Origin: a virus
Taxonomy: Duplodnaviria; Caudoviricetes
Reading direction: 5' to 3' (one strand)
Length of the DNA: 64,000 nucleotides
Virus record (IMG/VR): IMGVR_UViG_3300019742_000001
Part shown: in pieces, positions 1 to 64,000 of the stretch
How the letters are laid out: the number at the start of each line of letters is the position of its first letter
Position numbering within the stretch: position 1 is the first letter of the stretch
The notes under the pieces: model-generated
Databases searched by the model: none
Seen by the model: the letters and a program-made list of their open reading frames with translations, nothing else
Told to the model about the DNA's origin: nothing
Program-made: the position numbers and the translations under genes

Positions 1-120
1 AGTTACGTCTCCTGTAAGATTACCAGTTACGTCTCCTGTAAGATTACCAGTTACGTCTCCTGTAAGATTACCAGTTACGTCTCCTGTAAGATTACCAGTT
101 ACGTCTCCTGTAAGATTACC
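1..120. repeat. Five perfect tandem copies of a 24-bp unit encoding GNLTGDVT
   Basis: agttacgtctcctgtaagattacc x5, continuing past the window edge. Confidence 0.95.
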
Positions 121-924
121 AGTAACACCAACAAATTCAACACTGTCAGTTGTATTCAAAGTTTGGTCGAATATATTACCAACAACCGTTGTTGTAAATG
201 CCAAATTACTAGAACCGTCCCATCCAGTTGATATTCCCGTAACACCACCAATCAACTCTATAGTTCTTGGTGTTTCCCATGATGAAGCGGTATCAGCATT
301 ACCTGTTACGTCTCCTGTTACGTCTCCTGTAAGGTTGGTGTTAACTGATACGAATGTAGGTGAATCGGTTGTGGCAACACCTTGGTTCATACCACCAACA
401 TATGACCATTGATCGTTTGAGACAGTAACATCATCAATGTTATTCAATTGTAGAAGTTCTGCCGCAGTTAAACCACCGATCGTACCAGAAGTAGTTGAGA
501 TATTTCCAGTTGAAACTACACTACCAAATGTTACATTATCGGTTGTCATGATACTTTGGTCCATATCACCAACATATACCCACTGACCATTTGTGATAGT
601 AACATCATCAATGTTATTCAATTGTAGAAGTTCTGCCGCAGTTAAACCACCGATTGTACCAGAAGTTGTTGAAATGTTACCAGTTGAAACTACACCACCA
701 AATGTTACATTATCGGTTGTCATGATACTTTGGTCCATATCACCAACATATACCCACTGACCATTTGAGACAGTAACATCATCAATATTACTTATTTGTG
801 TTACCTCATTTGTTGATATACCAGAAATATCAACTCCACCAAAACTAACCTCATTTTCATTGGCAATAAACACACCACTACCAATATTAATACCTTTCTT
901 TATTTTAAAATCTTGTATTGCCAT
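1..924 (-). CDS. Tail-fibre/virion structural protein, 3' end outside the window (not in the supplied ORF track)
   Basis: My translation from ATG 924 (GGAGG SD): MAIQDFKIKKGINIGSGVF..., open to position 1. It has three 58-aa repeats, GNLTGDVT repeats, and a module shared with the 1866-aa fibre. Confidence 0.75.
   Translation of the reverse strand, partial: MAIQDFKIKKGINIGSGVFIANENEVSFGGVDISGISTNEVTQISNIDDVTVSNGQWVYVGDMDQSIMTTDNVTFGGVVSTGNISTTSGTIGGLTAAELLQLNNIDDVTITNGQWVYVGDMDQSIMTTDNVTFGSVVSTGNISTTSGTIGGLTAAELLQLNNIDDVTVSNDQWSYVGGMNQGVATTDSPTFVSVNTNLTGDVTGDVTGNADTASSWETPRTIELIGGVTGISTGWDGSSNLAFTTTVVGNIFDQTLNTTDSVEFVGVTGNLTGDVTGNLTGDVTGNLTGDVTGNLTGDVTGNLTGDVT
427..780. repeat. 174-bp (58-aa) internal repeat of the fibre gene
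   Basis: aacatcatcaat... recurs at 427, 601 and 775 (174-bp period). Confidence 0.9.
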
Positions 925-964
925 AGCTTCCAAACCTCCACTATTATTTTATTTTTACTTTACT

Positions 965-2494
965 TTATGTACTAAGTCCGAAAATGAATGCAATTCCAGT
1001 ATCCGGTGTTGTTTCTCCATCACCGTCATAATACGTAGTTGATGTGATACAATATGAATCTGACATCGAAACTATGGAACCAAACCCATCAGATGATGAT
1101 AACGGATCTTCAATAGTATCTAACAACTCCCCTGTAGTATTACTAAATATAAATGATCTATTCCATGAGTTAACATAAGAGAATGAGTCGTTTATATCAA
1201 CATAATATCCCATCCCATCCCATTCAAAAGGTGTTGGATTGGTTAATGTGTGTAACAAATCACCTGTTACAGTGTTAAAGATGTATGCTGCTCCAACATC
1301 ATCGGCGGTTGCACTATCTTCTCCACCAGCACCAACTATACAGTAACTATCTGTTATTGCAACTGAAACTCCAAATAAGTCAGCTCCAACCGTACCGTAC
1401 ACTGTTGGGTTTTCTAATGTATGTAATAGATCACCTGTTACGGTATTAAAGATATATGCTATACCCGAAGTAATACCTTCTAATCTTTCTGATTGGGCAC
1501 CGACCACACAATATGTATCTGTCAGATCAACAGAAATACCGAAAAGATCACCGCCAAAACCATCCAAGTTCGGATCATCCAATGTATGTAATAATGCACC
1601 TGTTACAGTATTATAAATATAGGCTTTACCCGAATTTGATCCACTATCATCATCTTCATTATGAGCACCAACTATACAGTAACTATCTGTTATTGCAACT
1701 GATTTACCAAAATTATCACCTGCCGATGTACCATATGCATTTGGATTATCTAATGTATGTAGTAATTCACCTGTTGCATTAGTGAAAATATACACTTTCC
1801 CTGAACTTAATCCACCAGCATCATCTTCTGTTGATGCACTAACAGCACAATATGTATCTGATATCGAAACAGCAGATCCAAATGTATCACTAGCTGATGT
1901 ATCATATGCATTTGGGTTATCAAGAGTCCATAACAACTCACCAGTAACAGTATTGTAAATATATGATTTACCTGAATCAAGTCCACCTGCATCATCTTCA
2001 TTCGGGGCACCAACTATTGAATATGTATCCGATATTGATACTGATCTACCAAATGAGTCATTGTCAGCAGTGTCATACGCATTTGGATTATCTAATGTAT
2101 GTAGTAAACCAATGTTAAGTGTCGGTGCAACATATACATAACTACTCTTTTTAATGAACAACTGTCTTTCAAATGAATATGATCCACTGAAACCAACTGG
2201 AAGTGTCATGTTCAAATTCATTGTTGATGGGAAATCCAAATAACCATCTGTATCAAAACTAACAACCAGATTACCCACATTATCAAACTCCGTTACAATA
2301 ATACCTGTTGAATCATCTACCATTGATAGGGATGTTGTATACATTTCCCCTGTGATATCATCTTCCACAACTATATTATAAACTGCCTTTCTATAAACAT
2401 CTGTCAATAGAGAGTCTAGGGTGGTTGTTCCCGCAACCACCCCACTCACCACAGATTTTGATACTCCTCTAAAATCACTCAAATATGTAGTCAT
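965..2494 (-). CDS. FG-GAP repeat beta-propeller protein, probably virion-associated adhesin
   Basis: About six ~57-aa repeats LLHTLDNP..FG.SV.I.D.Y..VGA..ED......G..YI.N..TG. Confidence 0.8.
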   Translation of the reverse strand: MTTYLSDFRGVSKSVVSGVVAGTTTLDSLLTDVYRKAVYNIVVEDDITGEMYTTSLSMVDDSTGIIVTEFDNVGNLVVSFDTDGYLDFPSTMNLNMTLPVGFSGSYSFERQLFIKKSSYVYVAPTLNIGLLHTLDNPNAYDTADNDSFGRSVSISDTYSIVGAPNEDDAGGLDSGKSYIYNTVTGELLWTLDNPNAYDTSASDTFGSAVSISDTYCAVSASTEDDAGGLSSGKVYIFTNATGELLHTLDNPNAYGTSAGDNFGKSVAITDSYCIVGAHNEDDDSGSNSGKAYIYNTVTGALLHTLDDPNLDGFGGDLFGISVDLTDTYCVVGAQSERLEGITSGIAYIFNTVTGDLLHTLENPTVYGTVGADLFGVSVAITDSYCIVGAGGEDSATADDVGAAYIFNTVTGDLLHTLTNPTPFEWDGMGYYVDINDSFSYVNSWNRSFIFSNTTGELLDTIEDPLSSSDGFGSIVSMSDSYCITSTTYYDGDGETTPDTGIAFIFGLST

Positions 2495-2504
2495 ACTAAT
2501 CTCC

Positions 2505-5500
2505 TTATACTATTTTCCATCCTTTGGATGTTGTAAATACTAATTCAACGGTTGCATTATCTGTATTAAGAACTAAATCATCGGCAACACCCATGATATT
2601 GTTACCATTTCTATCAATAAAAACGGGAGAGTTAAACCAATCACCCATTTCATCGTGAATAATAATAGTGTGTCCTTGAACTGGTGATATCGGTAATACC
2701 AAAGATGAAATACTTCCATCAGCCAAATACTTTCTACCACTTACCAAGGTTTGTGCGTCAGTTGCAGATTCCCAATTAATTGTGATAAACTTACTTGTTG
2801 TATCATCCCAAATAGCAGTTCCCAATGATTTTGGTGTGTCTTCTCTTGTTGCTACTGCTTGTAGAGAATCAACTTTACCAACTCTAAATAAGTCATCAGA
2901 CTCATCAAAGATGAACTGGAAGTTTGCTTCAGAACCTCTATCAACTTCGATGCCAGCGGTACCTATTGTAACACCAGCACCAATTTCACCAGCGTTTACT
3001 ACCATTATATTATCTTCAACACGTACTGTTGTTGAGTTTATAGTGGTTGTTGTTCCGTTAACGGTGAGATCACCACTAACTGTTACATTACCAATAAAAC
3101 CAGTATTACCACCTACATTTAGGTTTTCTTCGATACCAACTCCACCCTCAACCACTAATGCACCTGTGTCTTTATTTGTAGATGTTGTCGTGTCATTAAC
3201 TTTAACAGCATTAAATGTAACATTGTCAGTAGTTGTAACACTTTGGTTCATATCACCAACATATACCCACTGACCGTTTGTGATAGTAACAGAATCAATG
3301 TTATTCAATTGTGTGAGTTCTACCGCAGTTAAACCACCGATTGTACCAGAAGTTGTTGAAATGTTACCGACCACATTAACATAACCACCTACATTTACAT
3401 TTTCTTCTACACCAAGACCACCCTGTGTGATAACCACGGCACCAGTATCTTTGTCAGTAGAAGAAATGGAACCTTGTACTTCACCAAACTGGAATACGAA
3501 ATCGGGTGCTTCAAAAGTGGTACCGATTGTTACTGATCCACCAACGTGAAGGTTTTCTTCGATACCAACTCCACCATCAACCACCAATGCACCTGAGTCT
3601 TTACCAGTTGAACCAGTAGTATCAGTTATTGTAACAATTCCAGCAAGTTCGGATGTACTACCAACATAAAGTGAAATGTTGGATGTAATGACATCAGCTT
3701 CAACTGTCTCACCAACCAACGAACCTTGAACATCACCTTGAACATCACCAAGAACATTACCGGTGATATCACCAATGAATCCACTTAAAGCGTTAACCTG
3801 ACCACCGACAAACAATTCTCTTCCAATACCCATTCCACCAGCAGTAACAATTGACCCTGTAATAACATCAATTGATTGTGTGTCATTAGTAACAAGTAAT
3901 GTACCAGTTAATGTAGTATTTCCACCAACACCAAGATCATTTACGATTGTAGTATTTGATCCTACATAAAGATTTTCACCTACACCAATACCACCAGCAG
4001 TAACAATGTCACCAGTTGTTGTATTAGTTGTTGTGTTTCCACCCTCAGCAATGAATCTGTTGAAGTATGCTTCATTAAACATATCACCAGTTGATCCTAA
4101 TGATTGTGTGTTGTCAAATGAATATAATGTTGTTCCTATTTTTGAATTAATGTTCACCGTATCTGTGTTATCAGATCCAATATTCAGATCATCGTTTACA
4201 TTAAGTGTACCATTAATTGTGTTAGTGTCACTTGTTATAACAAATGATGTTGTGTCTACTACAAGATCAGTAGTATCAAGGTTTACAGTAGAAATACCAT
4301 GAATATCAACAACATCACCTTCTACCGTCAAGGTTTGGTTAGTTGTAATATCAACATTACCAGTTGTCACATCAACTGAGAAATTACCAGTTGTTATAAC
4401 GACATCAAAATCACCATCTGTCATATCGACATCAACAGCGTTATTAATATCAACAATACCGTTGATTTGTGTGTTATCATCAAGTGTTGTAAGACCAGAT
4501 ACATTTAAATCGGTTACAATACCAACTGAACCACCAACATTTATATCTTGTTCTACACCAATACCACCTTGTGTTATAACCAAAGCACCAGTATCTTTGT
4601 TGACCGATTGAACATTACCAGAAATCACACCATTCAAGAATATGAAGTTAGGAGCATCAAACACCGCACCAATTGTCATATTTCCAAGAGTATGAATATC
4701 ACCTTGAACGTTTAGGTTTCCAGCGATACCTTGACCACCATCAAGAATCAACGATCCAGTATCCCATGATGTTGAATCTGTTGTGGATGTTACGTGGGTT
4801 GTTACAGGAGATACAATGTTTCCTGTGAGATCACCCTGAATGTTTCCTGTTACATCACCAAGGAATGTAGCATCTGTACCGTCTGTTCCATTATCAAGAA
4901 CTGTTACCAGACCATCTTGAGACAATACATCACCAACCACATTACTTGTAACTACACTAAATGTGATCTGACCACCAGTAATTTCACCTGTTACATCCAA
5001 GTCACCAACAACATTAAAGTTATTTGATGAAGTTGTTGGTAAACCAAGATTACCCATAAACGATCCAGTGAAAGTTCCACCAACAAATGAACTACCAGTA
5101 ATGGTTGTTCCATAAATCTCATTCCATCTGTTAAGTTGGTTACCTAGTGTAAAACTACCAAGAGGAATCAAATTTGATTCTACAACATTAAGAACATTTA
5201 ATGAGTTGACAGTTGCTTCACCTGATGTGATGATATTACCACCACTTAATTCAGTGAACGATGACGAAGCTGATACAATGTTTCCGTTCAGGTTACCATC
5301 TAGTTGACCTGTGAATACTGCATCACTTCCGTCTGTTCCATTCTCAACGACTACCACAACACCATCTTGTGACTTAATGTTACCAGTAAGGTCTGTCATA
5401 ACACTAGGTAATGTCAAACTTGATGCTGATAATGAACCAGTTACATGTAAATCTTGTCCTATGTTTAAAGTTCTACCAACATTAAGGTTCTTATCAACAG

Positions 5501-8066
5501 TCATACCACCACGAATCTCTAAAGAATCATTTAGGTCACCATCTTCAAATTTATCCCATGCTGATGTTACTTGTGAAGTGTCACCAATCAAATTGCCATC
5601 AACGTTACCGTCAATATTTCCTGTGACATTTCCTACTACATTACCATCAAGGTCACCTGTAAAACTTCCTGTAAACTCAGAACCATTGATAGTTGTTACA
5701 TTAAGTGTTCCTATTGTTGCTATATCAGACTCAATGTTTGTCGAACCTAATATGTTATTTACGTATAATGAACCCCATTTACTACCAACACTACCAATAT
5801 TTCTGGTTGTATCGGGAATCAAATCAGATCCAACAGTAGTCAATACTAATGTGTTTACTGTAAGATTAACTATATCCGCTGTTTCAGAATCTACATTAAC
5901 AGAATATATGTTAGCCCATTGATTAGTTGTTGAACCAATGTCTCTTGTATTAGTAACGTCTGATATAACGTTTGATTGTACGTTTGTCCAAGGGACCGTT
6001 GCAATAAAACTACCTGTGATATCACCAGTAACATTCAAATCACCACCAATGAATACTTTCTCATCAACAGTTAAACTCTTACCAACATGAACACCACCAA
6101 CAACATCTAATGCATCAGCAGTTCCGACATCAGAAACTAGATCCCAACCAGAAGTTACCTGAGTTGTTGAACCAATCAATGATCCAGTAAGATCACCAAT
6201 CACATTCCCTGTCAAATCACCGTTGAAATCACCGACAAAAGAACTACTGTTAATTGTCGTTACATTAAGTGTTCCTATAGTTGCAACATCTGATTCTATA
6301 TTAGCAGCACCAAGTAACTGAACAGTGTATAAAGAAGACCATTTGTTTAACTCAGTTCCGATACCATACCCATCTTCTGGGATAAGACTAGAACCAACAG
6401 TACCAACAACTAACGAACCTATGTCACCGTTATCTGCAATCACATCAGTAACATTAACTTCGGAACCCACAACATCACCTGTAAGACCACCTGTCACATT
6501 ACCTGTAAGATCACCTGTTACATTACCAGTTACGTCACCAGTAAGATCACCAGTTACGTCACCAGTAAATACTGCGTCAGTACCATCAGATCCATTGTTT
6601 AATATTGTCACTAAACCATCTTGAGACAATACGGCACCTGTTACGTTTCCTGTGACATCACCATCAACACTACCGATAAGATCACCGGTTACAGTTCCGG
6701 TCATATCACCAGTAAGATCGCCAGTCACATTTCCTGTTACATCTCCTGTAACATTACCTGTAACATTACCTGTAACATTACCTGTAAGATCACCAGTTAC
6801 ATCACCAGTAAGACCACCTGTCACATTTCCTGTGACATTACCAGTAAGATCTCCAGTTACATTACCTGTTACGTCACCTGTTACGTCACCTGTAAGACCA
6901 CCTGTTACGTCACCAGTTACATTACCTGTAAGATCACCTGTTACATTACCTGTTACGTCACCAGTAAGACCACCTGTCACGTTTCCTGTCACGTTTCCTG
7001 TGACATCACCAGTAAGACCACCTGTCACATTTCCAGTAAGATCGCCAGTTACATTACCTGTTACGTCACCTGTGACATTACCTATAAGATCGCCAGTTAC
7101 ATCACCTGTGACATCACCTGTAAATACTGCATCACTTCCATCAGTACCGTTATCAAGAACTGTTACCAAACCATCTTGTGATAATACATCACCTGTTACA
7201 TTTCCTGTCACGTCACCAGTAAGACCACCTGTCACATTACCTGTAAGATCACCAGTTACATCACCAGTAAGACCACCTGTGACATTACCAGTTACATTAC
7301 CAGTTACATCACCAGTAAGACCACCTGTGACATTACCTGTAAGATCACCTGTTACATTACCAGTAAGACCACCTGTGACATTACCTGTAAGATCACCTGT
7401 TACATTTCCTGTCACGTCACCTGTAAGAGATCCTGTCACGTTACCAGTTACATTACCAGTAAGGTCACCAACAATAATGGATGCCATTACATTGGTTGCA
7501 TATAAATTAGCCCAACGACGAATCGCACCACCAAGATTATATGAATCATCTACATCTGGTGATAATGCCGAATTAACGGAAGTTGTAACTGTCAATGTAT
7601 CACCTGACATAGATCCAGTTAATGTAATATTAACAAAATCTGTAATATCACCCAAACCAGAACCAGTAATTGTAACAACACCTGATATGTCTTGGTCTAG
7701 TAGAAGATCTCCACCAGTAATGGTTGTATCATCACCAAGAATTGTTGTACCTGTAACGCCTAGTCCACCAGCATTAACATTTTTTGCAATCGACATACCA
7801 CCTCTTGTAGAAATGGATGCAATCTCATCTGTCGGACCTGTTGAGTCAACTAAATCAATTACGTGTAAAGGTTCTCCGAGATATCCCGGACCTCCACCAC
7901 CAACCTCAAGAATAGCTGTTCGTAGTTCGTATAAAACATCGTCTAATCTGTCACCTAGAAAAATATTACTAGGATCTACCATAACAATGTTGGTTTCGGT
8001 TAACACGTTTACCCAACCATCGTTAGTGGAATTTCTTAAATTTACCTTGTATTCGGTTTCAGCCAT
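2505..8066 (-). CDS. Giant tail-fibre/structural protein with G[DNG][VL]T tetrapeptide repeats
   Basis: Likely start MAETEY at 8066 (GGAG SD, TATAAATA upstream). Gly/Thr/Val/Asp-rich beta repeats, TGALV..GG.GI modules, and a C-terminal domain ending GWKIV typical of T4-like fibre proteins. Confidence 0.8.
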   Translation of the reverse strand: MAETEYKVNLRNSTNDGWVNVLTETNIVMVDPSNIFLGDRLDDVLYELRTAILEVGGGGPGYLGEPLHVIDLVDSTGPTDEIASISTRGGMSIAKNVNAGGLGVTGTTILGDDTTITGGDLLLDQDISGVVTITGSGLGDITDFVNITLTGSMSGDTLTVTTSVNSALSPDVDDSYNLGGAIRRWANLYATNVMASIIVGDLTGNVTGNVTGSLTGDVTGNVTGDLTGNVTGGLTGNVTGDLTGNVTGGLTGDVTGNVTGNVTGGLTGDVTGDLTGNVTGGLTGDVTGNVTGDVLSQDGLVTVLDNGTDGSDAVFTGDVTGDVTGDLIGNVTGDVTGNVTGDLTGNVTGGLTGDVTGNVTGNVTGGLTGDVTGNVTGDLTGNVTGDVTGGLTGDVTGDVTGNVTGDLTGNVTGNVTGGLTGDVTGDLTGNVTGNVTGNVTGDVTGNVTGDLTGDMTGTVTGDLIGSVDGDVTGNVTGAVLSQDGLVTILNNGSDGTDAVFTGDVTGDLTGDVTGNVTGDLTGNVTGGLTGDVVGSEVNVTDVIADNGDIGSLVVGTVGSSLIPEDGYGIGTELNKWSSLYTVQLLGAANIESDVATIGTLNVTTINSSSFVGDFNGDLTGNVIGDLTGSLIGSTTQVTSGWDLVSDVGTADALDVVGGVHVGKSLTVDEKVFIGGDLNVTGDITGSFIATVPWTNVQSNVISDVTNTRDIGSTTNQWANIYSVNVDSETADIVNLTVNTLVLTTVGSDLIPDTTRNIGSVGSKWGSLYVNNILGSTNIESDIATIGTLNVTTINGSEFTGSFTGDLDGNVVGNVTGNIDGNVDGNLIGDTSQVTSAWDKFEDGDLNDSLEIRGGMTVDKNLNVGRTLNIGQDLHVTGSLSASSLTLPSVMTDLTGNIKSQDGVVVVVENGTDGSDAVFTGQLDGNLNGNIVSASSSFTELSGGNIITSGEATVNSLNVLNVVESNLIPLGSFTLGNQLNRWNEIYGTTITGSSFVGGTFTGSFMGNLGLPTTSSNNFNVVGDLDVTGEITGGQITFSVVTSNVVGDVLSQDGLVTVLDNGTDGTDATFLGDVTGNIQGDLTGNIVSPVTTHVTSTTDSTSWDTGSLILDGGQGIAGNLNVQGDIHTLGNMTIGAVFDAPNFIFLNGVISGNVQSVNKDTGALVITQGGIGVEQDINVGGSVGIVTDLNVSGLTTLDDNTQINGIVDINNAVDVDMTDGDFDVVITTGNFSVDVTTGNVDITTNQTLTVEGDVVDIHGISTVNLDTTDLVVDTTSFVITSDTNTINGTLNVNDDLNIGSDNTDTVNINSKIGTTLYSFDNTQSLGSTGDMFNEAYFNRFIAEGGNTTTNTTTGDIVTAGGIGVGENLYVGSNTTIVNDLGVGGNTTLTGTLLVTNDTQSIDVITGSIVTAGGMGIGRELFVGGQVNALSGFIGDITGNVLGDVQGDVQGSLVGETVEADVITSNISLYVGSTSELAGIVTITDTTGSTGKDSGALVVDGGVGIEENLHVGGSVTIGTTFEAPDFVFQFGEVQGSISSTDKDTGAVVITQGGLGVEENVNVGGYVNVVGNISTTSGTIGGLTAVELTQLNNIDSVTITNGQWVYVGDMNQSVTTTDNVTFNAVKVNDTTTSTNKDTGALVVEGGVGIEENLNVGGNTGFIGNVTVSGDLTVNGTTTTINSTTVRVEDNIMVVNAGEIGAGVTIGTAGIEVDRGSEANFQFIFDESDDLFRVGKVDSLQAVATREDTPKSLGTAIWDDTTSKFITINWESATDAQTLVSGRKYLADGSISSLVLPISPVQGHTIIIHDEMGDWFNSPVFIDRNGNNIMGVADDLVLNTDNATVELVFTTSKGWKIV
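6470..7460. repeat. Degenerate 12-bp tandem repeat tract (GDVT/GNVT/GDLT/GGLT)
   Basis: Dozens of acc(t/a)gt(t/c/a)ac-type 12-mers in frame. Confidence 0.9.
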
Positions 8067-8104
8067 ATTAAATATCTCCAAAAATATGATTTTATATATA
8101 CTCA

Positions 8105-8112
8105 TATTTATA
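8105..8112 (-). promoter_or_regulatory. T4-type late promoter TATAAATA
   Basis: Exact match about 40 nt upstream of the fibre start. Other copies lie at 11405(-), 13318(-), 15677(+), 18574(+), 40725(-), 48201(-), 49611(+) and 56982(+). CATAAATA variants lie at 10158(-) and 13330(+). Confidence 0.8.
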
Positions 8113-8152
8113 TAATTTTTCTCATTGCCACCCTCTCATCCATAAAATACAC

Positions 8153-8187
8153 AAAAAAAGGGATACCCAAAAAATGAGTATCCCTTT
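8153..8187 (-). terminator. Rho-independent terminator
   Basis: Stem aaagggatac/gtatcccttt followed by a T-run on the minus strand. Confidence 0.75.
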
Positions 8188-8211
8188 ATACATCTAATTA
8201 TTTGTTAATTT

Positions 8212-8568
8212 CTATACAAATAAACGATCTAATGCCAACATATCCTTGGCACTAATTGTTGCGTCTTCACCCAACACCCCGATATCCATAGGATCAAATG
8301 AGATTTCAACCTCTTGTGATAAGAGTTCATTGAATTCTTCAACAAATGTCTCCATGTTATCGTCTTCGACTTTGATTGTTCCATCATCATCGACAGTACC
8401 AACACGTTTGATAAGACTGACCCGAAACTCTTCAATCTCGGCTAACTCCTTATCAAACCCAGACACCAATTTTTTTAGATTCCATGCCGCCTTAACGGGA
8501 ATAGGTTTTTCCAACAGACCAATCAATGGGTCTTTCATGTTACGGATCTCTCCGAGTGCAAATTTCAT
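8212..8568 (-). CDS. Conserved helical phage protein (DUF1617-like, often next to tail genes)
   Basis: Pattern P.KAAWNLKK....KELAEIEE.R..LIK..G...ELL.QEVEI recalled from phage tail-adjacent proteins. Confidence 0.45.
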   Translation of the reverse strand: MKFALGEIRNMKDPLIGLLEKPIPVKAAWNLKKLVSGFDKELAEIEEFRVSLIKRVGTVDDDGTIKVEDDNMETFVEEFNELLSQEVEISFDPMDIGVLGEDATISAKDMLALDRLFV

Positions 8569-8615
8569 TACAAATTACCTCCATACAGTTTTGTTTTTAT
8601 TTGTGTTACATCTTA

Positions 8616-9698
8616 CTATGTGTTATAATCTTTGTCAACTTCATCGTAATATTTTTTCCGATGATGTATCACACCACCGATAATATCTGCCGCTATTTTT
8701 AGTATAACTTCATCACGATCTTTAAATTTTTTGTGTCCATTGTAATAGTCAAAACCTATGAATCCCCACCACTTACTATCAGAGAATATCGGTACACCCA
8801 AAACTATTACGTCTTCTGAACAAATACAATGTTCTCTTTCAGGGCATATACCACAACGAGGTAGTGTTGTTTGCACTGATTCTCCTGTCATCATTGATTC
8901 TTTTAACTCAGGACATAAGTCATAATTAATACAATCATTTATATCACTGGCAACATCACAGATCCTTGACATTGGGTTTAACCAAACTGACACTATGTTG
9001 GAACATACCCTCTCTTTTTTTTCCTCATTTTCGAATATATATACTCTGTGTGCCCCTACAGCACCACCCAACTCAGAAAGTATTTCTTTTAACGCATCTC
9101 TCCAATCACTGTGGTTAGTTAGAATCTTACTCATATTTGATATCGCCGCAAACAAAGAAGTTCTTCTATTCAACACTTTCTTTTGAAATTCTACTTCGGT
9201 TACGTCTCTGGATACTCTCACACACCCCACAAAATCACCTGATTCATCAAAAATTGGGGTTGTTTGTACATCGTATGATCGGTTGTGGTGTTCTATCATG
9301 GATTTCTGTGGTTCGTGTGTATCTATACATTTAGTTACAATACACTTGTCATCAGGAAATCCCAAAACTTCCTTATAAAAATCCACCCAATTCATTTCTA
9401 TTAATTCTTCATATGATATACCTTCTGGTTCTACACATTTCATAAATGCATCGTTACACCTGTTGATATTATAATCAACGTCTACAATAACTATAGAATC
9501 ACTTATCGAATCAAATGTTCTATCCCATTCAACACTTTTACGAGTAATTTCAACGTTTTTTGTTTCGATCTCTTGTTTTAGTCGTTTTAATTCTGATATA
9601 TCTTTAGATATACCTTCAATCGGCTCATAATTACATATGTGCTTTGTTGGAACCAAGAAGTTTGTTAATGTATCAGACCATCTATCCACGAATTTCAT
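8616..9698 (-). CDS. PAS + GAF domain sensor protein without an output domain
   Basis: WDRTFDSISDSIVIVDVDYNINRCNDAF is a PAS start. LGGAVGAHRVYIFEN...GVPIFSDSKWWGFIGFD...ILKIAADIIG is a GAF domain. Confidence 0.8.
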   Translation of the reverse strand: MKFVDRWSDTLTNFLVPTKHICNYEPIEGISKDISELKRLKQEIETKNVEITRKSVEWDRTFDSISDSIVIVDVDYNINRCNDAFMKCVEPEGISYEELIEMNWVDFYKEVLGFPDDKCIVTKCIDTHEPQKSMIEHHNRSYDVQTTPIFDESGDFVGCVRVSRDVTEVEFQKKVLNRRTSLFAAISNMSKILTNHSDWRDALKEILSELGGAVGAHRVYIFENEEKKERVCSNIVSVWLNPMSRICDVASDINDCINYDLCPELKESMMTGESVQTTLPRCGICPEREHCICSEDVIVLGVPIFSDSKWWGFIGFDYYNGHKKFKDRDEVILKIAADIIGGVIHHRKKYYDEVDKDYNT

Positions 9699-10069
9699 GA
9701 AATGTTCTCCTCATCAAAATCAACCCCATACTTAAACCCCTTCAAATAATCGTTATTATCTCTTGGAAGGAGCATGTATATACCACTACTGTTATTTATA
9801 GGTAATTTATTATTTCTTGTCGATGATGATCCCATTGTTAATTGGTATACCAAAACCCCAACAAATATAGATACTACTGTTGATATCATAAACCCAGCAA
9901 CCAACCCCCATACAGCAGCTTTCGATTTTATGGAAACAATCTCAACTTGGGTTGTTAGGTTAGTATCGTTTATTCTCTGGTCAACTACATCAACCTTTTT
10001 TTCCAGCTTCTCTAGGGTCATCAGAACGTGATTTGACCACGATTCCCACCCTTGATTACTATCTCCCAT
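9695..10069 (-). CDS. Single-TM holin/XhlA-like membrane protein
   Basis: N-terminal coiled coil (GWESWSNHVLMTLEKLE...) then the TM segment AAVWGLVAGFMISTVVSIFVGVLVY. Confidence 0.45.
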   Translation of the reverse strand: MGDSNQGWESWSNHVLMTLEKLEKKVDVVDQRINDTNLTTQVEIVSIKSKAAVWGLVAGFMISTVVSIFVGVLVYQLTMGSSSTRNNKLPINNSSGIYMLLPRDNNDYLKGFKYGVDFDEENIS

Positions 10070-10167
10070 TGTATAATACCATCCTATGATTACCTGTTTA
10101 ATTCCAAATGGTTACATAGACATTTTTAGATTACTCACTTTTTCATTCGGATATATGTATTTATGTA

Positions 10168-10685
10168 TCATCTATTAAATATTCCTGTTTTGTTTCCTTT
10201 TTTAACATTTGACTTGGCTTTTCGGAACTTCTGTACCAAATTAGTTCTCAACTTCTTACTGAAGTCCTTTGACCATGTACTAACGACAACATCTTCTATG
10301 TCTTCCATCGGAACTTCCATAGGGTTTGATATATAATATGATGGGTTATAAAAGTATCTTCTTACAGCATTTTTAAGAAATGGGAACTCAGATAAAAGTC
10401 TTTCCCATGTCAACCTAAAGTTTCCGTTTGTGTGTTCCCATTCTCTCATCCAAGATTGAACAAAATGTCTACGGTGAGTTCTTGGGATATAAGTGAAATT
10501 AATTCCTTGGAAGAAATGCCATTCGTGTCCAGTGTTTGGATGTCTACCAGAATACGCATACATCAAAAGTATCGTAGGATTAGGATCATTATGCCACGCA
10601 ATCAAGTATAGCGGAATTTGTAAAAATGACCCGATTTCCAAAGAACATTCTGGAATCTCTTAGTATATTGTATCCTAAGTGCCAT
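10168..10685 (-). CDS. T4 gp2-like DNA end protector protein, apparently frameshifted near codon 27
   Basis: DP.PT.L...FQGINFTYIP..R...NAVRRY resembles the gp2 core and the gene sits near gp4. The natural N-terminus (ATG 10685, ...KSGHFYKFRYT*) is in a different frame from the body (10641..10168). Confidence 0.5.
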
Positions 10686-11388
10686 AACAAATATCCGCTA
10701 TATATACGTCCTCACTATTAAAGATTTTGTTCATTAATTGCTCCTTTGTAATATCACACCTATCTCGTTTTATTATATTTTGTTTCCTATCCAACATTCG
10801 TAGGTTATTTATGTTTGATATTATATACGGTGGTATGTTTTGTCTAAAACCTTCCTGTACTGAATATATATGATCTAAATTATACTTACTCCTTGGCAAA
10901 CCATCAGGGTTTATTTCACCAATGTGTTTTCTATACACTTTTTCTGTCATATTATATACTGTTCTTCTGTATATCTTCCATTCACCCCAAAGTTCTTCTT
11001 TAGTAAAACCTCTGATAGAATCCCAATATTTAACATGTTTTTTCCCATTCTCTTTTCTGGCATCTTTACATTTCTTTGAGTTTTTTATAGAAACACTCAT
11101 ATTACTTCTGTAATCATCTGTTGTTCTTATGTCACACAACCTATCATAATCTATTTTCCACCTACTTTTCTGTGAACACGAATTACAAATGTGATCAGGA
11201 AATTTGTTTATAAATTGATATGAATTACTGTCAAACACCTCACCACAATCAGGGCATATAATTTTAATTTTTAGTGTGGATTTTTTAGGGAAATGTTCAT
11301 CAAGTGATCTACCATCATACCTTTCGATAACACATAATTTCATTTCGTCAGTTAGTAACCTAATTCTCGACCCTATATTATAACTCAT
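10675..11388 (-). mobile_element. Free-standing HNH homing endonuclease with Zn ribbon
   Basis: CPDC/CNSC and YNLDHIYSV...NINNLRML..KQNIIK. It lies between gp4 and the gp2-like gene with its own TATAAATA at 11405. Confidence 0.75.
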
Positions 11389-11507
11389 AAATACCTCCTA
11401 TTGGTATTTATAAAAATTATGCCACGCCTGATACTTAAACTTGTAAAAGTGCCCTGATTTCCAGTGAACATTTTTAAATCTCTTGTTGTACTGTATTCTC
11501 AATGCCA

Positions 11508-11975
11508 TTATTTTTTCCCAAATAATTCTTTTTCTGTTATTATTTTAAATATCCAACCTTTTCTAAGACAATATGCCCTAGCTGATCTCCACTTAGCTTG
11601 ATTTGTTTTATATGCTCTGTCTTCGGTTAACATAGTTTTTCTGCTTTTGTTAGAAGATCTTGTTGGTGGTATTGTCTGTTTGTATGGTTTTACTTCAATA
11701 AGATATGTATCACCATTCTTTGTTTCTATAACAAAATCAGGGTAATATCGTCTAAACCTAGGCTTGTTATTTCTTATTGGTTCTAAAGGATCTTGGTATT
11801 TTATAACAATCTCCTCACTTGACCAACCAATGACACCGGAAGAGTAGTCTGCCCAACGACAGAATGCCTCTTCCCATGACGATCTACATATAATAGGAGG
11901 TCTTCCTTTATATTTCTCAGGATAAACTGGTACATACTTAGTATCACCCTTATTAATATGTGTTTTTATTGACAA
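11508..11975 (-). CDS. gp4: Head completion nuclease, T4 gp4-like (TnsA-N fold)
   Basis: YKG..PIICRSSWE..FC.W.D....WSSEEIVI.Y...RYYPDF...IEVKP.KQT.PP. Confidence 0.88.
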   Translation of the reverse strand: MSIKTHINKGDTKYVPVYPEKYKGRPPIICRSSWEEAFCRWADYSSGVIGWSSEEIVIKYQDPLEPIRNNKPRFRRYYPDFVIETKNGDTYLIEVKPYKQTIPPTRSSNKSRKTMLTEDRAYKTNQAKWRSARAYCLRKGWIFKIITEKELFGKK

Positions 11976-12281
11976 TTAAACTCCCTCTTCTTCCTCAACG
12001 ACCCCTAGAATATCATCTTCTCTCATCATCAAGTAGTCTTTGCCACCAACTTTGATATCATTTCCAGCATACTTACCGAACATAACAAAATCACCTACTT
12101 TAACATCAAGAGGTAAAACTTTCCCTTCTGGTGTTACCATTCCTTTTCCAGCAGCAATGACAATCCCTTGTTGGGGTTTCTCTTTGTTGCCAGTGTCAGG
12201 CATAATAATACCACCCGCTGTTACATTGTCTTCTACAATACACTGAATAATCAATCTGTCTTTCATTGGTCTGATATGCAT
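11976..12281 (-). CDS. groES: Co-chaperonin GroES
   Basis: IRPMKDRL...TAGGIIMPD..KEKPQQG.VIAAGKG...VKVGD.V.FGKYAG.DIK..G..YLMMREDDILG. Confidence 0.95.
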   Translation of the reverse strand: MHIRPMKDRLIIQCIVEDNVTAGGIIMPDTGNKEKPQQGIVIAAGKGMVTPEGKVLPLDVKVGDFVMFGKYAGNDIKVGGKDYLMMREDDILGVVEEEEGV

Positions 12282-12322
12282 AGTTCTCGTTCTCCTTTTT
12301 GTTCACAAATTAGTTTATCTTC

Positions 12323-12508
12323 TTACTCTTTTTCGCCTTTCCATTCTTTATCTACCATGTTAAAAAAATCTTTCTTCTCTTGGTCTGACATATCGGCAAC
12401 AGAATCAAATCCTGCCTTCTGTAATTTACCTTTGAAGAATTTCTGGTAACCAGACTCTTCATTGACCTCACCACCTACATAAATATCAATCTTTTCTAAT
12501 AAATCCAT
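12323..12508 (-). CDS. Small protein with an MDLLEKID-type leader
   Basis: SD present. The leader is shared with 14557, 15165 and 58690. Confidence 0.6.
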   Translation of the reverse strand: MDLLEKIDIYVGGEVNEESGYQKFFKGKLQKAGFDSVADMSDQEKKDFFNMVDKEWKGEKE

Positions 12509-12519
12509 TATATTATCTC

Positions 12520-12780
12520 CTATTTTTCTGAAATACCTCTACGGCCTAATTCTTGTTTAACAATTTTATTCTGAAGCATTTTTCTACCAGTACCAAAACC
12601 ACTTTCTTCACTCCAAGATTTCAAAACTTCATCACTTAGACCACGAATTTGATCTCTAATTTCAATAGGTGTTCTGCCGTCTGCATCCAAAAACCAATCA
12701 AACTTTTTAACTGCGGCGGCAATCTTTTTCATAGCACCTTCACTTACAAGATATTTTTCTACAATCATATCAATTTTCAT
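12520..12780 (-). CDS. Hypothetical protein, loose CTS-like leader (..KYLVSE)
   Basis: Coupled ORF in the late operon. Confidence 0.6.
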   Translation of the reverse strand: MKIDMIVEKYLVSEGAMKKIAAAVKKFDWFLDADGRTPIEIRDQIRGLSDEVLKSWSEESGFGTGRKMLQNKIVKQELGRRGISEK

Positions 12781-13289
12781 TATACTAATCCCCCTTTACC
12801 ATTTGATTTTTCCATGTTATACTCATCTGGATTTTGTTTCTTCCACATCATCCAACCTTTCACATACTTACCACTAACCAATAATACCCAAAACAATGAA
12901 TATACAATAGTCTTTTTCATATCCATATCTTGGTCCTTGAATAGTTTATCAATTTCTAACCAGACTGACAACGCAGGATAAAAAGCAAGTGTGGGAAATG
13001 CTTCTGATTTAACAACATCCCACCAATGACCAATATCCTCATTCAGAGATTCATCTGATTCTCTAATCTTTTGTTTCTGGATCTCTTTCATCGTTCTATA
13101 CTTTGTACCAAACCCTTTGTTGATCAGAGTAAGAACTTCATCTTCCAGACCAAGTGTAATAACTTGATCAACAAATCCACTAAATTCTTGTTGTAGATAT
13201 GATTTAGTTTTTCGTATATCCATTCTCTTTAAGAGTAACTTGGCACTGTCAACCATGTTCTCATTAAGAAGATAATTATCAAATTTCAT
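12780..13289 (-). CDS. CTS-leader protein (MKFDNYLLNE) with C-terminal hydrophobic helices
   Basis: ATG 13289 with AAGGAG SD and TATAAATA at 13318. Hydrophobic segments FPTLAFYPALSVWL and TIVYSLFWVLLVSG. Confidence 0.65.
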   Translation of the reverse strand: MKFDNYLLNENMVDSAKLLLKRMDIRKTKSYLQQEFSGFVDQVITLGLEDEVLTLINKGFGTKYRTMKEIQKQKIRESDESLNEDIGHWWDVVKSEAFPTLAFYPALSVWLEIDKLFKDQDMDMKKTIVYSLFWVLLVSGKYVKGWMMWKKQNPDEYNMEKSNGKGGLV

Positions 13290-13379
13290 TATATTCTCCT
13301 TTGTACCATTCAATTAGTATTTATAAAAACATAAATACATTATATACAGTAATACTAACAAAAGGAGAATTTTTATAAT

Positions 13380-13847
13380 ATGGCAACTTTAGAGAAAAAT
13401 GGATACTCATATACAGGTTACACAGAACCTTTCTTTACACCTGATACCATCACATCTGGTGATGTTTTGGCAAAGATAGGTGGTTATGATACTATGTCCA
13501 TCACTGGTGCAGTAGATATCAGTTTAACAGAGTTTAGAAATGCTGGTTTGTTCGTGAGATTTGATACATCATTAACAGGAACAACACATACATCTGGGGA
13601 TATCAACTTTGACACTAATAAAGGTGGTGACATCTGGGTTATTGAAGTTGACGGTACACAAGTAACTGTATCTGATGTTCAATATGATAATGTGAATGGT
13701 GTATACAATGTTGAATTGAGTGGATCGGTTACTGTTGTTGCAACCAAACCTTATATGGTTGTTGGTCGTGTAGTTGATGTTGGTGATATTACTGCATCAA
13801 GAGATTATGCTATCGGTGAAAAAGTGTTAGAACAATACCCAGCTTAA
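13380..13847 (+). CDS. Putative virion structural/decoration protein
   Basis: Beta-rich and acidic, with strong SD and CATAAATA upstream. Confidence 0.4.
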   Translation: MATLEKNGYSYTGYTEPFFTPDTITSGDVLAKIGGYDTMSITGAVDISLTEFRNAGLFVRFDTSLTGTTHTSGDINFDTNKGGDIWVIEVDGTQVTVSDVQYDNVNGVYNVELSGSVTVVATKPYMVVGRVVDVGDITASRDYAIGEKVLEQYPA

Positions 13848-13862
13848 CAAGGAATTAAACTT

Positions 13863-14546
13863 ATGAGATTTGAAAAATACATAACAGAAATGGCAGATAA
13901 ACAGTATGGTGCTGGTATAACTTTTATAGATATCGACGAAACCGTGTTTAGAACATTCGCCAAAATCTTAGTTGTAAAGAATGGTAAGACTGTTAGAGAA
14001 TTAGACAATCAAGAATTCAATTCTTATGTCCTTAAAGATGGGGAAGATTACAACTTTGATCAATTCAGAGATGCAGAACTGTTCAACAAATCATCTATAC
14101 CTATCCCTCAAACTGTGGGTAGGATTACTAAGATGTTGGCTCAAATAAAAGCCAATGAACGGAATAGTAAGATTGTGTTCCTTACAGCAAGAGGATCTTT
14201 TGATGACAAGAAAACCTTTCTATCTACTTTTGAAAAGTATGGTATACGAATGGATAGACCAGACGTATATGTTGAAAGAGTTGGTGATATAAAATTAGGG
14301 ACAGTAGACGCAAAAAAGAAAAAGGTTATGCTGGATTATATTTCAACTGGTAAATATCGTCGTGTTCGTTTGTTGGATGATCACCTACCAAATCTTAAAG
14401 CACTAAAAGATATTGAAAACAAACTACCAAAAAATATTGAAAAGAAGGTTGTTGATACATACGATTTAGATGGTGGTGGCAAACTTCCAGTTATAAGTTT
14501 CTATGCATTACATGTACAACCTGATGGTTCACTGAAAAGAGTATAA
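13863..14546 (+). CDS. HAD-superfamily phosphatase with CTS-like leader
   Basis: FIDIDET (motif I), FLTARG (II), K (III), LLDD (IV). It begins MRFEKYITE. Confidence 0.75.
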   Translation: MRFEKYITEMADKQYGAGITFIDIDETVFRTFAKILVVKNGKTVRELDNQEFNSYVLKDGEDYNFDQFRDAELFNKSSIPIPQTVGRITKMLAQIKANERNSKIVFLTARGSFDDKKTFLSTFEKYGIRMDRPDVYVERVGDIKLGTVDAKKKKVMLDYISTGKYRRVRLLDDHLPNLKALKDIENKLPKNIEKKVVDTYDLDGGGKLPVISFYALHVQPDGSLKRV

Positions 14547-14556
14547 GGAGAGATCA

Positions 14557-15165
14557 ATGGATATATTAGATAAAATTAATGGTAAATTATATAGTTATGA
14601 TGAACTCAGGGACATGGAAATAGTTCTTGAAATGTCAATGTTGATTCAAGAAGATGACCTTATGAATGAAGCGTTTGACTTGTCACTACTAAAAACTGGT
14701 GGTAAGGCATTAATGAAAGGATTAGGTCTACATGCAAGTAAATCGGGTGATGGTCTGATACAAATGGCTTTAAAGTCTGGTAAATTGATGGCAGAATTCG
14801 TATGGCATATACTAAAAGCTGCGGCTGGAAATAAAGATTCTAAAATCAGAGTAAAAGAAATTGCTAACACACAGATATCAAAAGAAGATTTTATGAACTT
14901 CTTATTGAAACTTGATATGGCTACTCTTCATATGGTTACAGGTCCGTTACATATGCTTGACGCTATCACTGGATGGCACATTGGTGTTCATATCAAATCA
15001 AAAGTTGGTGATATTATGATCAAGGCAAAAGAAGCCATCAATAACTTGGTTGATGCGGCAAAAGGAACTGATACTTCTATAAGAAAGAAATTGAAATCTC
15101 TGATGCATGGCATAGCTAGATTGTTTGGGTTAGATGACGAACAATCCACAATAAAGAGTCTATAA
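14557..15165 (+). CDS. Helical hypothetical protein, paralog of 18616..19176
   Basis: Shared GL...KS, KED...F....D...L..T..P.H.L..I.G..I pattern. Confidence 0.6.
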   Translation: MDILDKINGKLYSYDELRDMEIVLEMSMLIQEDDLMNEAFDLSLLKTGGKALMKGLGLHASKSGDGLIQMALKSGKLMAEFVWHILKAAAGNKDSKIRVKEIANTQISKEDFMNFLLKLDMATLHMVTGPLHMLDAITGWHIGVHIKSKVGDIMIKAKEAINNLVDAAKGTDTSIRKKLKSLMHGIARLFGLDDEQSTIKSL

Positions 15166-15317
15166 TGGAACTTATTGATATTATAGACCTTATGTTAAAT
15201 GAAGAGGGAGAAGGTGCCGTTGGAACCACCACTGGTGATGTCGCCCAAGTAGAAATCGGAACCAAATCTTCCTGTAAAAAGAAAAAACGCAAAAAACTCA
15301 AAGACATATTGAAATAG
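15165..15317 (+). CDS. 50-aa protein with a basic C-terminus (MELIDIIDLMLNEEG...KKKKRKKLKDILK)
   Basis: My translation. The ATG overlaps the upstream stop. Confidence 0.5.
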   Translation: MELIDIIDLMLNEEGEGAVGTTTGDVAQVEIGTKSSCKKKKRKKLKDILK

Positions 15318-15382
15318 TGTTTACATAATTAGAACATCTTGGTATAGTAGATATATTGTTATTTACTCAAACGAGGTGTTTT

Positions 15383-15652
15383 ATGTCGATGAAAAAATTA
15401 AAAAAAGTAATTAGAAAAGAATGGAACATCACCTACTATCAAATTGATAGGGATGTTCCATTAATTGCGCTTGCCGAGAAGATTGCATGTGACACAGAAA
15501 AATGTACTATTGAAGAAGCATATAATATGTACATAGACAATCCAAACCTTCATTTACCGGGATTAATATCTCTTTGTATAATTGACGGTCTTGGTATCGA
15601 CACCAATAAAGTCAATTGTAACATGACTTTACGTACGATTTTTGAACTATGA
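15383..15652 (+). CDS. Hypothetical protein
   Basis: GAGGTG SD before ATG 15383, and TTTACA-N17-TATAGT promoter at 15320-15348. Confidence 0.55.
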   Translation: MSMKKLKKVIRKEWNITYYQIDRDVPLIALAEKIACDTEKCTIEEAYNMYIDNPNLHLPGLISLCIIDGLGIDTNKVNCNMTLRTIFEL

Positions 15653-15734
15653 GAAAGAAAAAATTATTTCTTCTTGTATAAATAATAACAGAACCCATTT
15701 GGGTTAATTAAAAAAATAAGGAGAATTAAAAATT

Positions 15735-17081
15735 ATGGCTATTGATTATTTACAAGGTAGACCTGTAACGCCTGTTGCGTTTACAGTCACAACTCTAACA
15801 GGCATCGTTGATGCTGTTGAAACACTTGATATTGGAACCGCAGTTGGTTTGGTTGACGGTACTTATACTGGTGTTGCTACTGGTGGTGCGACCGCTGGTA
15901 ATGATGACCTTACCGTTTCGGTTGTTGTTTCTGGTACAGGAACAATTGTTACATTTGACACAGTTAGTATTGTTGACGGTGGTACTGGTTACGATGAGAC
16001 ACAAGATGCAGGAATTACTATTGACGCAACACTTCTTGGTGGGTCTGCTGGTAGTTTGACATTTGATGTAGCATCTACTGTTGGTGCTGTTGCAACAACA
16101 ACTGTTACAGATGGTGGAACAGGTTGGATTACTGGTGACGCTATTACTGCTGACGAAACAATTTCTGATGGTTCTGGTTCTGGTGTTAGTGTTACAGTAA
16201 CAGCCTCGGCTCTTGTTAATGACACACCTGAAACTGGTGGTGTTGTATCTGCACTAACAATCGTTGAAGGTGGTGAAGATTATGTTGGTGGTGATCTTGA
16301 AACAGTTACTTATAACGGTGATGGTGAAGTTGGTGTTCCATCCGAAGACTACGTTGATCATGATGAGTATGAACTTGGTGGTGTTGTTGTAGAATACGCA
16401 AAACCTTATAACGCAACTGCTCCACAGTCTGATTGGCAAGGTACTATGACAGGTGGTTATAATCCTGCTGACACACCTTCATTGGAACCTGATGATAACA
16501 ATCCAGAAATTGGAACAGTTCTTTTGGCTGATATGCCTCAATTGGCTGTTCAAAAGAAATACATTGATGATGGATCTGTTGTTGTTTATGCAGAACCTAC
16601 TATTGTAAACGGTTCAGGTGAAGTAGTTGGTAACACAGTTCGTGCCGAGGATATTGGTGATGAAGCTCGTTGTACAGCTCTTGGTTTTACTTGGACAACT
16701 GAATCAACAGGTGACGGAAACACTGGTTCTTATGGTTACTGTTACGAACCAGCATCTGCATTTGACTCAGGTCTTGTTGAAGAAGAATGTGTTCGTTCTG
16801 GTTTCTATTTTGACGCAGACCTTGATGTGTGTGTTGACACATCAACCCCAGCAAATATGACTACTTATGGTCAAGTTGCATGTAAGGAAGCTGGTTGGTT
16901 CTTTGATGGAACTGATTGTGTTGATTGGGATACTATTGACTTTGGTGTTGATTACACAACTCAACTTACTTGTGATGCCGCTGGCGGTGTTTGGATTGCT
17001 GGTACTTGTTTCTCACCAGAATCATTCGGTAACGGTCAATCTGGTAACTTCTCAGAAACAGTTGGTTCACATAACGACTAA
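15735..17081 (+). CDS. Acidic virion surface protein with GG.G[YW] repeats and Cys-rich C-terminal repeats
   Basis: Late promoter, strong SD, own terminator and biased codons. Repeats are VDGGTGY/TDGGTGW and C..xG..[WF]...C. Confidence 0.55.
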   Translation: MAIDYLQGRPVTPVAFTVTTLTGIVDAVETLDIGTAVGLVDGTYTGVATGGATAGNDDLTVSVVVSGTGTIVTFDTVSIVDGGTGYDETQDAGITIDATLLGGSAGSLTFDVASTVGAVATTTVTDGGTGWITGDAITADETISDGSGSGVSVTVTASALVNDTPETGGVVSALTIVEGGEDYVGGDLETVTYNGDGEVGVPSEDYVDHDEYELGGVVVEYAKPYNATAPQSDWQGTMTGGYNPADTPSLEPDDNNPEIGTVLLADMPQLAVQKKYIDDGSVVVYAEPTIVNGSGEVVGNTVRAEDIGDEARCTALGFTWTTESTGDGNTGSYGYCYEPASAFDSGLVEEECVRSGFYFDADLDVCVDTSTPANMTTYGQVACKEAGWFFDGTDCVDWDTIDFGVDYTTQLTCDAAGGVWIAGTCFSPESFGNGQSGNFSETVGSHND

Positions 17082-17106
17082 TCAGTTAATCTAATTAATT
17101 GAATTC

Positions 17107-17140
17107 AGGGTGATATCTTTCGGGGTATCACCCTTTTTTA
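17107..17140 (+). terminator. Rho-independent terminator with UUCG loop
   Basis: agggtgatatct-TTCG-gggtatcaccct followed by T-run. Confidence 0.9.
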
Positions 17141-17169
17141 TTGACTATTATTCAGGATAATAGTATTAT
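17141..17169 (+). promoter_or_regulatory. sigma70-type early promoter TTGACT-N17-TATTAT
   Basis: Immediately upstream of cca. Similar TTGAC[TA] promoters lie at 23407(+), 24665(+), 28997(+), 44573-44600(-), 47046-47074(-) and 47332-47360(-). Confidence 0.7.
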
Positions 17170-17195
17170 GTATATATCGGAAGGGAAGGGAAAAT

Positions 17196-18554
17196 ATGAC
17201 AGAATTTGAAGCTGGAAAAAAATTGATATTAACAATAGAACGTCTCGGATGTACGGCATATCTTGTAGGTGGTTGTGTTCGTGATATATTATTAGGTCTT
17301 GTTCCCCATGACATAGACTTAGTTACCAGTTGTTCTATGGATGAACTTGAAGAATACTTCACTTGTCACGACATAGGTCAATCAAAATCATTCGGTATAG
17401 TGTGTGTGGAGTTTGAAGGATTTACTTTTGAAGTCGCTCAAATGAGAGTTGATGGTGAGTCTTCTGATTCCCGACACCCTGATGAAGTTATGTTTACTGA
17501 TGATATAGAACTTGATCTATCACGACGAGACTTCACGATAAATGCAATGGCAATGGAGTTTGACGGAACCATAATAGATCCTTTTGGTGGTCAACAAGAC
17601 CTGTTAGACGGTGTTGTTCGTTGTGTCGGTGATCCTGTTGACCGTTTCCAAGAAGATACTCTTAGAATGATAAGGGCTGTTCGTTTCGCATCTCGTTTCA
17701 ACTTTATATTAGAACGTTCCACTTTTGCCGCCATACGTTCTCTCAGTAGAACAATAGACAAAGTTTCACCAGAACGTATAAAAGGTGAACTGTTTAAAAT
17801 GGCAAGTGGTTCTGGTAATCAATTTGCCGAGTCTATAAAACTTCTTGATCGGTGCAAACTTCTTGAGTTTATATTACCAGAAGTAAAGGCGTTACAAAAT
17901 GTTCAGGAAGAACCTCGTTTCCACCCCGAAGCATACATGTTTGGTGACGGAACACCTTTTGATCATACTATGGAAGCAATAAAGAGGAATGTTCATACAG
18001 ATCCAATGATAAACGTTGCTGTTCTGTTACACGATCTTGGTAAATCCGTTACACACGAACTTGATAAAGGTCGGTATGATGAGTATCGTCATCGGTTTCA
18101 CGGTCATGGTCACGCTGGAGTGAGGTTGGTTAACCAAGTCGCAGATCGTCTCAAATTCTCAAATGATGAACGAGACGCATTCGTATTTACTGCACAACAC
18201 CATATGGATCTGTTACACACAAGTAAAATGAGGAAATCAAAAGCATCTGTATTGGCAAACCACGAATTATTCCGACTACTTACAGAGGTTATGTACTGTG
18301 ATGATAGTTGTCGTGGTGACCTTTTTGATTCAAATGAATTCTTTTCTAAGATAGAAGAAATAGTAAAGGTTGGTCGTGACTACAATAAGGTCTGTAAAAA
18401 CAAACAACTCTTAGATGGTAAAGTTGTTATGGAACTAACAGGTCTTCCACAAGGTAAGGAACTTGGACAGTTAATGAAAGATGTTACTGAGAAATTCCTT
18501 GATGGTGATGACTTTGTATGTATAAAGAAACTCATATTAGATTCCGTTAAGTAG
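17196..18554 (+). CDS. cca: CCA-adding tRNA nucleotidyltransferase with HD domain
   Basis: YLVGGCVRD.LLG...DIDL, DLSRRDFTINAMA, RFQEDTLRMIRAVRFASR, LLHDLGK. Confidence 0.92.
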   Translation: MTEFEAGKKLILTIERLGCTAYLVGGCVRDILLGLVPHDIDLVTSCSMDELEEYFTCHDIGQSKSFGIVCVEFEGFTFEVAQMRVDGESSDSRHPDEVMFTDDIELDLSRRDFTINAMAMEFDGTIIDPFGGQQDLLDGVVRCVGDPVDRFQEDTLRMIRAVRFASRFNFILERSTFAAIRSLSRTIDKVSPERIKGELFKMASGSGNQFAESIKLLDRCKLLEFILPEVKALQNVQEEPRFHPEAYMFGDGTPFDHTMEAIKRNVHTDPMINVAVLLHDLGKSVTHELDKGRYDEYRHRFHGHGHAGVRLVNQVADRLKFSNDERDAFVFTAQHHMDLLHTSKMRKSKASVLANHELFRLLTEVMYCDDSCRGDLFDSNEFFSKIEEIVKVGRDYNKVCKNKQLLDGKVVMELTGLPQGKELGQLMKDVTEKFLDGDDFVCIKKLILDSVK

Positions 18555-18598
18555 TAATAACCCTTCTGTTTTTTATAAATAAGACAGAAGGGTTATTA
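18555..18598. terminator. 15-bp perfect inverted repeat whose loop holds a TATAAATA late promoter
   Basis: taataacccttctgt (18555-18569) / acagaagggttatta (18584-18598). Confidence 0.7.
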
Positions 18599-18615
18599 TT
18601 TAGGGGGAGTGTTTA

Positions 18616-19176
18616 ATGAGATTCGAACAATACTTAAATGAGGAATCAACCAATGTTCTTGGTTATGTTTTTCTTTCAAATGAATTAAATGAAGTGGTGA
18701 GTGATAGTTTTTTATTTAAATTACAAGCTCTTGGTCAAAAGATGGGTTTGAAAGTGAGAAAGTCACGAACATTTCAACAACAACTATCTAATGCTGGTAG
18801 TGGTGTACTTGACCTTATGAAAATCGTATTTGAATATTCTGTTCACGCAGATATATTTGATACTTCTGCTCGTAAAAAATTAGAACAAGAAATAAAAGAT
18901 AAGTATTCAAAGGTCAGAAAGGAAGATGTAATTTCCTTCATCGTTAATATAGACAAAACCTTTCTCGGTATCACATCAATACCAAGACATATTCTACAGA
19001 ATATCCTCGGTATCACAATTACATCATATGACAATTGGCAAACAAACAATGATTATGTATCTCTAAATATGGAGAAAATAATAATGGTACTGGATGACAT
19101 GAAAGACGAAGAAAATGCGATATTGGCAAGAAAAATTTACACTAATGTTACTGGTAAAACATATAAGAGGTCATAA
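18616..19176 (+). CDS. CTS-leader helical protein (MRFEQYLNE), paralog of 14557
   Basis: Leader plus shared motifs. Confidence 0.65.
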   Translation: MRFEQYLNEESTNVLGYVFLSNELNEVVSDSFLFKLQALGQKMGLKVRKSRTFQQQLSNAGSGVLDLMKIVFEYSVHADIFDTSARKKLEQEIKDKYSKVRKEDVISFIVNIDKTFLGITSIPRHILQNILGITITSYDNWQTNNDYVSLNMEKIIMVLDDMKDEENAILARKIYTNVTGKTYKRS

Positions 19177-20096
19177 TGAAATTACAACAATACTTAACAG
19201 AAAAACAAATAATTGTAGGAAAGGGTCAGAAATACGGACAGATTGTATTTCTAGCTGGTGGTGCCGCATCTGGTAAAGGATTCGCATCAACAAATTTTAT
19301 GGAAACCGACAAATTCAAAATTCGTGACGTTGACGAAATGAAAAAAGCCATGATTAAATTACAGAAAGTTAAGGGAGATAATCCAGAAATCGCCAATGCT
19401 GATATGGGGAAACCAGAAGATGTTCGTATGGTACACGAATTCTGTAAAAAACATAAAATCAAAGACAAAACACTTGATCTAGTATTAAATGGTGCGATAA
19501 AAGGAACTTTACCAAACATATTATTTGATGTTACTCTTAAAGATATTGGTGATATAAATGAAGTAGTACCTAAATTATTTGAAGCTGGTTACAAACCTAT
19601 TGATATTCATTTGGTTTGGATATTAACTGACTATACCATTGCAATAAAACAAAACACTGAACGTGAACGTGTAGTACCACCTGATATTATGTTAGCAACT
19701 CATACTGGTGCAGCTCTCACTGTCACTGATATCCTAAGACACAAAACAGGAAGTATTGGTACGACTATCGACGGATCTATCAATATTATCCTGAATAACA
19801 AAGAAAATACTGTGTATCTTACGGCTAATGACACCAAAGAAACTATGACAGGTAAAAATAAATTAATACAACAACCCGGAAAACCACTCCAAAGTGTCAG
19901 TAAATATGGTGGTAATAAATCATTAATAATTAAAAGTTTCAAATATATTAATGTAAAGGAAGAAGGTAAACCTATGAAACGAAGTGTGGATTTTGAGAAA
20001 GAATTGAATTCATGGGATGACCTAAGAAAATGGGTTAAATCTAATATACCAAAAACCAAGAAAACTGAAAATATAAGAAGAAGAAAACGGATATAA
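19176..20096 (+). CDS. P-loop NTPase/kinase (zeta-toxin/AAA_33-like) with CTS leader
   Basis: IVFLAGGAASGKG Walker A, ILFDVT, N.ER.R. It begins MKLQQYLTE. Confidence 0.65.
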   Translation: MKLQQYLTEKQIIVGKGQKYGQIVFLAGGAASGKGFASTNFMETDKFKIRDVDEMKKAMIKLQKVKGDNPEIANADMGKPEDVRMVHEFCKKHKIKDKTLDLVLNGAIKGTLPNILFDVTLKDIGDINEVVPKLFEAGYKPIDIHLVWILTDYTIAIKQNTERERVVPPDIMLATHTGAALTVTDILRHKTGSIGTTIDGSINIILNNKENTVYLTANDTKETMTGKNKLIQQPGKPLQSVSKYGGNKSLIIKSFKYINVKEEGKPMKRSVDFEKELNSWDDLRKWVKSNIPKTKKTENIRRRKRI

Positions 20097-20097
20097 T

Positions 20098-21108
20098 ATG
20101 AGCAAATTATCTAAATTCGTCAGTGAACGTGTTCAAATTGGTGATACATCATATAAAGAAAAACACGTCGATGATTTATTGTCTGTTTGGCCTGATGTAG
20201 AAAGACAATGCAAACAGTTCATTAAGGAATTGAGGAAAGGTAAATACACAAATCTATTATATCGTGGATCAAATCGTTCTACTCATATAGGAACTAAAAG
20301 TGTCAGACAAGATAGAGTGCCAAAAGATATGCCAGAAGACTCACATGAAGCATTTGATGAGGCATTTGATGAGGTGTATGGATGGAAAGCTAGATCTACT
20401 GGATTGTTCTGTACAGGAAATAGTAATAATGCTGGTTCATATGGAACTGTTCAAATTATTTTCCCTATCGGTAAATATGAATACTTATGGTCATCCAATA
20501 TAACGGATTTATATTCTGATTCTGGTGATGGAAAAGATATATCAGAAACGGAACCTGATAGTTCTTTGTTACGGGAATGGGAAATAGAATGGGATGACCA
20601 GTATGGTGAAGGTCAAGATGGTGAATACCTATACCAAGTAAGTTCTGGTTACTATGGTAGAGAAGAAGAAGATGCAGTGGATAAAATACAAAACGATGAA
20701 ATAAGTAATATTGAATATGAAATTGGATATGAGGAACGCAAAGAGGAACCTGACCAAGATGAAATTGATGATTTGAATGTCAAACTTAATTATGCAAACA
20801 GTGATTCTTTCAGAAATGATGTTCGTGATGATCTTGAATGGTCACCATCAATGGATTTGAGTGATTATATTGAATCTCAAAAGGAATATTGGGAAGGTGA
20901 ACCTGATGTGGATGCCGCAATGAATTTTATTAGAGGTGAATACTCAAACAGAGATCTTGACAAAGCTCTGAATTCTGGTGCTGAGATTATGTTTAAGTGT
21001 AAGAAGTATTATTTCTTTAATGGTGTGTATATTGATCTGATTAAAAAGTTATTACAGGATGATTCTTACGATCCTAACCAAATGGATTTTGATTTCGGTA
21101 AAAAATAA
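20098..21108 (+). CDS. ADP-ribosyltransferase-like protein (subfamily 1) with acidic insertion
   Basis: LLYRG ... GLFCTG...A.SYG...IFP ... AEIMFKC. Confidence 0.5.
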   Translation: MSKLSKFVSERVQIGDTSYKEKHVDDLLSVWPDVERQCKQFIKELRKGKYTNLLYRGSNRSTHIGTKSVRQDRVPKDMPEDSHEAFDEAFDEVYGWKARSTGLFCTGNSNNAGSYGTVQIIFPIGKYEYLWSSNITDLYSDSGDGKDISETEPDSSLLREWEIEWDDQYGEGQDGEYLYQVSSGYYGREEEDAVDKIQNDEISNIEYEIGYEERKEEPDQDEIDDLNVKLNYANSDSFRNDVRDDLEWSPSMDLSDYIESQKEYWEGEPDVDAAMNFIRGEYSNRDLDKALNSGAEIMFKCKKYYFFNGVYIDLIKKLLQDDSYDPNQMDFDFGKK

Positions 21109-21110
21109 AG

Positions 21111-21145
21111 AAAAGGGGAATGACTAATAATCATTCCCCTTTTTT
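21111..21145. terminator. Bidirectional terminator
   Basis: aaaaggggaatga-ctaataa-tcattcccctttt between convergent genes. Confidence 0.85.
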
Positions 21146-21146
21146 A

Positions 21147-21326
21147 TTAAAGTGTAATCAATGCTACAAGTAAACAAAGAACCATCGAAACAAACAAAGA
21201 TGATTTACGTACAGGAACTAATTGTTCATCAAGGTACGTCATCGTCTTCTCATATACATCCTTTGTATTTTTCCATAACATTTCCATACTCTGTTTTAAT
21301 TTAACCCATTTCGTTTCTTCCATCAT
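21147..21326 (-). CDS. 59-aa protein with a C-terminal TM helix
   Basis: My translation MMEETKWVKLKQ...SSLFVSMVLCLLVALITL, GGAG SD. Confidence 0.45.
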   Translation of the reverse strand: MMEETKWVKLKQSMEMLWKNTKDVYEKTMTYLDEQLVPVRKSSLFVSMVLCLLVALITL

Positions 21327-21435
21327 TACACTCCTTTTGTCTCTTTTTTTTAAATCATTTGTTTAAGTTCTTTCATGTCCAATAATAATTGAAGTTCTTC
21401 TATACACTTATCTACATCTTCATTTGATCTTGTCA

Positions 21436-21723
21436 CTACATCCTCTCATTACACACAATTCTATTTGTATATTGGATGCCATCACGATATACAGTTTCTA
21501 ACTCTTCCACCAAATCTTGTAAATTTTCATCAAGAGAAAAGGTAACATCTATTTCAATATAACCAGATTCAAGGAAACCAACATTACAGTATCCACCAAA
21601 TACAATACGATCTTCTGTTTGATATAATTCAAAAGTGTGATATTCACTATCATCACTTTGAAACTCAATTGTACCAATGTATTCTGAATCTTCATCTATC
21701 TTTGATGGTGTCCATACATCCAT
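21436..21723 (-). CDS. Hypothetical protein
   Basis: GGAGA SD and TTGACA promoter near 21848. Confidence 0.6.
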   Translation of the reverse strand: MDVWTPSKIDEDSEYIGTIEFQSDDSEYHTFELYQTEDRIVFGGYCNVGFLESGYIEIDVTFSLDENLQDLVEELETVYRDGIQYTNRIVCNERM

Positions 21724-21871
21724 AATAATCTCTCCTATGAAATAAAAGTTTAATAGAAAGTTAAAGTTGGTACACTATATGATATATAATACATATCACC
21801 CTCGGCGTTTAATAACCTTAGTCTACAGGAAACTTAAAGGTATGTCAACCAAGATTGAAAATATTTATAAA

Positions 21872-22429
21872 TTAATATTCATCCTCATCAGTAGGTCGTT
21901 CAATGATACCCATACGAAACAATTCATTATCGTCAGTATCCCATACACCATCTGGATCACGATCAAAGTCATCACTGTGATTAAAGAATGATTCAACACG
22001 ATCACTACTACCATTCATTACAGATTCAATCTTTTCTACTGACTTCTTTGCATAACTCCAACAAACAAAGACACTACAAATATTGAACGCCACCATGAAA
22101 GCAAATCCAATCCAACCAAAATAAATCAATGATCCCATAACCACACAATCTATTACCAATGATGTATATCGTCGGGTCATTGAAATCGATTGAATGTTTT
22201 CAGCATACTCACCCATTTTTTCTACAAAAGTATCGTCTTTGTAAATAATTACATAGATACATATGGTGACCATCAGACTGAGGATGGCAACACCAAAATT
22301 AAATACCAAAATTAATACCAATAAATTTGATACCCACTCAACACCCAAGTACAAACCACCGTAAACGGATAAACCAAGGATAATATTACTCACAATAAAA
22401 TAAATCCAACTCTTTGTCTTTGTAGTCAT
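21872..22429 (-). CDS. Multi-TM membrane protein with acidic tail
   Basis: Four hydrophobic segments, likely start MTTKTK. Confidence 0.6.
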   Translation of the reverse strand: MTTKTKSWIYFIVSNIILGLSVYGGLYLGVEWVSNLLVLILVFNFGVAILSLMVTICIYVIIYKDDTFVEKMGEYAENIQSISMTRRYTSLVIDCVVMGSLIYFGWIGFAFMVAFNICSVFVCWSYAKKSVEKIESVMNGSSDRVESFFNHSDDFDRDPDGVWDTDDNELFRMGIIERPTDEDEY

Positions 22430-22449
22430 TTTTTTCTCCATTAATAAAA

Positions 22450-22821
22450 TTAGTTTGTTACGCCCAAACGTGAAAGCCATTCACCGTGTTCATCATCATC
22501 ACCATCAAAGGTATCAAACTCATCAAACACAGTGTGAATATGCGCTGTGTTTGATTCAACCTCTGTATATGTTGTGTTTGATGGATCAGTAACAGGGGTA
22601 GAAGGGTCGATAGGTGTCGAAGTCAAGTACATGTCTCTCGGCATCAACATAAGACGTTCTAACCGTTTACGACAGTGTAGACACATTCTAAACCAAGGTT
22701 GAATATTTCCATCATGTAAATCACTAACGTTATATATTACTGATTTTTCTGTTATTAATCTTTTGCAGTAAGTAAGACCAGAGTCATCCAGTGATCTTAC
22801 ATGATAAATTCGTTGTCTCAT
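22450..22821 (-). CDS. Hypothetical protein (CxxC) ending in acidic-LSRLGV
   Basis: Start MRQRIY, tail DGDDDEHGEWLSRLGVTN. Confidence 0.55.
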   Translation of the reverse strand: MRQRIYHVRSLDDSGLTYCKRLITEKSVIYNVSDLHDGNIQPWFRMCLHCRKRLERLMLMPRDMYLTSTPIDPSTPVTDPSNTTYTEVESNTAHIHTVFDEFDTFDGDDDEHGEWLSRLGVTN

Positions 22822-23061
22822 TTGTATTCCTTTCAAGTAGTGTTGTTTGACTCAGGGATAATAACATTATGGTAATTATTGTCAATCATTTTTATTTTGA
22901 TTTATTTTTAAAAATGTCTTTACTTGGTATGGATATTGTATGTATAGTAGGTAACAGACAAAAACAAACCTATTTAAAGGGTTTGGGGACAAAATAGTAT
23001 AGACGAAACGTACGAAAGAACAAAGTAAATATACAATAACCCAAACCGAAGGAGAAATATC

Positions 23062-23190
23062 ATGGGATTTTTAGAGTTCGCATTCATAGGATTCGTAATA
23101 GTAGTAGCAACTTCACAACTCATTCCTGCTGCAATGGTGTATACAGGAATGGTGAAAGCATTATTCACTCAAAAAGGAGAAACAAAATGA
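23062..23190 (+). CDS. 42-aa membrane peptide, paralog of the next gene's C-terminal half
   Basis: My translation MGFLEFAFIGFVIVVATSQLIPAAMVYTGMVKALFTQKGETK, AAGGAG SD. Confidence 0.6.
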   Translation: MGFLEFAFIGFVIVVATSQLIPAAMVYTGMVKALFTQKGETK

Positions 23191-23402
23191 AAAACATTCT
23201 ATTCACAATCATCACGTTCTTGTTAATGACAGTTCCCGCTTGGGCATCAACAGCAAGAGTAGACAACTCAGGTTTCCTCGTATGGTCATTTCTTGGATTC
23301 TGTGCTATGATCATCGTAGCCCAAGTAATACCAGCAGTAATGGTAACACTAGGTATCGTTAAAGCGGTTAAAAGTGAACCTGATACAGTAACATCCAAAT
23401 AA
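23187..23402 (+). CDS. Small signal-peptide/TM protein of a family I recall from Geobacter-type genomes
   Basis: PAWA signal, then DNSGFLVWSFLGFCAMIIVAQVIPA...GIVKAV. Confidence 0.6.
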   Translation: MKNILFTIITFLLMTVPAWASTARVDNSGFLVWSFLGFCAMIIVAQVIPAVMVTLGIVKAVKSEPDTVTSK

Positions 23403-23470
23403 CATCTTGACTCAAAGTGAGATAGGTATATAATGTACCTATCTCACGAACCCTTTCAGAAAGTCTCACA

Positions 23471-23740
23471 ATGACAACCTTACAACAAATAAGAAACCTA
23501 TCTCTTGAAGAAGCAAAAGAATTAATGTGGGGTACATATGGTATCGATGGCAATGATCCTTTAAAATTCGTTACATTAAACGAATGTGAAACTTCACACC
23601 TACACAACATCCACAAAAACATTCTATGTCGTGATACATTAACACCACAAAATATGAAATATATTAATGCTGTTGAATTGATCATAGATTCCAGACAACC
23701 AAAAGTATTATTGGATGAAGACCTATTTGTTGTCGATTAG
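23471..23740 (+). CDS. Conserved phage protein with DxLF tail
   Basis: WGTYGIDG..PL..V.L.E.ET.HL.NI, ends LLDEDLFVVD. Confidence 0.6.
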   Translation: MTTLQQIRNLSLEEAKELMWGTYGIDGNDPLKFVTLNECETSHLHNIHKNILCRDTLTPQNMKYINAVELIIDSRQPKVLLDEDLFVVD

Positions 23741-23814
23741 TCTTGATCATTCCGAAATATGATGTTACTATGTATTTGTGATTGACACTAACCCCTCTTT
23801 TCAGGAGACACAAA

Positions 23815-24240
23815 ATGAAAATTCAAAATATCGATAAGGCAACCGCAGTTATGTTAGGAGAAGAACTTTTCCAAGCGGCTCAATTGATTGCTCAAAAATA
23901 TGGGGTTGCTGTTACACGTGGGTCAGGGAAATACAGTGACCTTGAGTATAAAGTAAACAGTGTCACTTTCAGTGTCACCGACGAAAACTCTGACTCCAAT
24001 GATAGTTTCAGTGTGGCTCAGATTCAAAAGATGAAAGACGATTTCACTTTCAAAAAAAGTCTGGTTGCATTAGATGGGATCGAAGTTGGGGATATCTACT
24101 ATGATTCCAAACAAGATTCTGACATGAAAGTTCTTGGGTGGGATCGTAAGAAACGTAAGTATCCTATCTTGGTTGAATGTGTTAACACAAAAACCATCTA
24201 CAAAATGACTCCTGAATCTCTAAAAATTAAGTTCCTATAG
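23815..24240 (+). CDS. Hypothetical protein
   Basis: AGGAG SD, open frame. Confidence 0.6.
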   Translation: MKIQNIDKATAVMLGEELFQAAQLIAQKYGVAVTRGSGKYSDLEYKVNSVTFSVTDENSDSNDSFSVAQIQKMKDDFTFKKSLVALDGIEVGDIYYDSKQDSDMKVLGWDRKKRKYPILVECVNTKTIYKMTPESLKIKFL

Positions 24241-24255
24241 AAAGGGATTGACACT

Positions 24256-25913
24256 ATGACCGAATTATTACAGTTATTTCAAGTGTTTGAACCATACAGT
24301 GTTGTGTTCCTTTCTTATGTGATCATTTATGGAGGTGTTTTTGGTGTCCGAAACACCTATTTGAGAATCGTGTCTATTCTAAAACAACGTAAATTAAAAC
24401 AATCTGATTTCGGTAAACTGCTTGACGGTATCTGGTATTTCTGTTTCCTCGTTCTATATGTGATTGGGTGAATATTATGAAACAAAATTCAATGAGAGAA
24501 TTGTATTGGGTGGAAACTAGTCTGGCATTATCACTTAACATTCCAATCTTAGAAAGTGGTAAGGTTGGAACGGTTGCCGTTAATTACTCACGGATTGACC
24601 CCAAATACCGAGAACTGGTTGAACAAAAGGTTTATAGTGGTACACGAAGATCAGCACAAATGCGTTGACTCCTGATTTCTGATGTGAGATAATGTTTCTG
24701 TGGTTAGGGAGAAACAAACAACTCTTGAAAGGATATGATATGACCGACAAATTACAAGACGCTTTAAACGGATTTTTGTTAGCCGCTCAAGATGTCTATA
24801 ATGATTACATCAAAGTGAACGGTTTCACTATGACAGATAAATTATCTTATACTGTTGGTCGTAAATACATCAAAGTAATCCAAGGTAGTTCTGTTCATAC
24901 CTTCATCAATATGGAGAATGGTGATATCCTCAAACCTGCTAGTTTCAAGTCTCCAGCAAAACACGCGAGAGGTAATGTATACACTAAAGACTTTGGTAAA
25001 TCTTGTCTAACACCTCACGGTCCAAAATACCTATAAGGAGTTTTAAATGAGTAGTAACAGTAGTAACAGTAGTGGTCCATTAATTGCTGTATTGTTCACA
25101 ATGTTTCTTGGGTTTTTGAAGTTATGTGGTGTCAATATCCCTTGGATGTGGGTATTTTTCCCGATCTGGTTCCCTACAGCAGTTGTATGTTGTTTGGTGT
25201 GTTGTCTGTTTATTCTGGTAGTTTTCTCTTTAATTTTCACTGCATTTTCATATCTGATTAGTGGGTATAAGGATTAGTAATGTTAAAAACAATATGGTAT
25301 AATATGTTTTGTTATGGTAAATTCTGGAAAGGAACTCACGATTGGGTTGTATCAGAAAAAAGCCCGTATGGTGAATTTATGAATGAGTATCGATGTAAAA
25401 AATGTAAACGAAAAAGGTTGTGGTAATGAAAGATTTATTCGTATCTTATGCATTATCATTTAAAAATAAACATCCTGATATGGGTAATATCATAATCAGG
25501 ACTGAATTGGATTCTGTTGAAGAGATCCGATCAACAGAAATGTATATTCAAAAAGAACTATATAAACTTGATCCTTATATGTACCCAGAAGATACAGAAG
25601 TTATAATCATTAATTGGAAGGTGTTATGAAAAGACAACAACAGACTACAAGAAAACTGACACTGACTACGATGAAAAAAGAATGTCCTGAATGTTACAGT
25701 GTTCAATTCTGTTTCTTTGGTGATCAAAAATCATTTAATGAATGGACATGTCCAGTGTGTAATGGGAGAATTGACGCAGATGAAGATTTTATTTCCGATG
25801 AAAGAAAAAGTGAAATTAGGAACAGAAAGGACAGTGACGAAGTTCCTTTGGTTACCGAAGACAGCGTATCTGAGCAAGACGAACCACCAACTACAGATGA
25901 GAGTTCTCTGTAA
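24256..25913 (+). other. Run of short early ORFs (24256-24471, 24468-24668, 24740-25036, 25047-25277, 25420-25629, 25626-25913)
   Basis: Coupled ORFs with SDs. 24740 has the GRKYIK...HTFI..G.ILKPAS.K.PAKHARGN phage family motif, 25047 is a TM peptide, and 25626 has a Zn ribbon. Confidence 0.6.
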
Positions 25914-26045
25914 ATCAACGTGGGTTGAACGATATGACTCTTGGTTGTCTATGCCTCCTGACGGACCATATACTTGTGGGTATTCACCAAGTCAACTGAA
26001 ACATGATACTTGTGGTTGGCGTATCAAATATTGGAAGGATTAGAA

Positions 26046-26348
26046 ATGAAAAATCTTGTATTGTTAGTTGTTGTATTGGTGATGTTAACTGGTTGTTCTG
26101 AGAGTGTTGTAGTTTACCCACAAGATAATGAATTTGCTGTTAACATATGTTCGGTTAATGGTGGAGTAAACAATTTTGAAGTTGTTGTTAACTCAGGTAT
26201 GTATAACGATATGATTATTACCTGTAATGATGGTGCTGTGTATCACGCGGATATCGTCAGAATTATGACCAAACAACACAACCAGAATGGTAATATAAGT
26301 GAGGTTTGGAGGGGATACGAAGATCACACTTGGAAGGTTAAGAAATGA
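26046..26348 (+). CDS. Putative lipoprotein
   Basis: MKNLVLLVVVLVMLTG|C lipobox. Confidence 0.65.
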   Translation: MKNLVLLVVVLVMLTGCSESVVVYPQDNEFAVNICSVNGGVNNFEVVVNSGMYNDMIITCNDGAVYHADIVRIMTKQHNQNGNISEVWRGYEDHTWKVKK

Positions 26349-26704
26349 AAAATCTTGTATTAAGAAAACCAAAAACTACAATTCTTATTATGATTTTTGG
26401 TCTGTTGGGTATTGGATCTGTTGGTGCTTTAATTGCCTTGATTGGATCAGGTTTAACAATAACAATGATACCTTTTTTGGGGTTTTTAACTATCGTATCA
26501 ATGTTTTGTATTTTTGTTCCTGTGGTACATCTCAGAGAATCAATGGATAACCACGAACGTAATAGTGAATATTACAGATCGATGGTTGGTGTTATTGACA
26601 GTAATCAATCCAGTCATTGGAATAAAGAGTTAGATATATCGGATGATCTTGATGAAGATGGTAATGGGAATGATTCTCTGAGACGATTGGGGTTATTCAT
26701 ATGA
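26345..26704 (+). CDS. Two-TM membrane protein with acidic-SLRRLGL tail
   Basis: Hydrophobic N-half, tail DDLDEDGNGNDSLRRLGLFI. Confidence 0.6.
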   Translation: MKNLVLRKPKTTILIMIFGLLGIGSVGALIALIGSGLTITMIPFLGFLTIVSMFCIFVPVVHLRESMDNHERNSEYYRSMVGVIDSNQSSHWNKELDISDDLDEDGNGNDSLRRLGLFI

Positions 26705-27015
26705 TGATTATATTATGTATACTATTATATTTTCTTGTTGGTCTGTTTATATCAATACAATATATGAAATATGAAACGAATGAATCCGTAGAGGAATTTG
26801 ATCATGATTATTGGGTGGCTACATTTTTGTTAAGTTCTGCATGGTTTATTCCGTTATTTTTATTGTTTCTTTGTTTTATTAAAAAAATATTTAAACAACC
26901 ATCAATCCATTATATGTTGACAAGAAAACGAACACTGAAAAGATCAAGTAATGACGATGACCCAACTGATGAAGATGTAGATAATTCTTTGTCACGATTA
27001 GGTATTGACCAATAA
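26701..27015 (+). CDS. Two-TM membrane protein with acidic-SLSRLGI tail
   Basis: Tail DDDPTDEDVDNSLSRLGIDQ. Confidence 0.6.
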   Translation: MMIILCILLYFLVGLFISIQYMKYETNESVEEFDHDYWVATFLLSSAWFIPLFLLFLCFIKKIFKQPSIHYMLTRKRTLKRSSNDDDPTDEDVDNSLSRLGIDQ

Positions 27016-27070
27016 CCAATTAACTGATAGACTGTTTCTATCTTATAACACAAACCGAAAGGAACAAAAA

Positions 27071-27787
27071 ATGCAACTTGATATGAAATTCAATCTGATG
27101 AAACAACAAAAGACACTTTGTCCTAAATGTGGGTTTGCTCCTACATTCCAGAAACAGTGGTCAATGGATTATGTAGAAGAATGTTCACCTGACTCAGACT
27201 GTGTATGGGAAGATGAAGATGTGAAAGAACATATGCATATGAATTGCCCTGATTGTGGATTTGAATTGGTGGTTCCTTGTCTGGATTATGATGATAAAAT
27301 CGTAGAACAATTCAATAACTCTGTGGTTCAAACTCCAATTATTACACCAAAGACGTTTAATCCACCAGCACGACCATTGAGTACACCAGTGTCTTTGAGT
27401 AACCCTACCAATCACACACCACCTGTATACAAAGCACCTGTTGATCCGTGGTCAGTTGAGTGTACTGGATGCCCTTGTTCAACAGAAAAGAAAGAAGTGT
27501 CACAATAAGAGGATATTATGATAACCAAAGACAAAATAAATAATCTAACACAAATTACAAACCGTATTATTGGGAATTCTGATGACGAGAAGGTGCGTAA
27601 GTGTGGAGAAATATTCAATATATTGATAACGAATATTGATTGTTTGTTGGATGAAGTCGAATGGTTGAAAGAGGAAAACGAGTCTCTGCGTTTTGAGGTT
27701 TCCGATAAGAAATTTGAAGAATCCCCTCAACGCAGAACTCGTAATACTCGTAATCAAACTCTTGATTTTGGTGGTCACCCGTTTTAA
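27071..27787 (+). other. Two ORFs: Zn-ribbon protein (27071-27508) and coiled-coil protein (27518-27787)
   Basis: CPKC/CPDC pairs, GAGG SD. Confidence 0.55.
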
Positions 27788-27797
27788 AGGTGTTTGT

Positions 27798-28157
27798 ATG
27801 AAACAATATAAAAGAGATAGACAACTGTTATCAGAAAAGTTTTCTCGTATACCAAAACCGATTAAAAATCAAATGTGGTTACGGGCTACAAGAAGAGTTG
27901 CACTGGATGTCTACAATTATCATAAAAGAATTGATGACTTCTATTTGTCATGGGATTTCTTCCTTCGAAATATAACAAACGAACTTGGTGGGGATGAATA
28001 TAAGGTATACGATACAGTAAAATGTGATGCCTTGGAACTCACTCCATATTATGATATCTACTTGAAATGTATGTCGAAGTTAAAAATTCTTAAAGAAAAA
28101 TCTGAGTATCTGAATAAGAATTATATTCCATTAGAAGACGATTTATTTGAGGTGTGA
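27798..28157 (+). CDS. Hypothetical protein with DxLF tail
   Basis: Start MKQYKR, ends IPLEDDLFEV. Confidence 0.6.
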   Translation: MKQYKRDRQLLSEKFSRIPKPIKNQMWLRATRRVALDVYNYHKRIDDFYLSWDFFLRNITNELGGDEYKVYDTVKCDALELTPYYDIYLKCMSKLKILKEKSEYLNKNYIPLEDDLFEV

Positions 28158-28411
28158 TTGTGAAATTTAAAGTTGGTGAAAAAGTTGGTTTCTCTGAAAA
28201 CTGTATTACCTGTGTATCAAATGGGGAATGGTCGAATGAACCATCAAGATTAGTAAATAGAGGATGGGCTATTGTCGTGAGCGGTAAAATGTCAAATTCT
28301 AATGAATATTTTGTATATAAATTAGAAGGAGCCCCTCATGGTTGGGCTGAATACGAACTTGAGAAATTAAAACCGAAATACAAATTACCTTCTGATTTAT
28401 TTGAAATTTAA
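28154..28411 (+). CDS. KOW/SH3-like small protein with DxLF tail
   Basis: KFKVGEKV..., ends LPSDLFEI. Confidence 0.6.
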   Translation: MIVKFKVGEKVGFSENCITCVSNGEWSNEPSRLVNRGWAIVVSGKMSNSNEYFVYKLEGAPHGWAEYELEKLKPKYKLPSDLFEI

Positions 28412-28421
28412 TGGAGTATAA

Positions 28422-30120
28422 ATGAGTACTAAAATATATAACGCATATAAAGTAGAATCTTGTTATTGTATTGACGATGTTATAAAGTCACTGATTAAAA
28501 CAAGGGAATTATACCATAAACATATAGTTGATTATTTGGCTGGCGACTATGATAATATCAAGAACCGTAATGGGATAACCAATGTATACGGTCTATCTCA
28601 AATACTTAAAGACGATATTGTTGATCAAGGTATTTTTGATTATACCGCTTCAGTTGTGTTGTATGTAAACAAAGGGTGTGTCTATATACAATTCTTTGGT
28701 TTTGATAACAAAACATTTGATGAGGTCGTAAAACCTGTCTTTGGTAGAATGATGGTTGATTATCATTACCAGAACCAATCAGATCCTTGGTATGAATATG
28801 AAGAAAATTTAACACCAGATAAAAGACTGTTGTATGATAAAGAATATGAAGAACGCAGGATAGTTTGGGAAGAAATTTTTGGTGATGATTATGTTCCATC
28901 GTCTCGCGGTCTGTCATATGACTTCTATACCAAAAGTGATGTGATCCATATTGTTTATGACGTTAAAGATGAATTGGATAGTGGTGAGTAATTTCCTTGA
29001 CTCTGAGTAGGGACAGGTCTATACTGTTCTTACCTCAGACGAAAGGAATTAAAGATGACCGTTTCTTATACCGATATCTACAATAAAATCAACCTTTCAA
29101 ATAACGGCAAGATGATGTTGAAGAATTTCACCAAAGAGGAAAAACTTGTTATTGGTGAAATGAAGACTAAAAATCTTGTTGCTCCAGCACAATTCATGAC
29201 TCTTGCTGACTCTGTTAAAATCCACCCTATGAACACGGAGGTTTAAGATGTCAGAAATTCAACGGTCTTACACAATTATAGCAGAAGACGATACACTGAA
29301 AAATTTGATCAGTGACTATCTGGAATATTCTCATTATGATAAACCTATAAAAAAACTATTTGAATCCAGTTCTGACTATGATAATCGGGTAGATGAATTT
29401 AAAAAATCAGATGGTGTATTGGGTCGATATCATAAAATGAAAGAACAGATTAAATTACTTTATCCTGAATTCCGAACAGACCATCATTGGATAGGGGCTA
29501 TTAATATTAAGAATGGTCTAAAAATGTTTGAAATCAAAACTGTTATTAATGTTCAACCAGCAAAAGTGATTGAGGAGGAAGTTGTATGTTAAGTAAATTT
29601 AAAAAATGGTTCTTACGGTCTTTTATCGGTGCCGTTCTCTTTAACAAAAATATCACCAGAGGTCAAATATACATATTAAGGGGTGGAAGTAACAAAGGTA
29701 ATCCATTCAGTGATGATAAGAACCATACTGTTGAGATCATTGATGTCAAAGATGGGTTTGTGAACTATAAGTTTGTGGGTTCTACTATTTTCATTAACGA
29801 GTCTATGAAGACAAGTGTATTCAATGGTGTATATCGGTTAACTGATGATTAAAGTCGGTGATAGAATCAGAATCAAACCATATGATGAGGTCAAGGAATA
29901 TATTATAGAAGATGATTGTGGTGGTATGCATATGACATATGACTTATATGAGGATCTTCGGCATATGATAGAATACTGTGATCAAATTCTAACTGTATCA
30001 GAAATAAAACTTCACCCATTTGTAGATCTTAATGTATATACTACAATTATAGATAGTAAACGGTTATCATGGTTACCTATGTGGTTTAATCTATACAATG
30101 GAGATAGTGATGAAAATTAG
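28422..30120 (+). other. Run of hypothetical ORFs (28422-28991, 29055-29246, 29248-29592, 29586-29852, 29845-30120)
   Basis: Coupled ORFs with SDs and a sigma70 promoter at 28997. Confidence 0.55.
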
Positions 30121-30349
30121 ACAAAATAAATTCAATAAAGGTGATAGAGTCGTATGTGTTGAAGATTACCTCCCATACAGTGGATGTTTTCTTGAAGAAG
30201 GATCAGTGTATGTAGTTGATATCGTTGATGAATTTGGTTTTGTTGGATTAAAAGGTGTAGATGAAGAAGGTGTTACTTGTTGGTCAGATAGTAGATTTGA
30301 CTTATATTTACCGCCAAATAATTTTAATGAGGATTTATTTATTATATGA
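30110..30349 (+). CDS. KOW/SH3-like small protein with DxLF tail
   Basis: KFNKGDRVVC...WSDSRFDLY, ends NFNEDLFII. Confidence 0.6.
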   Translation: MKIRQNKFNKGDRVVCVEDYLPYSGCFLEEGSVYVVDIVDEFGFVGLKGVDEEGVTCWSDSRFDLYLPPNNFNEDLFII

Positions 30350-31149
30350 ATCAAAAAACTTTAAATAGACGGTGTTGGCGACAAGGGATTGGTCTTCATT
30401 CAGGAAGAGAAGTCTCTGTTGAATTAATCCCTCGTCGAATTAATGAAGGAATTAACTTTTTGGTTAATGGTGAAATTATACCCTTTAATGCTGACAATAT
30501 AACAAACACAGAATTATCTACTACAGTTGGTGGTCAAGTGTCAACCGTAGAACATTTAATGTCCGCTCTTTATATATGTGGTGTCACTAATCTTATTATC
30601 AAGGTTGATGGTGATGAAATTCCTGTGCTTGATGGTAGTGCAATTGAATGGGCGAATCTCATTCGTTCTGTTGGAGTGGTTAGTCAGAATGATGTGGTGG
30701 ACCAAATCCGTGTAGCAAGAACTCTTGAGGTTACTGATGGTGACTCTTATATAAGAATCGTTCCTAATAACAAATTAGTGATTAACTTTTCTGTTGATTT
30801 CAAACAACCTATCGGTATCCAACAACACACTCTTTTAAATGAAGAAGATTTCTTTACTGATATTGCCCCCGCCAGAACATTCGGTTTCCTTGAAGATTTC
30901 TCATACCTAAAAGAAAGAGGTTTGGGTTTGGGTGTGTCGTTAAACAATGTTGTTGGATTCACCAAATATCAAGTGATGAATAAAGAAGGTCTTAGATTTG
31001 ACAATGAACCTGTTCGACACAAGATCTTGGACCTCATTGGGGATTTCAGTGCATTAGGTCGTCCGTTGATAGGATATGTTGAGGCTTATAAATCTGGTCA
31101 CAAATTAAACCATTTGATGGTGAAAGAGATATTAGACAATGAAATTTAA
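30346..31149 (+). CDS. lpxC: UDP-3-O-acyl-GlcNAc deacetylase LpxC
   Basis: GIGLHSG, VSTVEHLMSAL, EIPVLDGSA, APARTFGF, LRF.NEPVRHKILDLIGD, KSGHKLN. Confidence 0.95.
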   Translation: MNQKTLNRRCWRQGIGLHSGREVSVELIPRRINEGINFLVNGEIIPFNADNITNTELSTTVGGQVSTVEHLMSALYICGVTNLIIKVDGDEIPVLDGSAIEWANLIRSVGVVSQNDVVDQIRVARTLEVTDGDSYIRIVPNNKLVINFSVDFKQPIGIQQHTLLNEEDFFTDIAPARTFGFLEDFSYLKERGLGLGVSLNNVVGFTKYQVMNKEGLRFDNEPVRHKILDLIGDFSALGRPLIGYVEAYKSGHKLNHLMVKEILDNEI

Positions 31150-31360
31150 AAAAGGTGATATCATTGTATGTATCGACAGTGGAAAATTCTCTGATCGGAT
31201 CACCAACAACAAAGAATATGTTGTATCAAAGTATATGGAACGTATGGATCTTGTTATCGTTGAAATGGATGATATTGGTAATAAAGAAGTAGGTTGGTTT
31301 GATAAAAGGTTTCGACACAAACTACCACAAATACTTGATGAGAGTTTGTTTACATTATGA
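31139..31360 (+). CDS. MKFKKGD-family small protein with DxLF tail
   Basis: Ends ILDESLFTL. Confidence 0.65.
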   Translation: MKFKKGDIIVCIDSGKFSDRITNNKEYVVSKYMERMDLVIVEMDDIGNKEVGWFDKRFRHKLPQILDESLFTL

Positions 31361-31596
31361 AATTTAAAAAAGGTGATATCATTATATGTACAGAACCACA
31401 CAGTAACTTTTTGACAGTCGGTGACCTGTATACAATAATTAGGGTGGAAATAACTGATTATTGGGGTGATGGTGACGATGTTGAAAGACATGTCATAGTG
31501 TTAGACGATAATGGAAATGAATCTGGTTGGTATTTTGATCGATTTGAACTCTATGTCAAACCATATAATTTAGATGAGGATTTATTTGTGATATGA
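31357..31596 (+). CDS. MKFKKGD-family paralog with DxLF tail
   Basis: DDNGNESGWYFDRFELYVKP, ends LDEDLFVI. Confidence 0.65.
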   Translation: MKFKKGDIIICTEPHSNFLTVGDLYTIIRVEITDYWGDGDDVERHVIVLDDNGNESGWYFDRFELYVKPYNLDEDLFVI

Positions 31597-31841
31597 AATT
31601 TAAAGAGGGTGATATTGTTATCTGTCTCAATGAATTCAGTATCAATGGAATCAGTAACATTGTGACAAAAGGAAACTTGTATACAGTACTTCGGGTTGAA
31701 TTGACCGTATATCAAAACGGTGTTAATGAATACTCTATTTTTGTGATAGATGATCGTGGTAATGAAACTGGTTGGATGTTTGATCGATTTGAACTCTATG
31801 TAAAACCAAACAACTTTGACGATGATTTGTTTGTATTATGA
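31593..31841 (+). CDS. MKFKEGD-family paralog with DxLF tail
   Basis: DDRGNETGWMFDRFELYVKP, ends FDDDLFVL. Confidence 0.65.
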   Translation: MKFKEGDIVICLNEFSINGISNIVTKGNLYTVLRVELTVYQNGVNEYSIFVIDDRGNETGWMFDRFELYVKPNNFDDDLFVL

Positions 31842-31898
31842 CCAGTATACGAATCATTGTCACCCTTTATCCACAGAATGACCAGTATACGAATCATT
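31838..31898. repeat. 21-bp direct repeat atgaccagtatacgaatcatt x2
   Basis: Copies at 31838-31858 and 31878-31898. Confidence 0.9.
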
Positions 31899-31951
31899 AT
31901 TGACCGTCTCGTTGAGCGTTAGACCATCTAACGACCATTATATTGCATATT

Positions 31952-31992
31952 AAAACCCCCATACAATAATTAAATTGTATGGGGGTTTTTTG
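31952..31992. terminator. Bidirectional terminator
   Basis: aaaacccccatacaat / attgtatgggggtttt between convergent genes. Confidence 0.85.
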
Positions 31993-33054
31993 TTACATGT
32001 TATTTAATTGTTCTTTGAACCAAATAACTGATACTCGGCTCACTAGAGGAAAGATCTGTTTGGGAACTAACCCTTGATTTCTCATTTCATCTGATTCTTC
32101 TTTGATGATATCACTGTTAACTTTCTTTAAGAACTTCCCTACATCTTCAATGTCTAATAGTTCTTGGTTCTTTTCTTCCTGAACTTCTTTATACATCTGT
32201 TCTAGTCGCCACGCTCTGCAGCAATACTCTGTCACAAAATCCTGTTTCTTCTGTTCTAATACATCATCAACAGGTTTTAGTGTTTTGACCTTACTTGAAC
32301 TATGTTTTCCCCCTTTCACTTTAAACTTGTATACTTCACCATTAAATTCAAATGTGTATACATATCCTTCTAATGTATTATTCTCCACACCAAATGTATT
32401 ACCAACAGGTGAATCGGATTCATTTTTTTCTAAGTTATTCAACATCTTATTGATACTTCTTTTTGGTTCATTAAAGTTAATCAATGTACTGACACTTGGA
32501 AAATTGGTGATGTTCCACATCTGATTTTCTTGACTGTCAATCCATGTACTGTTGTACTTTGTTTCTACCCATGTATTCACACTGTCTTCGGTGGGTTCAA
32601 TGTCATAAATCTTACAGTGACGGAAAATCATTAACTTTTTTCCTAATCCACTTACCGCAGATTTCTTTTGGATACTACCACCACACCACTCACCATAGAT
32701 AATGATACCTTTGGACTCTAAATCTACACTGTACTGGACACTAAGTGATTTAATCATATCAATCATCACTTCTTGAATTCCTTCACAGTAGAACGCAAAT
32801 CCATAGTGATCTTCTTCAACAGATAAAATACGTTTTTTACTCTGACACCAAAACCCATCCTTTTCATTAAAACTAAATCCTACATTAGTGCCGTGGATCT
32901 TCTCTGTTCCGATGCAACTGATAATAGGTAATGGGTCGGTTGAGTATTTGACTTTCCCTTTCTCATCAAGACCTGTGTATCTTGCCTTATGAGTTACATC
33001 TTTTACAATTTGTTGGAAACTTTTAATACTTCCATAATTGATTAATCGTTTCAT
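31993..33054 (-). CDS. RNA ligase, Rnl2-family
   Basis: TEKIHGTN (motif I), QSKKR, IYGEWCGGSIQK, EGYV, KFKVKG. Confidence 0.82.
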   Translation of the reverse strand: MKRLINYGSIKSFQQIVKDVTHKARYTGLDEKGKVKYSTDPLPIISCIGTEKIHGTNVGFSFNEKDGFWCQSKKRILSVEEDHYGFAFYCEGIQEVMIDMIKSLSVQYSVDLESKGIIIYGEWCGGSIQKKSAVSGLGKKLMIFRHCKIYDIEPTEDSVNTWVETKYNSTWIDSQENQMWNITNFPSVSTLINFNEPKRSINKMLNNLEKNESDSPVGNTFGVENNTLEGYVYTFEFNGEVYKFKVKGGKHSSSKVKTLKPVDDVLEQKKQDFVTEYCCRAWRLEQMYKEVQEEKNQELLDIEDVGKFLKKVNSDIIKEESDEMRNQGLVPKQIFPLVSRVSVIWFKEQLNNM

Positions 33055-33243
33055 TTATATCTCCTTATTAAAGTGTGTCACCAATCCGAGTTTTCTTGAT
33101 TTTACCACAAATTTCACACTTCTGAACAAAAATTATTGATTCTGGTGTATTCTTGTATTCACTTACAACCTTAATTCTTTCGATGATTTCATATTTACAC
33201 AAATGAGTGTCACCAAATATTAACCATTTAAGTAATCTTATCA

Positions 33244-33624
33244 TTAGTACCTCTTATTCCACATTTTAGTTGTATATTCTTTTGCACGTTCCACGAATTC
33301 CTCACCGTAACGATAATCAATAAAATCATCCGATATTCGTTCTTCAATAGTCATAATATCACTGATTTGAACACATGACTGTGCCATTCCACACTGTTCA
33401 CACACAATTTCATACTGTGTGCCGTCACCAGATGGGTATTCTGGAACGGTATTACAAAATGGACATCCCAATAACCCTGTTTTGTCTTCATTCTCGTACC
33501 CATGAGAATGTTTCATTGATAAATCGTAGATTGTTCTGATATTAATGAAATGGTCACCTTCATCCATCATTAATAACCGACAAGTATTCTTAATCATTGA
33601 CATATCTTTTCTGATTTCAGACAT
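33244..33624 (-). CDS. Zn-finger protein resembling the Lar restriction-alleviation family
   Basis: LLGCPFC....YEIVCEQCG. Confidence 0.4.
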   Translation of the reverse strand: MSEIRKDMSMIKNTCRLLMMDEGDHFINIRTIYDLSMKHSHGYENEDKTGLLGCPFCNTVPEYPSGDGTQYEIVCEQCGMAQSCVQISDIMTIEERISDDFIDYRYGEEFVERAKEYTTKMWNKRY

Positions 33625-36600
33625 TATAATGCCACCTCTTTCTTTAATACTTCGGTTTCTACCAATTTATATGTCTTCTCATACATAACACAGGTAGTAC
33701 CATCATTTGAATACAATTTCATTGACTCAAAGTAATCTTCAACCTCATTTTTATCTGGTGATTTGATAAAATTTGTATACAAACCATCACTTTTCAAAAC
33801 ACCAGCCTCATATATTACAATTGTTTCCATTATTTCCCCTTTAATTTGAATGTAACATAACCCAAATTGTGATTGAAATATTTAATCACATCAGGGTGTA
33901 ATGTTGCCGCAATACAACTACCAGCAACCCGACATCTATACTGTTTTCGTGGATCTTTGATAGATAAATTAAAAAAATCACATTGACGACACTCTTCTTT
34001 TACTTTTAACGACAATATGACTTCTTTGAACCTACCATTCTCAAATCTACATAATGTTTCTTTTAATGTTTCCGTCACCATATACAAACCAAACGAATTG
34101 TTACATAAATAACCGCACAGATGCCTACAATGATGGCTACTTCTTTCCTTGCATCATCAAGACCACGATAATATGACTCTCTCACTTCTTTCTCTTGAGG
34201 TGTTTTACATGTATGAATATCCAAATCTCTTAATATTCTCTCAAAACTAGGCATTTTATTCCTTTCGTTGTTTATTTTTCCAATATCAAGAGTATATTCC
34301 TTTTTCTTGTGTGTTGTCAACAAAAAGACCCCCAAACATACCTCATTTGGGGGTTAAAAACCGATTCACTACTATTTTTGTTTATTTGGATTCTAATTCT
34401 TTTACTTTTCGTAGATTTGACAACACAGACTTGTATACTGCCGCATGTGCAAGTGTCCATTCAAACATTTCATCCTCATCGTCACCACTTAATTGAAGAT
34501 TTGCCTGCATTTTGGAGTATTCTCGACACTTAGACTCCAACCATGACTCAAAGCTATCCCTATCAACAACTTCTGCCTGTAACATAAATGGATTTTTGGT
34601 AAGACCATCCATCATTTGATCAACAGACATCATCCCAGCATCTTTCATTTGTTCATCAATTGATTTCTTAGGGATTTGACAAGATTTACGAAGAACTTCC
34701 CACTCTTCTCTTGTAATACTGGAACGAGATACATCAATTGTGTTTCCAGAGGTGAACTTTAGTTCCATACTCTCTATAACATCATTTATTTCCATTAGTT
34801 TTTGCCTTCTCTAATATAGATTTGACGATTAACATACATTTCTCACAAGTAACAGTGTCAGTTGTAGTTTCAATGTACAATAATTGGGTTTGTTCAGTGT
34901 AAAACTCTACACCACACAAACAATGAGACAATCTGTTCAATGGATGTTCATAATGTACCACATTTTCGTGGGTTTTACTGTGCAATTTGACTTTTCTCAT
35001 CAACAATTACCCCCAAATTTAACATTAACTGTTTTTACTTTCTTAAATCCATTCTTTTTCAGTTCTTTGATGTATTTCTCAACATCTTCTGTTTTATTGG
35101 TGTTTTCACATCTATCAAATGGAGGAATCGGACCTTCTCCACACCAAATAGAGTCAGTTTGTTGTATATCAAAGTCACCATACACCATAATCTCTACAAA
35201 TACCATTATATAAGTTCCTTAATTACTATTCGCAAGACCTTTTTAAGATCTCTTAGTGTATCAACATCATCCAAATATGCCAATAAATCCTCTTTTGCGA
35301 TTTGTCGTTGAGCATCTTTTAATGAACAGTGGTGTTTTTGTATGTATACCATTATCCGTTCTTGTTTTGATGGTAGTTTTGATTCAATTTTTGACATTAA
35401 ACAGCCTCAAATTTCGTCTCAAACTCGGACATCTCTAGGATACCAAAAACAATATCTTCATCTTGACCAGCATCAACAAGACATGCCTCTTCGATTGTTG
35501 TACATCCCTCATAATGATCCAAATCTACATCATATTCAACTGTAATTGTCAATCTAATTCTTCCGTCTGCCATTTTATTTCTCCTATTCAATACCCATTA
35601 TTTTAAGTTGTTCTTCAACATAAGATTCCAACATTTTCAGGTTATCTTTGCCTGTTACTTCATCATTAACATCTAATTTACCAAGAACGATTAAGATACC
35701 GTGAATAACCAATTCAGATCGTAACAGAACATCCAATTTATCATACTCTGAACTTTCTGTGTATCCACCACTCATCTTAGTTATGATTTGACTTATAATT
35801 TCTTTTGTGTTTTCTGACATATTATCCTCTCAATTCATTTACTAATTTTTCCAACCAATTGACATAAGTCTCACCATCAACACGATTTTTAAGATACTCA
35901 TCTGATAATGAATTACTCTCGACAAGTTCTAATCCAATATCGATATCATCGTGATCTAAATACAAAGATGAAATCTCTTCTGTCTCTGTATAAACCTCAA
36001 AATATTTTAATGTAGGGTTATGGTCTGAATCATACCAGTTCGGTAATGCAGTAGAATGGTTATGATCAATATATTTTGTACCATCTAATACAACCTCATA
36101 ACACTCACCATCATCACGGGCAAATGATACCTCAACGATCATACCTTTGTCACCAAAAATACCATCCTCATAGATACCTTTTTTCGTTTTACATAATATC
36201 TTGTTACCACCTTCTAATAAACTATGTAATTCATTTCCTGTCATTTGATTTCCTTTTCTTGTAGATAGTCAAAAACCACTTTTGCAAATCGTTCTGGATC
36301 TATAAGTTCTGAATTTAAAAAACTGTTAATAATCTTTCCTGTGTATGCCTCTCGGTAATGATACCCATATTGTGATAAAAAATCTTGTTTGTATTTACTG
36401 GCAAATAATCGTTCCTTGAGTTTACCAAATCCTTTCCATGTATAAAAATCGTTGTGGAACATAAAGTTCACTACATCCTCAGATGTTTCAAGCTCTAATT
36501 CTTCACCACAATCTTTACATTTCCACAGACTAACCTTTCTAGCCTTAAACTCACACCATGTTTCACTGCCTTTAATTGGTTCAAATGTATGCCAACACTC

Positions 36601-36642
36601 ACCAAGAACCTTTGTTAATCCTTTATTGATTACTTCTTGCAT
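33624..36642 (-). other. Run of about 11 short hypothetical ORFs on the minus strand
   Basis: Abutting or overlapping ORFs (33624, 33830, 34075, 34382, 34782, 35000, 35206, 35397, 35584, 35822, 36241) with SDs and a hairpin at 34322-34360. Confidence 0.55.
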
Positions 36643-36777
36643 ATCATTCTCTCCCTTGTTTTAAATGTAATTAAACAATACACCAATTATACCTCACTGT
36701 CACTAAAAAACGATCCACTTTCTTATTGACTATCTATCCATAATATCGTATCCTCTCCTTACATTACTATAACTCTA

Positions 36778-36996
36778 TTGAAAGGATTACCATATATGTT
36801 ATCAAATGAAACTGTTCGTGCTCTTGCTACTGCTCTCCGTTACTATGTACTATATGAAAGATCTAATCCAGAAGTCGGTATGGGTCCATCATTACCATGT
36901 CAAACCTCTGATATTCTTATTACTTCACAAATTGATGACACTAACGAAAATCGAACTCAAGTCATGACGGCTTATAATGAAAGATGGTCACGATGA
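36778..36996 (+). CDS. Hypothetical protein
   Basis: First ORF after the divergent promoter region. Confidence 0.4.
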   Translation: MKGLPYMLSNETVRALATALRYYVLYERSNPEVGMGPSLPCQTSDILITSQIDDTNENRTQVMTAYNERWSR

Positions 36997-37250
36997 ACAA
37001 ATTTAAAGTAGGGGATATCGTAAAAGTTAAACAGAATCTTACTGAGGTTGAGGGCAAATTTGGTGTCATTGACCGTATGAGAGAAATGTCTGGAAATACA
37101 TTTACTATATCTGAAGTGGTTGAACATTTTAACCCTCCAAGTAAATGCTCATATTCTTTAGATGGAGTGTCAAATCTTGGTTGGTACGATGAGTGGTTAG
37201 AACTATATGTTGAACCTGTCAAACTACCAGAGGATCTTTTTATATTATGA
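36993..37250 (+). CDS. KOW/SH3-like small protein with DxLF tail
   Basis: MNKFKVGDIVKVK, ends EPVKLPEDLFIL. Confidence 0.65.
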   Translation: MNKFKVGDIVKVKQNLTEVEGKFGVIDRMREMSGNTFTISEVVEHFNPPSKCSYSLDGVSNLGWYDEWLELYVEPVKLPEDLFIL

Positions 37251-37501
37251 ACAACTTTAAAGTAGGGGATAAAGTTTGTGTCAAGACAGATTATACAAAT
37301 GAATATATGAATCCTAATAGTAGCCAATATAATAAAGAAAATAGTTTTCTGACTCATCACGGTCAACACCCATTCTATACCATATCTAGTATATCTGATT
37401 GTGGTAATTTTATTAGATTCAATGACTATGATAATGGATGGTCTAAAATCGTTTTTGAGTTATATAAAGAAACTTTTGATGAGGAGCTTTTTCATGTATA
37501 A
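37247..37501 (+). CDS. KOW/SH3-like small protein with DxLF tail
   Basis: MNNFKVGDKV, ends TFDEELFHV. Confidence 0.65.
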   Translation: MNNFKVGDKVCVKTDYTNEYMNPNSSQYNKENSFLTHHGQHPFYTISSISDCGNFIRFNDYDNGWSKIVFELYKETFDEELFHV

Positions 37502-37787
37502 AGTCGGTGATAAAATTAAAATTAAATCTTATAAAGAAATACATTCTCTATTGGAATTCGATAGTGACGGTGACGGTTTTACTAATACCATTCATTTTAA
37601 TGAAGAAAGAATGAAGAATGCCTGTGGTAAGACATTAACAATCATTAAAATAAGACCTTCTCCTGATGACCCTAATATTATATTATATGTTGCTCCAGTA
37701 AATGGTGATGAGTGGTGTTGGATTAAAGAATGGATCGAACCTTTTATCGAACCTGTTAAACTACCAGAGGATTTATTCATATTATGA
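37494..37787 (+). CDS. KOW/SH3-like small protein with DxLF tail
   Basis: MYKVGDKIKIK, ends EPVKLPEDLFIL (same tail as 36993). Confidence 0.65.
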   Translation: MYKVGDKIKIKSYKEIHSLLEFDSDGDGFTNTIHFNEERMKNACGKTLTIIKIRPSPDDPNIILYVAPVNGDEWCWIKEWIEPFIEPVKLPEDLFIL

Positions 37788-38008
37788 TATTCAAAAAAGG
37801 GGATGTAGTTGTGATTGACGAAAATACCAAATATGGTTTTTATAAAATGAAACTTAATCATCTTGTGGGTAAACCTCCGTATACCATATACAGTATATCA
37901 GAGAATGACCGTATCAAATTCTCTAAATTCGGTGACTCTTATCCTAATGACATGTTTGTATCATGCACTCAACCGATTCAACTTGATGATGACCTTTTTC
38001 AAATTTGA
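37784..38008 (+). CDS. KOW/SH3-like small protein with DxLF tail
   Basis: MIFKKGDVV, ends QLDDDLFQI. Confidence 0.65.
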   Translation: MIFKKGDVVVIDENTKYGFYKMKLNHLVGKPPYTIYSISENDRIKFSKFGDSYPNDMFVSCTQPIQLDDDLFQI

Positions 38009-38599
38009 CCATTAATACCTCTAAGGTTTCAACGTTTCCGGATACATATAAAAATACCCCTATAACTCATTCTATAGGGGTATCTCTCTCTATCTTTCTA
38101 ATATCATCTGTTTCTCTACTTCCGATTCTCGTTCATAATACTTTATCATATATGTTAATTCGGCATCTGTCTTTGAATAATCCCCTTCATCCAAATCCTT
38201 CTCTTTCTTTCTCAATATACTTATCTCTGAATCCAGTATAATGTCTCCTGCGCCCAGTTCTCTCAATCTATCAATCCGTTTCTTACGATTCTCTATATTT
38301 TCTTCACACTCTTGTTTTGTCGGTTTAGGAACTTCTGTAAATTCCTCTCCCATTAATTCTTTCCGACGTAACATTGCCTTCTCTCCTTGTTCTCTATACT
38401 CTTCCATATAGGCTTTCTCATCTTCATTAAACCGTTCAATGTCTTCTTGTAAATCTCGTGATGTAAATAACATTTCTTCTCTCCTTTAGGGTTATATTCA
38501 ATATCACTATCATACCACATATACCTCTAAGATTCCAACGTTTCCGGATATTCTCTCGTTTGACCATTTATACCCTAAAGGTTTCAACGTTTCCGGATA
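38004..38599. repeat. Three copies of a ~30-40 bp repeat (…ctaaggtttcaacgtttccggata)
   Basis: 38004-38044, 38521-38550, 38559-38599. Confidence 0.9.
38090..38473 (-). CDS. Highly charged coiled-coil protein
   Basis: E/K/R-rich, GGAGAG SD. Confidence 0.6.
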   Translation of the reverse strand: MLFTSRDLQEDIERFNEDEKAYMEEYREQGEKAMLRRKELMGEEFTEVPKPTKQECEENIENRKKRIDRLRELGAGDIILDSEISILRKKEKDLDEGDYSKTDAELTYMIKYYERESEVEKQMILER

Positions 38600-41500
38600 T
38601 ACCACATATGGTCTTTACGTCCCCGGATTATTAACATATTTCTATTTTTTTCTTCTTTCCTGTGTGTCGGTAAGATAACATACCTTTCTACCCTCCGTTA
38701 CCCTTTATCTCCCTTTTCAACCCCCCATACCCTCTCTATTCCTCTATAACTCCTATTCCTCTATAAATCCTATACTCTTTTACCCTCTATTCCCCCTATA
38801 TATCCTATACCTTATGTGGTATTCAAGGGATTTTGACCTTCATATCAATATACCTTCCGTTACTCAGTGTATAAGTTACTCAATTAGTTATATTTCACTC
38901 TTTTTACATCAATTCTGACAGGTTTTGTTCAAAAAAATTCTGTACACTAAAAATTCAGTCGGGTCTTTTTTTATCCCAAAAAGTTTTTCAAGTCAACTTT
39001 GTCAGGTTTGATTCTTAAAAATTACATAAGCAATGCACTATAGTTAAGGTATCCATTTAATTAAAAACTTTTTACACGGTTGACTTTTCACCTCACAGAA
39101 TCCTAATGTATATACTCTAATGAACACACACTAACTAATCTTCTCTCTCTAATCTTCTAATGTTTCTTTATTAATGCAATTATAATACTAATAGGCCATA
39201 ATAACATATTACTAATGAATACAATACTAATCATTAGAATTCCACAATTATTCGGGTAAACTCTGGTCTGCATAACTGAACAAAATATTCCCCATAATAT
39301 ACCAATAATAATATATACTACCATATCTGTTAATCTCCTTTTATATTTTCTAATTATATTTATCTTGTAGTGAATATGACTATATGGTATAATGGACTTG
39401 ACGACACAAAACTATATTCTAATGATAATATTTTTAATTATTAATTCTAATCTTAGTGTACAAATGACTCTCTACCATATGTGATGTCAAGTAAAAACTT
39501 ATCAACATATATGAAATGAGATATGTCTATAGTTAATTACCACATAAGGGGTGATGTAAGTATCTGTATTGATTAGGCATTATAATGAGTTAATGTAGTC
39601 AAAGTTTACATAATATACATTATACGACTTAAAATTTTCTAATTGTGGATAAGTTTTTGCTTGACATTTGGAATAATACACATATGGTATAACAGTTTTA
39701 TGTCGTCAATTCCATTATACCATATGACCCCATTATACACAAGATATAATTTAATACCATATGTGGTTACTGTAATAACGGTTACCCACGAACACATTCA
39801 GTCATCCATTCCTTTATATAATCTTCATCTGTTTTGTAATCTGACACATCAAGGAATATTGGATAACAATCACTTGGTGCATTATCATTTATACTATCTA
39901 ATACTACCATATCAAGTATATTTCCTCTACACTCTAATGTGAATTGCCTACCGTCTATTGATTTCTTTACTTTCATTACTTTATCCTTATGATACCCTAC
40001 AAACATTCTTACATATTTCTTATATAACTCATTATCATATAAGGTAGTCATATTAGATGTTTCCTGATCTACAACACTTATTACACTATTTTCATTAATT
40101 GGGGTAGTCACATTAGATGTTCCTTGATCTACAACACTTATTACACCATTTCTTAGTTTTTCACGATAACATACACCACATCTTGATCCTTTTCTCCAAT
40201 TATTATACAAAGTTTCAAAGATATGACCATTTGGACATCTCAACTTTAACTTCGTTCGTGCATTCCTATACCCTTCTATCAGTTCATACCCTTCCACTCT
40301 TATTATGTCTGATATTTCTCTTGACTTCTCTTCATTAATAGGTTTAGTGGTGGGTTCTTTTCTCACATATGGTATTGAGTCTGATTGTTGTTTCACTACC
40401 ACATAACCGCTCTTCCCACCTGTAGTCATATTATATCCATTGGGGTAGAGTGTACCTTTTAGTTCAATATAATATGATTCTAATACTTCCGCTTCTTCCT
40501 CTGTTATACCACTGACTAATATTTTCCATTCAAAATCATCCCAATTTTCACTTAGTGCTTGGGATATGGGTGTGGTAGTAGAGTTAATACTACTCCTATG
40601 GGAATTTTTTCTCTGTTCAAAGTTATTACACATTCCCACATAACCCTTACCATTAATGGTATTTGTTGCCTTGTATACTTGATATTTCATATTTATCCTC
40701 CTGTAATAAAGTGTTATACATTAGTATTTATACATTTATTACATTTATTACATTTATTACACCTGATTATTATACTATATGTGATATGGTGTTGTAAATC
40801 AGTATTTATGTGATATGACTACCCTACCATATGTGATATACCCTTGTCAATCATTAGAATTGTCTATATTAGTGACATTTTCCTTGATTTTAGGTGTAAC
40901 TTGTGAGTTGGGTACTACATTCATCACATTTGTCATCGTAAATTAGAAGTTTTTTATTAATTAACCCTCTTTTTTCTCCTCAATTTTCATTTGTCAACTT
41001 TATCCGGAATTTTTCATTAAAAGGGTGCAAGTTGTCTAAGGTCATTATGCACATTAAGAAGATAGACACAAAAACCTATTGGTATCAAAGGGATTACAAA
41101 TTTATCATTAAAATATCAATAAAAAAGGTATTGGTATCAAAGGAATAAAAGGTATCAGCAAAAATTTTCAAAAGGGTTAAAATAGAGAAATGAAGTGAAT
41201 CCAATGAGTTATGTGGTATTACTACCTATGTAAAAGGTGTATATTTGTGTCAATTATTCCCTAAAATATCAATGATAAAAAGATCAATCATATCAATCAG
41301 TTAGAAGGGATCAAATAGTATAGGAGAAGTGAGAGGAATAGGAGATGAATAGGGTAATGATACTAAGTAGTTATAGAGGTATACTCTTTTTGTGTGTTCT
41401 ACCCCTATGATATCCACCTTACCTGTGTATAATCTAGTGTAATATGTGTGTTCCTACCCTATAATATATGTAAACTAATTAAATAACGTGTGATAATGAT

Positions 41501-41610
41501 GATTTATTAATGAGAAATATGTTAGAGGTTGATATAGATTAAATGAAGAGAAAAGTTGTTTTATGTTAATTTTTGAGAACAGTTGATATGTATGTTGTTA
41601 TATTGTTTAA
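38480..41610. other. Large AT-rich, mostly non-coding region and candidate replication origin
   Basis: No credible ORF except the GIY-YIG. Repeated ACCATATGTG, pyrimidine-rich left and purine-rich right flanks, and an IHF-like site at 41291-41303. Confidence 0.45.
39782..40690 (-). mobile_element. GIY-YIG (Seg-like) homing endonuclease with Zn-ribbon DNA-binding module
   Basis: YQVYKATNTINGKGYVG...R...H...LESYYI...PNGYNMTTGG and CPNGH...RCGVC, with TATAAATA at 40725. Confidence 0.85.
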
Positions 41611-41617
41611 TCATTGT

Positions 41618-41920
41618 TTATACCTCAAAGAGATCATTGGGTAGATTGTTAATAGAAGGATCAATGAGAATGGTAGCATATTCATCGTAGTTGAGTGAGT
41701 GTTGTTGATGATCTTTGAAACGATTGTGATCAATGGATGTATGTTCAGTAGGATGTACAACTTTCATATTAATTAAGTCATATTCATATTTAGCGTTAGA
41801 TAATTGAATGATAGCATTGAAAGGGATTCTGTTGTTATCTTCGGAGTTATGAATAGTGACGAGAGTTCCAATAGGGAGATATTGTAATAGTTTTTTATTA
41901 TATTGTTGTTTCATGGTCAT
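41618..41920 (-). CDS. Array family A protein (LPIGT.VTIHNS), DxLF tail
   Basis: Ends INNLPNDLFEV. Confidence 0.7.
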   Translation of the reverse strand: MTMKQQYNKKLLQYLPIGTLVTIHNSEDNNRIPFNAIIQLSNAKYEYDLINMKVVHPTEHTSIDHNRFKDHQQHSLNYDEYATILIDPSINNLPNDLFEV

Positions 41921-41922
41921 GT

Positions 41923-42201
41923 TTATACCTCAAAGAGATCATTGGGTAGAGAAGAGTTAATGGTAGCATATTCGTTCTCATTAAGAGAGTGTTGGTTATG
42001 TTTTTTAAAACGACTGTGATTGATAGTTGTGGGTTCAGTAGGATGTACAACTTTCATATTAGAGTGGTCGTAACTGAATTCAATGATAGCTAATTGAATG
42101 ATAGCTTGGAATGGTTGATCATTGTTATCTTCGGAGTTATGAATAGTGACGTGTGTGCCAATAGGTAGATCTTGTAATTGTTGTTTATTATATCGTTTCA
42201 T
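41923..42201 (-). CDS. Array family A protein
   Basis: Ends SSLPNDLFEV. Confidence 0.7.
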   Translation of the reverse strand: MKRYNKQQLQDLPIGTHVTIHNSEDNNDQPFQAIIQLAIIEFSYDHSNMKVVHPTEPTTINHSRFKKHNQHSLNENEYATINSSLPNDLFEV

Positions 42202-42203
42202 GA

Positions 42204-42488
42204 TTATACCTCAAAGAGATCATTGGGTAGATTGTTAATAGAAGGATCAATGAGAATAGTAGCGTATTCATTGGGTTCTAATAAGTGTTGATTATATTGA
42301 GTAAAGGTATGATGAGAAAGCATGATACCGACATCAGGGTTAATAGCCCGAGAATTGTTACCGTATACCAAAGAGTCTTGAGATATTTGAATGGTTCCAT
42401 TGAAAGGAGTAGGGTAAAAGTCAGAGTTATGAACAGTGACGTGAGTTCCAATAGGGAGATCATCAAGGTTATGGTATCGTTTATTCAT
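42204..42488 (-). CDS. Array family A protein
   Basis: C-terminal 21 aa identical to 41618. Confidence 0.7.
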   Translation of the reverse strand: MNKRYHNLDDLPIGTHVTVHNSDFYPTPFNGTIQISQDSLVYGNNSRAINPDVGIMLSHHTFTQYNQHLLEPNEYATILIDPSINNLPNDLFEV

Positions 42489-42490
42489 AG

Positions 42491-42757
42491 TTATACCTCA
42501 AAGAGATTGTCATCAAATAGGTTCGTCATTTTTGTTATGCCAGTTTTTGTTATGCCAGTAATTCTACATTCAGGTGTCCAATGAGTTCCATAGAATGTGA
42601 ATCTGCTGTGTCTTAGGTTATGGTTATTGTCAATAGGTTTAGTGCAATACCCAATAGCAGTGCTAGAGTTTTCAAATCCAACAATTCTTACATTGAATGA
42701 ATGATTGTCATGTTGTATTGTAACTAAATCGTTCACCTTATATTTGTGGTTATTCAT
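42491..42757 (-). CDS. Array family B protein
   Basis: N-terminal ~48 aa almost identical to 43024, ends LFDDNLFEV. Confidence 0.7.
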   Translation of the reverse strand: MNNHKYKVNDLVTIQHDNHSFNVRIVGFENSSTAIGYCTKPIDNNHNLRHSRFTFYGTHWTPECRITGITKTGITKMTNLFDDNLFEV

Positions 42758-42759
42758 AG

Positions 42760-43020
42760 TTATACCTCAAATAGATCATCATCAAATAGTGAGTCATCTA
42801 ATATAGAGAAGGTTTCTTTGTTAACGACATAGTGTTGTTTATTTTTTTTGTACATTGAGTGGTCCAAAAAGATATCAGGGTTAATAACTTTAATATTAGA
42901 GTTAGGAACAAATTGGACCGAACCATTGAAAGGTTTATAATCGTTATACTCAGAGTTATGAATAGTAACTCTAGTACCAATATGGATATTTTGTAGATGA
43001 TTAGGTTGATGTTTAATCAT
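42760..43020 (-). CDS. Array family A protein
   Basis: Ends LFDDDLFEV. Confidence 0.7.
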   Translation of the reverse strand: MIKHQPNHLQNIHIGTRVTIHNSEYNDYKPFNGSVQFVPNSNIKVINPDIFLDHSMYKKNKQHYVVNKETFSILDDSLFDDDLFEV

Positions 43021-43023
43021 TGG

Positions 43024-43290
43024 TTATACCTCAAATAGATCATTAGGTAAAAGGTTTTTAGGTAAAAGGTTTTTAGGTTTAACTAATGAGATAACACATT
43101 TTTCCGTAATCCAATGAGTTCCATTTAATTTATATCTGGGATGGTCAAGTTTATGGTTATCATCAATAGGTTTAGTGCAATACCCAATAGCAGTGCTAGA
43201 GTTTTCAAATCCAACAATTCTTACATTGAATGAATGATTGTCATGTTGTATTGTAACAATATCATTCACCTTATATTTGTGAGTATTCAT
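43024..43290 (-). CDS. Array family B protein
   Basis: Ends LLPNDLFEV. Confidence 0.7.
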   Translation of the reverse strand: MNTHKYKVNDIVTIQHDNHSFNVRIVGFENSSTAIGYCTKPIDDNHKLDHPRYKLNGTHWITEKCVISLVKPKNLLPKNLLPNDLFEV

Positions 43291-43292
43291 AG

Positions 43293-43559
43293 TTATACCT
43301 CAAAGAGATCATTAGGTAAAGGGTTAATGATCGTAAAAGATTCATTATCACTAAGGAAATGTTGTTTATTATTTTGGTAACGAGGATGATCTAATTGTAC
43401 ATCAGGTCTAACCAAGTTAATCTTATGTAGAGGATCTTTAGATAATTCAACAGTTCCAGAGAAAGGAATGCCATCATTATATTCAGTATTGGAAATATTG
43501 ATACGAGTACCAATAGGAAGATTTTGAATTAGATCATTAGGTTTATGTTTATCAGACAT
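43293..43559 (-). CDS. Array family A protein
   Basis: Ends PLPNDLFEV. Confidence 0.7.
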   Translation of the reverse strand: MSDKHKPNDLIQNLPIGTRINISNTEYNDGIPFSGTVELSKDPLHKINLVRPDVQLDHPRYQNNKQHFLSDNESFTIINPLPNDLFEV

Positions 43560-43562
43560 TGA

Positions 43563-43835
43563 TTATACCTCAAAGAGATCATTAGGTAAATGGTTAATGA
43601 TCGTAGCATATTCATCTTCACATATTTGGTGTTGTTTGTTTGATCTGTATCTGCCGTGGTCAATGAATACATCAGGGTTAATGACTTTGGTTTTCGATTC
43701 AGATATTTTTGTAGAGAATTGAACAGTGCCCGTGAAGGGTTGATTGTTATTATATGTAGTGTCATGGATAGTAACACGTGTACCAATAGGAAGATTTTCA
43801 ATAGATTGTTGATTATAATGTTTATTCATGTTCAT
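43563..43835 (-). CDS. Array family A protein
   Basis: Ends HLPNDLFEV. Confidence 0.7.
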   Translation of the reverse strand: MNMNKHYNQQSIENLPIGTRVTIHDTTYNNNQPFTGTVQFSTKISESKTKVINPDVFIDHGRYRSNKQHQICEDEYATIINHLPNDLFEV

Positions 43836-43837
43836 AG

Positions 43838-44116
43838 TTATACCTCAAAGAGATCATCAGGTAAGTTGTTACATTCGTAATTGATTATAGAGAAATATTC
43901 ACCATGGCACATAAAGTGTTGTTCGTGTATTCTATAGCGATCGTGTGATATTATAACGTGTTCATCAGGTTTAATAACTTTTTGGTTACGTTCATTACGG
44001 TCTAAGGATAGTTCTACCGTGGCATTAAAAGGTTTTCTATTATTGTATACCGAGTTATGAATAGTAACACGAGTACCAACATTTATAGATTGTAATTCTT
44101 CAGGGAGAAGTTTCAT
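43838..44116 (-). CDS. Array family A protein
   Basis: Ends NLPDDLFEV. Confidence 0.7.
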   Translation of the reverse strand: MKLLPEELQSINVGTRVTIHNSVYNNRKPFNATVELSLDRNERNQKVIKPDEHVIISHDRYRIHEQHFMCHGEYFSIINYECNNLPDDLFEV

Positions 44117-44529
44117 TATTTAACCAAACGGTAAGGTTTATTCCAAGTACCGATATTAATATCAATGTATCGTGAACGGTGGAAGTAGTCAGTCATAGAG
44201 TCATCGTTATTGAAGTAACCTTCCCCCTTCATAGCTTCGTGAAGTTCGTTAAGAACTTTGGCAAATTTGGGAGAGAAAGTGGAGTCAATATGATAGACAT
44301 TAACATTGATATTGTCAGTAGTAGTGTAAGGAGTTTCCCCGCGACGAACAGCGTTATAAGCCGATACTTCATTATAGTCAGTGAGGAAGTCCATGTAACC
44401 AGCGGCAATTTTGAGAACAAGAGTAGATCCGTTATGAACAGAGAGAGTACCCTTTAGTCCATTTTTGGAAAGAATGGCTTTGACTATAGGAGCGACAGCT
44501 TTTTTATCATCTTGAGATACATAAGCCAT
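44116..44529 (-). CDS. Conserved T4-like phage protein (no DxLF tail)
   Basis: MAYVSQDDKK..AP.VKAIL.K.GLKGTLSV...DDSMTDYFH...YIDINIG.W.KPY, own promoter at 44573-44600. Confidence 0.7.
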   Translation of the reverse strand: MAYVSQDDKKAVAPIVKAILSKNGLKGTLSVHNGSTLVLKIAAGYMDFLTDYNEVSAYNAVRRGETPYTTTDNINVNVYHIDSTFSPKFAKVLNELHEAMKGEGYFNNDDSMTDYFHRSRYIDINIGTWNKPYRLVK

Positions 44530-44603
44530 AATTGTGATCCTTTCAAAAAGAGTTAGTCTTGGTTACAGATCTATAGTAACACACTGGCATAATGAGTCAA
44601 GAG

Positions 44604-44855
44604 TTAAATAGTGAATAAGTCATTGTCAAGAATATGTATAGGTTTAGTGATATTGTCTAATGCAAGGTGATCTTCACAGTAAGAGTTGGATGATCCGGTA
44701 TCCCATTGTACCTTATAATTAAGTCTACCAGAATTATCGTCTTCAATAATAGTGCCAACAACCTTACCATATTTACCTCCATACTGAGGGTTGTTGATGT
44801 GGTCAGAATACTCATCTGTAATCAGTCTTACTCTATCATATATTTTAAATTTCAT
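44604..44855 (-). CDS. Array family C protein, paralog of 45861
   Basis: NNP.YGGK.G.VVG.I, ends ILDNDLFTI. Confidence 0.7.
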   Translation of the reverse strand: MKFKIYDRVRLITDEYSDHINNPQYGGKYGKVVGTIIEDDNSGRLNYKVQWDTGSSNSYCEDHLALDNITKPIHILDNDLFTI

Positions 44856-44858
44856 AAG

Positions 44859-45251
44859 TTATACCTCAAAGAGATTATCGTCAAAGGATGATTTCAAGTA
44901 AGTATCAACTTTATTACATACATCAACAGGAGCGTTACGTCGAGTATTGGTTATGTAATCAATGAAGTCATATTTATTTTCGGATGAATTTAAGTTTCTA
45001 ACGAATACCCCTCTCATGATATAGGCAACAGGTTTGATAAATTCCATTTCAAAGTGATGGAATGGGTCACCAAATTCATAAATATCGTATCCATGACCAA
45101 AACTATCATGTCCAAGTCGAATGAATCTGTTATCAGGTGACAGAGAAGTGATCATATAAGGAGGTTCACCATATCGGTCAAGGTGTTCTTTGGCATTTTG
45201 TGTTCTACCTGTCAATACTTGAACATAGTCACCTACTTTAAATGGATTCAT
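44859..45251 (-). CDS. KOW-like protein with DxLF tail
   Basis: MNPFKVGDYV, ends SFDDNLFEV. Confidence 0.65.
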   Translation of the reverse strand: MNPFKVGDYVQVLTGRTQNAKEHLDRYGEPPYMITSLSPDNRFIRLGHDSFGHGYDIYEFGDPFHHFEMEFIKPVAYIMRGVFVRNLNSSENKYDFIDYITNTRRNAPVDVCNKVDTYLKSSFDDNLFEV

Positions 45252-45253
45252 AG

Positions 45254-45580
45254 TTATACCTCAAACAGATCATTGTCAAGAAATTGTGGTTTAGTGATTA
45301 CAATGAAGCCATAGTCAACTTTCTGTTTATATTTCTGACAGTACATCATTAGTATTTCCATATCATTATCTAGTTTAATGGCGTATACAGTATCACGACT
45401 GAATTCATGTTGACTACTGTTAATAATAACACCAGTTAGTCCAACCAAATTTTCAGAGTCACTATACCCACTAACATAGTTTTTCAATTGAAGTTTGTTA
45501 GCCATGTCTTGGTATGTTGAGTAGCATTTACCAGTATCAACAATTTCAACATGGTCACCAATTTGTGGATCTTTATTCAT
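45254..45580 (-). CDS. Array family D protein
   Basis: PQIGD.V.I...G..Y.TY..MA.KL.L, ends FLDNDLFEV. Confidence 0.7.
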   Translation of the reverse strand: MNKDPQIGDHVEIVDTGKCYSTYQDMANKLQLKNYVSGYSDSENLVGLTGVIINSSQHEFSRDTVYAIKLDNDMEILMMYCQKYKQKVDYGFIVITKPQFLDNDLFEV

Positions 45581-45582
45581 AG

Positions 45583-45858
45583 TTACACCTCAAATAATTT
45601 ATCATCGGTGAAGTCATTGATATTATATCGTTGACCTTTCCAAGTGTTATAGTTTTCGTTACGGCATTCAATAGGTACGTAATTTTCGATATACTGAATA
45701 TGGTCATTCCAAAATGGTTTGATCATAGGATGTGCGTGTAACAGTGCTTCATCATATCGACCACGTAATAATAATTCAGTACAAGAACCAGCAGGGATAC
45801 CGTGTTCTATCCACATATCAATAGCACTAACAATATTATCATCAACACATAGATTCAT
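45583..45858 (-). CDS. Helical phage protein with DxLF-like tail
   Basis: EHGIPAGS..., ends FTDDKLFEV. Confidence 0.65.
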   Translation of the reverse strand: MNLCVDDNIVSAIDMWIEHGIPAGSCTELLLRGRYDEALLHAHPMIKPFWNDHIQYIENYVPIECRNENYNTWKGQRYNINDFTDDKLFEV

Positions 45859-45860
45859 AG

Positions 45861-46112
45861 TTATACCTCAAATAAGTCATCATCAAAAAGAGGAGGTTGG
45901 ATATCCAATACCAGATCTTTATCACAATAATTGTTGTACCTGTCATCCGTCCACTTAACATTATATACGAATTGGCTATCTCCATCATTAATTGACGTAA
46001 TCTCACCAACAACATTTCCGTGTTTGCCGCCATATAATGGATTATTTGAAAGGTCACCATACTTACCACTAACATATCTTACTTTGTCACCTAATTTAAA
46101 CATAATTATCAT
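45861..46112 (-). CDS. Array family C protein
   Basis: Ends LFDDDLFEV. Confidence 0.7.
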   Translation of the reverse strand: MIIMFKLGDKVRYVSGKYGDLSNNPLYGGKHGNVVGEITSINDGDSQFVYNVKWTDDRYNNYCDKDLVLDIQPPLFDDDLFEV

Positions 46113-46456
46113 ACCTCAAAGAGATTATCATCAAAAAGATTGGGAGTTGAAGTGACAATGAAACCACGATTTTGTTCCCCATAAGTATACTCGTATCCGA
46201 TAATAATATCAATAGGATTATTATCATCAAGTATGAGTCTGACACCATATACCATTCTATTTTCTTCTTGTAGGTGTTTGCCTTTTGCGACGATCACTCC
46301 TACCATACCTTCTTTGATTATATCACTACCAACAACTTTCATAAAATTAAAATATTCCAATTTAAGATTGATAGCCATTTCAAAGTAGCTGGGATATATC
46401 TCACCAGAATTGGTAATTTTTACATTATCGCCAATTTGTGGTTCTCTGTCAGTCAT
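46109..46456 (-). CDS. Array family D protein
   Basis: RGFIVTSTPNLFDDNLFEV. Confidence 0.7.
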   Translation of the reverse strand: MTDREPQIGDNVKITNSGEIYPSYFEMAINLKLEYFNFMKVVGSDIIKEGMVGVIVAKGKHLQEENRMVYGVRLILDDNNPIDIIIGYEYTYGEQNRGFIVTSTPNLFDDNLFEV

Positions 46457-46458
46457 AA

Positions 46459-46758
46459 TTATACCTCAAATAGTGAGTCATCTAATATATTGGGAGTTGA
46501 AGTGACAATGAAACCACGATCTGATTCATCTGCACTGTAACCCATTAAAATATCAGTACCATTTTGTAATCGTATACCGTAAATTAACTTTCCTGTATCA
46601 GATCCAGAAATAACACCAATTTCTCCGTTCTTGGTGGTTAAATTAGATATGTAATTGGTAAGATTCAGTTTATCAGCCATTAATTGGTAAGTGGTATATT
46701 GTCTGCCATTGTTGGTGATTTTGACACTATCACCAATTTGTGGGAAATTTGTATTCAT
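46459..46758 (-). CDS. Array family D protein
   Basis: RGFIVTSTPNILDDSLFEV. Confidence 0.7.
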   Translation of the reverse strand: MNTNFPQIGDSVKITNNGRQYTTYQLMADKLNLTNYISNLTTKNGEIGVISGSDTGKLIYGIRLQNGTDILMGYSADESDRGFIVTSTPNILDDSLFEV

Positions 46759-46760
46759 AA

Positions 46761-47015
46761 TTATACCTTACCCTTTGCCATAGATTTGAAACCTTCACTA
46801 ATTAATTTCATCCGTGATGGTGTGTAATTACTGCAACCGAAGTCGTGATTAATACTTGATGGGTGTGTTTCAACTCTATCCATCAATGTAATTTTTTCAC
46901 CTTCTACTGGGCAATGAGTGATTTTGGTTTGTTGGTGATTACATTTAACAAGTTTACTGTCAAACATATTCCGACTTAACCATTTACAATCTTTACAAAA
47001 TATTTTTGGTTCCAT
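46761..47015 (-). CDS. Cys-containing small protein, first gene of the array operon
   Basis: CKDCKW...C...N....C. It ends KGKV but keeps the AGGTATAA junction. Confidence 0.65.
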   Translation of the reverse strand: MEPKIFCKDCKWLSRNMFDSKLVKCNHQQTKITHCPVEGEKITLMDRVETHPSSINHDFGCSNYTPSRMKLISEGFKSMAKGKV

Positions 47016-47070
47016 AGATGTGCCTTTCTATTTGGTTATGGATAGATATTACAGTAGGTGGTATGATGAG

Positions 47071-47325
47071 TCAAGAGTTAAATGTATATGTATCAGGTAG
47101 TTGATCAGTGATGGGTTGGTCATCTTTGTAATGCCATAGTAATTGGAATCCTTCTGAGGTTAGAAAAATCCCCTCCAAGACGATAATACCAGCATGTGTT
47201 AATTTATGGCAATTTGGACATAGGAGGCAGATATTCGATTTAGAATTATCGCCCCCTTTTGACCTACTCTGTATGTGGTGTTTGTCCAATAGTGCTGGAG
47301 TGTTGCATATTTGACAAGGTTTCAT
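47071..47325 (-). CDS. Small HNH endonuclease
   Basis: CQIC...KHHIQSRSKGG.N..SNICLLCPNCHKLTH. Confidence 0.88.
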   Translation of the reverse strand: MKPCQICNTPALLDKHHIQSRSKGGDNSKSNICLLCPNCHKLTHAGIIVLEGIFLTSEGFQLLWHYKDDQPITDQLPDTYTFNS

Positions 47326-47360
47326 TAAGATATTATAGTATGTGTGTCACTTAATGTCAA

Positions 47361-48170
47361 TTACTCGTTAATCATTTCGTCTAATAGTTTTGTTTTAACC
47401 ACACTGGTATAGATATCATATCCAACAAGTATAGAGTTACCATCTGTCCAACATTCTCTATCATCATTCTTTGGTAATGCACCACCAGCAACGATTAGCT
47501 TGAATTTATAAGGTTTGAGTATTTCGTTCAACATTTCGGAACATGATTTATCGTGATCAACCATATATGTCAACAATTGATTTGATGTTTTATTAAAGAA
47601 TTCTATTCTGGCATCACTATTCATATTTGCCCACATTTCATCGATACGCATAACAGAATCTCTAAGAGTATTCCAATCTTTGGCAATGTATTTCTTTTCA
47701 CCTATGAGTCTATTATATAGTTCAGACAGTTCATAGTTAACATCAGCAATAGTGGTATAATATCCTTTGAAACTATCCCAGAAATCACTAGCAGGGCATA
47801 ATCCAATAGAAGAATTATCATAAGGTAGTACAAGGTATCGTTCATCCATAGTGCCATATGCCCCATCAAGACTACTTGAGCATATAAGTGATTGACTTCT
47901 TTTAGGAAATTTAGACCATTGTTTTGAGTTATCTATCCATAGAGTATAATGATTATCAGTATTTGCTGATTTTCTATTGAATTTGGATGGTTCAACATAA
48001 CCGAAGTCACTACGAATAGACACATGACCTCTAAATAGACCTTGTTTATCTTCTGTGAATCGTCTCCATGCTTTACGACAGTTTTTCTTGATGATTTGTG
48101 CTGCTTCATCCATGTTAACGACTTTGGTTCTACCTTCTTTTGATTCTGATATAAACGATTGTAATCTCAT
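47361..48170 (-). CDS. ADP-ribosyltransferase-like protein (subfamily 2) with CTS leader
   Basis: MRLQSFISE; LFRG, RKSANTDNHYTL, SLICSS, RECW; TATAAATA at 48201. Confidence 0.55.
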   Translation of the reverse strand: MRLQSFISESKEGRTKVVNMDEAAQIIKKNCRKAWRRFTEDKQGLFRGHVSIRSDFGYVEPSKFNRKSANTDNHYTLWIDNSKQWSKFPKRSQSLICSSSLDGAYGTMDERYLVLPYDNSSIGLCPASDFWDSFKGYYTTIADVNYELSELYNRLIGEKKYIAKDWNTLRDSVMRIDEMWANMNSDARIEFFNKTSNQLLTYMVDHDKSCSEMLNEILKPYKFKLIVAGGALPKNDDRECWTDGNSILVGYDIYTSVVKTKLLDEMINE

Positions 48171-48256
48171 TGAATAATATTCTCCTGTGTGGTATACTAT
48201 TATTTATATTTACAGTGATAATTTATGGTGTTATATTATAGGAAAAGGGGGTATAT

Positions 48257-48535
48257 ATGTCGTTCAAAGAGGGTGATAGTGTTAGGTTACTTCTGTGTAA
48301 AGATATGAATGTATCTTTACGTACTGAGTGGGCTGAGTGGTGGAAGAAAAACAAAAATACAGTATTCACTTTATCGGAATATCGGACAAATGGTAATTGG
48401 TTTATGAAATATCCTAATGGTGATACTGTGTATAATCTACGTGGTGGTGGTGATGACCCAATAACATTTAATCATACAGAGATATATGTATGTAATCCAC
48501 CTATTAAATGGGAAGAGGATTTATTTGAGATATGA
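48257..48535 (+). CDS. KOW-like protein with DxLF tail
   Basis: MSFKEGDSVRL, ends WEEDLFEI. Confidence 0.65.
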   Translation: MSFKEGDSVRLLLCKDMNVSLRTEWAEWWKKNKNTVFTLSEYRTNGNWFMKYPNGDTVYNLRGGGDDPITFNHTEIYVCNPPIKWEEDLFEI

Positions 48536-48888
48536 TTAAATATTATGCACTAAATGATGATAATATAGCAGTTGAGTGTAATATGGAGTATGCACTACTT
48601 TGTGGTACAGAGGATCTTGTTAGTAATATCATTCAACAAACAGATGTTAGTGATGGTTTGATGGTATCAACAATATTCTTGGGAATGGATCATTGTTTTG
48701 GTGGTAGTGAATCAACACCTTTGTTGTTTGAGACAATGTTGATGGGTAACACAGAAGAGGAAGAAGTATGTGTTAGATATGAAACATATGTTCAAGCAGT
48801 GGAAGGTCATTGGAATATGGTCAAAAGATATGGTGGTTCAAAACCAGTGTCGTTACCATTGTTAGATGATAATCTGTTTATCTTATAG
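48532..48888 (+). CDS. Conserved phage protein with DxLF tail
   Basis: VSTIFLGMDH..LLFETM..RYETY..A.EGH, ends LLDDNLFIL. Confidence 0.65.
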   Translation: MIKYYALNDDNIAVECNMEYALLCGTEDLVSNIIQQTDVSDGLMVSTIFLGMDHCFGGSESTPLLFETMLMGNTEEEEVCVRYETYVQAVEGHWNMVKRYGGSKPVSLPLLDDNLFIL

Positions 48889-49143
48889 GGTGAACAGATC
48901 ATCTTTGAAATGATTTGGTTGGTATTCACATAGATCAGTACAGTCATCTTTATCTAAGAATTGGTTTACCACATCCCATGTCATTTTATGTGTAATATTA
49001 TCATCTAATGAGACAAACTCAATATGTTGTCGTATACAATCATTCATTACGCACACCCATATAATGGGATCGTTAACTTCTGCCGAGTCAATCTCAATAT
49101 ATTGTTGTCCTCTAATAAAGTCTTTTGCCTTAGTCATTTTCAT
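48883..49143 (-). CDS. Hypothetical protein with DxLF tail
   Basis: Ends HFKDDLFTL, tail-to-tail with 48532. Confidence 0.6.
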   Translation of the reverse strand: MKMTKAKDFIRGQQYIEIDSAEVNDPIIWVCVMNDCIRQHIEFVSLDDNITHKMTWDVVNQFLDKDDCTDLCEYQPNHFKDDLFTL

Positions 49144-49544
49144 GATGGATTCGTAATCATTGAATATAGAGTTAGTTTCTTGGTTAGTTTTATTCCCATC
49201 TTATTAAGAAGAATAGACCATATAATAGAAGAAATTGAAATTACATTACTTGACCATACATATACAACAGGAAGACCAATGCCATAAATTGATACTGACA
49301 AAATGAGTAATATGATTAATATAGCAACAACCATAACATTGAGATACCAAGTAGCAGAGAAGTTCAATACTTTCACTAAGTCACGATGAACAGTAAGTTC
49401 TTGTTCTCGTTCATATATCAGTTGTCTAGGCACATCTTGTCTTATCTTTGACAACACTCGTGCGGCATCAGTATAATCATTATCCATACCATGTAGAAAT
49501 ATTTTTTCACATTCTTTCATCATTTTTCTTTCGGATCTTGTCAT
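49140..49544 (-). CDS. Membrane protein
   Basis: Two C-terminal TM segments, TTGACA promoter near 49605. Confidence 0.6.
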   Translation of the reverse strand: MTRSERKMMKECEKIFLHGMDNDYTDAARVLSKIRQDVPRQLIYEREQELTVHRDLVKVLNFSATWYLNVMVVAILIILLILSVSIYGIGLPVVYVWSSNVISISSIIWSILLNKMGIKLTKKLTLYSMITNPS

Positions 49545-49647
49545 TCGTATATCCCTTTCCAGATTTTAGTTAAGATGATAGTATCATAGGTGTAAGTGAG
49601 TGTCAAATATTATAAATATAACTGAAACCAAAATATATGGAGAATAT

Positions 49648-50631
49648 ATGAGATTTGAAGATTTACTATTGAATGAGAAGGCAATGACACCGAAACAGGC
49701 TATCAAGTTTGCTACTGATACTGATTATAATAATATATCAAGTGCGTCAGAGAAAGAGTTCATTGAGACATGGAAAATGATAACCAAGGAGTGTAAAGGT
49801 TTCATTCGTGAATTGAGGAAAGGTGATCAATTATTGTTTAGAGGTATGAAAAACATAGACAATATGGGTAGCAGAGTACCGAGGAAGAATCGTAGACCTT
49901 TGGATACACCAACCGCAGTAAGTGACAAAGCCGATGAAATAATATTAGAGTTATTTGGATGGAAACCGAGACAAGAGGGTTTATTCACAACAGGAAATAC
50001 ATTGTTTGCTGGTGGGTATGGTGATATTTGCATGGTCTTTCCGGTAGACAAGTATGATATACTATGGAGTTCAAAGACAACTGATGCATATTCCAAATTA
50101 AGAGATAGGTCAATTGGTGATTACATTAGGAAGAACTACACAAAAGAATTGAAGACAATGTATGATAAAAAATTTGCTGAGGGACATGAGGGTGTGTATC
50201 GGATAAGAGATAAAGGATATAATGTACCACTCCAAAAGAAATATAGGATTAAAAAAGCTGCAATCAAGTATTATGTTGATTATATTAAACAAAGTAACTT
50301 GATTCAAGGGGATGTAGAAGAGTTCGTAAAAGATAATATATATTGGGACCCAGAGAGGTCATTTGATGGTTTCCTTAATTGGGTAAGACATGGGTATTTT
50401 CTTGATGAAGGTAGGAAGTCGTGGCCAGAAGGATTTGATAAATTATTCAGTGATGCTGTTGAGAAGATGGTAATTGATGAACTTGATTATAATGATAAAG
50501 ATTTAAGAAAGGCGATACAATCAGGTAATGAGATTCAAGTAAAGTGTGACAAATACTATTACATTGGACTGGAATGTATGCCATTAGTTGAATTATGTTT
50601 ATGGGGTAAGACGATAAGGAGTGAAATTTAA
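49648..50631 (+). CDS. ADP-ribosyltransferase-like protein (subfamily 1) with CTS leader
   Basis: Start MRFEDLLLNE (GGAG SD, TATAAATA 49611); LLFRG, GLFTTG...GYG, NEIQVKC. Confidence 0.55.
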   Translation: MRFEDLLLNEKAMTPKQAIKFATDTDYNNISSASEKEFIETWKMITKECKGFIRELRKGDQLLFRGMKNIDNMGSRVPRKNRRPLDTPTAVSDKADEIILELFGWKPRQEGLFTTGNTLFAGGYGDICMVFPVDKYDILWSSKTTDAYSKLRDRSIGDYIRKNYTKELKTMYDKKFAEGHEGVYRIRDKGYNVPLQKKYRIKKAAIKYYVDYIKQSNLIQGDVEEFVKDNIYWDPERSFDGFLNWVRHGYFLDEGRKSWPEGFDKLFSDAVEKMVIDELDYNDKDLRKAIQSGNEIQVKCDKYYYIGLECMPLVELCLWGKTIRSEI

Positions 50632-51281
50632 TGAGATTACAACAATACATAACAGAAGGTGTTAGTGTAAAATATGATGACATATATGATATAATACCAC
50701 TAATAAAACGTGATTGTAAGAAGTGGATTAATGAAAGTAACGGACAGTTTGCGTTTAGAGGTATGAAAAACAAACCATTATTTATTAAACATGACGTAAG
50801 GAAAAACAGAAAACCAAAAGATACATCAAAGTCCCAACATGAATTGATGGATAACGTGATGAATGACAAATTTGGATGGCATCCTCGTTCTGAGGGTTTG
50901 TTTTGTTCGGGTGATATGATGTCAACAACTGATTATGGTGTTCCATACATGATATTTCCTATAGGTGATTATAGATATGTATGGAACCCAAAAGTTAAAG
51001 ATAGTTTTCTTGATACTTCTAACTTTTCATCATGGTGGGTCCAATTACTGAGTATTGCTATCGAAGATAAATTCTTAAATAAATTTATTATGGAAAAATC
51101 AACTAAAAAAATGTTGAAGGGGTACATTGATACTGGATTAAGTAACGCATTAAGACGAGATAATGAGGTAATGGTCGAATGTAAAGAGTATTATGCTATA
51201 CGAGCAGAATCCATACATAGTGTATATAATGATGACGCTCCATATGCATCATTCACAGACTTTTTGGTGGATATATCATGA
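50631..51281 (+). CDS. ADP-ribosyltransferase-like protein (subfamily 1) with CTS leader
   Basis: MRLQQYITE; AFRG, GLFCSG...YG, NEVMVEC. Confidence 0.55.
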   Translation: MRLQQYITEGVSVKYDDIYDIIPLIKRDCKKWINESNGQFAFRGMKNKPLFIKHDVRKNRKPKDTSKSQHELMDNVMNDKFGWHPRSEGLFCSGDMMSTTDYGVPYMIFPIGDYRYVWNPKVKDSFLDTSNFSSWWVQLLSIAIEDKFLNKFIMEKSTKKMLKGYIDTGLSNALRRDNEVMVECKEYYAIRAESIHSVYNDDAPYASFTDFLVDIS

Positions 51282-51874
51282 GATTACAACAATACATAAC
51301 AGAGAAGGCATCAAAGAACACCATTGTATGTGATGTTCAACCAATGTATGAACAATATCAGTCATTTGAGACATATGAGTTCACTGAATTCCTTAATACT
51401 CAAACTAAACAAGTTATGTATTATTTCAATGGACCTGATACTGTTGGTACTGATACAGAGAGTGATATCAAATACTGGTTGATTGAGAATGGATTGAATG
51501 AGGAAAAACTCAATGATATCACATTCTTTGATAAGGGGTATGCATATTTCCGATCATTTATGGATGAAGGTATATCCGAACATACAATAATCAAGATGAT
51601 TAGATATATGTTCAAGACAAGACAATGGGATTCACGTGATATAGAAAATGAAGAGTGGGAGAAGGCATTGGGTAGTGACTATGATAGTGATGTTGAACAT
51701 ATGTTAGACAGTGGTGATATGATTTATCCACCTGATATTGATATTCGTCAACTAAGGCAACACGGTGGAGGGTATATCGTAGGTGGTGGTAAGAGAGAAT
51801 GTTTGGCAGAACTTCAATTATTGATGTCTGCGTTTAATATAAAAGCAAGAGAAATTAAAAGATATGTATATTAG
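51278..51874 (+). CDS. CTS-leader protein, possible isochorismatase/cysteine-hydrolase fold
   Basis: MRLQQYITE; TIVCDVQP, DKGY, YIVGGGKRECL. Confidence 0.4.
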   Translation: MRLQQYITEKASKNTIVCDVQPMYEQYQSFETYEFTEFLNTQTKQVMYYFNGPDTVGTDTESDIKYWLIENGLNEEKLNDITFFDKGYAYFRSFMDEGISEHTIIKMIRYMFKTRQWDSRDIENEEWEKALGSDYDSDVEHMLDSGDMIYPPDIDIRQLRQHGGGYIVGGGKRECLAELQLLMSAFNIKAREIKRYVY

Positions 51875-51883
51875 GAGATTATA

Positions 51884-52600
51884 ATGGTAAATTTAAAAGG
51901 TGCTTATGTTACAAAAGATGTGAAATTGGATAGATTACCCGATTTCGATGAAAGAAGTAAAAACTTTCCTATCAGAGAGTTGTCTGGTTCAAAGAAACAA
52001 CGGTCATACACTTGGCGTTGTAATGAACAATTAGATCAAGGACCAGATGGTGCATGTGTTGGGTTTGGTGTTGCACATGAGTTAATCGCAAGACCAGCAG
52101 AAGTTAAAGGTATCACTGACACTTATGCAAAACAGAATATCTATTGGGAAGCACAGAAGATTGATCCTTGGGATGGTGGTAGTTATCCCGGTGCATCACC
52201 ATTTTATGAAGGAACAAGTGTTCTTGCTGGTGTTAAAGTAGTTCATAAAATGGGTTGGATTGATTCATATCGTTGGGCATTTGGATTGGAAGACTTGATT
52301 CTTGGTGTTGGTCATAATGGTCCAGCCGTTATTGGTGTTGGATGGCACGGCAACATGTTTCAACCTGATTCAGATGGTTACATTCACGCATCAGGTGGTA
52401 TCTATGGTGGTCACTGTGTATTAGTAAATGCAGTTAATGTTAAGAAACAACGATTTACTATTCATAACTCATGGGGTAAATCATGGGGTATGAATGGTGA
52501 GTGTTATATTTCATTTGAAGATATGGGTAAACTATTGGCAGATCGGGGAGAAGCAGTATTCTTCTTAAAACGTCATAACAAAAAACAACCACAAATATAA
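51884..52600 (+). CDS. Papain-like (C1) cysteine peptidase
   Basis: LDQG..GACVGF (Q/C), GGHCVL (H), HNSWG.SWGMNG (N). Confidence 0.88.
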   Translation: MVNLKGAYVTKDVKLDRLPDFDERSKNFPIRELSGSKKQRSYTWRCNEQLDQGPDGACVGFGVAHELIARPAEVKGITDTYAKQNIYWEAQKIDPWDGGSYPGASPFYEGTSVLAGVKVVHKMGWIDSYRWAFGLEDLILGVGHNGPAVIGVGWHGNMFQPDSDGYIHASGGIYGGHCVLVNAVNVKKQRFTIHNSWGKSWGMNGECYISFEDMGKLLADRGEAVFFLKRHNKKQPQI

Positions 52601-52623
52601 TTAAAGTATGGAGGAATAATAGT

Positions 52624-53520
52624 ATGAGATTGGATCATTTTTTGGTGGAAGGTAGATCAAAATCACTAAAATTACAACAATTCAGAGATGAACTTGGTAG
52701 TGGGAAATATTCCGATGTATTAAAGTATTATAAAAGTTTGGATGATCCCACATCAGGGTTTATATACAGAGGTAATCGGTCATCCGATACATTGGCTGTT
52801 GTAGACCCTAAGACATCAACTAGGACTAGTCAAAACACAGATAATTATTACACTCTTTTTATTGATAATGATCCATCGTGGTCTAAATTCCCTAAAAGGA
52901 GTAAGTCACTAATCTGTACAACTGATTACTCAAAATCAATATTATATGGTAATGGTTATGTAATGTTCCCTGTTAACGGATCGGATATAGGAATTTGTCC
53001 AAAGGGAGATATATGGGGTAGTTTTAAGGGGTTAGAGTCTAGTGGGGGTAATGATGGGTTTTTGGCATTACTTTTTGAGTCATTTAACGATATGTTTACT
53101 GTTATTAACAAAAGCGGGGAGATAAAAGAATGTTTTAATGAAGATTTTTCTATAGAGTCTCTTGTGAATAGTATGCTTAGCAGATCTAAGCCAACTAAAC
53201 ATAAAACTTATGATGATGACATTGGAACATTTAAGAAACAACTGAAATATCTCGACCAACACATCAAAAAGAACGGACCAGATATATATTTGGGGTATCT
53301 ACCTCTGATTGATAAGTTGTTTAATACATTTTACAAAGGTGATATGTATAAGTGTATATCTGATATACTTGATCCCAAAAGAAGTGGGTTTAAGTTACAA
53401 AAGGTTGGCAAAAAACTACCAACCAATGGACATGAAGTATGGACTGATGGTAAATGTTTAATGATGGATGTTCATCTTTTTGGTCAATTACATGATTCAG
53501 GTGAATTGTATGATTTGTAA
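52624..53520 (+). CDS. ADP-ribosyltransferase-like protein (subfamily 2) with CTS leader
   Basis: MRLDHFLVE; IYRG, RTSQNTDNYYTL, SLICTT...YG, HEVW. Confidence 0.55.
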   Translation: MRLDHFLVEGRSKSLKLQQFRDELGSGKYSDVLKYYKSLDDPTSGFIYRGNRSSDTLAVVDPKTSTRTSQNTDNYYTLFIDNDPSWSKFPKRSKSLICTTDYSKSILYGNGYVMFPVNGSDIGICPKGDIWGSFKGLESSGGNDGFLALLFESFNDMFTVINKSGEIKECFNEDFSIESLVNSMLSRSKPTKHKTYDDDIGTFKKQLKYLDQHIKKNGPDIYLGYLPLIDKLFNTFYKGDMYKCISDILDPKRSGFKLQKVGKKLPTNGHEVWTDGKCLMMDVHLFGQLHDSGELYDL

Positions 53521-53547
53521 AGAAATCACTAAAGAGGGTGGAAGTAT

Positions 53548-54387
53548 ATGAAATTACAGAGATATTTAATAGAAGGTCGTACCCAGAGTCTACCAAAAGA
53601 TGAATTCGAAAAACTGTTGAGAACTGACTATAGAGATTCTGTTATGTCAGTAATCAATGGAAAAGGGATGTTGTTTCGTGGTAACAAAGATACTCCACAA
53701 TATGGATATGTTGATACTTCAAAGGGGAAACTTAGACGATCTGCAAATACAAGTAATGAATATACACTGTGTATTGATAATTCGTCAAGGTGGAAGAATT
53801 ACCCTCGACGTGGTAGATCATTAATATGTTCCACCAGTTTATTATATGCTATTAATTATGGTCATCTTAATATTGTATTACCTATCAATGGATCATCTAT
53901 AGGTATATGTTCTGATGACGATTTTTGGTATAGTTTCCCATATATAGAGAAAGTGTTGCATATTAGAGATATGGATTCATTCAATAGTGAATTCAGGGAT
54001 CTATTACGTTGGGGTACAGGTAATAGAACCAATGATAAAAATTGGGCACAACTTAGATCGGCAATGAAAGAATTTGATAAGAAATTTGAGAATTATAATT
54101 ATGACTGGGACAATGTGTTTTCTGAAATATATTCGGGGATTAATTATACAAAATCTGCTTCTGCATGGGATGACGCATGGAAGGGTAGTTTACAAAAAAC
54201 TATCAATGATATAATAGATCCTGTAAATAATGAATTCAAGTTAGTCAATATTGGTGACCAGTTTGATGATGATTGTGAAGCATGGTTTAGTGGTAAATCA
54301 CTTGTTATCAATACTAACTATTTTGGTGACAAAGGTGAATATGAAAAAACATTGAATTATTTGATGTCAGTTATGGAGGGACATTAG
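53548..54387 (+). CDS. ADP-ribosyltransferase-like protein (subfamily 2) with CTS leader
   Basis: MKLQRYLIE; LFRG, RRSANTSNEYTL, SLICSTS..A.NYG, CEAW. Confidence 0.55.
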   Translation: MKLQRYLIEGRTQSLPKDEFEKLLRTDYRDSVMSVINGKGMLFRGNKDTPQYGYVDTSKGKLRRSANTSNEYTLCIDNSSRWKNYPRRGRSLICSTSLLYAINYGHLNIVLPINGSSIGICSDDDFWYSFPYIEKVLHIRDMDSFNSEFRDLLRWGTGNRTNDKNWAQLRSAMKEFDKKFENYNYDWDNVFSEIYSGINYTKSASAWDDAWKGSLQKTINDIIDPVNNEFKLVNIGDQFDDDCEAWFSGKSLVINTNYFGDKGEYEKTLNYLMSVMEGH

Positions 54388-54391
54388 GTTT

Positions 54392-54973
54392 ATGAAATTA
54401 CAGAGATATATAAATGAAATGGGGTTTGATGAGGAACAGGATTTATGGCAAAAAGAGATCTTGCCCAAACTTGAAAAGGATTGTAAACCATTCCTCAAAG
54501 AAAAGACATTACTTTATAGAGGTTTTGGTAGAAGATTTGATTTCGAATTTATCATACCTCGTAAGGATAGAAGACCATTGGATAGCCCACAGTGGTTCCA
54601 TGATGGTTTCGATAATGCATCTAAAAAAGTGTTTGGTTGGAAGTCGAGATCAGAGGGAGTCTTTGCATCATCTACATATTCAACAGCTAGTGCTTATGCT
54701 GGTAGTGGTACAGTGGCAATGGTATTCCCTAAAGGTAAATTCAAGTATATCTGGTCATCAAAGATCAATGATTTATTTGATGAACTCAATGATGAAGATT
54801 TCTCAATATTTGATGATGAAACTGCGTGGGTTCAATTCGTAAAACAGAACTACCAAGATAATAATTTAAGATCGGTTCGCAACGAAAACACAGAGATTAT
54901 GTTGTATTGTCCTAATGGATATTACGCGGTGGATGTGGCGTTTGATGAGGCTGTAAAAAAGGTGTTATTATGA
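54392..54973 (+). CDS. ADP-ribosyltransferase-like protein (subfamily 1) with CTS leader
   Basis: MKLQRYINE; LLYRG, GVFASS...ASAYA, TEIMLYC. Confidence 0.55.
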   Translation: MKLQRYINEMGFDEEQDLWQKEILPKLEKDCKPFLKEKTLLYRGFGRRFDFEFIIPRKDRRPLDSPQWFHDGFDNASKKVFGWKSRSEGVFASSTYSTASAYAGSGTVAMVFPKGKFKYIWSSKINDLFDELNDEDFSIFDDETAWVQFVKQNYQDNNLRSVRNENTEIMLYCPNGYYAVDVAFDEAVKKVLL

Positions 54974-55710
54974 GATTAGAATCGTATATAGATAGTAGTG
55001 ATATAACATATGAACAGTATGTATCAGGTATTGACTCATATTTCTCAGTGGATGAGGGTTTCAAAGAGGTCAAGGATAAGTCGGTTGCATTTGTTAAGAG
55101 ACAATTGAAGATGGCATCAGATGAATTTGATAAGATATCACATGAACTAGGGTTGTCATTGATTCAGATATCACATGCATTAACGGAAAAGAATGTGTTC
55201 AAGTTACTGAAATCAATAGGGTTTTCTTTCGTGAAACTTTTATCATCATTAAATGGATTATCAGGTATAGTTCGTCAAGGTCTGTTTGATGCATTTGAAG
55301 AATTATCCAAAACACAACTATGGATGAAGTTCAAGTCTGGTGTTGCTGCATGGGATGATATACTTGACCGATATCCAGTGATGAAAAAAGTAACTGGTGT
55401 GTTAGTCGCAGGTCTTTTGTTTTTCATGTGGACACAAATGACATTCATTGGAAATCTTGACTATGATTTTGATTTCACCTCAATTGCGTTGGCATTGAAA
55501 GGGAAATACTCACTGGAACAAATATTTGGTGGTCCTGAAGGTGCAATGTTATTGACACTGTTCGCTAGTGGATCATTAATTAGTGTTGCTTGGTTGGGTG
55601 AAACTGTATACAACCTGATCTTGGCATTGGTTTACACAGGTTCCAAGAAATTGTCAACTGTTGACCATAAGGTGGTTAACATAATCAAATCAAAAATGGT
55701 ATTCGAATGA
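54970..55710 (+). CDS. CTS-like-leader protein with hydrophobic helical C-terminal half
   Basis: MRLESYIDS; TM-like VTGVLVAGLLFFMW, AMLLTLFASGSLISVAW, VYNLILALVY. Confidence 0.6.
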   Translation: MRLESYIDSSDITYEQYVSGIDSYFSVDEGFKEVKDKSVAFVKRQLKMASDEFDKISHELGLSLIQISHALTEKNVFKLLKSIGFSFVKLLSSLNGLSGIVRQGLFDAFEELSKTQLWMKFKSGVAAWDDILDRYPVMKKVTGVLVAGLLFFMWTQMTFIGNLDYDFDFTSIALALKGKYSLEQIFGGPEGAMLLTLFASGSLISVAWLGETVYNLILALVYTGSKKLSTVDHKVVNIIKSKMVFE

Positions 55711-56543
55711 GATTAGAACAGTATATTATCAACGAGAGTTCAAGATCAAAACCTTTGGACAAAGAAACGTTCGAAGAATTGTTGAGAACTGATTATAGTG
55801 ATGCTGCTAAGGCATTAGTCAAAAATGCCAGTAGTAGATTGTATCGTGGTAACTATGATCTTGCAAGATATGCCTTAACCGACCCTACCAAGGGAAGGTT
55901 ACGGAGATCATCTAACACATCAAATGAGTATACTCTGTTTATGGATAACAACAAGATATGGAATGAGTATCCTAATCGTGGTCGTTCCATTATATGTTCA
56001 ACCGATATGTTATCATCAGAACAGTATGGTGATAATGGGTTGGTTATCCCAATGAATGGCACACTACTTGGTCAATGTAATGAGTTTGATTTGTGGTCAT
56101 CATTCAAAGTATTGGAGAAATCACTTGATGTCGAGGATATGGATGATTTTAATCACACGTTACGTTTTCTAATTGGTGTAGGAAATGATACTAATTGGCG
56201 TACGTTACGTAAATCATTTACAACATTTGACAAGAAGCTAAAAGAGGGTGGTTGGGAATCGATATACAATGATATCATTACCAAGACTAAATATCAAAAG
56301 GAATATGCTCGTGAACTGGTTAGTAGGTGGGAGAAAATATGGAAGGGTTCTATGATGAAGACAATGGAATATCTATTAGATCCAAAGACTAACAAGTTTA
56401 AATTAAAGAAATCAGGTGACAAATTTGAACCAAATCGTGAGGTATGGGTTGGCGGTAAGGCGTTATATGTATCACTTGATTATCTTGACGCTACATCGGG
56501 TGATAAACACACAATCGATTATATAAAGAGGGTTATATCATGA
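55707..56543 (+). CDS. ADP-ribosyltransferase-like protein (subfamily 2) with CTS leader
   Basis: MRLEQYIINE; LYRG, RRSSNTSNEYTL, SIICST...YG, REVW. Confidence 0.55.
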   Translation: MRLEQYIINESSRSKPLDKETFEELLRTDYSDAAKALVKNASSRLYRGNYDLARYALTDPTKGRLRRSSNTSNEYTLFMDNNKIWNEYPNRGRSIICSTDMLSSEQYGDNGLVIPMNGTLLGQCNEFDLWSSFKVLEKSLDVEDMDDFNHTLRFLIGVGNDTNWRTLRKSFTTFDKKLKEGGWESIYNDIITKTKYQKEYARELVSRWEKIWKGSMMKTMEYLLDPKTNKFKLKKSGDKFEPNREVWVGGKALYVSLDYLDATSGDKHTIDYIKRVIS

Positions 56544-56986
56544 AATTATGTCAATACTTAATAGAATCCAATAGATTGAAGGTATACTTCGCACATCCAC
56601 GGGCAACGTATGGTAAACCAGAGGAAACAAAATGTATTAAAATGATAACTGACAAATTCCCTGAACATATCATTGTCACACCTAATAACAGTAATATCAT
56701 AGATCGTGCCAATAAGATGGGGTTTGATATATTCTTTGGGATTATTAATACAACACAGATAATGTGTGTTATGCCATTCAAAGATGGGATCATAGGTAAT
56801 GGCGCGTATCGTGAGTGTGAACATGCTAGTAAGAAGGGGATACCGATATTTGTTGTAAATCCTTGGAATAATACTATTACTGTAACACCATTTCATAAGT
56901 TGAAGGGTATCAGTCCAGAAGAAACGTTTGGTCGTATTGACAAAAAAGATCAACATAAATGGAAGGTACATGAGACAAGTGTATAA
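56540..56986 (+). CDS. Nucleoside 2-deoxyribosyltransferase/TIR-like Rossmann protein with CTS leader
   Basis: MKLCQYLIE; KVYFAHP...IG.GAY.E.E.A.KKGIPIF. Confidence 0.55.
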   Translation: MKLCQYLIESNRLKVYFAHPRATYGKPEETKCIKMITDKFPEHIIVTPNNSNIIDRANKMGFDIFFGIINTTQIMCVMPFKDGIIGNGAYRECEHASKKGIPIFVVNPWNNTITVTPFHKLKGISPEETFGRIDKKDQHKWKVHETSV

Positions 56987-57029
56987 ATAGTTAAAGATCA
57001 AATAAAATTTAATTTATGTGGAGAAATAT

Positions 57030-58466
57030 ATGAAGAACATGTTTGAACAAATTGAAAGGGCACAATCAGCAGTAGATCGTGTTGATGAAAGTGGTATTAA
57101 GAATATTAGAATGTGGGCAAAAAAGTATAAAGAAGCCGAAGGTTATTATCATATGGATACAGATGGTGTTACATCAGCTATCGCAATGAAAGCCTATCTT
57201 GAGGCGTATGGTATTAAAACAGTGGCAGTTCATAAGATTAACTATGGTTCCAATGAGTTCTCGGCAGTTAAGGCAAAGAAAGGTCGTTTGGTGTGGATGG
57301 TTGACTTTGCACACGGTAAACCTTTCCTTCATATTCATACTGATCATCATGACGCACAAACAGGTGATGCAGAAACTACTTCAACCGCATTTGAGAAAGC
57401 TCCTTCTAACGTACAAGCAATCAGTCAGAAGATTAGTCCAAGAGATTTATTCTCTGCGGAAGACATCAAGGTTATTTCGATGGTTGATACTGCCGACTTC
57501 GCTAAGAATGATATCACACCTGATCAAGTAATGAACGCAGCATTCGGATATGACAAAACATTGAATGTTGACCGTAATCACACTATGATGGGATTGGTTG
57601 TTAACAAACTCTTATTGGCATACAAGAATAAGAAAGGTTTCCTTGATAAATTGGTGTTACAAGCAAAACCTTCATTAATCAGCCTGTATACTGTTATCAA
57701 GAAAGTGGCAAAAGAAGAAAATTATAAGACACCAGCAGAAGTTGGTAGTGGTGTTGAAAACTACGTATCAGCACAGAAAGGTAAGATCATTGAACCAGAT
57801 ATTGATCCTAGTAAACTTAAAGGTGGACAGTCTACAATGTGGGGTTCAACTATCGTACAATACGGTGGTGGTGGTATGTTCAATGGTTATGACCGTTATA
57901 CACCATTCAAGAATAATCCAACAGCAGACTATTTGATCATTGCATGGCCTATGGGATTGGTTCAAGCATCAAAGAATCCATTCAAAGGTGGTAGTAATCC
58001 TCATCCATTAGGTGATTTGGCTATCAAGAAATTGTTAGGTAACAGTAAATGGAAGTCACGTCTAAGTAAAGTGAATGTATCGTTAGCTGAGATCAAGAGA
58101 ATCTTTGAAATGGATATCAAACCAGCAGATCGTGATGCTATGGGATTCAATTTTGAAGACTTTGCTTCGTTGGTTACCAAAGATCAAGTTAAAGGTATGG
58201 ATATAGAGGGTAATAGTGGTTACACTGGATTCATTAAATCACTGGCTAACGTAAAATTCAGTCAGTTGTCATACAAACAGAAACAAAACTTAGAGAAAGT
58301 CACTGTATCTGTATATGACATCATGGTTGCACAGTCTGGTGGTCATAGAGATATCACAAATGTTCAAGGTTTTAATTTTTTGGGTAAAGGATATGTTGAT
58401 ATAATGAAGGAGTTTATGAAAGATCTTGCTCTTGAGTTGAAAGACAAACGATTGGAGAAAAAATAA
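57030..58466 (+). CDS. DHH-family phosphoesterase
   Basis: HMDTDG, VDFAH, TDHHD, VDTADF, SGGH; TATAAATA at 56982. Confidence 0.75.
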   Translation: MKNMFEQIERAQSAVDRVDESGIKNIRMWAKKYKEAEGYYHMDTDGVTSAIAMKAYLEAYGIKTVAVHKINYGSNEFSAVKAKKGRLVWMVDFAHGKPFLHIHTDHHDAQTGDAETTSTAFEKAPSNVQAISQKISPRDLFSAEDIKVISMVDTADFAKNDITPDQVMNAAFGYDKTLNVDRNHTMMGLVVNKLLLAYKNKKGFLDKLVLQAKPSLISLYTVIKKVAKEENYKTPAEVGSGVENYVSAQKGKIIEPDIDPSKLKGGQSTMWGSTIVQYGGGGMFNGYDRYTPFKNNPTADYLIIAWPMGLVQASKNPFKGGSNPHPLGDLAIKKLLGNSKWKSRLSKVNVSLAEIKRIFEMDIKPADRDAMGFNFEDFASLVTKDQVKGMDIEGNSGYTGFIKSLANVKFSQLSYKQKQNLEKVTVSVYDIMVAQSGGHRDITNVQGFNFLGKGYVDIMKEFMKDLALELKDKRLEKK

Positions 58467-58977
58467 TGAGTAGATTAAGTGATTTATTAGAGTCTAACAA
58501 CAATCGTGGTAATGACAGACTTGATCCAGATGAATTAGCTGATCAAATAGGTGGATATTTTGAAGATGTTATGTTCAATCTTGAATCTATTAGTGAGTTG
58601 CCTGTTGTACCACCTAAATTGAAGACTCGTTTACGTAAAATATACAAAGATGTCTTGAACATCAAAGGTGATTTAGACAAGGAGTTATAATGGATTTACT
58701 ACAGAAGATTGACATATATATCAACGAAATGATTGAAGTTGAAGTGAATGGGTTAAGAAATGGTAAGAATATACTATTCACAGTAGGTAGACATAATCTT
58801 AGGGTATTTGTTGATAAGGTACAATTCAGTATTGCAACAAAATCTGTCACTAAAGAGAAATTCCTTTCGTCAAGTGATGGTAGGGCTGTCCATAGGGCAT
58901 ACATTAAGAACAAACAAGAGAACAGTGATTACTTTAATAATAAGAATCTTAATATACAAAAAATTATAAGGGCTTAA
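58466..58977 (+). other. Two small late ORFs (58466-58690 MSRLSDLLES; 58690-58977 MDLLQKIDIYINE)
   Basis: Coupled ORFs with leader motifs. Confidence 0.6.
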
Positions 58978-58979
58978 TT

Positions 58980-60494
58980 ATGACACTAAAAGATGAATAC
59001 GAAAAACTAAAATTAAACCCTGTTCTGACTGAGGTAGAAGGTATTGACTCTGATCCAGAAGGGGAAGAGACACCAGAGGTTGAATTAGTTGAAGGATTTA
59101 ACGTACTTATACTGACATCATCAACTGACTCAAAGAATAACAGAATGTCTAAGAAAAATCCAACTGTTGTTAAAATGGAGAATTGGTGTAAATCAAACGA
59201 TGTTCCTTATTACACGGCATTTGCTGACACAGCAATTTTAAGTGTGAACGATGGTGAGATCCGTATTCATAATATTAACGACACCGATGGATGTGTCATT
59301 GATCGTGATAAGACATTTGTTATCGCTCGTCGTGGTGTTATGTTCCATAGATATTCACTTAACCTAATGTCTCGTTTGGAGAGATATCGTTTCTGTTTCC
59401 TTAATGAACGTGTCGCTCTTGAGACATGTGAAGACAAATACTTAACAAACCTTAACCTTATTGAATCTAAGGTACCTATCCCTGATTCACATTTGGTGCC
59501 AACTGAGGAAATGATTACACTTGCTCACGAAAAAGTTGGTGGTAAATTCCCTATCGTGGTCAAGACATTGAATGGTACTCAAGGTAAAGGAGTGTTCATT
59601 GTCAACAATTACAAGGCATTGAAGTCAACACTACAGGCTATTTGGTCTGTTGGTGGTGATGTGGAAATGATGTTCCAACAATATATCAAGTCAGAATATG
59701 ATGTTAGAATACACGTACTTGGTGATGAAGTAATTGGTGCAATGAAAAGAACAGTAGTTGATAATGACTTCCGTTCTAATGTTCATTTAGGTGGTAAGAC
59801 CAGTAAATACAAACCATCCAAAGAAATTAAAGAGTTGGCTGTTAAAGCCGCTCAGGCTGTTAAATGTAAATGGGCTGGTGTTGATATTATGTTTGATTCT
59901 AAAGATAATCCATATGTATTGGAAGTTAATGCTTCAGCAGGTACAGATGGTATTGAAGATCTAACTGGTATTGATATTGTTGGTAATGTGATGGAGTTTT
60001 GCAAAAATGGTATCAATTGGAATAGACCACCTCAACAGGTAGGTGTGGTTGAAACTATGGAAATTGATGGTATTGGTGAATTAATAGCTCGGTTTGATAC
60101 TGGTAATGACGCTAATAGCTCCTCACTTGACGCACAAGACATTAAAATCAATGGAACCAAGGTTACGTGGAAGACTAACGGTAAAACTCTCACAGGGTCA
60201 ATCATTGGTAACGTACGTATGAAGAATAATCACGATCCAGATGAAAAACTTGATGCAAAACGTCCTATCGTATTATTGGATGTTACGTTCCAAGGTGTTA
60301 CTTATAAAGATGTTCCGTTTAATCTTAATAATAGAAGCAATAAAAAAACACCTATTTTGATCAATAAGAACTTTATGATCCAATCTGGTTCTGTTGTTAA
60401 TCCATCTAAAATTTATAGTGTAACATCAAAACCTGACTATTTAAAAAAGAAAAGAAAGAAAATAGTAAAAAAAGAAGAAAGAGACGAAAATTAA
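58980..60494 (+). CDS. rimK: RimK-like ATP-grasp ligase fused to a retropepsin-like (RimK-associated) protease
   Basis: FPIVVKTLNGTQGKGV, QQYI...YDVRIHV, FRSNVHLGG, GVDI, VLEVN; ARFDTGN and PILI.KNFM. Confidence 0.85.
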   Translation: MTLKDEYEKLKLNPVLTEVEGIDSDPEGEETPEVELVEGFNVLILTSSTDSKNNRMSKKNPTVVKMENWCKSNDVPYYTAFADTAILSVNDGEIRIHNINDTDGCVIDRDKTFVIARRGVMFHRYSLNLMSRLERYRFCFLNERVALETCEDKYLTNLNLIESKVPIPDSHLVPTEEMITLAHEKVGGKFPIVVKTLNGTQGKGVFIVNNYKALKSTLQAIWSVGGDVEMMFQQYIKSEYDVRIHVLGDEVIGAMKRTVVDNDFRSNVHLGGKTSKYKPSKEIKELAVKAAQAVKCKWAGVDIMFDSKDNPYVLEVNASAGTDGIEDLTGIDIVGNVMEFCKNGINWNRPPQQVGVVETMEIDGIGELIARFDTGNDANSSSLDAQDIKINGTKVTWKTNGKTLTGSIIGNVRMKNNHDPDEKLDAKRPIVLLDVTFQGVTYKDVPFNLNNRSNKKTPILINKNFMIQSGSVVNPSKIYSVTSKPDYLKKKRKKIVKKEERDEN

Positions 60495-60505
60495 AGGAGG
60501 TTATT

Positions 60506-60772
60506 ATGGAAATTGTATTTGGTTTGATTGGTGCATTTGCTTTGTTTCTCTTAGGTGCGTTATGTCTTCCATTACTGTTGTTCTTGAGGGCAAGACGTGA
60601 TGGTGATTGGGATGATTCTAATATAACAAATATGTATCGTGTTGTGGCACATTTAGGTGCCCACCCAAGTGATTTCGGTAAAATGATGTATTCGGATGGA
60701 AAGAAACCATTTTGGTATATCAACAAGGATGAACTTAGTGATGTGGTTGATTCAAGACCTAGTGATGATTAA
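60506..60772 (+). CDS. Small membrane-anchored protein
   Basis: N-terminal TM, AGGAGG SD. Confidence 0.6.
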   Translation: MEIVFGLIGAFALFLLGALCLPLLLFLRARRDGDWDDSNITNMYRVVAHLGAHPSDFGKMMYSDGKKPFWYINKDELSDVVDSRPSDD

Positions 60773-60774
60773 AT

Positions 60775-60808
60775 AAAAAGGGGGATGACTAATAATCATC
60801 CCCTTTTT
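60775..60808. terminator. Bidirectional terminator, near-copy of the one at 21111
   Basis: ggggatga-ctaataa-tcatcccc with A/T runs. Confidence 0.85.
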
Positions 60809-61090
60809 CTATTCACCGTGATATTGCCATAACACTGCATTACAACGACTATGAACAGATCCTATTGTCATACCTGTGTCGTGACAATGATGTAAATGTA
60901 CAGGCCACCTAAAGAACCCTTGTGGAAATAGTTTTTTGTTCACATGCTTCTTCATAACTTCATTCGTTGGGTTACCATTCAAAGGGTTTTTACAATACCA
61001 ACATAAACCATTCTGTCGTTTTGTGTATTCTTCCCTTACCAATTTCCTTATAGTATAGTGTGTATCATTGTAGTTTACAGGTAATTCCAT
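60809..61090 (-). CDS. Endonuclease VII-like His-Me finger protein
   Basis: CWYC...VHLHHCHDTG...G.VHSRCN. Confidence 0.6.
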   Translation of the reverse strand: MELPVNYNDTHYTIRKLVREEYTKRQNGLCWYCKNPLNGNPTNEVMKKHVNKKLFPQGFFRWPVHLHHCHDTGMTIGSVHSRCNAVLWQYHGE

Positions 61091-61093
61091 AGT

Positions 61094-61951
61094 CTAACCT
61101 TTCCGTTTCCATTCTAATTCAAATGGTAGTTCTAAGCATTGAAATCCCGATGCATTTTTATGTCCACCACCACCAAGTGATTTTGCAATTGATCCTACAT
61201 CAACACCATTCTTGGTAGAATACATTGACACTGAATAATTCTTATTTGTGTAACCAAAACATAACATTGCATCGTGTTTGGATGGATCAAATTTAGAATC
61301 AAATATCTTTGAGTTACTACCAAGTGCATTGATAGCCAGAAAACGATATCCTTTCCAATCCAATTCAAATGAATGTGATTTGCAGTTGTTGTAGTTAATA
61401 TTGTCGTGGTAATTACAACATAGTTGACCCTCTTTAATGAGTTCATCCAAATGATCGTCACTTGTTAAATGAGTTTTCCAGAATGTGTCACTGTTAGAAT
61501 CAACACCATACAATGTTAATGCGGATTGTAATGGAAACAATTTATCACTGTATTTGATATCCCATACATCATAACGACCAATTAATCGTACAATCTCTGG
61601 CATCTTCTCATCACTGAAATATTCCCATGTTAACTCACACCCAGCATCACCAATTCGTTGAGTTCCATTGATCTTTTGACCTGATTTCTTGAGGTCATCA
61701 ATAGCAGTTTTGTGGTGATCAATCCAGATGAAATTATCACCCTTCATTTTCTTGATCTTTAACATTTCTTTGAATGGTTGTAATCCAAAGTCTGTCATAT
61801 ACACTTTTCGTGCCTGTTTGATCTTGTTCCACGGTATATCATAACCGTAGTTCATGTGGTGAATAGTAACATTCTCCTCAAAGTGTTTTACAATTGCACC
61901 TGAACACCATCCGTCACTATCCGTGTGCGTGATACATAGTACATCAATCAT
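61094..61951 (-). CDS. DHH/DHHA1 phosphoesterase (NrnA-like)
   Basis: HTDSDG, MTDFG, WIDHHKTA, GGGGHKNASGF. Confidence 0.88.
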   Translation of the reverse strand: MIDVLCITHTDSDGWCSGAIVKHFEENVTIHHMNYGYDIPWNKIKQARKVYMTDFGLQPFKEMLKIKKMKGDNFIWIDHHKTAIDDLKKSGQKINGTQRIGDAGCELTWEYFSDEKMPEIVRLIGRYDVWDIKYSDKLFPLQSALTLYGVDSNSDTFWKTHLTSDDHLDELIKEGQLCCNYHDNINYNNCKSHSFELDWKGYRFLAINALGSNSKIFDSKFDPSKHDAMLCFGYTNKNYSVSMYSTKNGVDVGSIAKSLGGGGHKNASGFQCLELPFELEWKRKG

Positions 61952-62489
61952 ATTGTCTAATCTTCCCTTCTTCGTATTTTAGGTTGACAACCTTATGTAA
62001 TAACACAAGATCCATACCTTTCTTTAATCCAAATCGTCTTGCCAACTTTAAATCTGATTTGTCGTAGTATATATCTACTTTGCCGACCCATCTATCATCC
62101 ATCAGGTCATTAACTAAGAACACACCTAACCCATATATGTATATCCTATGACCTAACATGTATCGTAAGTCATGTGATACGGCAACAGTATATCCCGGAA
62201 CTACTCTGTTCATAATTGCTGTTATATTTGGTGTACTATCACATTCAACAACTCTATTGGTGTATGCTGATACATCAACTGTAATCATACGTTCTTGTTG
62301 ATATACAATGATCTCTTTTTTATATGATTTACTTAGGGATATATAGAAATCACTTACTTCTTGTTGGTGTAATAAGTCTGACTGTAGACCATCTATTGCT
62401 TGATACTGAACACCTGTCACAAACAAAGATACTAATAACATAATTACCACAAATATTTGACACTTCTTGTAATCGTTTAGATTTATCAT
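61944..62489 (-). CDS. Membrane-anchored 3D-domain (MltA-like) cell-wall protein
   Basis: N-terminal TM; VSAYT...CD.TP.ITA...VAVS..., NDLM....VDIY. Confidence 0.75.
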   Translation of the reverse strand: MINLNDYKKCQIFVVIMLLVSLFVTGVQYQAIDGLQSDLLHQQEVSDFYISLSKSYKKEIIVYQQERMITVDVSAYTNRVVECDSTPNITAIMNRVVPGYTVAVSHDLRYMLGHRIYIYGLGVFLVNDLMDDRWVGKVDIYYDKSDLKLARRFGLKKGMDLVLLHKVVNLKYEEGKIRQYD

Positions 62490-62500
62490 AGTATCTCCTA

Positions 62501-63055
62501 TTAAGGTGGATGTTCTTCTATATACTTTTCTAATATAGATATTCTGTGTTCTAACACATCGATTCGGTGTTGTTGGTTTGTTGATGTTGTTGCAACATCA
62601 ACTTGTGATGCCATCATATCACATCTAATCGTGTTCAGGGTATCGGATAATTGTGTTCCATCATGATATATCTGTGTTGATTGTATATCATAAAGATCGG
62701 CTACTATCTCATCTAAGACAACATCTAATGAGGTGTCTCTAAATCTGATCTGATCTGCTTGAAGGTTACTTATCACACTACCATCAATCACAGTAGTAGT
62801 AGTAGTATTATTAATAAAACCTGTATTAAGATTTGTGATATCAACACCCACACCACCCGTATTGAGACTGTCTATTGATGGGATAGGTTCTGGTATGACA
62901 GGAGTATTTGGTGTTATATCCAACCCAAGTCTTCGCAATGAGTCATCAAATGATTCTTCGTCATCAAATGATTCTTCGTCATCAAATGATTCTTCGTCAT
63001 TAGTAGTCATCGGTGCTCCATCTATCAGTATTATATGTTCTCCATTCTGGTTCAA
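62501..63055 (-). CDS. Acidic protein with DDEESF x3 repeat and SLRRLGL motif
   Basis: 18-bp unit x3 at 62943-62996, coiled-coil end. Confidence 0.55.
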   Translation of the reverse strand: MNQNGEHIILIDGAPMTTNDEESFDDEESFDDEESFDDSLRRLGLDITPNTPVIPEPIPSIDSLNTGGVGVDITNLNTGFINNTTTTTVIDGSVISNLQADQIRFRDTSLDVVLDEIVADLYDIQSTQIYHDGTQLSDTLNTIRCDMMASQVDVATTSTNQQHRIDVLEHRISILEKYIEEHPP

Positions 63056-63539
63056 CCCAATCAGAATAACTTACTGTTCGTTCTCGTTCTCGTTCTCTTT
63101 CTATGCTCAGTTCTTGTGCATATCTGATTAATCGTGATGTCGTATCGTCTGAACCATCTTCTAATTCATCGTCTGATCTCCATGATTGTACTGGAACACC
63201 ATCAGGAATATCATCTTCTTCAATAGGTTCATCATTCCATTCGGTAGGTTCACCAGAAACACCTAACCGATTAATTCTGGTATCATCATCAATATCAGAT
63301 TCTAAATCAAATGGGTCAATATCTACAATAGACGGTTCTACTGTTTGTGACACTGTTTGTGACACTTCTTCCACTAAATGCCGACCAAATTCTTTGTCCA
63401 ATAGATCAAAAACATTTGATCCATCACCACCATCAGAAAGAATGAACTTTCTCCATTCGTCTAACATTTGATGGTAGAATTCGCCCATATGTTGAATTTC
63501 AAAATCATCATAATCATAATCATAATATTCCATAATCAT
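63000..63539 (-). CDS. Very acidic hypothetical protein
   Basis: D/E-rich, contains DDDTRINRLGV. Confidence 0.55.
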   Translation of the reverse strand: MIMEYYDYDYDDFEIQHMGEFYHQMLDEWRKFILSDGGDGSNVFDLLDKEFGRHLVEEVSQTVSQTVEPSIVDIDPFDLESDIDDDTRINRLGVSGEPTEWNDEPIEEDDIPDGVPVQSWRSDDELEDGSDDTTSRLIRYAQELSIERERERERTVSYSDWVEPEWRTYNTDRWSTDDY

Positions 63540-64000
63540 TCTTCTTTCGAGTATAAATTTAGAATTATTTCGTTTGACTTACCACGATCATAATAACTGG
63601 TGATTTTATCACCGTCAAGCAGTGATTTAACCACATCTTCAATCTCACTGTATATAATTTTAAACTCTTCAATTGTTAAATAACCCAACTTAACAGTCTT
63701 TAATAATATGGCAGATGATAATGGGTAGATTACTTTACCTGTTGTTAATAACTCATGTGCTTCATATAATGCCCTCAAAGAATGAGATAATGATTTCCAA
63801 TCATTACAACCCATTTGTGCCGCAGTGTGTGATCGTTTACCGTATTTCTCATATTCATTTGTGATTCGTTCCTTAAAGGTGTCCAATAAAATTGTAGATT
63901 GATGTTCTTTCTTTGCTACTGTCAGAAAAAGATCACCATTTGATCTCGCATTTAGTGATATATAATCGTCACCCTTTGAATCTTGACTCTGACACTCTTC
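63536..64000 (-). CDS. C-terminal part of a phage nucleotidyltransferase-like protein (5' end outside the window)
   Basis: Frame is open to 64000; YG.R...A...DWKSLSHSLR...EAHELLTTG..YPL...L..K.G. Confidence 0.55.
   Translation of the reverse strand, partial: EECQSQDSKGDDYISLNARSNGDLFLTVAKKEHQSTILLDTFKERITNEYEKYGKRSHTAAQMGCNDWKSLSHSLRALYEAHELLTTGKVIYPLSSAILLKTVKLGYLTIEEFKIIYSEIEDVVKSLLDGDKITSYYDRGKSNEIILNLYSKEE

Follow-up and report, generated by a model that had tools for sequence, protein, structure and literature searches.

The late region of an uncultured, giant, T4-like phage carries two overlapping genes, one for a PAS-GAF sensor protein without output domain and one for a small protein with a single transmembrane (TM) helix. 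We read them, with a probability of about 45%, as a late two-protein module in which the sensor would control an accessory membrane protein and thereby tune lysis. The pair lies in a stretch of 64,000 nucleotides, called the window hereafter, and is not described in the literature that we searched, most of it outside subscription journals. The present analysis contributes the counted enrichment of sensor genes, with controls, beside the family of the TM protein, the existence of cupin partners, a cross-validated helix that the partners share, a cysteine cluster specific to the sensor family, and a spanin cassette located elsewhere, which weakens the holin label of the TM protein.

The pair and its surroundings are organised as follows, with positions given in the window.

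8157..8187, minus strand: terminator-like 13-bp stem-loop with a T run, at the end of the unit, after the 118-aa gene
8212..8568, minus strand: 118-aa gene (phrog_1401), after the sensor gene
8616..9698, minus strand: PAS-GAF sensor gene, 360 aa, made of amphipathic helix, coiled coil, PAS and GAF, without output domain
8667..9110, minus strand: GAF domain, about residues 197-344, with conserved C232, C247, C256, C282, C285 and C291
8820..8855, minus strand: CX2CX5CXC loop, residues 282-293, specific to this phage sensor family
9192..9515, minus strand: PAS domain, residues 62-169, with conserved C119 and C124, and C88 in 23/30 sequences
9567..9605, minus strand: 13-residue helix, residues 32-44, in the register of the helix common to PAS and cupin partners, degenerate in this copy
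9654..9698, minus strand: amphipathic helix at the N-terminus, residues 1-15, which may anchor the sensor at the membrane surface (from its hydrophobic moment)
9695-9698, minus strand: ATGA overlap of partner stop and sensor start (ORF coordinates)
9695..10069, minus strand: TM partner gene, 124 aa, single TM, with a predicted cytoplasmic amphipathic/coiled-coil helix, KxKAGxWG motif, TM and disordered tail
9707..9712, minus strand: GAGGAG ribosome-binding site of the sensor gene, within the last partner codons, 8 nt before the sensor ATG
9833..9919, minus strand: predicted TM helix of the partner, residues ~51-79 (hydropathy; helix in the model)
10158..10165, minus strand: CATAAATA, resembling a T4-type late promoter, in the gap that follows the gp2-like gene

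The ORF coordinates and the ribosome-binding site bear out the preliminary description of this DNA, in which the sensor gene overlaps the stop of a single-TM gene by ATGA. The overlap is observed, and the sensor would be produced alongside its TM partner through translational coupling. The overlaps of the pair share one frame relation, which raised the idea of a programmed frameshift fusing the two genes. We rejected it, since there is no conserved slippery heptamer, a ribosome-binding site precedes the second ATG, and one locus has a gap of 10 nt. The pair had also been placed under a late promoter. The motif CATAAATA does lie 97 nt upstream of the ATG of the TM partner. The number of its copies in the window is at chance level (20 observed vs 18.5 expected), but about half of them shortly precede gene starts, as T4-type late promoters do. 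In 4 of 16 loci, YATAAATA lies no more than 100 nt ahead of the TM gene; in 5 others it is about 1.2 kb upstream and precedes a gene located in between.

The pair is surrounded in the window by genes for a gp4-like head-completion protein, a gp2-like protein, GroES, and a large tail/fibre protein, which places it in the late region of a T4-like phage. The 118-aa gene, which follows the sensor gene in several loci though not in all, is probably on the same transcript. In many relatives, the gene directly upstream of the TM gene is actin-like (Pfam Volactin; e.g., L004:8518-9627, L005:8504-9619, L008:8534-9601, and L100:4920-6041) and is preceded at about 90-140 nt by YATAAATA where checked; the window has no such gene. 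The window has a 237-aa Zn-ribbon/HNH-like gene (phrog_5104, 10675-11388), placed between those for head completion and the gp2-like protein and provided with its own TATAAATA, which is probably a homing endonuclease and is present at that place in some relatives only. Further genes of the window resemble a tRNA nucleotidyltransferase/poly(A) polymerase (17196-18554) and a RimK-like ATP-grasp enzyme (58980-60494), and another encodes an RNA ligase (31993-33054). Contigs of the stretch without differing letters or gaps are present in four public runs of microbial-mat metagenomes, which may be its source.

Pfam matches PAS_4 at residues 62-169 of the sensor (E 2e-11) and GAF (PF01590) at residues 199-342, barely above the cut-off (E 1e-4, 23.1 bits vs 22.4). 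Neither Pfam nor the AlphaFold model reveals an output domain (DHp+HATPase, GGDEF, HTH). The model (pLDDT 83) runs from a helix (3-15) through a coiled coil (30-64), the PAS, a long linker helix, and the GAF to a final helix, and therefore leaves no space for such a domain. Together with the homologues, which all end after the GAF, these results confirm the 360-aa coiled coil-PAS-GAF protein without kinase, GGDEF, or HTH output that had been reported from the sequence. Searches by fold with the model match the PAS of CitA (Z 14.5, rmsd 2.5 over 109 residues) and the GAF of fRMsr (Z 15.5, rmsd 2.8 over 151 residues), other GAFs being similar. The likeness to phytochromes and cyanobacteriochromes is one of fold only (9-15% identity), and none of the bilin motifs (DIP, DXCF, CH with attaching Cys) is conserved in the alignment of the family. 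The c-type heme motif CXXCH is not present either: the CXXC of the sensor precedes P, E, K, D, S, or T, never H. The N-terminal helix has a hydrophobic moment of 0.70, close to the family median of 0.71, vs 0.47 in control genes.

The PAS and GAF domains have a cellular origin, the GAF deriving from a subfamily found in long multidomain cellular sensors. Because these are at most 32% identical to the phage sensor and the closest genomes are scattered over many phyla, no donor can be named. When we searched the sensor, a short relative of the TM protein, and the PAS protein of L101 against 50,697 annotated phage records, there were 0 matches, and a sequence search of the PDB gave none. Two multi-PAS-GAF proteins, P0101 (793 aa) and P0110 (637 aa), equally without output domain, have the same docking-type helix and a Cys-poor GAF, and form the sister group of the sensor family in a quick tree.

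The sensor has 29 full-length homologues of 330-383 aa (36-56% identity), every one ending after the GAF. An exhaustive profile search added one further homologue, the remaining matches being long multidomain sensors. Among related GAF domains, the family makes up one side of a long branch with a support of 98 (quick tree), and its GAF and PAS cores are as strongly conserved as the sensor N-terminus in the family alignment. An orthologue of the TM gene is directly upstream of the sensor gene in 16 of 16 distinct loci, including the window. The two genes overlap in 15 of them, by 4 nt (9 loci), 1 nt (5 loci), or 13 nt (1 locus), and are separated by 10 nt in the last one. Wherever Pfam annotation shows the head-completion gene, the pair is downstream of it. 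The dN/dS ratios of the sensor (0.21) and of the TM gene (0.12-0.26, unsaturated pairs) indicate that both genes are under purifying selection. The linkage of the PAS-GAF gene to its neighbour, on which the preliminary description depended, thus holds in every locus examined. The description had named three outcomes that would count against it, namely homologues never linked to the holin-like gene, cysteines that are not conserved, and a decaying fragment of a host kinase, and none of them was observed.

The cysteines follow a pattern of their own. A Cys cluster had been noted in the GAF, as C..C.....C.C and in DCINYDLC, and the six GAF cysteines listed above are each present in 26-30 of the 30 sequences. 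This upholds CX2CX5C and C256 (26/30) of DCINYDLC, but not C262, which occurs in the query only (1/30), nor C293, the last Cys of CX2CX5CXC, which is variable (19/30). The description of the cluster as confined to the GAF was incomplete, as it overlooked C119 (28/30) and C124 (30/30) of the PAS. The matching GAF stretch has 5-8 Cys in the phage family vs 0-2 in 359 of 378 cellular domains, and the Cys that is conserved in the cellular subfamily after the WWGFIGFD motif (289/394) is replaced in the phages. Since P0101 and P0110 have the same N-terminus as the phage family and lack the GAF cluster, the latter seems to have arisen within the phage sensor family; the alignment suggests that it was newly gained there and retained across the family. 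One subclade has jointly lost C232, C256, and C282, so the Cys site is not indispensable. Fe-S motifs of the CX2CX5C type are also found in EndoIII, AddB, and Cas4, and Cys-rich loops can bind structural Zn. CX2CX5C is an element of established [4Fe-4S] motifs (PMC10452713). With six conserved Cys in the GAF and two in the PAS, the sensor has the four or more that Fe-S or Zn sensors of the NreB/AirS kind would need to ligate a cluster. These counts point to a putative metal or Fe-S site in the sensor GAF, which may hold Zn instead. Regardless of its role, this Cys-rich GAF is a candidate new metal or Fe-S sensor domain.

The TM partner is modelled as a single long helix (residues 6-79) whose sole hydrophobic stretch is at residues ~51-79, followed by a disordered tail of 45 aa, and the N-terminal part of the long helix would lie in the cytoplasm. 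It is the long form of a widespread phage family of ~70 aa, whose short relatives end right after the TM, and which is characterised by two N-terminal Trp and by the KxKAGxWG motif before the TM. This build fits the XhlA type, i.e., a small protein with an N-terminal coiled coil and one C-terminal TM. PHROG profiles give weak matches, with two 'hemolysin' (XhlA-like) families matching 4/16 and 2/16 members (best 4e-5) and others named 'holin', and hemolysin/holin are the only functional profile matches of the TM family. Its Atlas neighbour is DUF7201, at 0.90. None of its members matched Pfam XhlA, even at E 0.1, and neither gene of the pair has a sequence match to T4 holin T (PF11031), RI, or RIII. 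The term 'holin-like', used for the partner in the preliminary description, thus agrees with the topology and with these weak matches, but not with the location, which is outside a lysis cassette, and stays a provisional label.

We then considered the TM family at large. Two scans of viral contigs gave 63 lineages, which were cut at 70% identity and are partly non-independent; ORFs around the family were called by the longest-ORF rule, and neighbours in GC-rich contigs may be wrong. The gene directly upstream of the TM gene, in 59 lineages, encodes a PAS protein without output domain in 9 cases and a cupin in 8 (17/59), and mostly overlaps the TM gene or lies within 7 nt of it. Among 119 more distant control genes of the same contigs, PAS and cupin families have at most one member each, and at most two genes in total, in a listing of 25 of the 42 families that comprises every family with at least 2 members. 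The enrichment of sensors upstream of the TM gene relative to these controls is significant (Fisher test, p ~1e-7).

PAS and cupin partners share an N-terminal helix of 13 residues, roughly N-I/L-x-x-L-R/Q-E-L-T-x-x-L. A profile of this helix built from PAS partners retrieves the cupin partners (median 16 bits vs ~0), and vice versa, with p values of 4e-5 to 2e-4 when other neighbours, more distant genes, and N-termini of cellular sensors serve as controls. As the training windows were chosen by eye, we count as evidence only these cross-tests between PAS and cupin and the score of the phage sensor family. The latter has a median of 10.7 bits at residues 32-44, vs about -1 to -3 in controls, and the degenerate copy of the window scores -0.6 bits. 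The N-terminus of the PAS-GAF family also aligns at the helix to a triple-PAS partner in L108 (E 2e-5), which is the sole significant match of a helix HMM built from the PAS-GAF family alone. Two PAS partners have a hydrophobic N-terminal anchor. From these profile matches, the shared helix is likely a docking element for the TM protein. A prediction of the complex, using alignments of sensor residues 1-175 and partner residues 1-82, scored 0.00 and gives no verdict on binding either way. Action of the sensor through its membrane partner gains support because the TM family recurs beside unrelated output-less sensors that share the helix.

Some partners have the helix and no sensor domain (60-85 aa: L316:8293-8481, L369:3262-3444, and L134:3748-4005). 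The one of L316, with 62 aa, has little besides the shared helix, and those of L369 and L134 are weaker cases. A 105-aa partner that overlaps the TM gene in L320 (1226-1543) resembles a degenerate receiver when read by eye and has no Pfam match.

According to the preliminary description, the sensor might time lysis through its membrane partner. The recurrence of the partner family beside helix-sharing sensors favours action through the partner, and the topology, the hemolysin/holin matches, and the precedent of XhlA and gp24.1 speak for a candidate role in lysis. Tool-supported lysins lie at most two genes from the TM gene in 9 of the 63 lineages, 5 of which are sensor-linked, and three more lineages have a lysin within two genes by motif. 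This is no enrichment when compared with positions at least four genes away (9-12/188 vs 6/119, p 0.8-1). Several sensor-linked TM copies directly adjoin lysins, and in most TM lineages, the largest included, the adjacent genes encode neither a sensor nor a lysin. In a large marine phage lineage (L102-L103, L110-L179), the 70-aa TM gene is kept exactly between the terminase and the T4-type portal. No recognised lysin adjoins the pair in the 16 loci, except for one C92 peptidase. The gene of this permuted papain-like amidase (Peptidase_C92, L100:7528-8070) overlaps the sensor gene at its end in a single relative; an enzyme related to it is encoded beside the TM gene in L340 and probably in L367. 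The pair sits among head-completion and tail genes in this clade, and the examined genomes of the clade have SLT only, with no match to Phage_lysozyme, Amidase_2, Amidase_3, M15_3, or M15_4.

A relative that is 98% complete, G001, has its SLT lysin 52 kb from the pair. A holin-like (two-TM) gene (9434-9745), then an i-spanin-like gene, and an overlapping gene for a lipoprotein lie 89 kb from the pair, a cassette that we identified by reading the sequences, as it has no profile match and no PHROG name. The arrangement is repeated in the relative G003, and cassettes of this kind are at positions 9434-10454 of G001 (L371) and at L385:1465-2470. Given this separate cassette, the TM protein is unlikely to be the sole holin, and it may be an accessory one. 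The spanins, as read from sequence, point to a diderm bacterial host. Just before the cassette (G001 6605-9335, L371) there are ThiF/E1-like and JAB-like genes, recognised by reading only, which resemble a phage ubiquitin-like conjugation locus; L097 has a weak match to BubE. Another gene of G001 (210804-211106) encodes a 100-aa protein which, with its signal peptide and its three CXXCH motifs, resembles a small multiheme cytochrome c7; this may hint at a host of the Desulfobacterota type. Genes for a receiver, HATPase, or GGDEF domain are missing from G001, and therefore the sensor does not serve as the detached input of a signalling chain encoded by the phage.

Several known systems resemble parts of this arrangement. 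XhlA of PBSX and gp24.1 of SPP1, both small and anchored by a single TM at the C-terminus, do no harm by themselves but are lethal when a two-TM holin is present (PMC6316719). The TM partner is like them in build and in its weak PHROG 'hemolysin' matches, and its relatives encode a separate two-TM holin-like gene, as in XhlA/XhlB and gp24.1/gp26. Unlike them, it has no Pfam XhlA match, has an extra tail of 45 aa, and is not beside a lysin or a second holin. Furthermore, the spanins suggest a diderm host here, and the partner is coupled to a sensor, whereas PBSX and SPP1 have none. T-type holins are among the fold-search matches of the sensor model (E 5e-5 to 6e-4), presumably because their soluble domain is GAF-like. 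The T4 holin T has a single TM and a functional cytoplasmic N-terminal amphipathic helix that is bound by the cytoplasmic RIII (PMC11413866, PMC12162936). The resemblance lies in a single-TM protein with a separate cytoplasmic protein that binds it, which is here only proposed. The globular domain of T is fused and periplasmic, and its signal is superinfection, whereas the PAS-GAF is a separate protein, predicted to be cytoplasmic, and the tail of its partner is predicted to be disordered.

On the side of the sensor, NreB (a PAS with [4Fe-4S]) and AirS (an N-terminal Cys cluster with [2Fe-2S]) are known Fe-S sensors (PMC4601167). They have Cys-clustered domains that read O2 or redox state, to be compared with the putative site proposed here. 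Both are full kinases, and the spacing in AirS is CX7CXCX17C, vs CX2CX5C(XC) plus distal Cys in the phage family. NreA is a stand-alone GAF regulator of NreB (PMC12423327). Like the phage sensor, it is a GAF protein without output domain, and its binding to the partner is controlled by a ligand. NreA acts on a kinase encoded in its own operon and binds nitrate, whereas the coupled partner in the phages is a small membrane protein. Finally, proper lysis timing in F1 mycobacteriophages requires LysF1b, a second holin-like protein with one TMD, as well as a two-TM holin-like protein (PMC13056207). LysF1b differs from the partner by its N-terminal TM with N-out orientation, its place inside the lysis cassette, and the lack of a sensor partner. 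By analogy, the phage module would work like T4 T/RIII or NreA/NreB with an XhlA-type partner, while being a member of none of these systems.

In the mechanism that we propose, the 124-aa protein would be a tail-anchored membrane protein of the XhlA/gp24.1 type with its long helix in the cytoplasm. The 360-aa sensor would be kept at the membrane by its amphipathic helix and, as the co-occurrence of genes suggests, would dock on the partner via the short N-terminal helix common to other sensors. The PAS and Cys-rich GAF of the sensor would respond to a cue in the cytoplasm, which is most likely the redox or O2 state, sensed at a metal or Fe-S site, given CX2CX5C and the distal Cys. The coiled coil would relay this cue, and the partner would be held back or released. 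Depending on its state, the partner would help or delay the canonical two-TM holin encoded elsewhere by the spanins, as XhlA and gp24.1 do with XhlB and gp26.

The same sensor-plus-anchor module could serve an event other than lysis, such as membrane-attached head assembly or packaging, superinfection exclusion, or the draining or preserving of the proton-motive force. We give this a smaller, though appreciable, chance. It is in line with the gene order of the clade, where the pair is always just downstream of gp4-like head-completion and gp2-like genes, with the largest TM lineage lying between terminase and portal, and with the existence of a separate lysis cassette and no enrichment of lysins beside the TM family. 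It fits poorly with functional profile matches that are solely hemolysin/holin and with the sensor-linked copies directly beside lysins, and we know of no assembly role for XhlA-type proteins. One may also suppose that the docking helix is itself the function, as an antiholin-like inhibitor or chaperone comparable to T4 RIII, and that PAS, GAF, and cupin are inert bulk or a Zn scaffold. The helix-only partners of 60-85 aa (L316, and more weakly L369 and L134), the ability of Cys-rich loops to hold structural Zn, and the loss of three GAF Cys in one subclade would fit such a scenario. Yet two unrelated ligand-binding folds were recruited repeatedly, the GAF and PAS cores are conserved like the N-terminus, and the Cys cluster seems to have been gained anew and then kept family-wide, which makes it unlikely.

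The preliminary description had also envisaged a decoy that poisons host histidine-kinase dimers. More generally, the sensor could act on host histidine kinases, either by binding them as a decoy or in the manner of NreA or by depleting their ligand, the TM gene being only an anchor or a neighbour. The GAF does come from a subfamily of long multidomain cellular sensors, any signalling target would be a host protein given the lack of receiver, HATPase, and GGDEF in G001, and a stand-alone GAF can control a kinase in trans, as in NreA-NreB (PMC12423327). We nevertheless find this reading improbable: the sensor has no DHp helices and at most 32% identity to any cellular sensor, the conserved Cys of the cellular subfamily after WWGFIGFD is replaced, and late expression is a poor fit for host takeover. 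It would also leave unexplained the cupin partners, the swap from PAS to cupin next to the same TM gene, and the shared helix. A decaying fragment of a captured host kinase beside an unrelated gene, which had been considered as well, is refuted. The cellular origin of the domains is what would be expected of such a relic, but there are 29 intact homologues of 330-383 aa on a well-supported long branch (98), the dN/dS is 0.2, and the gene order is fixed.

The lysis-tuning module that we prefer may be one instance of something broader. Phages could widely use plug-in sensing, with a tail-anchored TM protein and a docking helix that carries an exchangeable head (PAS, tandem PAS, Cys-rich PAS-GAF, or cupin), the version found here using a new Fe-S GAF for lysis timed by O2 or redox state. 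This extension is tentative, and we would rather doubt it than rely on it. The small size of the partner and the shared helix of 13 residues make the docking idea cheap to test. Known lysis regulators answer to holin dose, membrane energy, or superinfection. If plug-in sensing is true, lysis would be controlled by the cytoplasmic chemistry of the host, in a way distinct from the lysis inhibition of T4. Lytic phages would then be informed directly about host metabolism as infection reaches its final step, and this would be relevant to stratified low-oxygen habitats such as mats and sediments.

Follow-up and report, generated by a model that had tools for sequence, protein, structure and literature searches.

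In T4, targeting by the capsid-targeting sequence (CTS) is set by residues 4 and 7, and processing is set by residues 8 and 10 (PMC9026906). The polymorphic internal-protein loci of T-even phages encode diverse proteins with the CTS alone in common (PMC3012670; PMC9026906 section 3.1), and T4 Alt, a packaged and injected ADP-ribosyltransferase (ART) that undergoes processing by gp21, provides a precedent for the cargo (PMC5694885; PMC9026906). In the literature searched, we found no account of a leader of the type described here beyond the T-even and phiKZ-like phages. The DNA analyzed here, a stretch of 64,000 nt (the window), belongs to an uncultured 239-kb T4-related jumbo phage that is a distant member of the Atu_ph07/RsoM2USA-like jumbo group. 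We consider it likely that a short leader found on a subset of its predicted late proteins is this phage's own version of the T4 CTS.

Thirteen starts of predicted late genes in the window fit the pattern M-[KR]-[LF]-x-x-[YFL]-[LI]-x(1-2)-E, and these are the same 13 strict starts, at the same positions, that the initial annotation had reported (Table 1). Each start is preceded by a Shine-Dalgarno sequence, and the leaders are 9-10 residues long and located at the extreme N-terminus. All 13 strong leaders end in I/L at P3 and Glu at P1, and pattern matching placed L/F at P7 and Y/F at P4, with Leu occupying the aromatic position in the 49648 leader. When 1503 candidate starts (ORFs of at least 40 aa) were scanned with the strict regular expression, 12 matched, all of them genuine gene starts, compared with 0.08 expected from composition (P ~7e-23). 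A leader-profile scan, which the initial annotation had proposed, was performed with a PSSM trained solely on 121 N-termini of homologues from other phages; the 13 claimed starts took ranks 1-13, with scores of 10.2-25.5. Scores of 10 or higher were found in 13 of 37 late-block genes and in none of the 82 other genes (Fisher P 4.6e-8), which agrees with the earlier statement that the early small ORFs are without the leader; equal frequency among early genes had been named as an outcome that would speak against the proposal. The late structural genes, including the tail and fibre genes of the genome, are without the leader, many late genes that share operons with leader genes lack it, and it was not found in the 40 kb upstream, where fibre, sugar-cluster and head genes are located. 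Overall, the leader motif far exceeds chance and is confined to a subset of late genes.

The looser forms proposed earlier were of unequal quality. The 20098 start is a true variant, shifted by one residue (M-S-K-L-x-x-F-V-x-E), and the same shift is present in external homologues. The 54970 start has the leader minus its Glu, and its product is predicted from the sequence to be targeted yet uncleaved. The 12780(-) and 58466 starts are weak, and membership of 58466 in the leader set is doubtful. A paralogue of the 12780(-) gene, located ~31 kb outside the window, begins MSIDNVIERYLSE. The leader was also verified on five genes at other places in the genome.

Table 1. Leader genes and late-promoter-like octamers in the window. 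Strict, one of the 13 strict leader starts; A and B, paralogue families.
Coordinates	Strand	Start	Length (aa)	N-terminus or octamer	PSSM score	Description
12520..12780	-	12780(-)	86	MKIDMIVEKYLVSE		Loose, longer leader variant
12780..13289	-	13289(-), strict	169	MKFDNYLLNE	13.7	Singleton cargo; hydrophobic C-terminal stretch
13318..13337	-/+			TATAAATA on - (13318-13325), CATAAATA on + (13330-13337)		Divergent late-promoter-like pair
13863..14546	+	13863, strict	227	MRFEKYITE	22.0	HAD-phosphatase-like
18574..18581	+			TATAAATA		42 nt upstream of 18616
18616..19176	+	18616, strict	186	MRFEQYLNE	25.5	
19176..20096	+	19176, strict	306	MKLQQYLTE		Zeta_toxin-like P-loop protein
20098..21108	+	20098	336	MSKLSKFVSE		Family A; shifted leader
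47361..48170	-	48170(-), strict	269	MRLQSFISE		Family B (putatively ART-like)
48201-48208	-			TATAAATA		Belongs to the 48170(-) gene
49611..49618	+			TATAAATA		Heads operon 49648-56986
49648..50631	+	49648, strict	327	MRFEDLLLNE	10.2	Family A
50631..51281	+	50631, strict	216	MRLQQYITE		Family A
51278..51874	+	51278, strict	198	MRLQQYITE		Phage-only family; Rossmann-like (lead)
52624..53520	+	52624, strict	298	MRLDHFLVE		Family B
53548..54387	+	53548, strict	279	MKLQRYLIE		Family B; model pLDDT 86
54392..54973	+	54392, strict	193	MKLQRYINE		Family A
54970..55710	+	54970	246	MRLESYIDS	6.4	Leader without Glu; hydrophobic TM-like C-terminal stretches
55707..56543	+	55707, strict	278	MRLEQYIINE	24.7	Family B
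56540..56986	+	56540, strict	148	MKLCQYLIE	12.2	Nucleoside deoxyribosyltransferase (NDT)/DUF4406-like (lead)
58466..58690	+	58466	74	MSRLSDLLE	-3.9	Weak leader-like start

The leader had been described as grafted onto 17 unrelated proteins, which is an overstatement, since eight of them are paralogues of one ART-like superfamily and the other nine are mutually unrelated. In particular, BLAST with the leaders removed sorted the eight into families A and B, which are joined by a weak BLAST link, and left the remaining nine proteins as singletons; about ten unrelated cargo types are suggested by these comparisons. In the 13863 product, which has a weak Pfam match to Acid_phosphat_B, DIDET (HAD motif I) begins at residue 23, after the leader, and the first strand of the 56540 product comes after the leader and four further residues. 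In the AF2 model of 53548, residues 1-8 had a pLDDT below 50, and the values exceeded 90 from residue 11 onward. Among 146 family-B homologues from other phages, E9 and Arg11 were each 95% conserved, and R44, S91 and E244 were 98%, 97% and 100% conserved, respectively; conservation of the leader Glu is comparable to that of the putative catalytic residues. The sequence [LIVMF]xE ends at residue 9 or 10 in 116 of 154 homologues. Additionally, the main ART-like cargo family is found in ~4000 metagenome clusters at 50% identity, nearly all of them tagged.

Families A and B are putatively ART-like, a weak assignment that draws on model-based fold comparison. Of the earlier description of eight ART-like proteins, the eight paralogues stand, and the ART label comes from weak fold matches and the conserved R/S/E residues, without a family match. 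When the family-B model was submitted to VIA, many of the top ~50 rows were ART-fold proteins, mixed with unrelated helical proteins. The best ART-fold match was BC2332 (Z-score of 5.8), followed by Arr (5.5) and diphtheria toxin (4.5), and the top ~50 also included ExoA, cholix, PARPs, DarT, pertussis toxin and CteC; every Z-score fell short of 8, the level under which the tool advises caution. Foldseek against the PDB with the same model gave nothing better than an E-value of 0.08, and no Pfam match or PDB sequence match was found for the ART-like cargo. An hhalign comparison of this cargo with T4 Alt detected no similarity (probability of 0.2). R44, S91 and E244 are located in predicted strands and may form an R-S-E triad. 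Phage-encoded NAD+ salvage genes are present in the same genome.

To place the leader in its genome, we linked the head module to the window by walking identical contigs. Contig L014 is 99.8% identical to the window, and contig L018 is 100% identical to L017; the run of origin also contains L002, which is 100% identical to window positions 46491-62971. L018 encodes a T4-type head module with all Pfam matches above the cut-off: Portal_T4 (314 bits), Gp23 (358 bits), a Peptidase_S77 prohead protease (PF03420, 90.1 bits; cut-off 27) and a T4_CASP scaffold (PF25623, 34.5 bits; cut-off 27). The phage's own protease begins MKKGLLITE and its scaffold MDIEKVLE, as compared with MNEPQLLIE for T4 gp21 and MLKEQLIAE for gp22, and the [LI]xE site occurs 16 times in the 265-aa scaffold. 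A ClpP gene is present in the genome as well.

With T4 sequences taken from NC_000866, the window leader M1-R-L-Q-Q-Y-I-T-E9 was aligned in register with K2-T-Y-Q-E-F-I-A-E10 of T4 IPII/IPIII, and T4 CTS residues 4, 7, 8 and 10 correspond to the conserved L/F3, Y/F6, I/L7 and E9 of the window. The window-type PSSM ranked IPII/IPIII second and third among 200 T4 ORFs; its scores were low (4.5 for T4 CTSs and about 0.8 for Atu_ph07 leaders). Because the PSSM scores these leaders weakly, the equivalence of leader and CTS is one of pattern and context and not of sequence homology. We also found that Straboviridae homologues of 19176 carry a T4-type CTS (MKSFKQFTESTLTE, MKSFKDFVSLDE or MKMKFSEFVQLEE) ahead of the aligned domain, and the start of T4 IPI (MKTFKEFTS…ITE) is comparable to the starts of these homologues.

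On homologous cargo, the leader occurs in dialects: M[RK]WxxLxE in Atu_ph07, and MTFKAFLQE and MTTFKEYLTE in RsoM2USA; both phages encode S77 proteases. Across phages differing in GC content, the peptide and not the codons is conserved, and the Atu_ph07 leaders use varied synonymous codons, which indicates that selection acts on the peptide. The Atu_ph07 leader DNA pattern gave 13 matches versus 0 in a reversed control. All 13 proteins (gp53-62, gp381, gp408 and gp482) are in the published ESI-MS/MS virion list, with 2-31 unique peptides each, and their identities were confirmed via exact molecular weight (PMC6102473 Table S5). Compared with 131 of 714 proteins detected, this enrichment had a P of 1.6e-10, or 0.006 when counted as three independent cargo types. 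The virion preparation was PEG-purified, and the list holds likely contaminants, namely RNR and a RecA-like protein (PMC6102473); the data speak to presence in the virion and not to head location or leader loss. The block CDS 31-76 contributes 29 detected virion proteins, two of which were previously predicted to be structural and 10 of which are tagged.

At the DNA level, an intergenic TATAAATA or CATAAATA stands upstream of every leader gene, as the late-promoter proposal had held, and the portal and other structural genes likewise sit downstream of an intergenic [TC]ATAAATA. The octamer is not enriched across the whole window (12 found versus 10 expected); what stands out is its placement, as 9 of the 12 are intergenic and precede an ORF start in the same orientation by 7-60 nt. 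As first described, genes 50631 and 51278 begin with the same 26 nt, from which 19176 departs at two positions. Identity is lost at once beyond codon 9, where it is no higher than random (15/54), and the sequences upstream are unlike. The leaders show a strong codon bias (AGA 11/11, AAA 6/6, TTA 14/20 and ATA 8/10); this leader-specific preference largely accounts for the 26-nt identity, and the "portable DNA-encoded leader" of the initial annotation is not established. The A-rich leader codons could also serve translation initiation.

These features raise the question of whether the shared start is a protein signal at all or is a product of paralogy or of an A-rich, unstructured 5' coding region that makes late translation of the mRNA efficient, possibly spread by short-patch recombination. 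The eight paralogues among the 17 proteins, the codon bias and the 26 nt common to the adjacent 50631 and 51278 fit such an origin. We nevertheless regard it as very improbable, since six strong leaders stand on proteins for which no homology was detected, either with the paralogue families or among themselves, the peptide is kept across phages of differing GC content when the codons are not, many late genes of the same operons are without the leader, and similarity ends right after codon 9 in genes with unlike upstream regions.

Two further explanations accept a protein signal and differ in its function. The tag might lead to the virion but not to the DNA-filled head interior. The carriers would then not be injected effectors; they would stay uncleaved or serve as accessory proteins of the decoration, whisker, tail or baseplate kind. 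Hair-like fibres and a large number of unexplained proteins are known from the Atu_ph07 virion, the MS data carry no location, and the first leader genes of the window adjoin fibre and baseplate genes; however, the gp21-type [LI]xE site is as far from the N-terminus as it is in the head-core proteins of both T4 and this phage, the cargoes resemble soluble enzymes rather than fibre proteins, and the structural tail and fibre genes are untagged, which makes this explanation unlikely. We see only a slim chance that the leader has no packaging role and is instead an inhibitory or stabilising propeptide, removable by a protease, that acts as zymogen control or as a degron and keeps toxic enzymes, for example ARTs and Zeta-like kinases, silent inside the cell that makes them. 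About ten folds are unlikely to be all inhibited by nine disordered residues, homologues with an equivalent tag occur in virions, and the same kind of T4 peptide suffices to package foreign proteins (PMC9026906), although several cargoes are toxin-like (Zeta_toxin at 23 bits; ART-like fold matches), a processing site alone could explain the equal conservation of Glu9 and Arg11, and ClpP is encoded in the genome.

The T4-like capsid-targeting reading put forward initially is supported by the head module, the register, the CTS on Straboviridae cargo and the Atu_ph07 proteome. Under this reading, the leader would act as a late-made propeptide of 9-10 residues whose P7 (hydrophobic) and P4 (aromatic) residues attach it to the prohead's T4-type scaffolding core. 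The leader-bearing protein would be enclosed as the Gp23 shell forms, and the gp21-type prohead protease (Peptidase_S77) would remove the leader after the conserved Glu, at [LI]-x-E. The mature enzymes would stay with the packaged DNA inside the head and accompany it into the host. Association with the virion is taken from the published proteome of the relative Atu_ph07; we infer core binding, cleavage after Glu, head-interior location and ejection. Since at least 16 predicted late proteins, representing about ten unrelated types, carry the leader, a large enzyme set is probably loaded into the head. The predicted cargo comprises the eight ART-like paralogues, a HAD-like phosphatase, the NDT/DUF4406-like protein, two Zeta-toxin-like P-loop proteins (one within the window and one beyond), one or two membrane proteins and several unknowns.

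If the tag acts as in T4, at least 16 different proteins, mostly enzymes, would be in the head, several times the T4 set, and the tag would account for the puzzling virion proteins of the Atu_ph07 CDS 31-76 block. On a wider scale, the leader may be a sequence-readable packaging tag, in dialects, across a very large and mostly uncultured T4-superfamily clade of jumbo phages, and the ART-like family may be among the largest phage-delivered classes for host takeover or counter-defence; we put this just short of an even chance. If so, the whole injected proteome of such phages would be predictable from sequence. For thousands of metagenomic jumbo phages, the rule for injected proteins would be an N-terminal leader ending in [LI]xE together with an S77 protease in the genome. 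The tag would also point to the huge ART-like family as first-minute effectors and, as a naturally occurring peptide, add a second option for targeting foreign proteins to large capsids.

Among known systems, the phiKZ-like phages (phiKZ, SPN3US) share a gp21-related protease that cuts after Glu, many packaged and ejected proteins, and ejection proteins that are paralogues with conserved N-termini (PMC5694885). Their sites are S/A/G-x-E, most of their propeptides exceed 100 residues and they have no confirmed gp22-type scaffold (PMC5694885), whereas the phage studied here combines a short, T4-like leader with a T4_CASP scaffold. A phiKZ-type propeptide was rejected on this basis, given a leader length of 9-10 aa and I/L at P3. 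T4 Alt is an ART-type enzyme that the head carries and that is delivered with the DNA, and its N-terminal propeptide (MELITELFDE) likewise has Glu as its last residue; it is one 682-aa protein, compared with eight paralogues of 190-340 aa in two subfamilies, whose ART activity is putative. The T-even internal-protein loci also combine a conserved targeting peptide with changing cargo, in what has been interpreted as an arms-race repertoire (PMC3012670; PMC9026906), whereas the cargo here is spread over several late operons, with one family at ~4000 metagenome clusters. With the T4 CTS itself, the leader shares a position at the extreme N-terminus, a length within 9-19 residues, a hydrophobic or aromatic residue at P7 and P4, I/L at P3 and Glu at P1. 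Each occurs on otherwise unrelated proteins, which are expressed late in T4 and predicted to be late here, and in each case the genome encodes a T4-type scaffold as well as an S77 protease. The two differ in consensus (M[KR][LF]xx[YF][LI]xE versus MKTYQEFIAE) and in number, with at least 16 strong carriers here and three IPs (plus Alt) in T4. The cargo here is predicted from sequence to be enzyme-like, at 150-370 aa, in contrast to the small basic proteins of T4. The leader probably belongs to a known kind, that of T4, and is unusual in its scale.

Translation of the window from the start coordinates confirmed all 17 leader starts proposed by the initial annotation. Thirteen of these genes, named here by start coordinate (a trailing hyphen denoting the minus strand), begin M-[KR]-[LF]-x-x-[YF]-[LI]-x(1-2)-E, with Leu replacing the aromatic residue in 49648, and a Shine-Dalgarno sequence lies 5' of each. 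When the strict regular expression was applied to 1503 candidate starts (ATG, GTG or TTG, at least 40 aa, six frames), 12 matched, all of them real gene starts, whereas 0.08 matches were expected by chance from amino-acid composition. We also scored all 1503 starts with a position matrix trained only on N-termini from other phages, taken from 121 homologues of a single cargo family; the window's own proteins were excluded. The 13 claimed starts took ranks 1-13, with scores of 10.2-25.5, and six of them (13289-, 13863, 18616, 19176, 51278 and 56540) belong to proteins without detectable homology to the training family. A score of at least 10 was reached by 13 of 37 late-block genes compared with 0 of 82 other genes (maximum 0.8; Fisher P 4.6e-8). 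Upstream of the window, 40 kb of fibre, sugar-cluster and head genes yielded no gene with such a score, so the leader is not general to late genes. The observation of a recurrent leader is confirmed. The small early-gene arrays of the window have a recurrent feature of their own: their products end in …DLFEV (or …EDLFI/V), with the stop codon inside a repeated junction, GATCTCTTTGAGGTATAAC, which provides the ribosome-binding site of the next gene.

The tagged proteins, described initially as about 17 unrelated proteins, include two paralogue families; BLAST with the leader removed left about ten unrelated cargo types. Family A comprised 20098, 49648, 50631 and 54392, and family B comprised 48170-, 52624, 53548 and 55707, the two being weakly linked (E about 2e-4), while the remaining nine carriers were singletons. 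In particular, 13863 carries the HAD motif I sequence DIDET and weakly matches a HAD phosphatase in Pfam, 19176 exceeds the Pfam Zeta_toxin cut-off, and 56540 resembled DUF4406 and nucleoside deoxyribosyltransferase clusters, which is a lead only. For 51278, tblastn revealed no homologues in phages, and the Atlas lead for 18616 was uninformative. Hydrophobic C-terminal stretches were present in 54970 and perhaps also in 13289-.

An ADP-ribosyltransferase (ART)-like identity of families A and B is plausible but unproven. The AF2 model of 53548 was confident (pLDDT 86), and an exhaustive structural scan placed many ART-fold proteins (BC2332, Arr, diphtheria toxin, exotoxin A, cholix, PARPs, DarT, pertussis toxin and CteC) among the top 50 or so matches, mixed with unrelated helical proteins and all with Z of at most 5.8, under the caution level of the tool. 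R44, S91 and E244, the candidate catalytic residues, were near-invariant in family B. Comparison of the model with the PDB (Foldseek) gave no usable match, neither an HMM search of PDB sequences nor the AFDB clusters gave a usable family, and the ART-like cargo showed no Pfam match and no similarity to T4 Alt (hhalign). An NAD+ salvage block lies about 8-11 kb past the window end, and its presence in one phage together with eight ART-like (NAD-consuming) proteins is suggestive.

Comparison of the operon with 50,697 phage records by megablast gave no match, the window having no close relative among them, and a scan of IMG/VR found no relative. At the protein level, family B had relatives only in jumbo phages, namely Atu_ph07 (490 kb), RsoM2USA (344 kb), SCTP-2 and two metagenomic huge phages. 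Contigs bearing the window's proteins were 239.3-239.7 kb long and circularly permuted. We walked upstream through identical proteins along contigs L014, L017 and L018; L014 was 99.8% identical to the window, L018 was 100% identical to L017, and L018 came from the same run as contig L002, which was 100% identical to window 46491-62971. This walk led to a head module lying some 20 kb ahead of the window start. A protease match, P0159, was discarded as this phage's own because it belongs to a different phage with 41% GC. Two terminase pieces also occur in Atu_ph07, as appears to be the case for the large terminase listed in the table. Beyond the window end, the walk was extended by 37 kb and revealed three further strong carriers: MRLGSYIKEE (371 aa, with CATAAATA upstream, flanked by genes for a Dam-type methylase and a Mom-like protein), MRLNDYILNE (239 aa, the second protein of Zeta_toxin/AAA_33-like type) and MKLKNILLE (249 aa). 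Two leader variants were also verified there, MSKLQNYLVSE and MSIDNVIERYLSE. In the approximately 150 kb inspected of 239 kb, strong carriers number at least 16.

Features located in the window, on contigs joined to it and in T4-like phages
Sequence	Coordinates	Strand	Feature
L018 (upstream)			Head module: Portal_T4, 314 bits
L018			Head module: 72-aa protein, listed between portal and protease
L018			Head module: Peptidase_S77 (12416-13045), 90 bits (cut-off 27)
L018			Head module: T4_CASP scaffold, 34.5 (cut-off 27)
L018			Head module: Gp23, 358 bits
L018	17818-20414		Large terminase, apparently split: Terminase_6N piece (281 aa) and 360-aa C-terminal piece; between them, a 216-aa ORF with GIY-YIG-like start (…YKITRSDGQLYIGTT)
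L017 (upstream)	4907-19991		Cluster of enzymes (radical-SAM, SDR, PIG-L) flanked by FG-GAP fibre-like genes and portal gene
Window	2505-8105	-	Giant baseplate-hub/fibre-like protein, 1866 aa
Window	12323-12508	-	Small protein, N-terminus MDLL[EQ]KIDIY, directly 3' of 12780-
Window	around 28154-31841, 37784, 48532	+	Small early-gene arrays
Window	41618-46758	-	Small early-gene arrays
Window	54970-55710	+	54970, leader variant
Window	58690-58977	+	Small protein, N-terminus MDLL[EQ]KIDIY, directly 3' of 58466
L027 (beyond window)	8237-11352		NAD+ salvage block: NAPRTase, NUDIX, NAD synthase, isochorismatase/nicotinamidase-like
L029	73-1832		ThiF (E1-like) and Prok-JAB genes
L021 (Klebsiella phage PSKm4DII)	167095-167934		Zeta-toxin-like P-loop protein, CTS-type N-terminus
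L024 (RB43)	ORF241c		Zeta-toxin-like P-loop protein, CTS-type N-terminus

Several neighbouring features were observed as well. The giant baseplate-hub/fibre-like protein varied in length among near-identical strains (1785, 1849, 1853 and 1866 aa), and its gene contains internal repeats of approximately 250 nt with approximately 90% identity. The two small proteins sharing the MDLL[EQ]KIDIY N-terminus each follow a small weak-leader gene, and these pairs may represent a second recurrent two-gene module. The ThiF and Prok-JAB genes adjoin a late operon with four leader or leader-variant genes, and the pair is consistent with a ubiquitin-like system.

The leader was compared with the T4 capsid-targeting sequence (CTS) using sequences from NC_000866. 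T4 IPII and IPIII start with MKTYQEFIAE, IPI with MKTFKEFTSTTTPVSTITE, Alt with MELITELFDE and gp24 with MAKINELLRE. Residues 4 and 7 of the T4 CTS chiefly govern targeting and residues 8 and 10 processing (PMC9026906). Upon alignment at Glu, the window consensus M1-R-L-Q-Q-Y-I-T-E9 and T4 K2-T-Y-Q-E-F-I-A-E10 agreed at those four positions (L/F at P7, Y/F at P4, I/L at P3 and E at P1). When a window-type matrix was applied to 200 T4 ORFs, IPII and IPIII ranked second and third with a weak score of 4.5. The protease and scaffold of this phage start with MKKGLLITE and MDIEKVLE, where T4 gp21 and gp22 start with MNEPQLLIE and MLKEQLIAE, and the scaffold contains 16 [LI]xE sites in 265 residues. 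In T4, Asp at position 10 stops processing and leaves targeting unaffected (PMC9026906). By this precedent 54970, which begins MRLESYIDS with Glu replaced and has TM-like C-terminal segments, would be targeted and packaged yet uncleaved.

Virion data were available for Atu_ph07, in which ESI-MS/MS identified 131 of 714 predicted proteins (PMC6102473 Table S5). Its leader pattern occurred 13 times in the genome and 0 times in a reversed control, corresponding to gp53-62, gp381, gp408 and gp482 (numbers taken from accession order and confirmed by exact molecular weights). All 13 were in that virion list, each represented by 2-31 unique peptides (PMC6102473 Table S5; hypergeometric P 1.6e-10, or 0.006 counting only three independent cargo types). 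Since neither gp381 nor gp47 is related to family A or B, tagged unrelated cargo is also virion-associated in Atu_ph07. Among CDS 31-76 of that phage, its authors counted 29 detected virion proteins, and a structural role had been predicted for only two of these (PMC6102473). An S77 protease is encoded in both Atu_ph07 and RsoM2USA; virion MS of the latter covered 10 gel bands only and was uninformative on its leader proteins.

An exhaustive search with a family B profile recovered 3988 cluster representatives at E of at most 1e-3 (3245 at 1e-10 or below), and almost all of the best 150 matches aligned from residue 1. R or K occupied position 2 in 123 of 154 and [LIVMF]xE ended at residue 9 or 10 in 116 of 154, while Glu9 was conserved at 95% over 146 aligned homologues, on par with the candidate catalytic residues. 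Homologous cargo carries M[RK]WxxLxE in Atu_ph07 and MTFKAFLQE or MTTFKEYLTE in RsoM2USA. The Zeta-like 19176 is the most telling case of such dialects. Its homologues, found in 215 phage records and mostly in Straboviridae, open with a T4-style CTS that precedes the aligned domain; a Slopekvirus has MKSFKQFTESTLTE, RB43 has MKSFKDFVSLDE and an Aeromonas phage has MKMKFSEFVQLEE. One cargo thus wears the tag of the phage that encodes it. In T4-like phages, the Zeta-toxin-like P-loop gene adjoins hoc and a HAD 5'-3' deoxyribonucleotidase gene; most records annotate its product as hypothetical and two as 'anti-RM protein dam3', and this product probably represents an internal protein of the head that has gone unrecognised.

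Every carrier lies 3' of an intergenic, late-promoter-like TATAAATA or CATAAATA element. As a word, TATAAATA was not enriched (12 found, 10 expected), and only its placement is informative. The proposal of a portable DNA-encoded leader was weighed against codon usage. Genes 50631 and 51278 are identical over their first 26 nt, 19176 differing at 2 positions, and identity between the first two falls from 26/27 in the leader to 15/54 directly after it, with different upstream sequences. Codon use in the leaders shows a strong bias relative to the gene bodies: Arg is AGA in 11/11 (43% in bodies), Leu TTA in 14/20 (30%), Ile ATA in 8/10 (39%) and Tyr TAC in 6/11 (23%). A mobile DNA cassette was not adopted, because this leader-specific preference accounts for the greater part of the shared sequence and the flanking regions show no relationship. 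The Atu_ph07 leaders are written in varied synonymous codons, indicating that selection acts on the peptide. On the sequences compared, peptide selection with a 5' codon preference would fit as well as short-patch recombination. No tRNA genes were found in the window.

The capsid-targeting reading of the leader gained support from the T4 CTS register match, the S77 protease and T4_CASP genes in the genome and the Atu_ph07 virion list. These findings support a probable T4-type leader for capsid targeting and processing, borne by a cargo set of unusual size and variety in an uncultured jumbo phage that belongs distantly to the T4 superfamily. Packaging of the cargo, cleavage of the leader, a place in the head and injection are predicted for this phage. 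No earlier description of this leader was found in the literature searched. The mechanism itself is known from T4; what is new is the scale on which it is used, together with the families of cargo and the phage clade.

Follow-up and report, generated by a model that had tools for sequence, protein, structure and literature searches.

A shared eight-residue C-terminal tail, probably a docking motif, on small early proteins of an uncultured T4-like giant phage

Introduction

Several systems recruit proteins through their C-termini. In poxviruses, fast-diverging binders of the ankyrin-repeat/PRANC (F-box-like) families carry a common C-terminal module that addresses a single host hub. SspB-type adaptors combine a folded substrate binder, a flexible linker and a short C-terminal docking peptide (ClpX-binding in SspB), which in SspB is basic and hydrophobic (..LRVVK). 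Type I secretion signals, as in Erwinia and Serratia proteases, are also C-terminal, with an acidic residue and then hydrophobic ones at the end. The beta-clamp motif QL[SD]LF, often C-terminal, is carried by many proteins, unrelated to one another, that use a single ring-shaped hub. In T4, gp43, gp55 and gp33 bind one hub, the gp45 clamp, by short C-terminal peptides (PMC2988020). The HslU tail EDLSRFIL docks into HslV, and the free octapeptide suffices for the HslU effect (PMC4106860). Here we describe an eight-residue C-terminal tail shared by 30 small early proteins in a T4-like giant phage that has not been cultured. No description of such a shared docking tail was found in the literature.

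Results

The window (the whole stretch of 64,000 nucleotides analysed) harbours 30 tail-bearing ORFs between 23471 and 49143, with the consensus hydrophobic-x-[DEN]-[DENS]-L-F-x-[VIL]-stop. All 30 had been named in a first-pass annotation and have the ending described there, with two slight departures: K at -5 in 45583-45858 (KLFEV) and one residue added past the motif in 23471-23740 (DLFVVD). The features are as follows.

23471..23740 (+), 89-aa non-barrel protein, tail ..LLDEDLFVVD
27798..28157 (+), 119-aa helical-looking protein, tail ..IPLEDDLFEV
28154..28411 (+), SH3-like barrel (KFKVGE..), tail ..LPSDLFEI
30110..30349 (+), SH3-like barrel, tail ..FNEDLFII; stop overlaps the LpxC gene start
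31139..31360 (+), SH3-like barrel, tail ..LDESLFTL
31357..31596 (+), SH3-like barrel, modelled with AF2, tail ..LDEDLFVI
31593..31841 (+), SH3-like barrel, last gene of its operon, tail ..FDDDLFVL, codons without a Shine-Dalgarno (SD) sequence
36993..37250 (+), SH3-like barrel, tail ..LPEDLFIL
37247..37501 (+), SH3-like barrel, tail ..FDEELFHV
37494..37787 (+), SH3-like barrel, tail ..LPEDLFIL
37784..38008 (+), SH3-like barrel, operon-terminal, tail ..LDDDLFQI
41618..44116 (-), family A2, nine tandem paralogues (41618-41920, 41923-42201, 42204-42488, 42491-42757, 42760-43020, 43024-43290, 43293-43559, 43563-43835, 43838-44116), tail [DN]LFEV
44604..44855 (-), SH3-like (Mind-bomb-type) barrel, tail ..LDNDLFTI
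44859..45251 (-), SH3-like barrel with an insert of about 45 residues before the tail, ..FDDNLFEV
45254..45580 (-), family A3 (PQIGDxV..), tail ..LDNDLFEV
45583..45858 (-), 91-aa non-barrel protein, variant tail ..FTDDKLFEV
45861..46103 (-), SH3-like barrel, tail ..FDDDLFEV
46109..46456 (-), family A3, tail ..FDDNLFEV
46459..46758 (-), family A3, tail ..LDDSLFEV
47332..47360 (-), perfect sigma-70 promoter TTGACA-17-TATAAT, heading the operon from 47325 to 41618
48257..48535 (+), SH3-like barrel, tail ..WEEDLFEI
48532..48888 (+), 118-aa protein of a widespread alpha/beta phage family, tail ..LLDDNLFIL
48883..49143 (-), 86-aa non-barrel protein, convergent with 48532, tail ..FKDDLFTL

A strict pattern ([DENS]LFx[VILF]-stop, in stop-to-stop frames of at least 40 codons) gave 28 matches in the window and 0-1 in codon-shuffled controls (30 shuffles; mean 0.2 in ten further shuffles). 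A stop codon directly followed the motif in 29 of the 66 six-frame matches in the window. The tail-bearing ORFs all lie within 23.4-49.2 kb; no tails were found in 1-23 kb, in 49.2-64 kb or in approximately 30 kb past the window end, and a control T4-like cyanophage had zero in 50 kb. Of the 19 genes in the minus-strand operon that runs from 47325 to 41618, 16 carry the tail, and the perfect sigma-70 promoter supports early expression of this operon by host RNA polymerase. The window flavour is DLFEV (D at -5 in 21/29 tails, V at -1 in 17/29).

The tails resemble the gp45-binding peptides in their hydrophobic/acidic extreme C-terminus, variable linker, interchangeability between unrelated proteins and occurrence in a T4-type phage. 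However, T4 has three carriers, which are replication and late-transcription factors, whereas here 30-40 small early proteins are tailed. The analogy, proposed in the first-pass annotation, was further weakened by the phage's own polymerase, which ends ..NQAFKAFFG; the tail of this clade's polymerases (..QAF[KN]xFFG(G)) is like that of cyanophage gp43 (..SFFG, in full ..ITSFFG) and not like the DLF tail. The gp55 homologue of a 236-kb relative (G003) has a lysine-run C-terminus without such a tail. The DLF tail differs from the clade's other C-terminal tails (polymerase ..AFxxFFG, gp32 ..DALLAELxD[ML], SSB-type DDDIPF), and, unlike the proposed SSB-tail analogue, it lacks a terminal aromatic residue. 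The beta-clamp analogue stood for its [SD]LF half and not for the remainder of the consensus: Gln is at position 1 in 0/29 tails, position 2 has an acidic residue or Asn where the consensus has Leu, two further residues follow Phe, and a hydrophobic residue is conserved four positions before Leu.

The HslU tail shares with the phage tails a Phe third from the C-terminus, a hydrophobic last residue and an upstream acidic-Leu pair, and several phage tails end exactly F-I-L; proteasomal HbYX tails are a looser likeness. By contrast, D-L and F are separated by zero residues here and by two in HslU, A or D may be the final residue in relatives, and the carriers are non-ATPases. SspB-type adaptors are alike in architecture, but there is no sequence similarity, and a cell has one or two adaptors compared to dozens of carriers here. 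The likeness to poxvirus PRANC proteins is one of logic only (diverse binders, one shared C-terminal module), as those are proteins of eukaryotic viruses with a folded domain of about 50 residues, not an 8-residue peptide, and a known hub (Skp1/Cul1).

The tail was found in at least five uncultured phage lineages, with its own flavour in each, such as LP[DE]ELFxL in a 49.5-kb contig with more than 40 copies and [DE]ELFxL in G003. In the scaffold_178 phage E is at -5 in 34/40 tails, L at -1 in 29/40 and P at -7 in 33/40. A set of 21 small barrels, drawn from the window phage, the scaffold_178 phage and several further metagenomic contigs, has body identities of 22-42% with L-8, L-4 and F-3 invariant; LF is also invariant across 39 sequences. 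Orthologue pairs with 34-49% body identity retain the tail, and the scaffold_178 orthologues of 27798 and 48532 end ..PLESDLFEI and ..LPDELFIV. In G003 the tail is on a DUF932 protein and on 127-, 181- and 190-aa proteins adjoining gp46/UvsX.

Roughly 25 of the 30 carriers resemble small barrels of the SH3-like type. The bodies had been described as many unrelated families; this did not hold for most of them, which share the SH3-like fold and an N-terminal xGDxV strand, so part of the tail sharing is family inheritance. It did hold for the helical 27798, the alpha/beta protein 48532 and the DUF932 protein of the relative, and the modular nature of the tail, found on all of these as well as on the barrels, was borne out. 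Tail-trimmed profiles of three families showed no homology between them (hhalign probability at most 15%). Among known domains, the bodies come closest to Pfam SH3_15 (Mind bomb SH3 repeat) and related SH3, Tudor and chromo barrels: family A1 bodies match tandem-repeat proteins scoring 235 bits on SH3_15, and the neighbours found with Foldseek (Mfd RID, nitrile hydratase beta, the MSL3 chromo barrel, PsaE) have SH3-like barrels. The window proteins themselves are below the cut-off (best 21.9 vs. 24 bits, in a relative) and are single domains with a tail, whereas the larger, mostly tandem-repeat proteins lack it (tail in only 2 of 119 larger matches with the same barrel).

Modelling with AF2 predicted the tail to be a flexible extension outside the fold. 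In 43563-43835 the barrel reached pLDDT 83-91 and tail residues 84-90 were below 50; in 31357-31596 (39 sequences) barrel residues 1-65 reached 82-93 and the tail block 69, with one helical turn. The structural neighbours of 48532 align only over residues 1-105, and in 44859-45251 the 45-residue insert separates barrel and tail.

The core of the tail is selected as a peptide, and only the last two codons are shaped by the ribosome-binding site of the next gene. Leu at -4 uses all six codons (TTA 8, TTG 2, CTT 3, CTC 9, CTA 3, CTG 3), and in the D-L-F core pS is 0.79 vs. a pN of 0.14; silent positions are close to saturation, yet the residues do not vary. The embedded SD of the next gene, also claimed earlier, was found in the last two codons (GAG at -2 in 16/17, GTA at -1 in 15/17; genome usage 23% and 31%) and not in the core. 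These biases, the stop-nn-ATG or ATGA overlaps that come after the tail, and the relatives' last codons, which become AAT GAC at overlaps with the following start codon, would fit a nucleotide-level by-product with no peptide role (a ribosome-binding or translational-coupling cassette, or microhomology for junction recombination). The core behaves in the opposite way, and L and F are invariant in 69/69 tails of two phages, GC-rich CTC and CTG codons included. Furthermore, the operon-terminal genes 31593, 37784 and 41618 and the convergent pair 48532/48883 retain D-x-LF, with acidic residues encoded by GAT/GAC and not by SD-like GAG, so the argument from terminal genes was sustained. For the core, the by-product explanation is already largely refuted, and we give it next to no credence.

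Discussion

Peptide-level selection leaves other roles to be weighed. A degron or timer, marking early proteins and possibly their cargo for an AAA+ protease, would clear the early set or drag bound host proteins into the protease. The tail is C-terminal, unstructured, hydrophobic-tipped and on early proteins; its body-linker-tail layout matches SspB-type adaptors, and the clade encodes proteostasis proteins of its own (ClpP in the window phage and three relatives, an N-domain-less ClpB in G003). We nevertheless consider this unlikely: the tail is unlike the C-terminal tags known for ClpX, ClpA, Lon and FtsH, the AAA+ protein of the phage belongs to the ClpB-type disaggregases and its D2 region aligns with ClpB with no extra loop, ClpB is not a ClpP partner, and the DUF932 carrier is a stable-looking larger replication-module protein.

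It is rather improbable that the tail caps its own barrel or binds other barrels, forming head-to-tail chains or a multivalent network with no external hub. The prevalence of barrels among the carriers is suggestive, since reading peptides is what SH3, Tudor and chromo barrels do, a C-terminal helix being used by the chromo type; a Pro-containing stretch leading into the tail is conserved, and tandem SH3_15 repeat proteins could serve as scaffolds. However, the AF2 models did not place the tail against the barrel that carries it, non-barrel proteins also have it, and the larger barrel proteins, mostly tandem-repeat, almost always lack it. An export or packaging signal, type I secretion-like or virion-targeting, is very improbable. 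Such secretion signals have a similar acidic-then-hydrophobic ending and an N-terminal leader tags other proteins of the same phage, but the promoters are early sigma-70 and not late ones, no secretion genes are nearby, and in G003 the tail is on replication-module proteins.

We therefore favour, as the probable explanation, a short linear docking motif on portable, independently folded binder domains. The genes would be transcribed early by host RNA polymerase in translationally coupled operons; the last two tail codons double as the ribosome-binding site of the next gene. Each fast-diverging body, mostly an SH3-like barrel, would bind a different target; a Pro-containing linker would connect it to the docking residues (hydrophobic -8, x, acidic/Asn, acidic/Asn/Ser, Leu -4, Phe -3, x, usually V/I/L -1). 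The invariant tail, unfolded alone, may insert Leu/Leu/Phe into a hydrophobic groove of a putative partner, presumably a single common one. If so, we give about one third of the weight each to a host or phage sliding clamp, to a protease/unfoldase docking site (in the manner of an adaptor, as with the tails of SspB or HslU) and to some other phage protein. The free C-terminus cannot in general be read in a PDZ-like way, since its two final residues track nucleotide requirements, and A or D can occur there in relatives.

Several points weigh against docking. The common fold of most bodies means that some of the sharing is family inheritance. Tail uniformity within the genome could come partly from recent duplication and gene conversion instead of one reader; in the nine-gene family A2 the tail codons are nearly identical, and [DN]LFEV is invariant at 29-53% body identity. 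In addition, the biological rationale of 30-40 different proteins for one hub is not worked out. Overall, peptide selection, modularity, flexible extension and conservation are supported, while in the earlier interpretation family diversity was overstated and the gp45 analogy is weakened. The tail looks like an undescribed common handle by which these phages may bring many small early proteins to one putative partner.

A shared C-terminal tail on small early proteins

All 30 ORFs to which the first-pass annotation had assigned a common C-terminal tail were present in the window, and their endings were as claimed. The tail is a C-terminal peptide of eight residues, hydrophobic-x-[DEN]-[DENS]-L-F-x-[VIL]-stop (residues are numbered from the C-terminus, -1 being the last). 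The strict pattern [DENS]LFx[VILF]-stop, in frames of at least 40 codons, gave 28 matches in the window vs. 0-1 after codon shuffling; the six-frame search of the window gave 66 motif matches, of which 29 adjoined a stop codon. The composition of each position was analysed in 29 window tails.

Residues observed at each tail position (29 window tails)
-8: L 18, F 9
-7: D 15, P 10, E 2, N 1, K 1
-6: D 13, N 8, E 7, S 1
-5: D 21, N 4, S 2, E 1, K 1
-4: L 29
-3: F 29
-2: E 18, otherwise I, T, V, H or Q
-1: V 17, I 6, L 6

The tail was found only within 23.4-49.2 kb, and was absent (0 matches) from the rest of the window and from approximately 30 kb past its end. Tailed genes account for 16 of the 19 genes of the operon running 47325 -> 41618. 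This operon is headed by a perfect TTGACA-17-TATAAT promoter, which supports the "early" label. There is also another conserved C-terminal aromatic tip: two coiled-coil-like orthologues located directly upstream of tailed genes (window 27518-27787 (+) and 649-945 of L024, a contig bearing orthologues of window genes) end in ..DFGGHPF and ..GHPWDPPF respectively.

Selection on the peptide and on the codons

The first-pass annotation had named conservation at the nucleotide level only as the outcome that would speak against a selected peptide; for the core, the result clearly favours the peptide. The invariant Leu -4 is encoded by all six Leu codons (TTA 8, TTG 2, CTT 3, CTC 9, CTA 3, CTG 3), and in the D-L-F core pS was 0.79 and pN 0.14 (Nei-Gojobori, all pairs). 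Moreover, the terminal genes (31593, 37784, 41618 and the pair 48532/48883) retain the acidic-LF ending, as had been claimed, and spell it GAT/GAC. The six Leu codons, the excess of pS over pN and the terminal genes lacking the ribosome-binding (SD) spelling show that the core of the tail (hydrophobic-x-x-x-L-F, set at a constant distance from the C-terminus) is a property of the protein.

In the last two residues, unlike the core, the peptide sequence is traded off against translation signals. Glu -2 was encoded by GAG in 16 of 17 cases (23% genome usage) and Val -1 by GTA in 15 of 17 (31% genome usage). In the minus-strand operon the junction reads GAGGTA-TAA-nn-ATG, and the last two tail codons make the ribosome-binding site of the next gene; the codon bias and the correct spacing from the next start bear out the claim of an embedded SD. 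Plus-strand operons place the SD in the codons for the acidic residues (GAG GAT), with the stop and the following start overlapping as ATGA. One related lineage has N-D or N-A as its final residues, precisely where the start codon of the following gene overlaps (AATGAC). A tail arising purely as a by-product of such nucleotide-level signals is hardly credible, and for the core this explanation is essentially refuted.

Bodies carrying the tail

The bodies (the parts of the tailed proteins upstream of the tail) formed 14 clusters by blastp once the tail was trimmed, and the three largest families showed no homology to one another when their profiles were aligned (probability ≤15%). About 25 of the 30 bodies show an xGDxV strand at the start and the look of a small barrel. 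AF2 modelled the barrels confidently (mean pLDDT 80 and 85 in two models). Their Foldseek neighbours were all SH3-like (SH3, Tudor, chromo) barrels, with probabilities of 0.9-1.0 but E-values of just 0.03-0.2, and the search against the PDB gave no significant named match except generic SH3-like barrels. The models predict an SH3-like small beta-barrel of five strands. The profile of family A1, one of the small barrel groups, recovers proteins with tandem SH3_15 (Mind bomb) repeats; Pfam gave no match on the window proteins with such bodies, SH3_15 included, and a relative scored 21.9 bits for SH3_15 vs. a gathering cut-off of 24.

The initial description of the bodies as "many unrelated families" was overstated, because about 25 of the 30 seem to share this one fold, but several other folds are indeed tailed. 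Non-barrel carriers in the window are 27798 (helical-looking), 48532, 23471, 45583 and 48883. The Atlas neighbours of 48532 are a widespread alpha/beta phage family, and they align to residues 1-105 of its 118 only. In G003, a 236-kb IMG/VR relative of the window phage, the carriers include a DUF932 protein and proteins of 127, 181 and 190 aa in the gp46/UvsX region.

The tail is predicted to lie outside the fold. In the AF2 model of 43563-43835, residues 84-90 had pLDDT <50, compared to 83-91 in the barrel; in that of 31357-31596 (39-sequence alignment) the barrel reached 82-93 and the last block, which contained a single helical turn, 69. About 45 additional residues separate barrel from tail in 44859-45251. 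A Pro three residues upstream of the tail is nearly invariant.

Tail arrays in at least five phage lineages

An exhaustive HMMER search recovered 718 relatives of the barrel. Among the best 150 of these, the larger proteins carried the tail in 2 of 119 cases, whereas 18 small single-barrel proteins from other contigs ended in L-[PD]-[DE]-[DE]-L-F-x-x. Across 21 tailed single-barrel proteins the bodies were 22-42% identical, while L -8, L -4 and F -3 were invariant. Tail arrays were present in at least five lineages, each with its own variant ("flavour") of the tail.

Lineages with tail arrays
Lineage 1: window phage
Lineage 2: scaffold_178 (49.5 kb), 43 strict matches in 35 kb, flavour LP[DE]ELFxL
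Lineage 3: small contigs, 11 of 11 genes tailed, flavour L[DE][DE]xLF[EN][VAD]
Lineage 4: contigs of 143 and 98 kb, flavour LD[EKP][KES]LFEI
Lineage 5: G003 (236 kb, 98% complete), 18 strict matches vs. 0.5 in shuffles, flavour [DE]ELFxL

The cross-phage motif counts proposed in the first-pass annotation thus revealed enrichment in scaffold_178 and G003 and no tail in 50 kb of the cyanophage control. Scaffold_178 is distantly related to the window phage: orthologues are 34-68% identical, and the tailed ones keep the tail, both non-barrel genes included. The G003 polymerase is 65% identical to that of the window phage. The flavour is the same across families inside one genome and differs between genomes, as a common reader predicts; gene conversion among paralogues could also contribute to this uniformity. 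Other searches were less productive. Tail DNA patterns in IMG/VR gave chiefly chance-level single matches and just two small contigs with two tails each, word-indexed protein searches returned the query alone, and an alignment-based locus search, resting on the N-terminal strand only, returned an untailed Ralstonia prophage gene.

The phage and its genome

The window phage is a metagenomic contig of approximately 239 kb (34% G+C) from microbial-mat samples. It is a distant T4-type phage with a family-B polymerase about 30% identical to cyanomyovirus gp43. Neither a near relative nor a tail-gene array was found in GenBank phages, where the barrel protein gave distant Ralstonia matches only. NAD-salvage genes, RtcB, ClpP and the polymerase lie past the window end, in part within L019.

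Features of the window and of L019 (the stretch past the window end)
Window: CCA-adding enzyme, RNA ligase and homing endonucleases
Window 30346-31149 (+): LpxC homologue, full-length UDP-3-O-acyl-GlcNAc deacetylase (Pfam E 1e-88)
Window 51884-52600 (+): papain-like peptidase, among leader-tagged genes
Window 58980-60494 (+): RimK-like ATP-grasp ligase, among leader-tagged genes
Window 12780-20096, 49648-56986 and 58375-58977 (various strands): leader-tagged proteins, many of them ART-like paralogues (PHROGs 12810 and 11975)
L019 6876-11352: NAD-salvage and RNA-repair block (RtcB, NAPRTase, NUDIX, NAD synthase and an isochorismatase-like protein in tandem)

The LpxC gene is placed among tailed genes, and this lipid-A enzyme implies a Gram-negative host. 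The leader M-[RK]-[LF]-x-x-Y-[LI]-x-E, present on at least 12 window proteins, many of them ART-like, is a second common tag of this genome, at the N-terminus. Two gene-poor stretches (38570-39780 and 40950-41615) border a homing-endonuclease gene (39782-40690); an Rfam search of the window, these stretches included, gave no match. Reads of four sequencing runs mapped to the window revealed no microdiversity. A contig of run X3 links window 41906 to 47580 via 923 other letters and matches just 21 letters per side; it could, on this weak evidence, reflect replacement of the 5.7-kb tail-gene array in another strain.

Comparison with known C-terminal tails

The first-pass annotation had likened the tail to three established types. 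The analogy with the T4 gp45-clamp tails holds for position, since the tail is at the extreme C-terminus after a variable linker, as in T4-type clamp epitopes, but not for the polymerases of the clade, which lack a DLF-type ending. Cyanophage gp43 ends in the T4-type clamp epitope ..TITSFFG (PMC2988020), the window phage polymerase in ..NQAFKAFFG and that of G003 in ..NQAFNFFFGG; as no polymerase has an acidic-LF-x-hydrophobic ending, the tail is not the polymerase tail of the clade. A blastp search of G003 with cyanophage gp45 as the query recovered no homologue, and the gp45 Pfam model matched nowhere, the controls being likewise blank. The bacterial beta-clamp motif QL[SD]LF shares its [SD]-L-F half with the tail (L and F in 29 of 29; D in 21 and S in 2 at -5), but not its QL half: neither Gln nor Leu occurs in the 29 window tails at the corresponding positions (-7 and -6).

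The proposed likeness to acidic-aromatic SSB tails failed. The SSB tip (DDDIPF-COOH) ends in an aromatic residue, whereas Phe in the tails is at -3 (rarely -4) and never last. G003 does encode a 119-aa protein ending in ..LLDDDIPF, the canonical bacterial SSB C-terminal tip; this protein may be a short SSB or may mimic the SSB tail. Nor does the shared tail copy the acidic tail of gp32, whose homologues in G003 and in G004 (another genome of the clade) end in ..DALLAELSDM and ..DALLAELQDL respectively, with no Phe. Among the acidic-hydrophobic C-terminal tails of the clade, the gp32 type is the third distinct one.

Genes with other C-terminal tails
G003 81629-81988 (-): 119-aa protein with the SSB-type tip
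G003 220571-221539: gp32 homologue
G004 62537-63109 region: gp32 homologue

A further resemblance is to the HslU tail EDLSRFIL, of the HslV-activating type with Phe or Tyr third from the C-terminus (PMC4106860). The window tails have Phe -3 in 29 of 30 and V, I or L at -1 in 29 of 29 (relatives may have A or D at -1), with an acidic-Leu pair upstream, and several phage tails end in F-I-L. However, the spacing from D-L to F differs, and the resemblance, seen in sequence, is only a lead. The class II PDZ pattern (hydrophobic-x-hydrophobic-COOH) is present in window tails but absent in lineage 3 (..LFND, ..LFNA) and in tails with one extra residue.

Clp proteins and a gp46 homologue of the clade
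L019 14903-15448: ClpP, approximately 17 kb past the window end
G003 43150-43647: ClpP
G003 191777-193987: ClpB-type disaggregase, 736 aa, without N-domain (best PDB match T. thermophilus ClpB, E 7e-260)
G003 181777-184224: gp46 (Rad50-like) homologue, 815 aa, with a weak intein-splicing match

The 736-aa AAA+ protein of G003 was rejected as the Clp unfoldase partner of the phage ClpP, because it is of the ClpB type without N-domain. In the same genome, a 74-aa ORF upstream of the gp46 homologue matches the gp46 N-terminus, and the gp46 gene may be split or intein-bearing.

Interpretation and significance

We consider the tail to be probably, with modest confidence, a portable C-terminal docking motif on diversified small early binder proteins, with a putative single partner. 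Other explanations fare worse. That the tail acts as a degron or timer is unlikely. A self-network, with tails engaging the barrels, is still less likely; most bodies are barrels, and non-barrel proteins carry the same tail. An export or packaging signal is very improbable.

A more specific form of the docking reading is speculative and, in our judgement, unlikely: T4-like giant phages may carry a library of 15-40 fast-evolving mini-binders that share an 8-residue handle for a putative single hub, e.g. a protease/unfoldase docking pocket. Each mini-binder would seize a different host or phage target. Two points make the protease/unfoldase pocket attractive: the likeness of the tail to the HslV-opening tail of HslU, and the presence of ClpP and ClpB genes in these phages. 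If true, such a system would be the bacterial-virus counterpart of the poxvirus ANK/F-box arsenals for targeted degradation. Literature searches with the motif strings and on the concept found no description of such a tail.

Most small early phage genes still lack an assigned function. Here a single short peptide links 30 such genes within one genome and over 40 within a relative, and its partner could be that of dozens of orphan proteins at once. The genome-specific flavours provide a built-in co-variation test for candidate readers, and the tail peptide would serve as a ready-made recruitment tag. Should the partner be a host hub (e.g. clamp, protease or RNA polymerase), the arrays would amount to a natural small-binder library for host takeover or anti-defence.

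Follow-up and report, generated by a model that had tools for sequence, protein, structure and literature searches.

Gene accordions of the poxvirus type are built from recent, near-identical copies whose number varies within a population through recombination between repeats. In the lpl cluster of Staphylococcus aureus, a conserved nucleotide block shared by tandem paralogs is the site of recombination (Tsuru and Kobayashi 2008, PMC2568036), and in T4-type phages the PeSL cassettes place short expression signals between small non-essential genes (Arbiol et al. 2010, PMC2839356; Comeau et al. 2014, PMC4122927). T4-type phages are thus already known to shuffle modules where expression signals are repeated, and the array described here, carried by an uncultured T4-like phage of 239 kb, is a variant of such shuffling. 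Within the 64,000-nucleotide stretch that we analyzed (the window), the array is best explained as a whole as a set of accessory genes that is transcribed early and lies in a plastic part of the phage genome, a reading to which we give a probability of roughly 0.6.

The array consists of 18 tightly packed minus-strand ORFs of 252–414 bp, arranged head to tail within positions 41618–47015 (Table 1), in agreement with the 18 small genes of about 250–420 bp in the original prediction. The predicted copy numbers were likewise recovered by blastp: seven genes in family A (38%–66% amino acid identity), two in B, two in C, and three in D, with four genes (44116, 44859, 45583, and 46761) present as single copies. 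Small domains make up 16 of the 18 products and fall into at least six sequence families with no detectable mutual similarity. Promoter-like sites in the region are restricted to 47360–47332 and the gap at 44530–44603, that is, to two operon heads; individual cassettes lack promoters and are lined up after a single strong promoter-like site. Past the last junction lies a stub that is likely a truncated cassette.

Table 1. The array and its surroundings, in order of transcription (positions in the window; X5 is a seawater run containing a relative of the phage)
Feature	Position	Strand	Basis
Putative sigma-70 promoter-like site TTGACA-17-TATAAT, operon head	47332..47360	-	Perfect consensus, 12/12 matches
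Small HNH endonuclease gene, first past the promoter-like site	47071..47325	-	Pfam PF01844, E=1e-9
Cys-rich 84-aa gene without tail; end AAG GTA TAA + TT + ATG; covered by no X5 contig, which does not indicate absence	46761..47015	-	ORF call
Family D cassette, tail ILDDSLFEV	46459..46758	-	blastp family
Family D cassette, tail LFDDNLFEV, stop TGA; missing in one X5 contig	46109..46456	-	blastp, contigs
Family C cassette; paralog with weak MIB_HERC2/SH3-like hint; missing in X5, contigs join across	45861..46112	-	
Single-copy cassette, tail DDKLFEV; tail kept in X5	45583..45858	-	
Family D cassette; X5 ortholog dN/dS 0.33	45254..45580	-	
Single-copy 130-aa cassette; X5 ortholog 92% identical, 10 nonsynonymous + 2 synonymous changes	44859..45251	-	
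Family C cassette, end DLFTI; sole tailed array gene without coupled follower	44604..44855	-	
74-nt gap, promoter-like site TTGACT-16-TACTAT, no stable stem-loop	44530..44603	-	
137-aa gene, widespread phage family phrog_10415; no tail; TAA/next ATG overlap 1 nt	44116..44529	-	
Family A cassette	43838..44116	-	blastp family
Family A cassette, modelled member (small beta-barrel + disordered tail); missing in X5 junction-to-junction	43563..43835	-	
Family A cassette	43293..43559	-	blastp family
Family B cassette; first 140 aligned nt 95% identical to 42491, remainder 55%	43024..43290	-	
Family A cassette, double tail ILDDSLF + DDDLFEV; 23 exact nt in common with family D 46459	42760..43020	-	
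Family B cassette	42491..42757	-	blastp family
Family A cassette; final 65 nt 97% identical to 41618	42204..42488	-	
Family A cassette; nearest paralog of 41618, 66% aa identity	41923..42201	-	
Family A cassette, last intact array gene	41618..41920	-	
Junction + 17-codon stub, start resembling that of 42760; likely truncated cassette remnant	41561..41614	-	

The usual junction is spelled GAG GTA TAA, followed by 2–3 nt and ATG. The 18-mer GATCTMTTTGAGGTATAA has 13 matches at up to two mismatches, all of them within the array and in minus-strand orientation (0.02 expected), and LFEV-stop ends total 15 if two looser copies (45583 and 46459) are counted. The claim that most genes are joined by a repeat present 15 times thus holds for the number of such ends, but 44116 and 46761 have no tail and 44604 ends in DLFTI. 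Thirteen junctions have the form stop, 2–3 nt, ATG, with GAGG inside the preceding ORF and 7 nt (ten genes) or 8 nt (three genes) ahead of the start, the layout of a coupled operon. Because GAG GTA running into TAA yields a GAGGU Shine-Dalgarno at this distance, the end of each gene doubles as the predicted ribosome-binding site of the next, and the spacing suggests that translation of successive array genes is probably coupled through the tail-encoded signal. A single stretch of about 18 nt does, as predicted, spell the peptide tail, the stop codon, and a well-placed Shine-Dalgarno, and it recurs as a direct repeat. The tail-less 46761 nonetheless ends AAGGTATAA-TT-ATG; the TI end of 44604 has no coupled gene after it; and the junctions are kept in an X5 contig of 95% identity.

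In the array tails the two free residues are fixed as Glu-Val, with Glu always spelled GAG. Counting all EV tails, GAG is used in 17 of 17, against five GAG and seven GAA in E[IL] tails (Fisher p = 0.0005); 74% of Glu codons across the whole window are GAA. Of 16 EV tails, 13 are paired with the stop + 2–3 nt + ATG layout; of 29 x[LI] tails, 19 are paired with an NTGA overlap. Neither type ever takes the junction layout of the other.

The tail itself is a C-terminal motif, [LF]-[PD]-[DEN]-[DN]-L-F-x-hydrophobic, and it also occurs outside the array: on both strands of the window, about 14 further small genes have it at their ends, spelled with other codons, and small ORFs ending in the motif number about 30 over the whole window, again on both strands. 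Distant phages also have it, with a different junction (an ATGA overlap; GAGGA...TTATGA). Families A, C, and D can be aligned over the tail only, and the linkers between body and tail vary in length. Among 1.84 billion representative proteins, the relatives of family A are limited to P0128, P0129, P0132, and P0133; in these both body and tail are kept, and small genes with tails abound on their contigs. A structural model of one family A member (43563) is a beta-barrel (pLDDT 80) with disorder at residues 84–90 (pLDDT <50). Given that the tail is present on uncoupled genes and in distant phages that use the ATGA overlap, the junction repeat exists for the peptide and not for recombination, and, to judge from its codons and distribution, the tail is an old motif selected at the peptide level.

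If the tail codons mattered only as a nucleotide signal for starting translation of the following gene, with the peptide a mere by-product, one would point to the overlap of tail codons with the following Shine-Dalgarno or start in both layouts (GAGGTATAA-nn-ATG here, GAGGA...TTATGA in relatives). The motif is identical under the two layouts, however, its Leu is spelled by all six codons and its Phe by both, and it persists in 19 tails that are not followed by any coupled gene, all of which makes this explanation highly improbable. A tail serving as nucleotide signal only is largely refuted by the codon data. We infer that the tail peptide most likely docks all the tailed array products on one common, putative partner. 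A sliding clamp, of the phage or the host, on which the cassettes would ride or for which they would compete, is a decidedly doubtful candidate. The C-terminal clamp epitopes of T4 gp43, gp33, and gp55 are interchangeable among proteins, and the tail fits their description (PMC2988020), being short, acidic and hydrophobic, and borne on a linker of varying length, for which the one model shows disorder. Against this, the family B DNA polymerase of the phage (L143:6355–9117) ends in the T4-gp43-like QAFKAFFG and not in the DLF tail; no other tailed genes lie in the 27 kb that surround it. The motif also differs from the T4 epitopes, and here it is borne by dozens of small early proteins whose functions are unassigned.

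Signs of exchange in the array are of two kinds. Two mosaics put forward in the original prediction were recovered: 42491 and 43024 are 95% identical over their first 140 aligned nucleotides and 55% identical thereafter (maximum chi-square p = 0.002), and 41618 and 42204 go from 58% identity to 97% across the final 65 nt (p = 0.002), each of the two conversion tracts having one end in mid-gene. The end common to 42760 (family A) and 46459 (family D) is also real, at 23 exact nucleotides, and makes a hybrid tail across unrelated families. At least 18 exact nucleotides are shared by 35 of 153 junction pairs, the longest run being 45. A conserved nucleotide block is here found together with gene parts of discordant history, as in the lpl cluster.

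The second kind comes from the relative in X5, which is 85%–95% identical and whose contigs are short and of depth 2–8, so the joints called there need caution. Its contigs join across 43563 with a net difference of 278 nt, which is the length of exactly one cassette; at 45861 and 46109, two contigs bridge 598 nt, with the joint inside 14 shared junction nucleotides; and a single contig of low depth skips 1379 nt, or about five cassettes. In these short, low-depth contigs, then, repeat-bounded indels between close relatives of the PeSL kind are found. In three microbial-mat runs and an ENA assembly of another sample, the array is 100% identical, and their contigs, which hide rare variants, contain no alternative joints in the array. 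As for the proposed accordion, against which a fixed order and content would speak, X5 has junction-bounded differences and lacks whole cassettes, but the array does not vary among the four mat samples and its paralogs diverged long ago. On the evidence of these contigs the array is not currently a breathing accordion, and since the paralogs are only 38%–66% identical, the X5 difference is to be read as loss or replacement and not as recent amplification. The two conversion tracts, the hybrid double tail, and the whole-cassette differences bounded by junctions in X5 together lend support, thinly, to recombination having acted in or at the junction repeats.

The age of the paralogs, the fixed array of the mat samples, and the mid-gene end of each conversion tract are also what would be expected of an ordinary cluster of old tandem paralogs, with the C-terminus kept by descent and function, junction similarity a by-product, and indels that are random deletions filtered by selection; the scorable events amount to a handful. 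We consider it unlikely, though deserving of serious attention, that the junctions have no special role in recombination, because families A, C, and D, though unrelated, have the junction in common, an exact 23-nt hybrid tail connects a gene of family A with one of family D, and the X5 joints fall inside shared junction bases or take out exactly one cassette. A true site-specific, integron-like system appears extremely remote by comparison. It could draw on the HNH gene at the operon head and the GIY-YIG gene about 0.9 kb below the array as candidate junction enzymes (both domains were confirmed), and on promoterless cassettes behind one strong promoter-like site. But the Pfam annotation of all genes called in the array and in about 6 kb upstream of it shows no IntI-type, tyrosine, or serine recombinase, only HNH, nor was a recombinase found among the ORFs examined. 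With spacers of only 2–3 nt there is no attC-like inverted repeat or attC at the cassette boundaries, the junction and gap sequences have no significant fold or stem-loop, and no IMG/VR contig among the matches listed has more than one junction copy. The description of the locus as functionally integron-like without integrase or attC is thus right about the absences, but the likeness is one of analogy only.

Under the preferred reading, that of an accessory-gene block, each of the 16 tailed products comprises a small body, a linker of variable length, and a common C-terminal peptide that would dock it on one shared partner. The two least constrained tail positions are fixed as Glu-Val (GAG GTA), supplying GAGGU for the next gene. 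Because every unit ends in the same 18–45 nt, the junctions form dispersed direct repeats, and general homologous or short-homology recombination at them has, as is in part shown here, patched paralogs, fused tails, and taken out or replaced whole cassettes between related phages. An array recombining in this way would evolve cassette by cassette with no need of a site-specific recombinase. It is conceivable, if quite unlikely, that the cassettes amount to a library of targeting adaptors, each domain gripping its own target among host or defence proteins and the tail handing the catch to one machine; through the junction, adaptors could then be gained, lost, and recombined with expression and docking unbroken. 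The same genome encodes a ClpP protease, a ubiquitin-like conjugation set, and a RimK-like C-terminal ligase, which are among the candidate machines for such adaptors.

New in this array is a coding stretch with three layers: a putative docking peptide, the next ribosome-binding site, and recombination homology. If the reading is true, it would explain how dozens of unrelated small early proteins are kept on one partner despite fast turnover. The tail peptide would offer a handle to fish out that partner, and hence to learn what a large group of function-unassigned phage genes does, and the junction design could be borrowed for self-expressing, recombinable gene arrays.

Of the known systems, poxvirus-type accordions resemble this locus in that tandem genes change in copy number when repeats recombine, but the copies here are far from near-identical and the mat population shows no variation. 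Integron cassettes resemble the array as promoterless, self-contained units behind one promoter that are gained and lost as units; unlike them, the array has no integrase or attC, and general recombination within a repeated coding sequence would be the route of exchange, on sparse evidence. As with PeSL, repeats in plastic regions of T4-like genomes offer homology for insertion, deletion, and replacement of whole genes between close relatives. The PeSL signals, however, are intergenic and combine promoter and terminator; no such promoter plus stem-loop terminator was found between array genes, where folds are no better than those of shuffled sequences, and the repeat lies inside coding sequence, with stop, Shine-Dalgarno, and a 2–3-nt spacer. 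The lpl cluster is similar in that the 5' and 3' parts of genes have different histories and strains or relatives differ by rearrangement. There, however, the block is central in the ORF and the unit spans two genes, whereas in the array the block is gene end plus junction and is common to unrelated families, so that whole genes are the units that evolve.

The observation of the array and its junctions almost certainly holds: 18 minus-strand ORFs of 252–414 bp follow one another with nearly no intergenic space, and blastp recovers the families in their predicted copy numbers (seven of A, 38%–66% identical; two of B, a distant form of A; two of C; three of D), leaving four single genes. Except in 44116 and 46761 (genes are named by their lower coordinates), these proteins share a C-terminal tail of acidic residues, L-F, any residue and a hydrophobic residue. 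The 18-mer GATCTMTTTGAGGTATAA has 13 copies with at most two mismatches, every one within the array (0.02 expected), and two looser copies bring the gene ends reading L-F-E-V-stop to 15, in line with the 15-fold direct repeat of tail and stop originally described. The stop is followed by 2–3 nt and ATG at 13 array junctions; the stop of 46109 is TGA, 44116 overlaps the next gene by one base, and the array is interrupted once. Gene 44116 belongs to phrog_10415, a widespread phage family that is a poor anchor and an unlikely partner of the tail, because its relatives on other contigs (L003-L023) are without tailed genes.

Features of the array and its surroundings in the window
Feature	Position	Strand	Remark
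Sigma-70 promoter-like site	47332-47360	-	perfect consensus TTGACA-17-TATAAT; directly upstream of HNH gene and array
Small HNH endonuclease gene	47071-47325	-	one side of array
Cassette array	41618-47015	-	18 ORFs
Gap in array	44530-44603		74 nt; holds second promoter-like site
Double tail of family A gene 42760	42760-42830	-	ILDDSLF, then DDDLFEV
Junction and 17-codon stub	41561-41614	-	beyond last gene; start resembles cassette 42760
GIY-YIG endonuclease gene	39782-40690	-	other side of array
MKFKxGD-type tailed genes	30098-31841, 36984-38008, 27693-28411	+	second set of small tailed genes

With promoter-like sites at the head of the HNH gene and array and in the gap, the region looks like two early operons. 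Microbial-mat metagenomes carry the cassette proteins on contigs 239,651 and 239,309 bp long, and neighbouring phage genes encode a CCA-adding enzyme, an RNA ligase, a RimK-like ligase and a family B DNA polymerase. Outside the window (L140:3614-4159; L142:5125-9601) lie a ClpP-family protease, RtcB and an NAD salvage set of NAPRTase, NUDIX, NAD synthase and an isochorismatase-family protein. The ENA assemblies L140 and L141 match 51094-64000 with one 18-nt gap and zero mismatches, and their gene calls differ from those of the window in a few lengths.

We read the junction as dual-coded, with a probability of about 0.8. The final two tail residues track the type of junction: tails ending EV are followed by stop, 2–3 nt and ATG in 13 of 16 cases, and tails ending x[LI] by an NTGA start/stop overlap (TTA TGA or ATA TGA) in 19 of 29, with zero cases of the swapped pairing among the tails compared. 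The Glu codon of EV tails is GAG in 17/17, against five GAG and seven GAA in E[IL] tails (p = 0.0005, Fisher test, a generous value because the tail sequences are related), and 74% of Glu codons window-wide are GAA. The GAGGU given by GAG GTA is complementary to the 3' end of 16S rRNA, and GAGG lies 7 nt from the ATG in ten genes and 8 nt in three. Three natural controls point the same way. The sole tailed array gene preceding a gap, 44604, ends in TI; the tail-less 46761 nonetheless terminates AAG GTA TAA TT ATG; a plus-strand EV gene at 27693-28157 has a like layout with GTG TGA TT GTG. A 95%-identical relative keeps the junctions. Together, codon use, spacing and controls make the tail codons a well-supported source, as judged from sequence, of the Shine-Dalgarno site of the following gene, as originally proposed for GAGGT, and we infer translational coupling across the junctions.

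The tail is also a peptide motif that predates the array. A scan of all window ORFs found the ending acidic-acidic-L-F-x-[VIL] on ~14 more small genes, which lie at 23–49 kb on either strand, written in different codons and with final residues II, VL, IL, QI, TL and EI. Across 53 tails from the window and its relatives, Leu is written with each of its six codons and Phe with either of its two, and the motif is kept in 19 tails without a coupled downstream gene. An exhaustive HMMER search of families A and B against 1.84 billion representative proteins returned just four outside relatives, all of which keep the tail (endings AI, EI, IVE and TL), on contigs from other environments that are again packed with small tailed genes. 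In profile-profile comparison the tail is the sole detectable similarity among families A, C and D. The family A model is a predicted five-strand small beta-barrel (pLDDT 80) whose final seven residues are disordered, and the linker preceding the tail differs in length among cassettes; the family D model (pLDDT 49) was set aside. The tail thus has the anatomy of a docking handle borne by unrelated small domains, and we lean toward its being a docking tag.

The MKFKxGD-type genes, named for how they start, are joined by ATGA overlaps, and their tail codons GAG GAT place GAGGA 11–13 nt upstream of the next ATG. A 1.6-kb JGI contig (L024:90-1616) mirrors the window order, a 137-aa phrog_10415-like gene being followed by small tailed genes, among them a family A relative, all joined by ATATGA overlaps and ending in PEDLF-x-I.

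Relatives of the cassettes are few. The array had no megablast or blastn match among 50,697 phage records, scans of IMG/VR with profiles of families A and D yielded no relatives, and JGI metagenome contigs gave no match to protein 44859 or to a 23-base junction pattern. The junction 17-mer is present in single copy per contig among the 80 loci listed of 109 matching IMG/VR stretches, about the chance level. No informative family emerged from Pfam, PHROGs, PADLOC, a PDB sequence search or the ESM Atlas, nor from Foldseek on PDB, which the original prediction had looked to for families A–D; weak SH3/Tudor-like hints were the sole matches. Searching the literature for the tail strings turned up nothing but unrelated words.

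Among the 153 junction pairs within the genome, 35 have an exact match of 18 nt or longer and nine have one of 23 nt or longer; the longest spans 45 nt. The predicted mosaics are present: identity between 42491 and 43024 is 95% in the first 140 aligned nucleotides and 55% thereafter (p = 0.002), and 41618 and 42204, 58% identical, rise to 97% in the last 65 nt (p = 0.002), a tract extending far past the constrained eight residues. The end that 42760 was said to share with family D gene 46459 proves to be the first half of the double tail, 23 exact nucleotides in which some codons and a Ser are unusual; it looks like the trace of unrelated cassettes having recombined out of register. The stub beyond the last gene is probably a truncated cassette, and ENA contig k141_131502 terminates exactly at 41618. 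Double-strand breaks made by enzymes such as the bracketing HNH and GIY-YIG endonucleases could increase local recombination.

Between genomes, the array is 100% identical in contigs of three mat runs and in an ENA assembly of another sample; none has alternative joints, the contigs merely ending at repeats. A relative at 85%–95% identity in a 2023 seawater run (X5) differs by whole cassettes. In one contig the stop of 43838 is followed directly by 43293; the net 278 nt missing are exactly cassette 43563, whose protein is found by protein search in the mat phage only, in agreement with its absence here. In two contigs 46459-type sequence is joined to 45583 (−598 nt, exactly 45861 plus 46109), in one of them inside 14 shared bases. 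In a single low-depth contig the tail of 43293 leads directly into a 41618/41923-like gene, with 1,379 nt skipped, and further joints carry D-family genes with exchanged ends. These contigs are short, of depth 2–8 and at a likeness prone to repeat artefacts, and the events are a handful; bins without cover (42284-43139, 46778-46991) were counted absent only where a contig joins across them. Shared cassettes evolve fast (dN/dS 0.33, 1.29 and 0.53); the 44604 orthologue (L139:753-1038, matching 44604-44855) has ATA for its start codon, and that of neighbouring 44859 shows ten nonsynonymous and two synonymous changes. For ten cassette proteins, the 90% clusters contained no X5 orthologues.

Since paralogs are far more diverged than orthologues, the differences between seawater and mat phages result from loss or replacement and not from recent duplication. 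A live accordion, as in the original prediction, is rejected on the 38%–66% identity of the paralogs and the lack of variation among mat samples. Recombination at the junctions fares better: the mosaics, the double tail and the whole-cassette joints in X5 speak for it, but each mosaic tract has one end across a junction and the other mid-gene, and whole-gene indels would also be favoured if broken genes are selected against. On balance we consider junction-mediated turnover of cassettes somewhat the likelier account. An integron is rejected, for the surrounding genes are without a recombinase, the spacers are 2–3 nt and the junctions form no attC-like fold.

The clamp epitopes of T4 are described as short C-terminal stretches, hydrophobic and acidic, that sit on flexible linkers and can be swapped between proteins (PMC2988020). 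The family B polymerase of this phage (L143:6355-9117, 920 aa) ends in QAFKAFFG, a T4-gp43-like clamp-binding end that differs from the DLF tail, and the 27 kb past the window up to this gene hold no tailed genes. The analogy of mechanism therefore stands; membership is not supported. The closest described mechanism is modular shuffling at the promoter-early stem-loop (PeSL) repeats of T4-type phages (PMC2839356, PMC4122927), though the array is not itself of this kind, having no promoter and stem-loop between genes; the S. aureus lpl paralog cluster, which recombines at a conserved block, comes second (PMC2568036). Repeat-based shuffling is thus already known. The new element is a repeat made of coding sequence, common to unrelated gene families, that combines candidate docking peptide, stop codon, putative ribosome-binding site and recombination homology.
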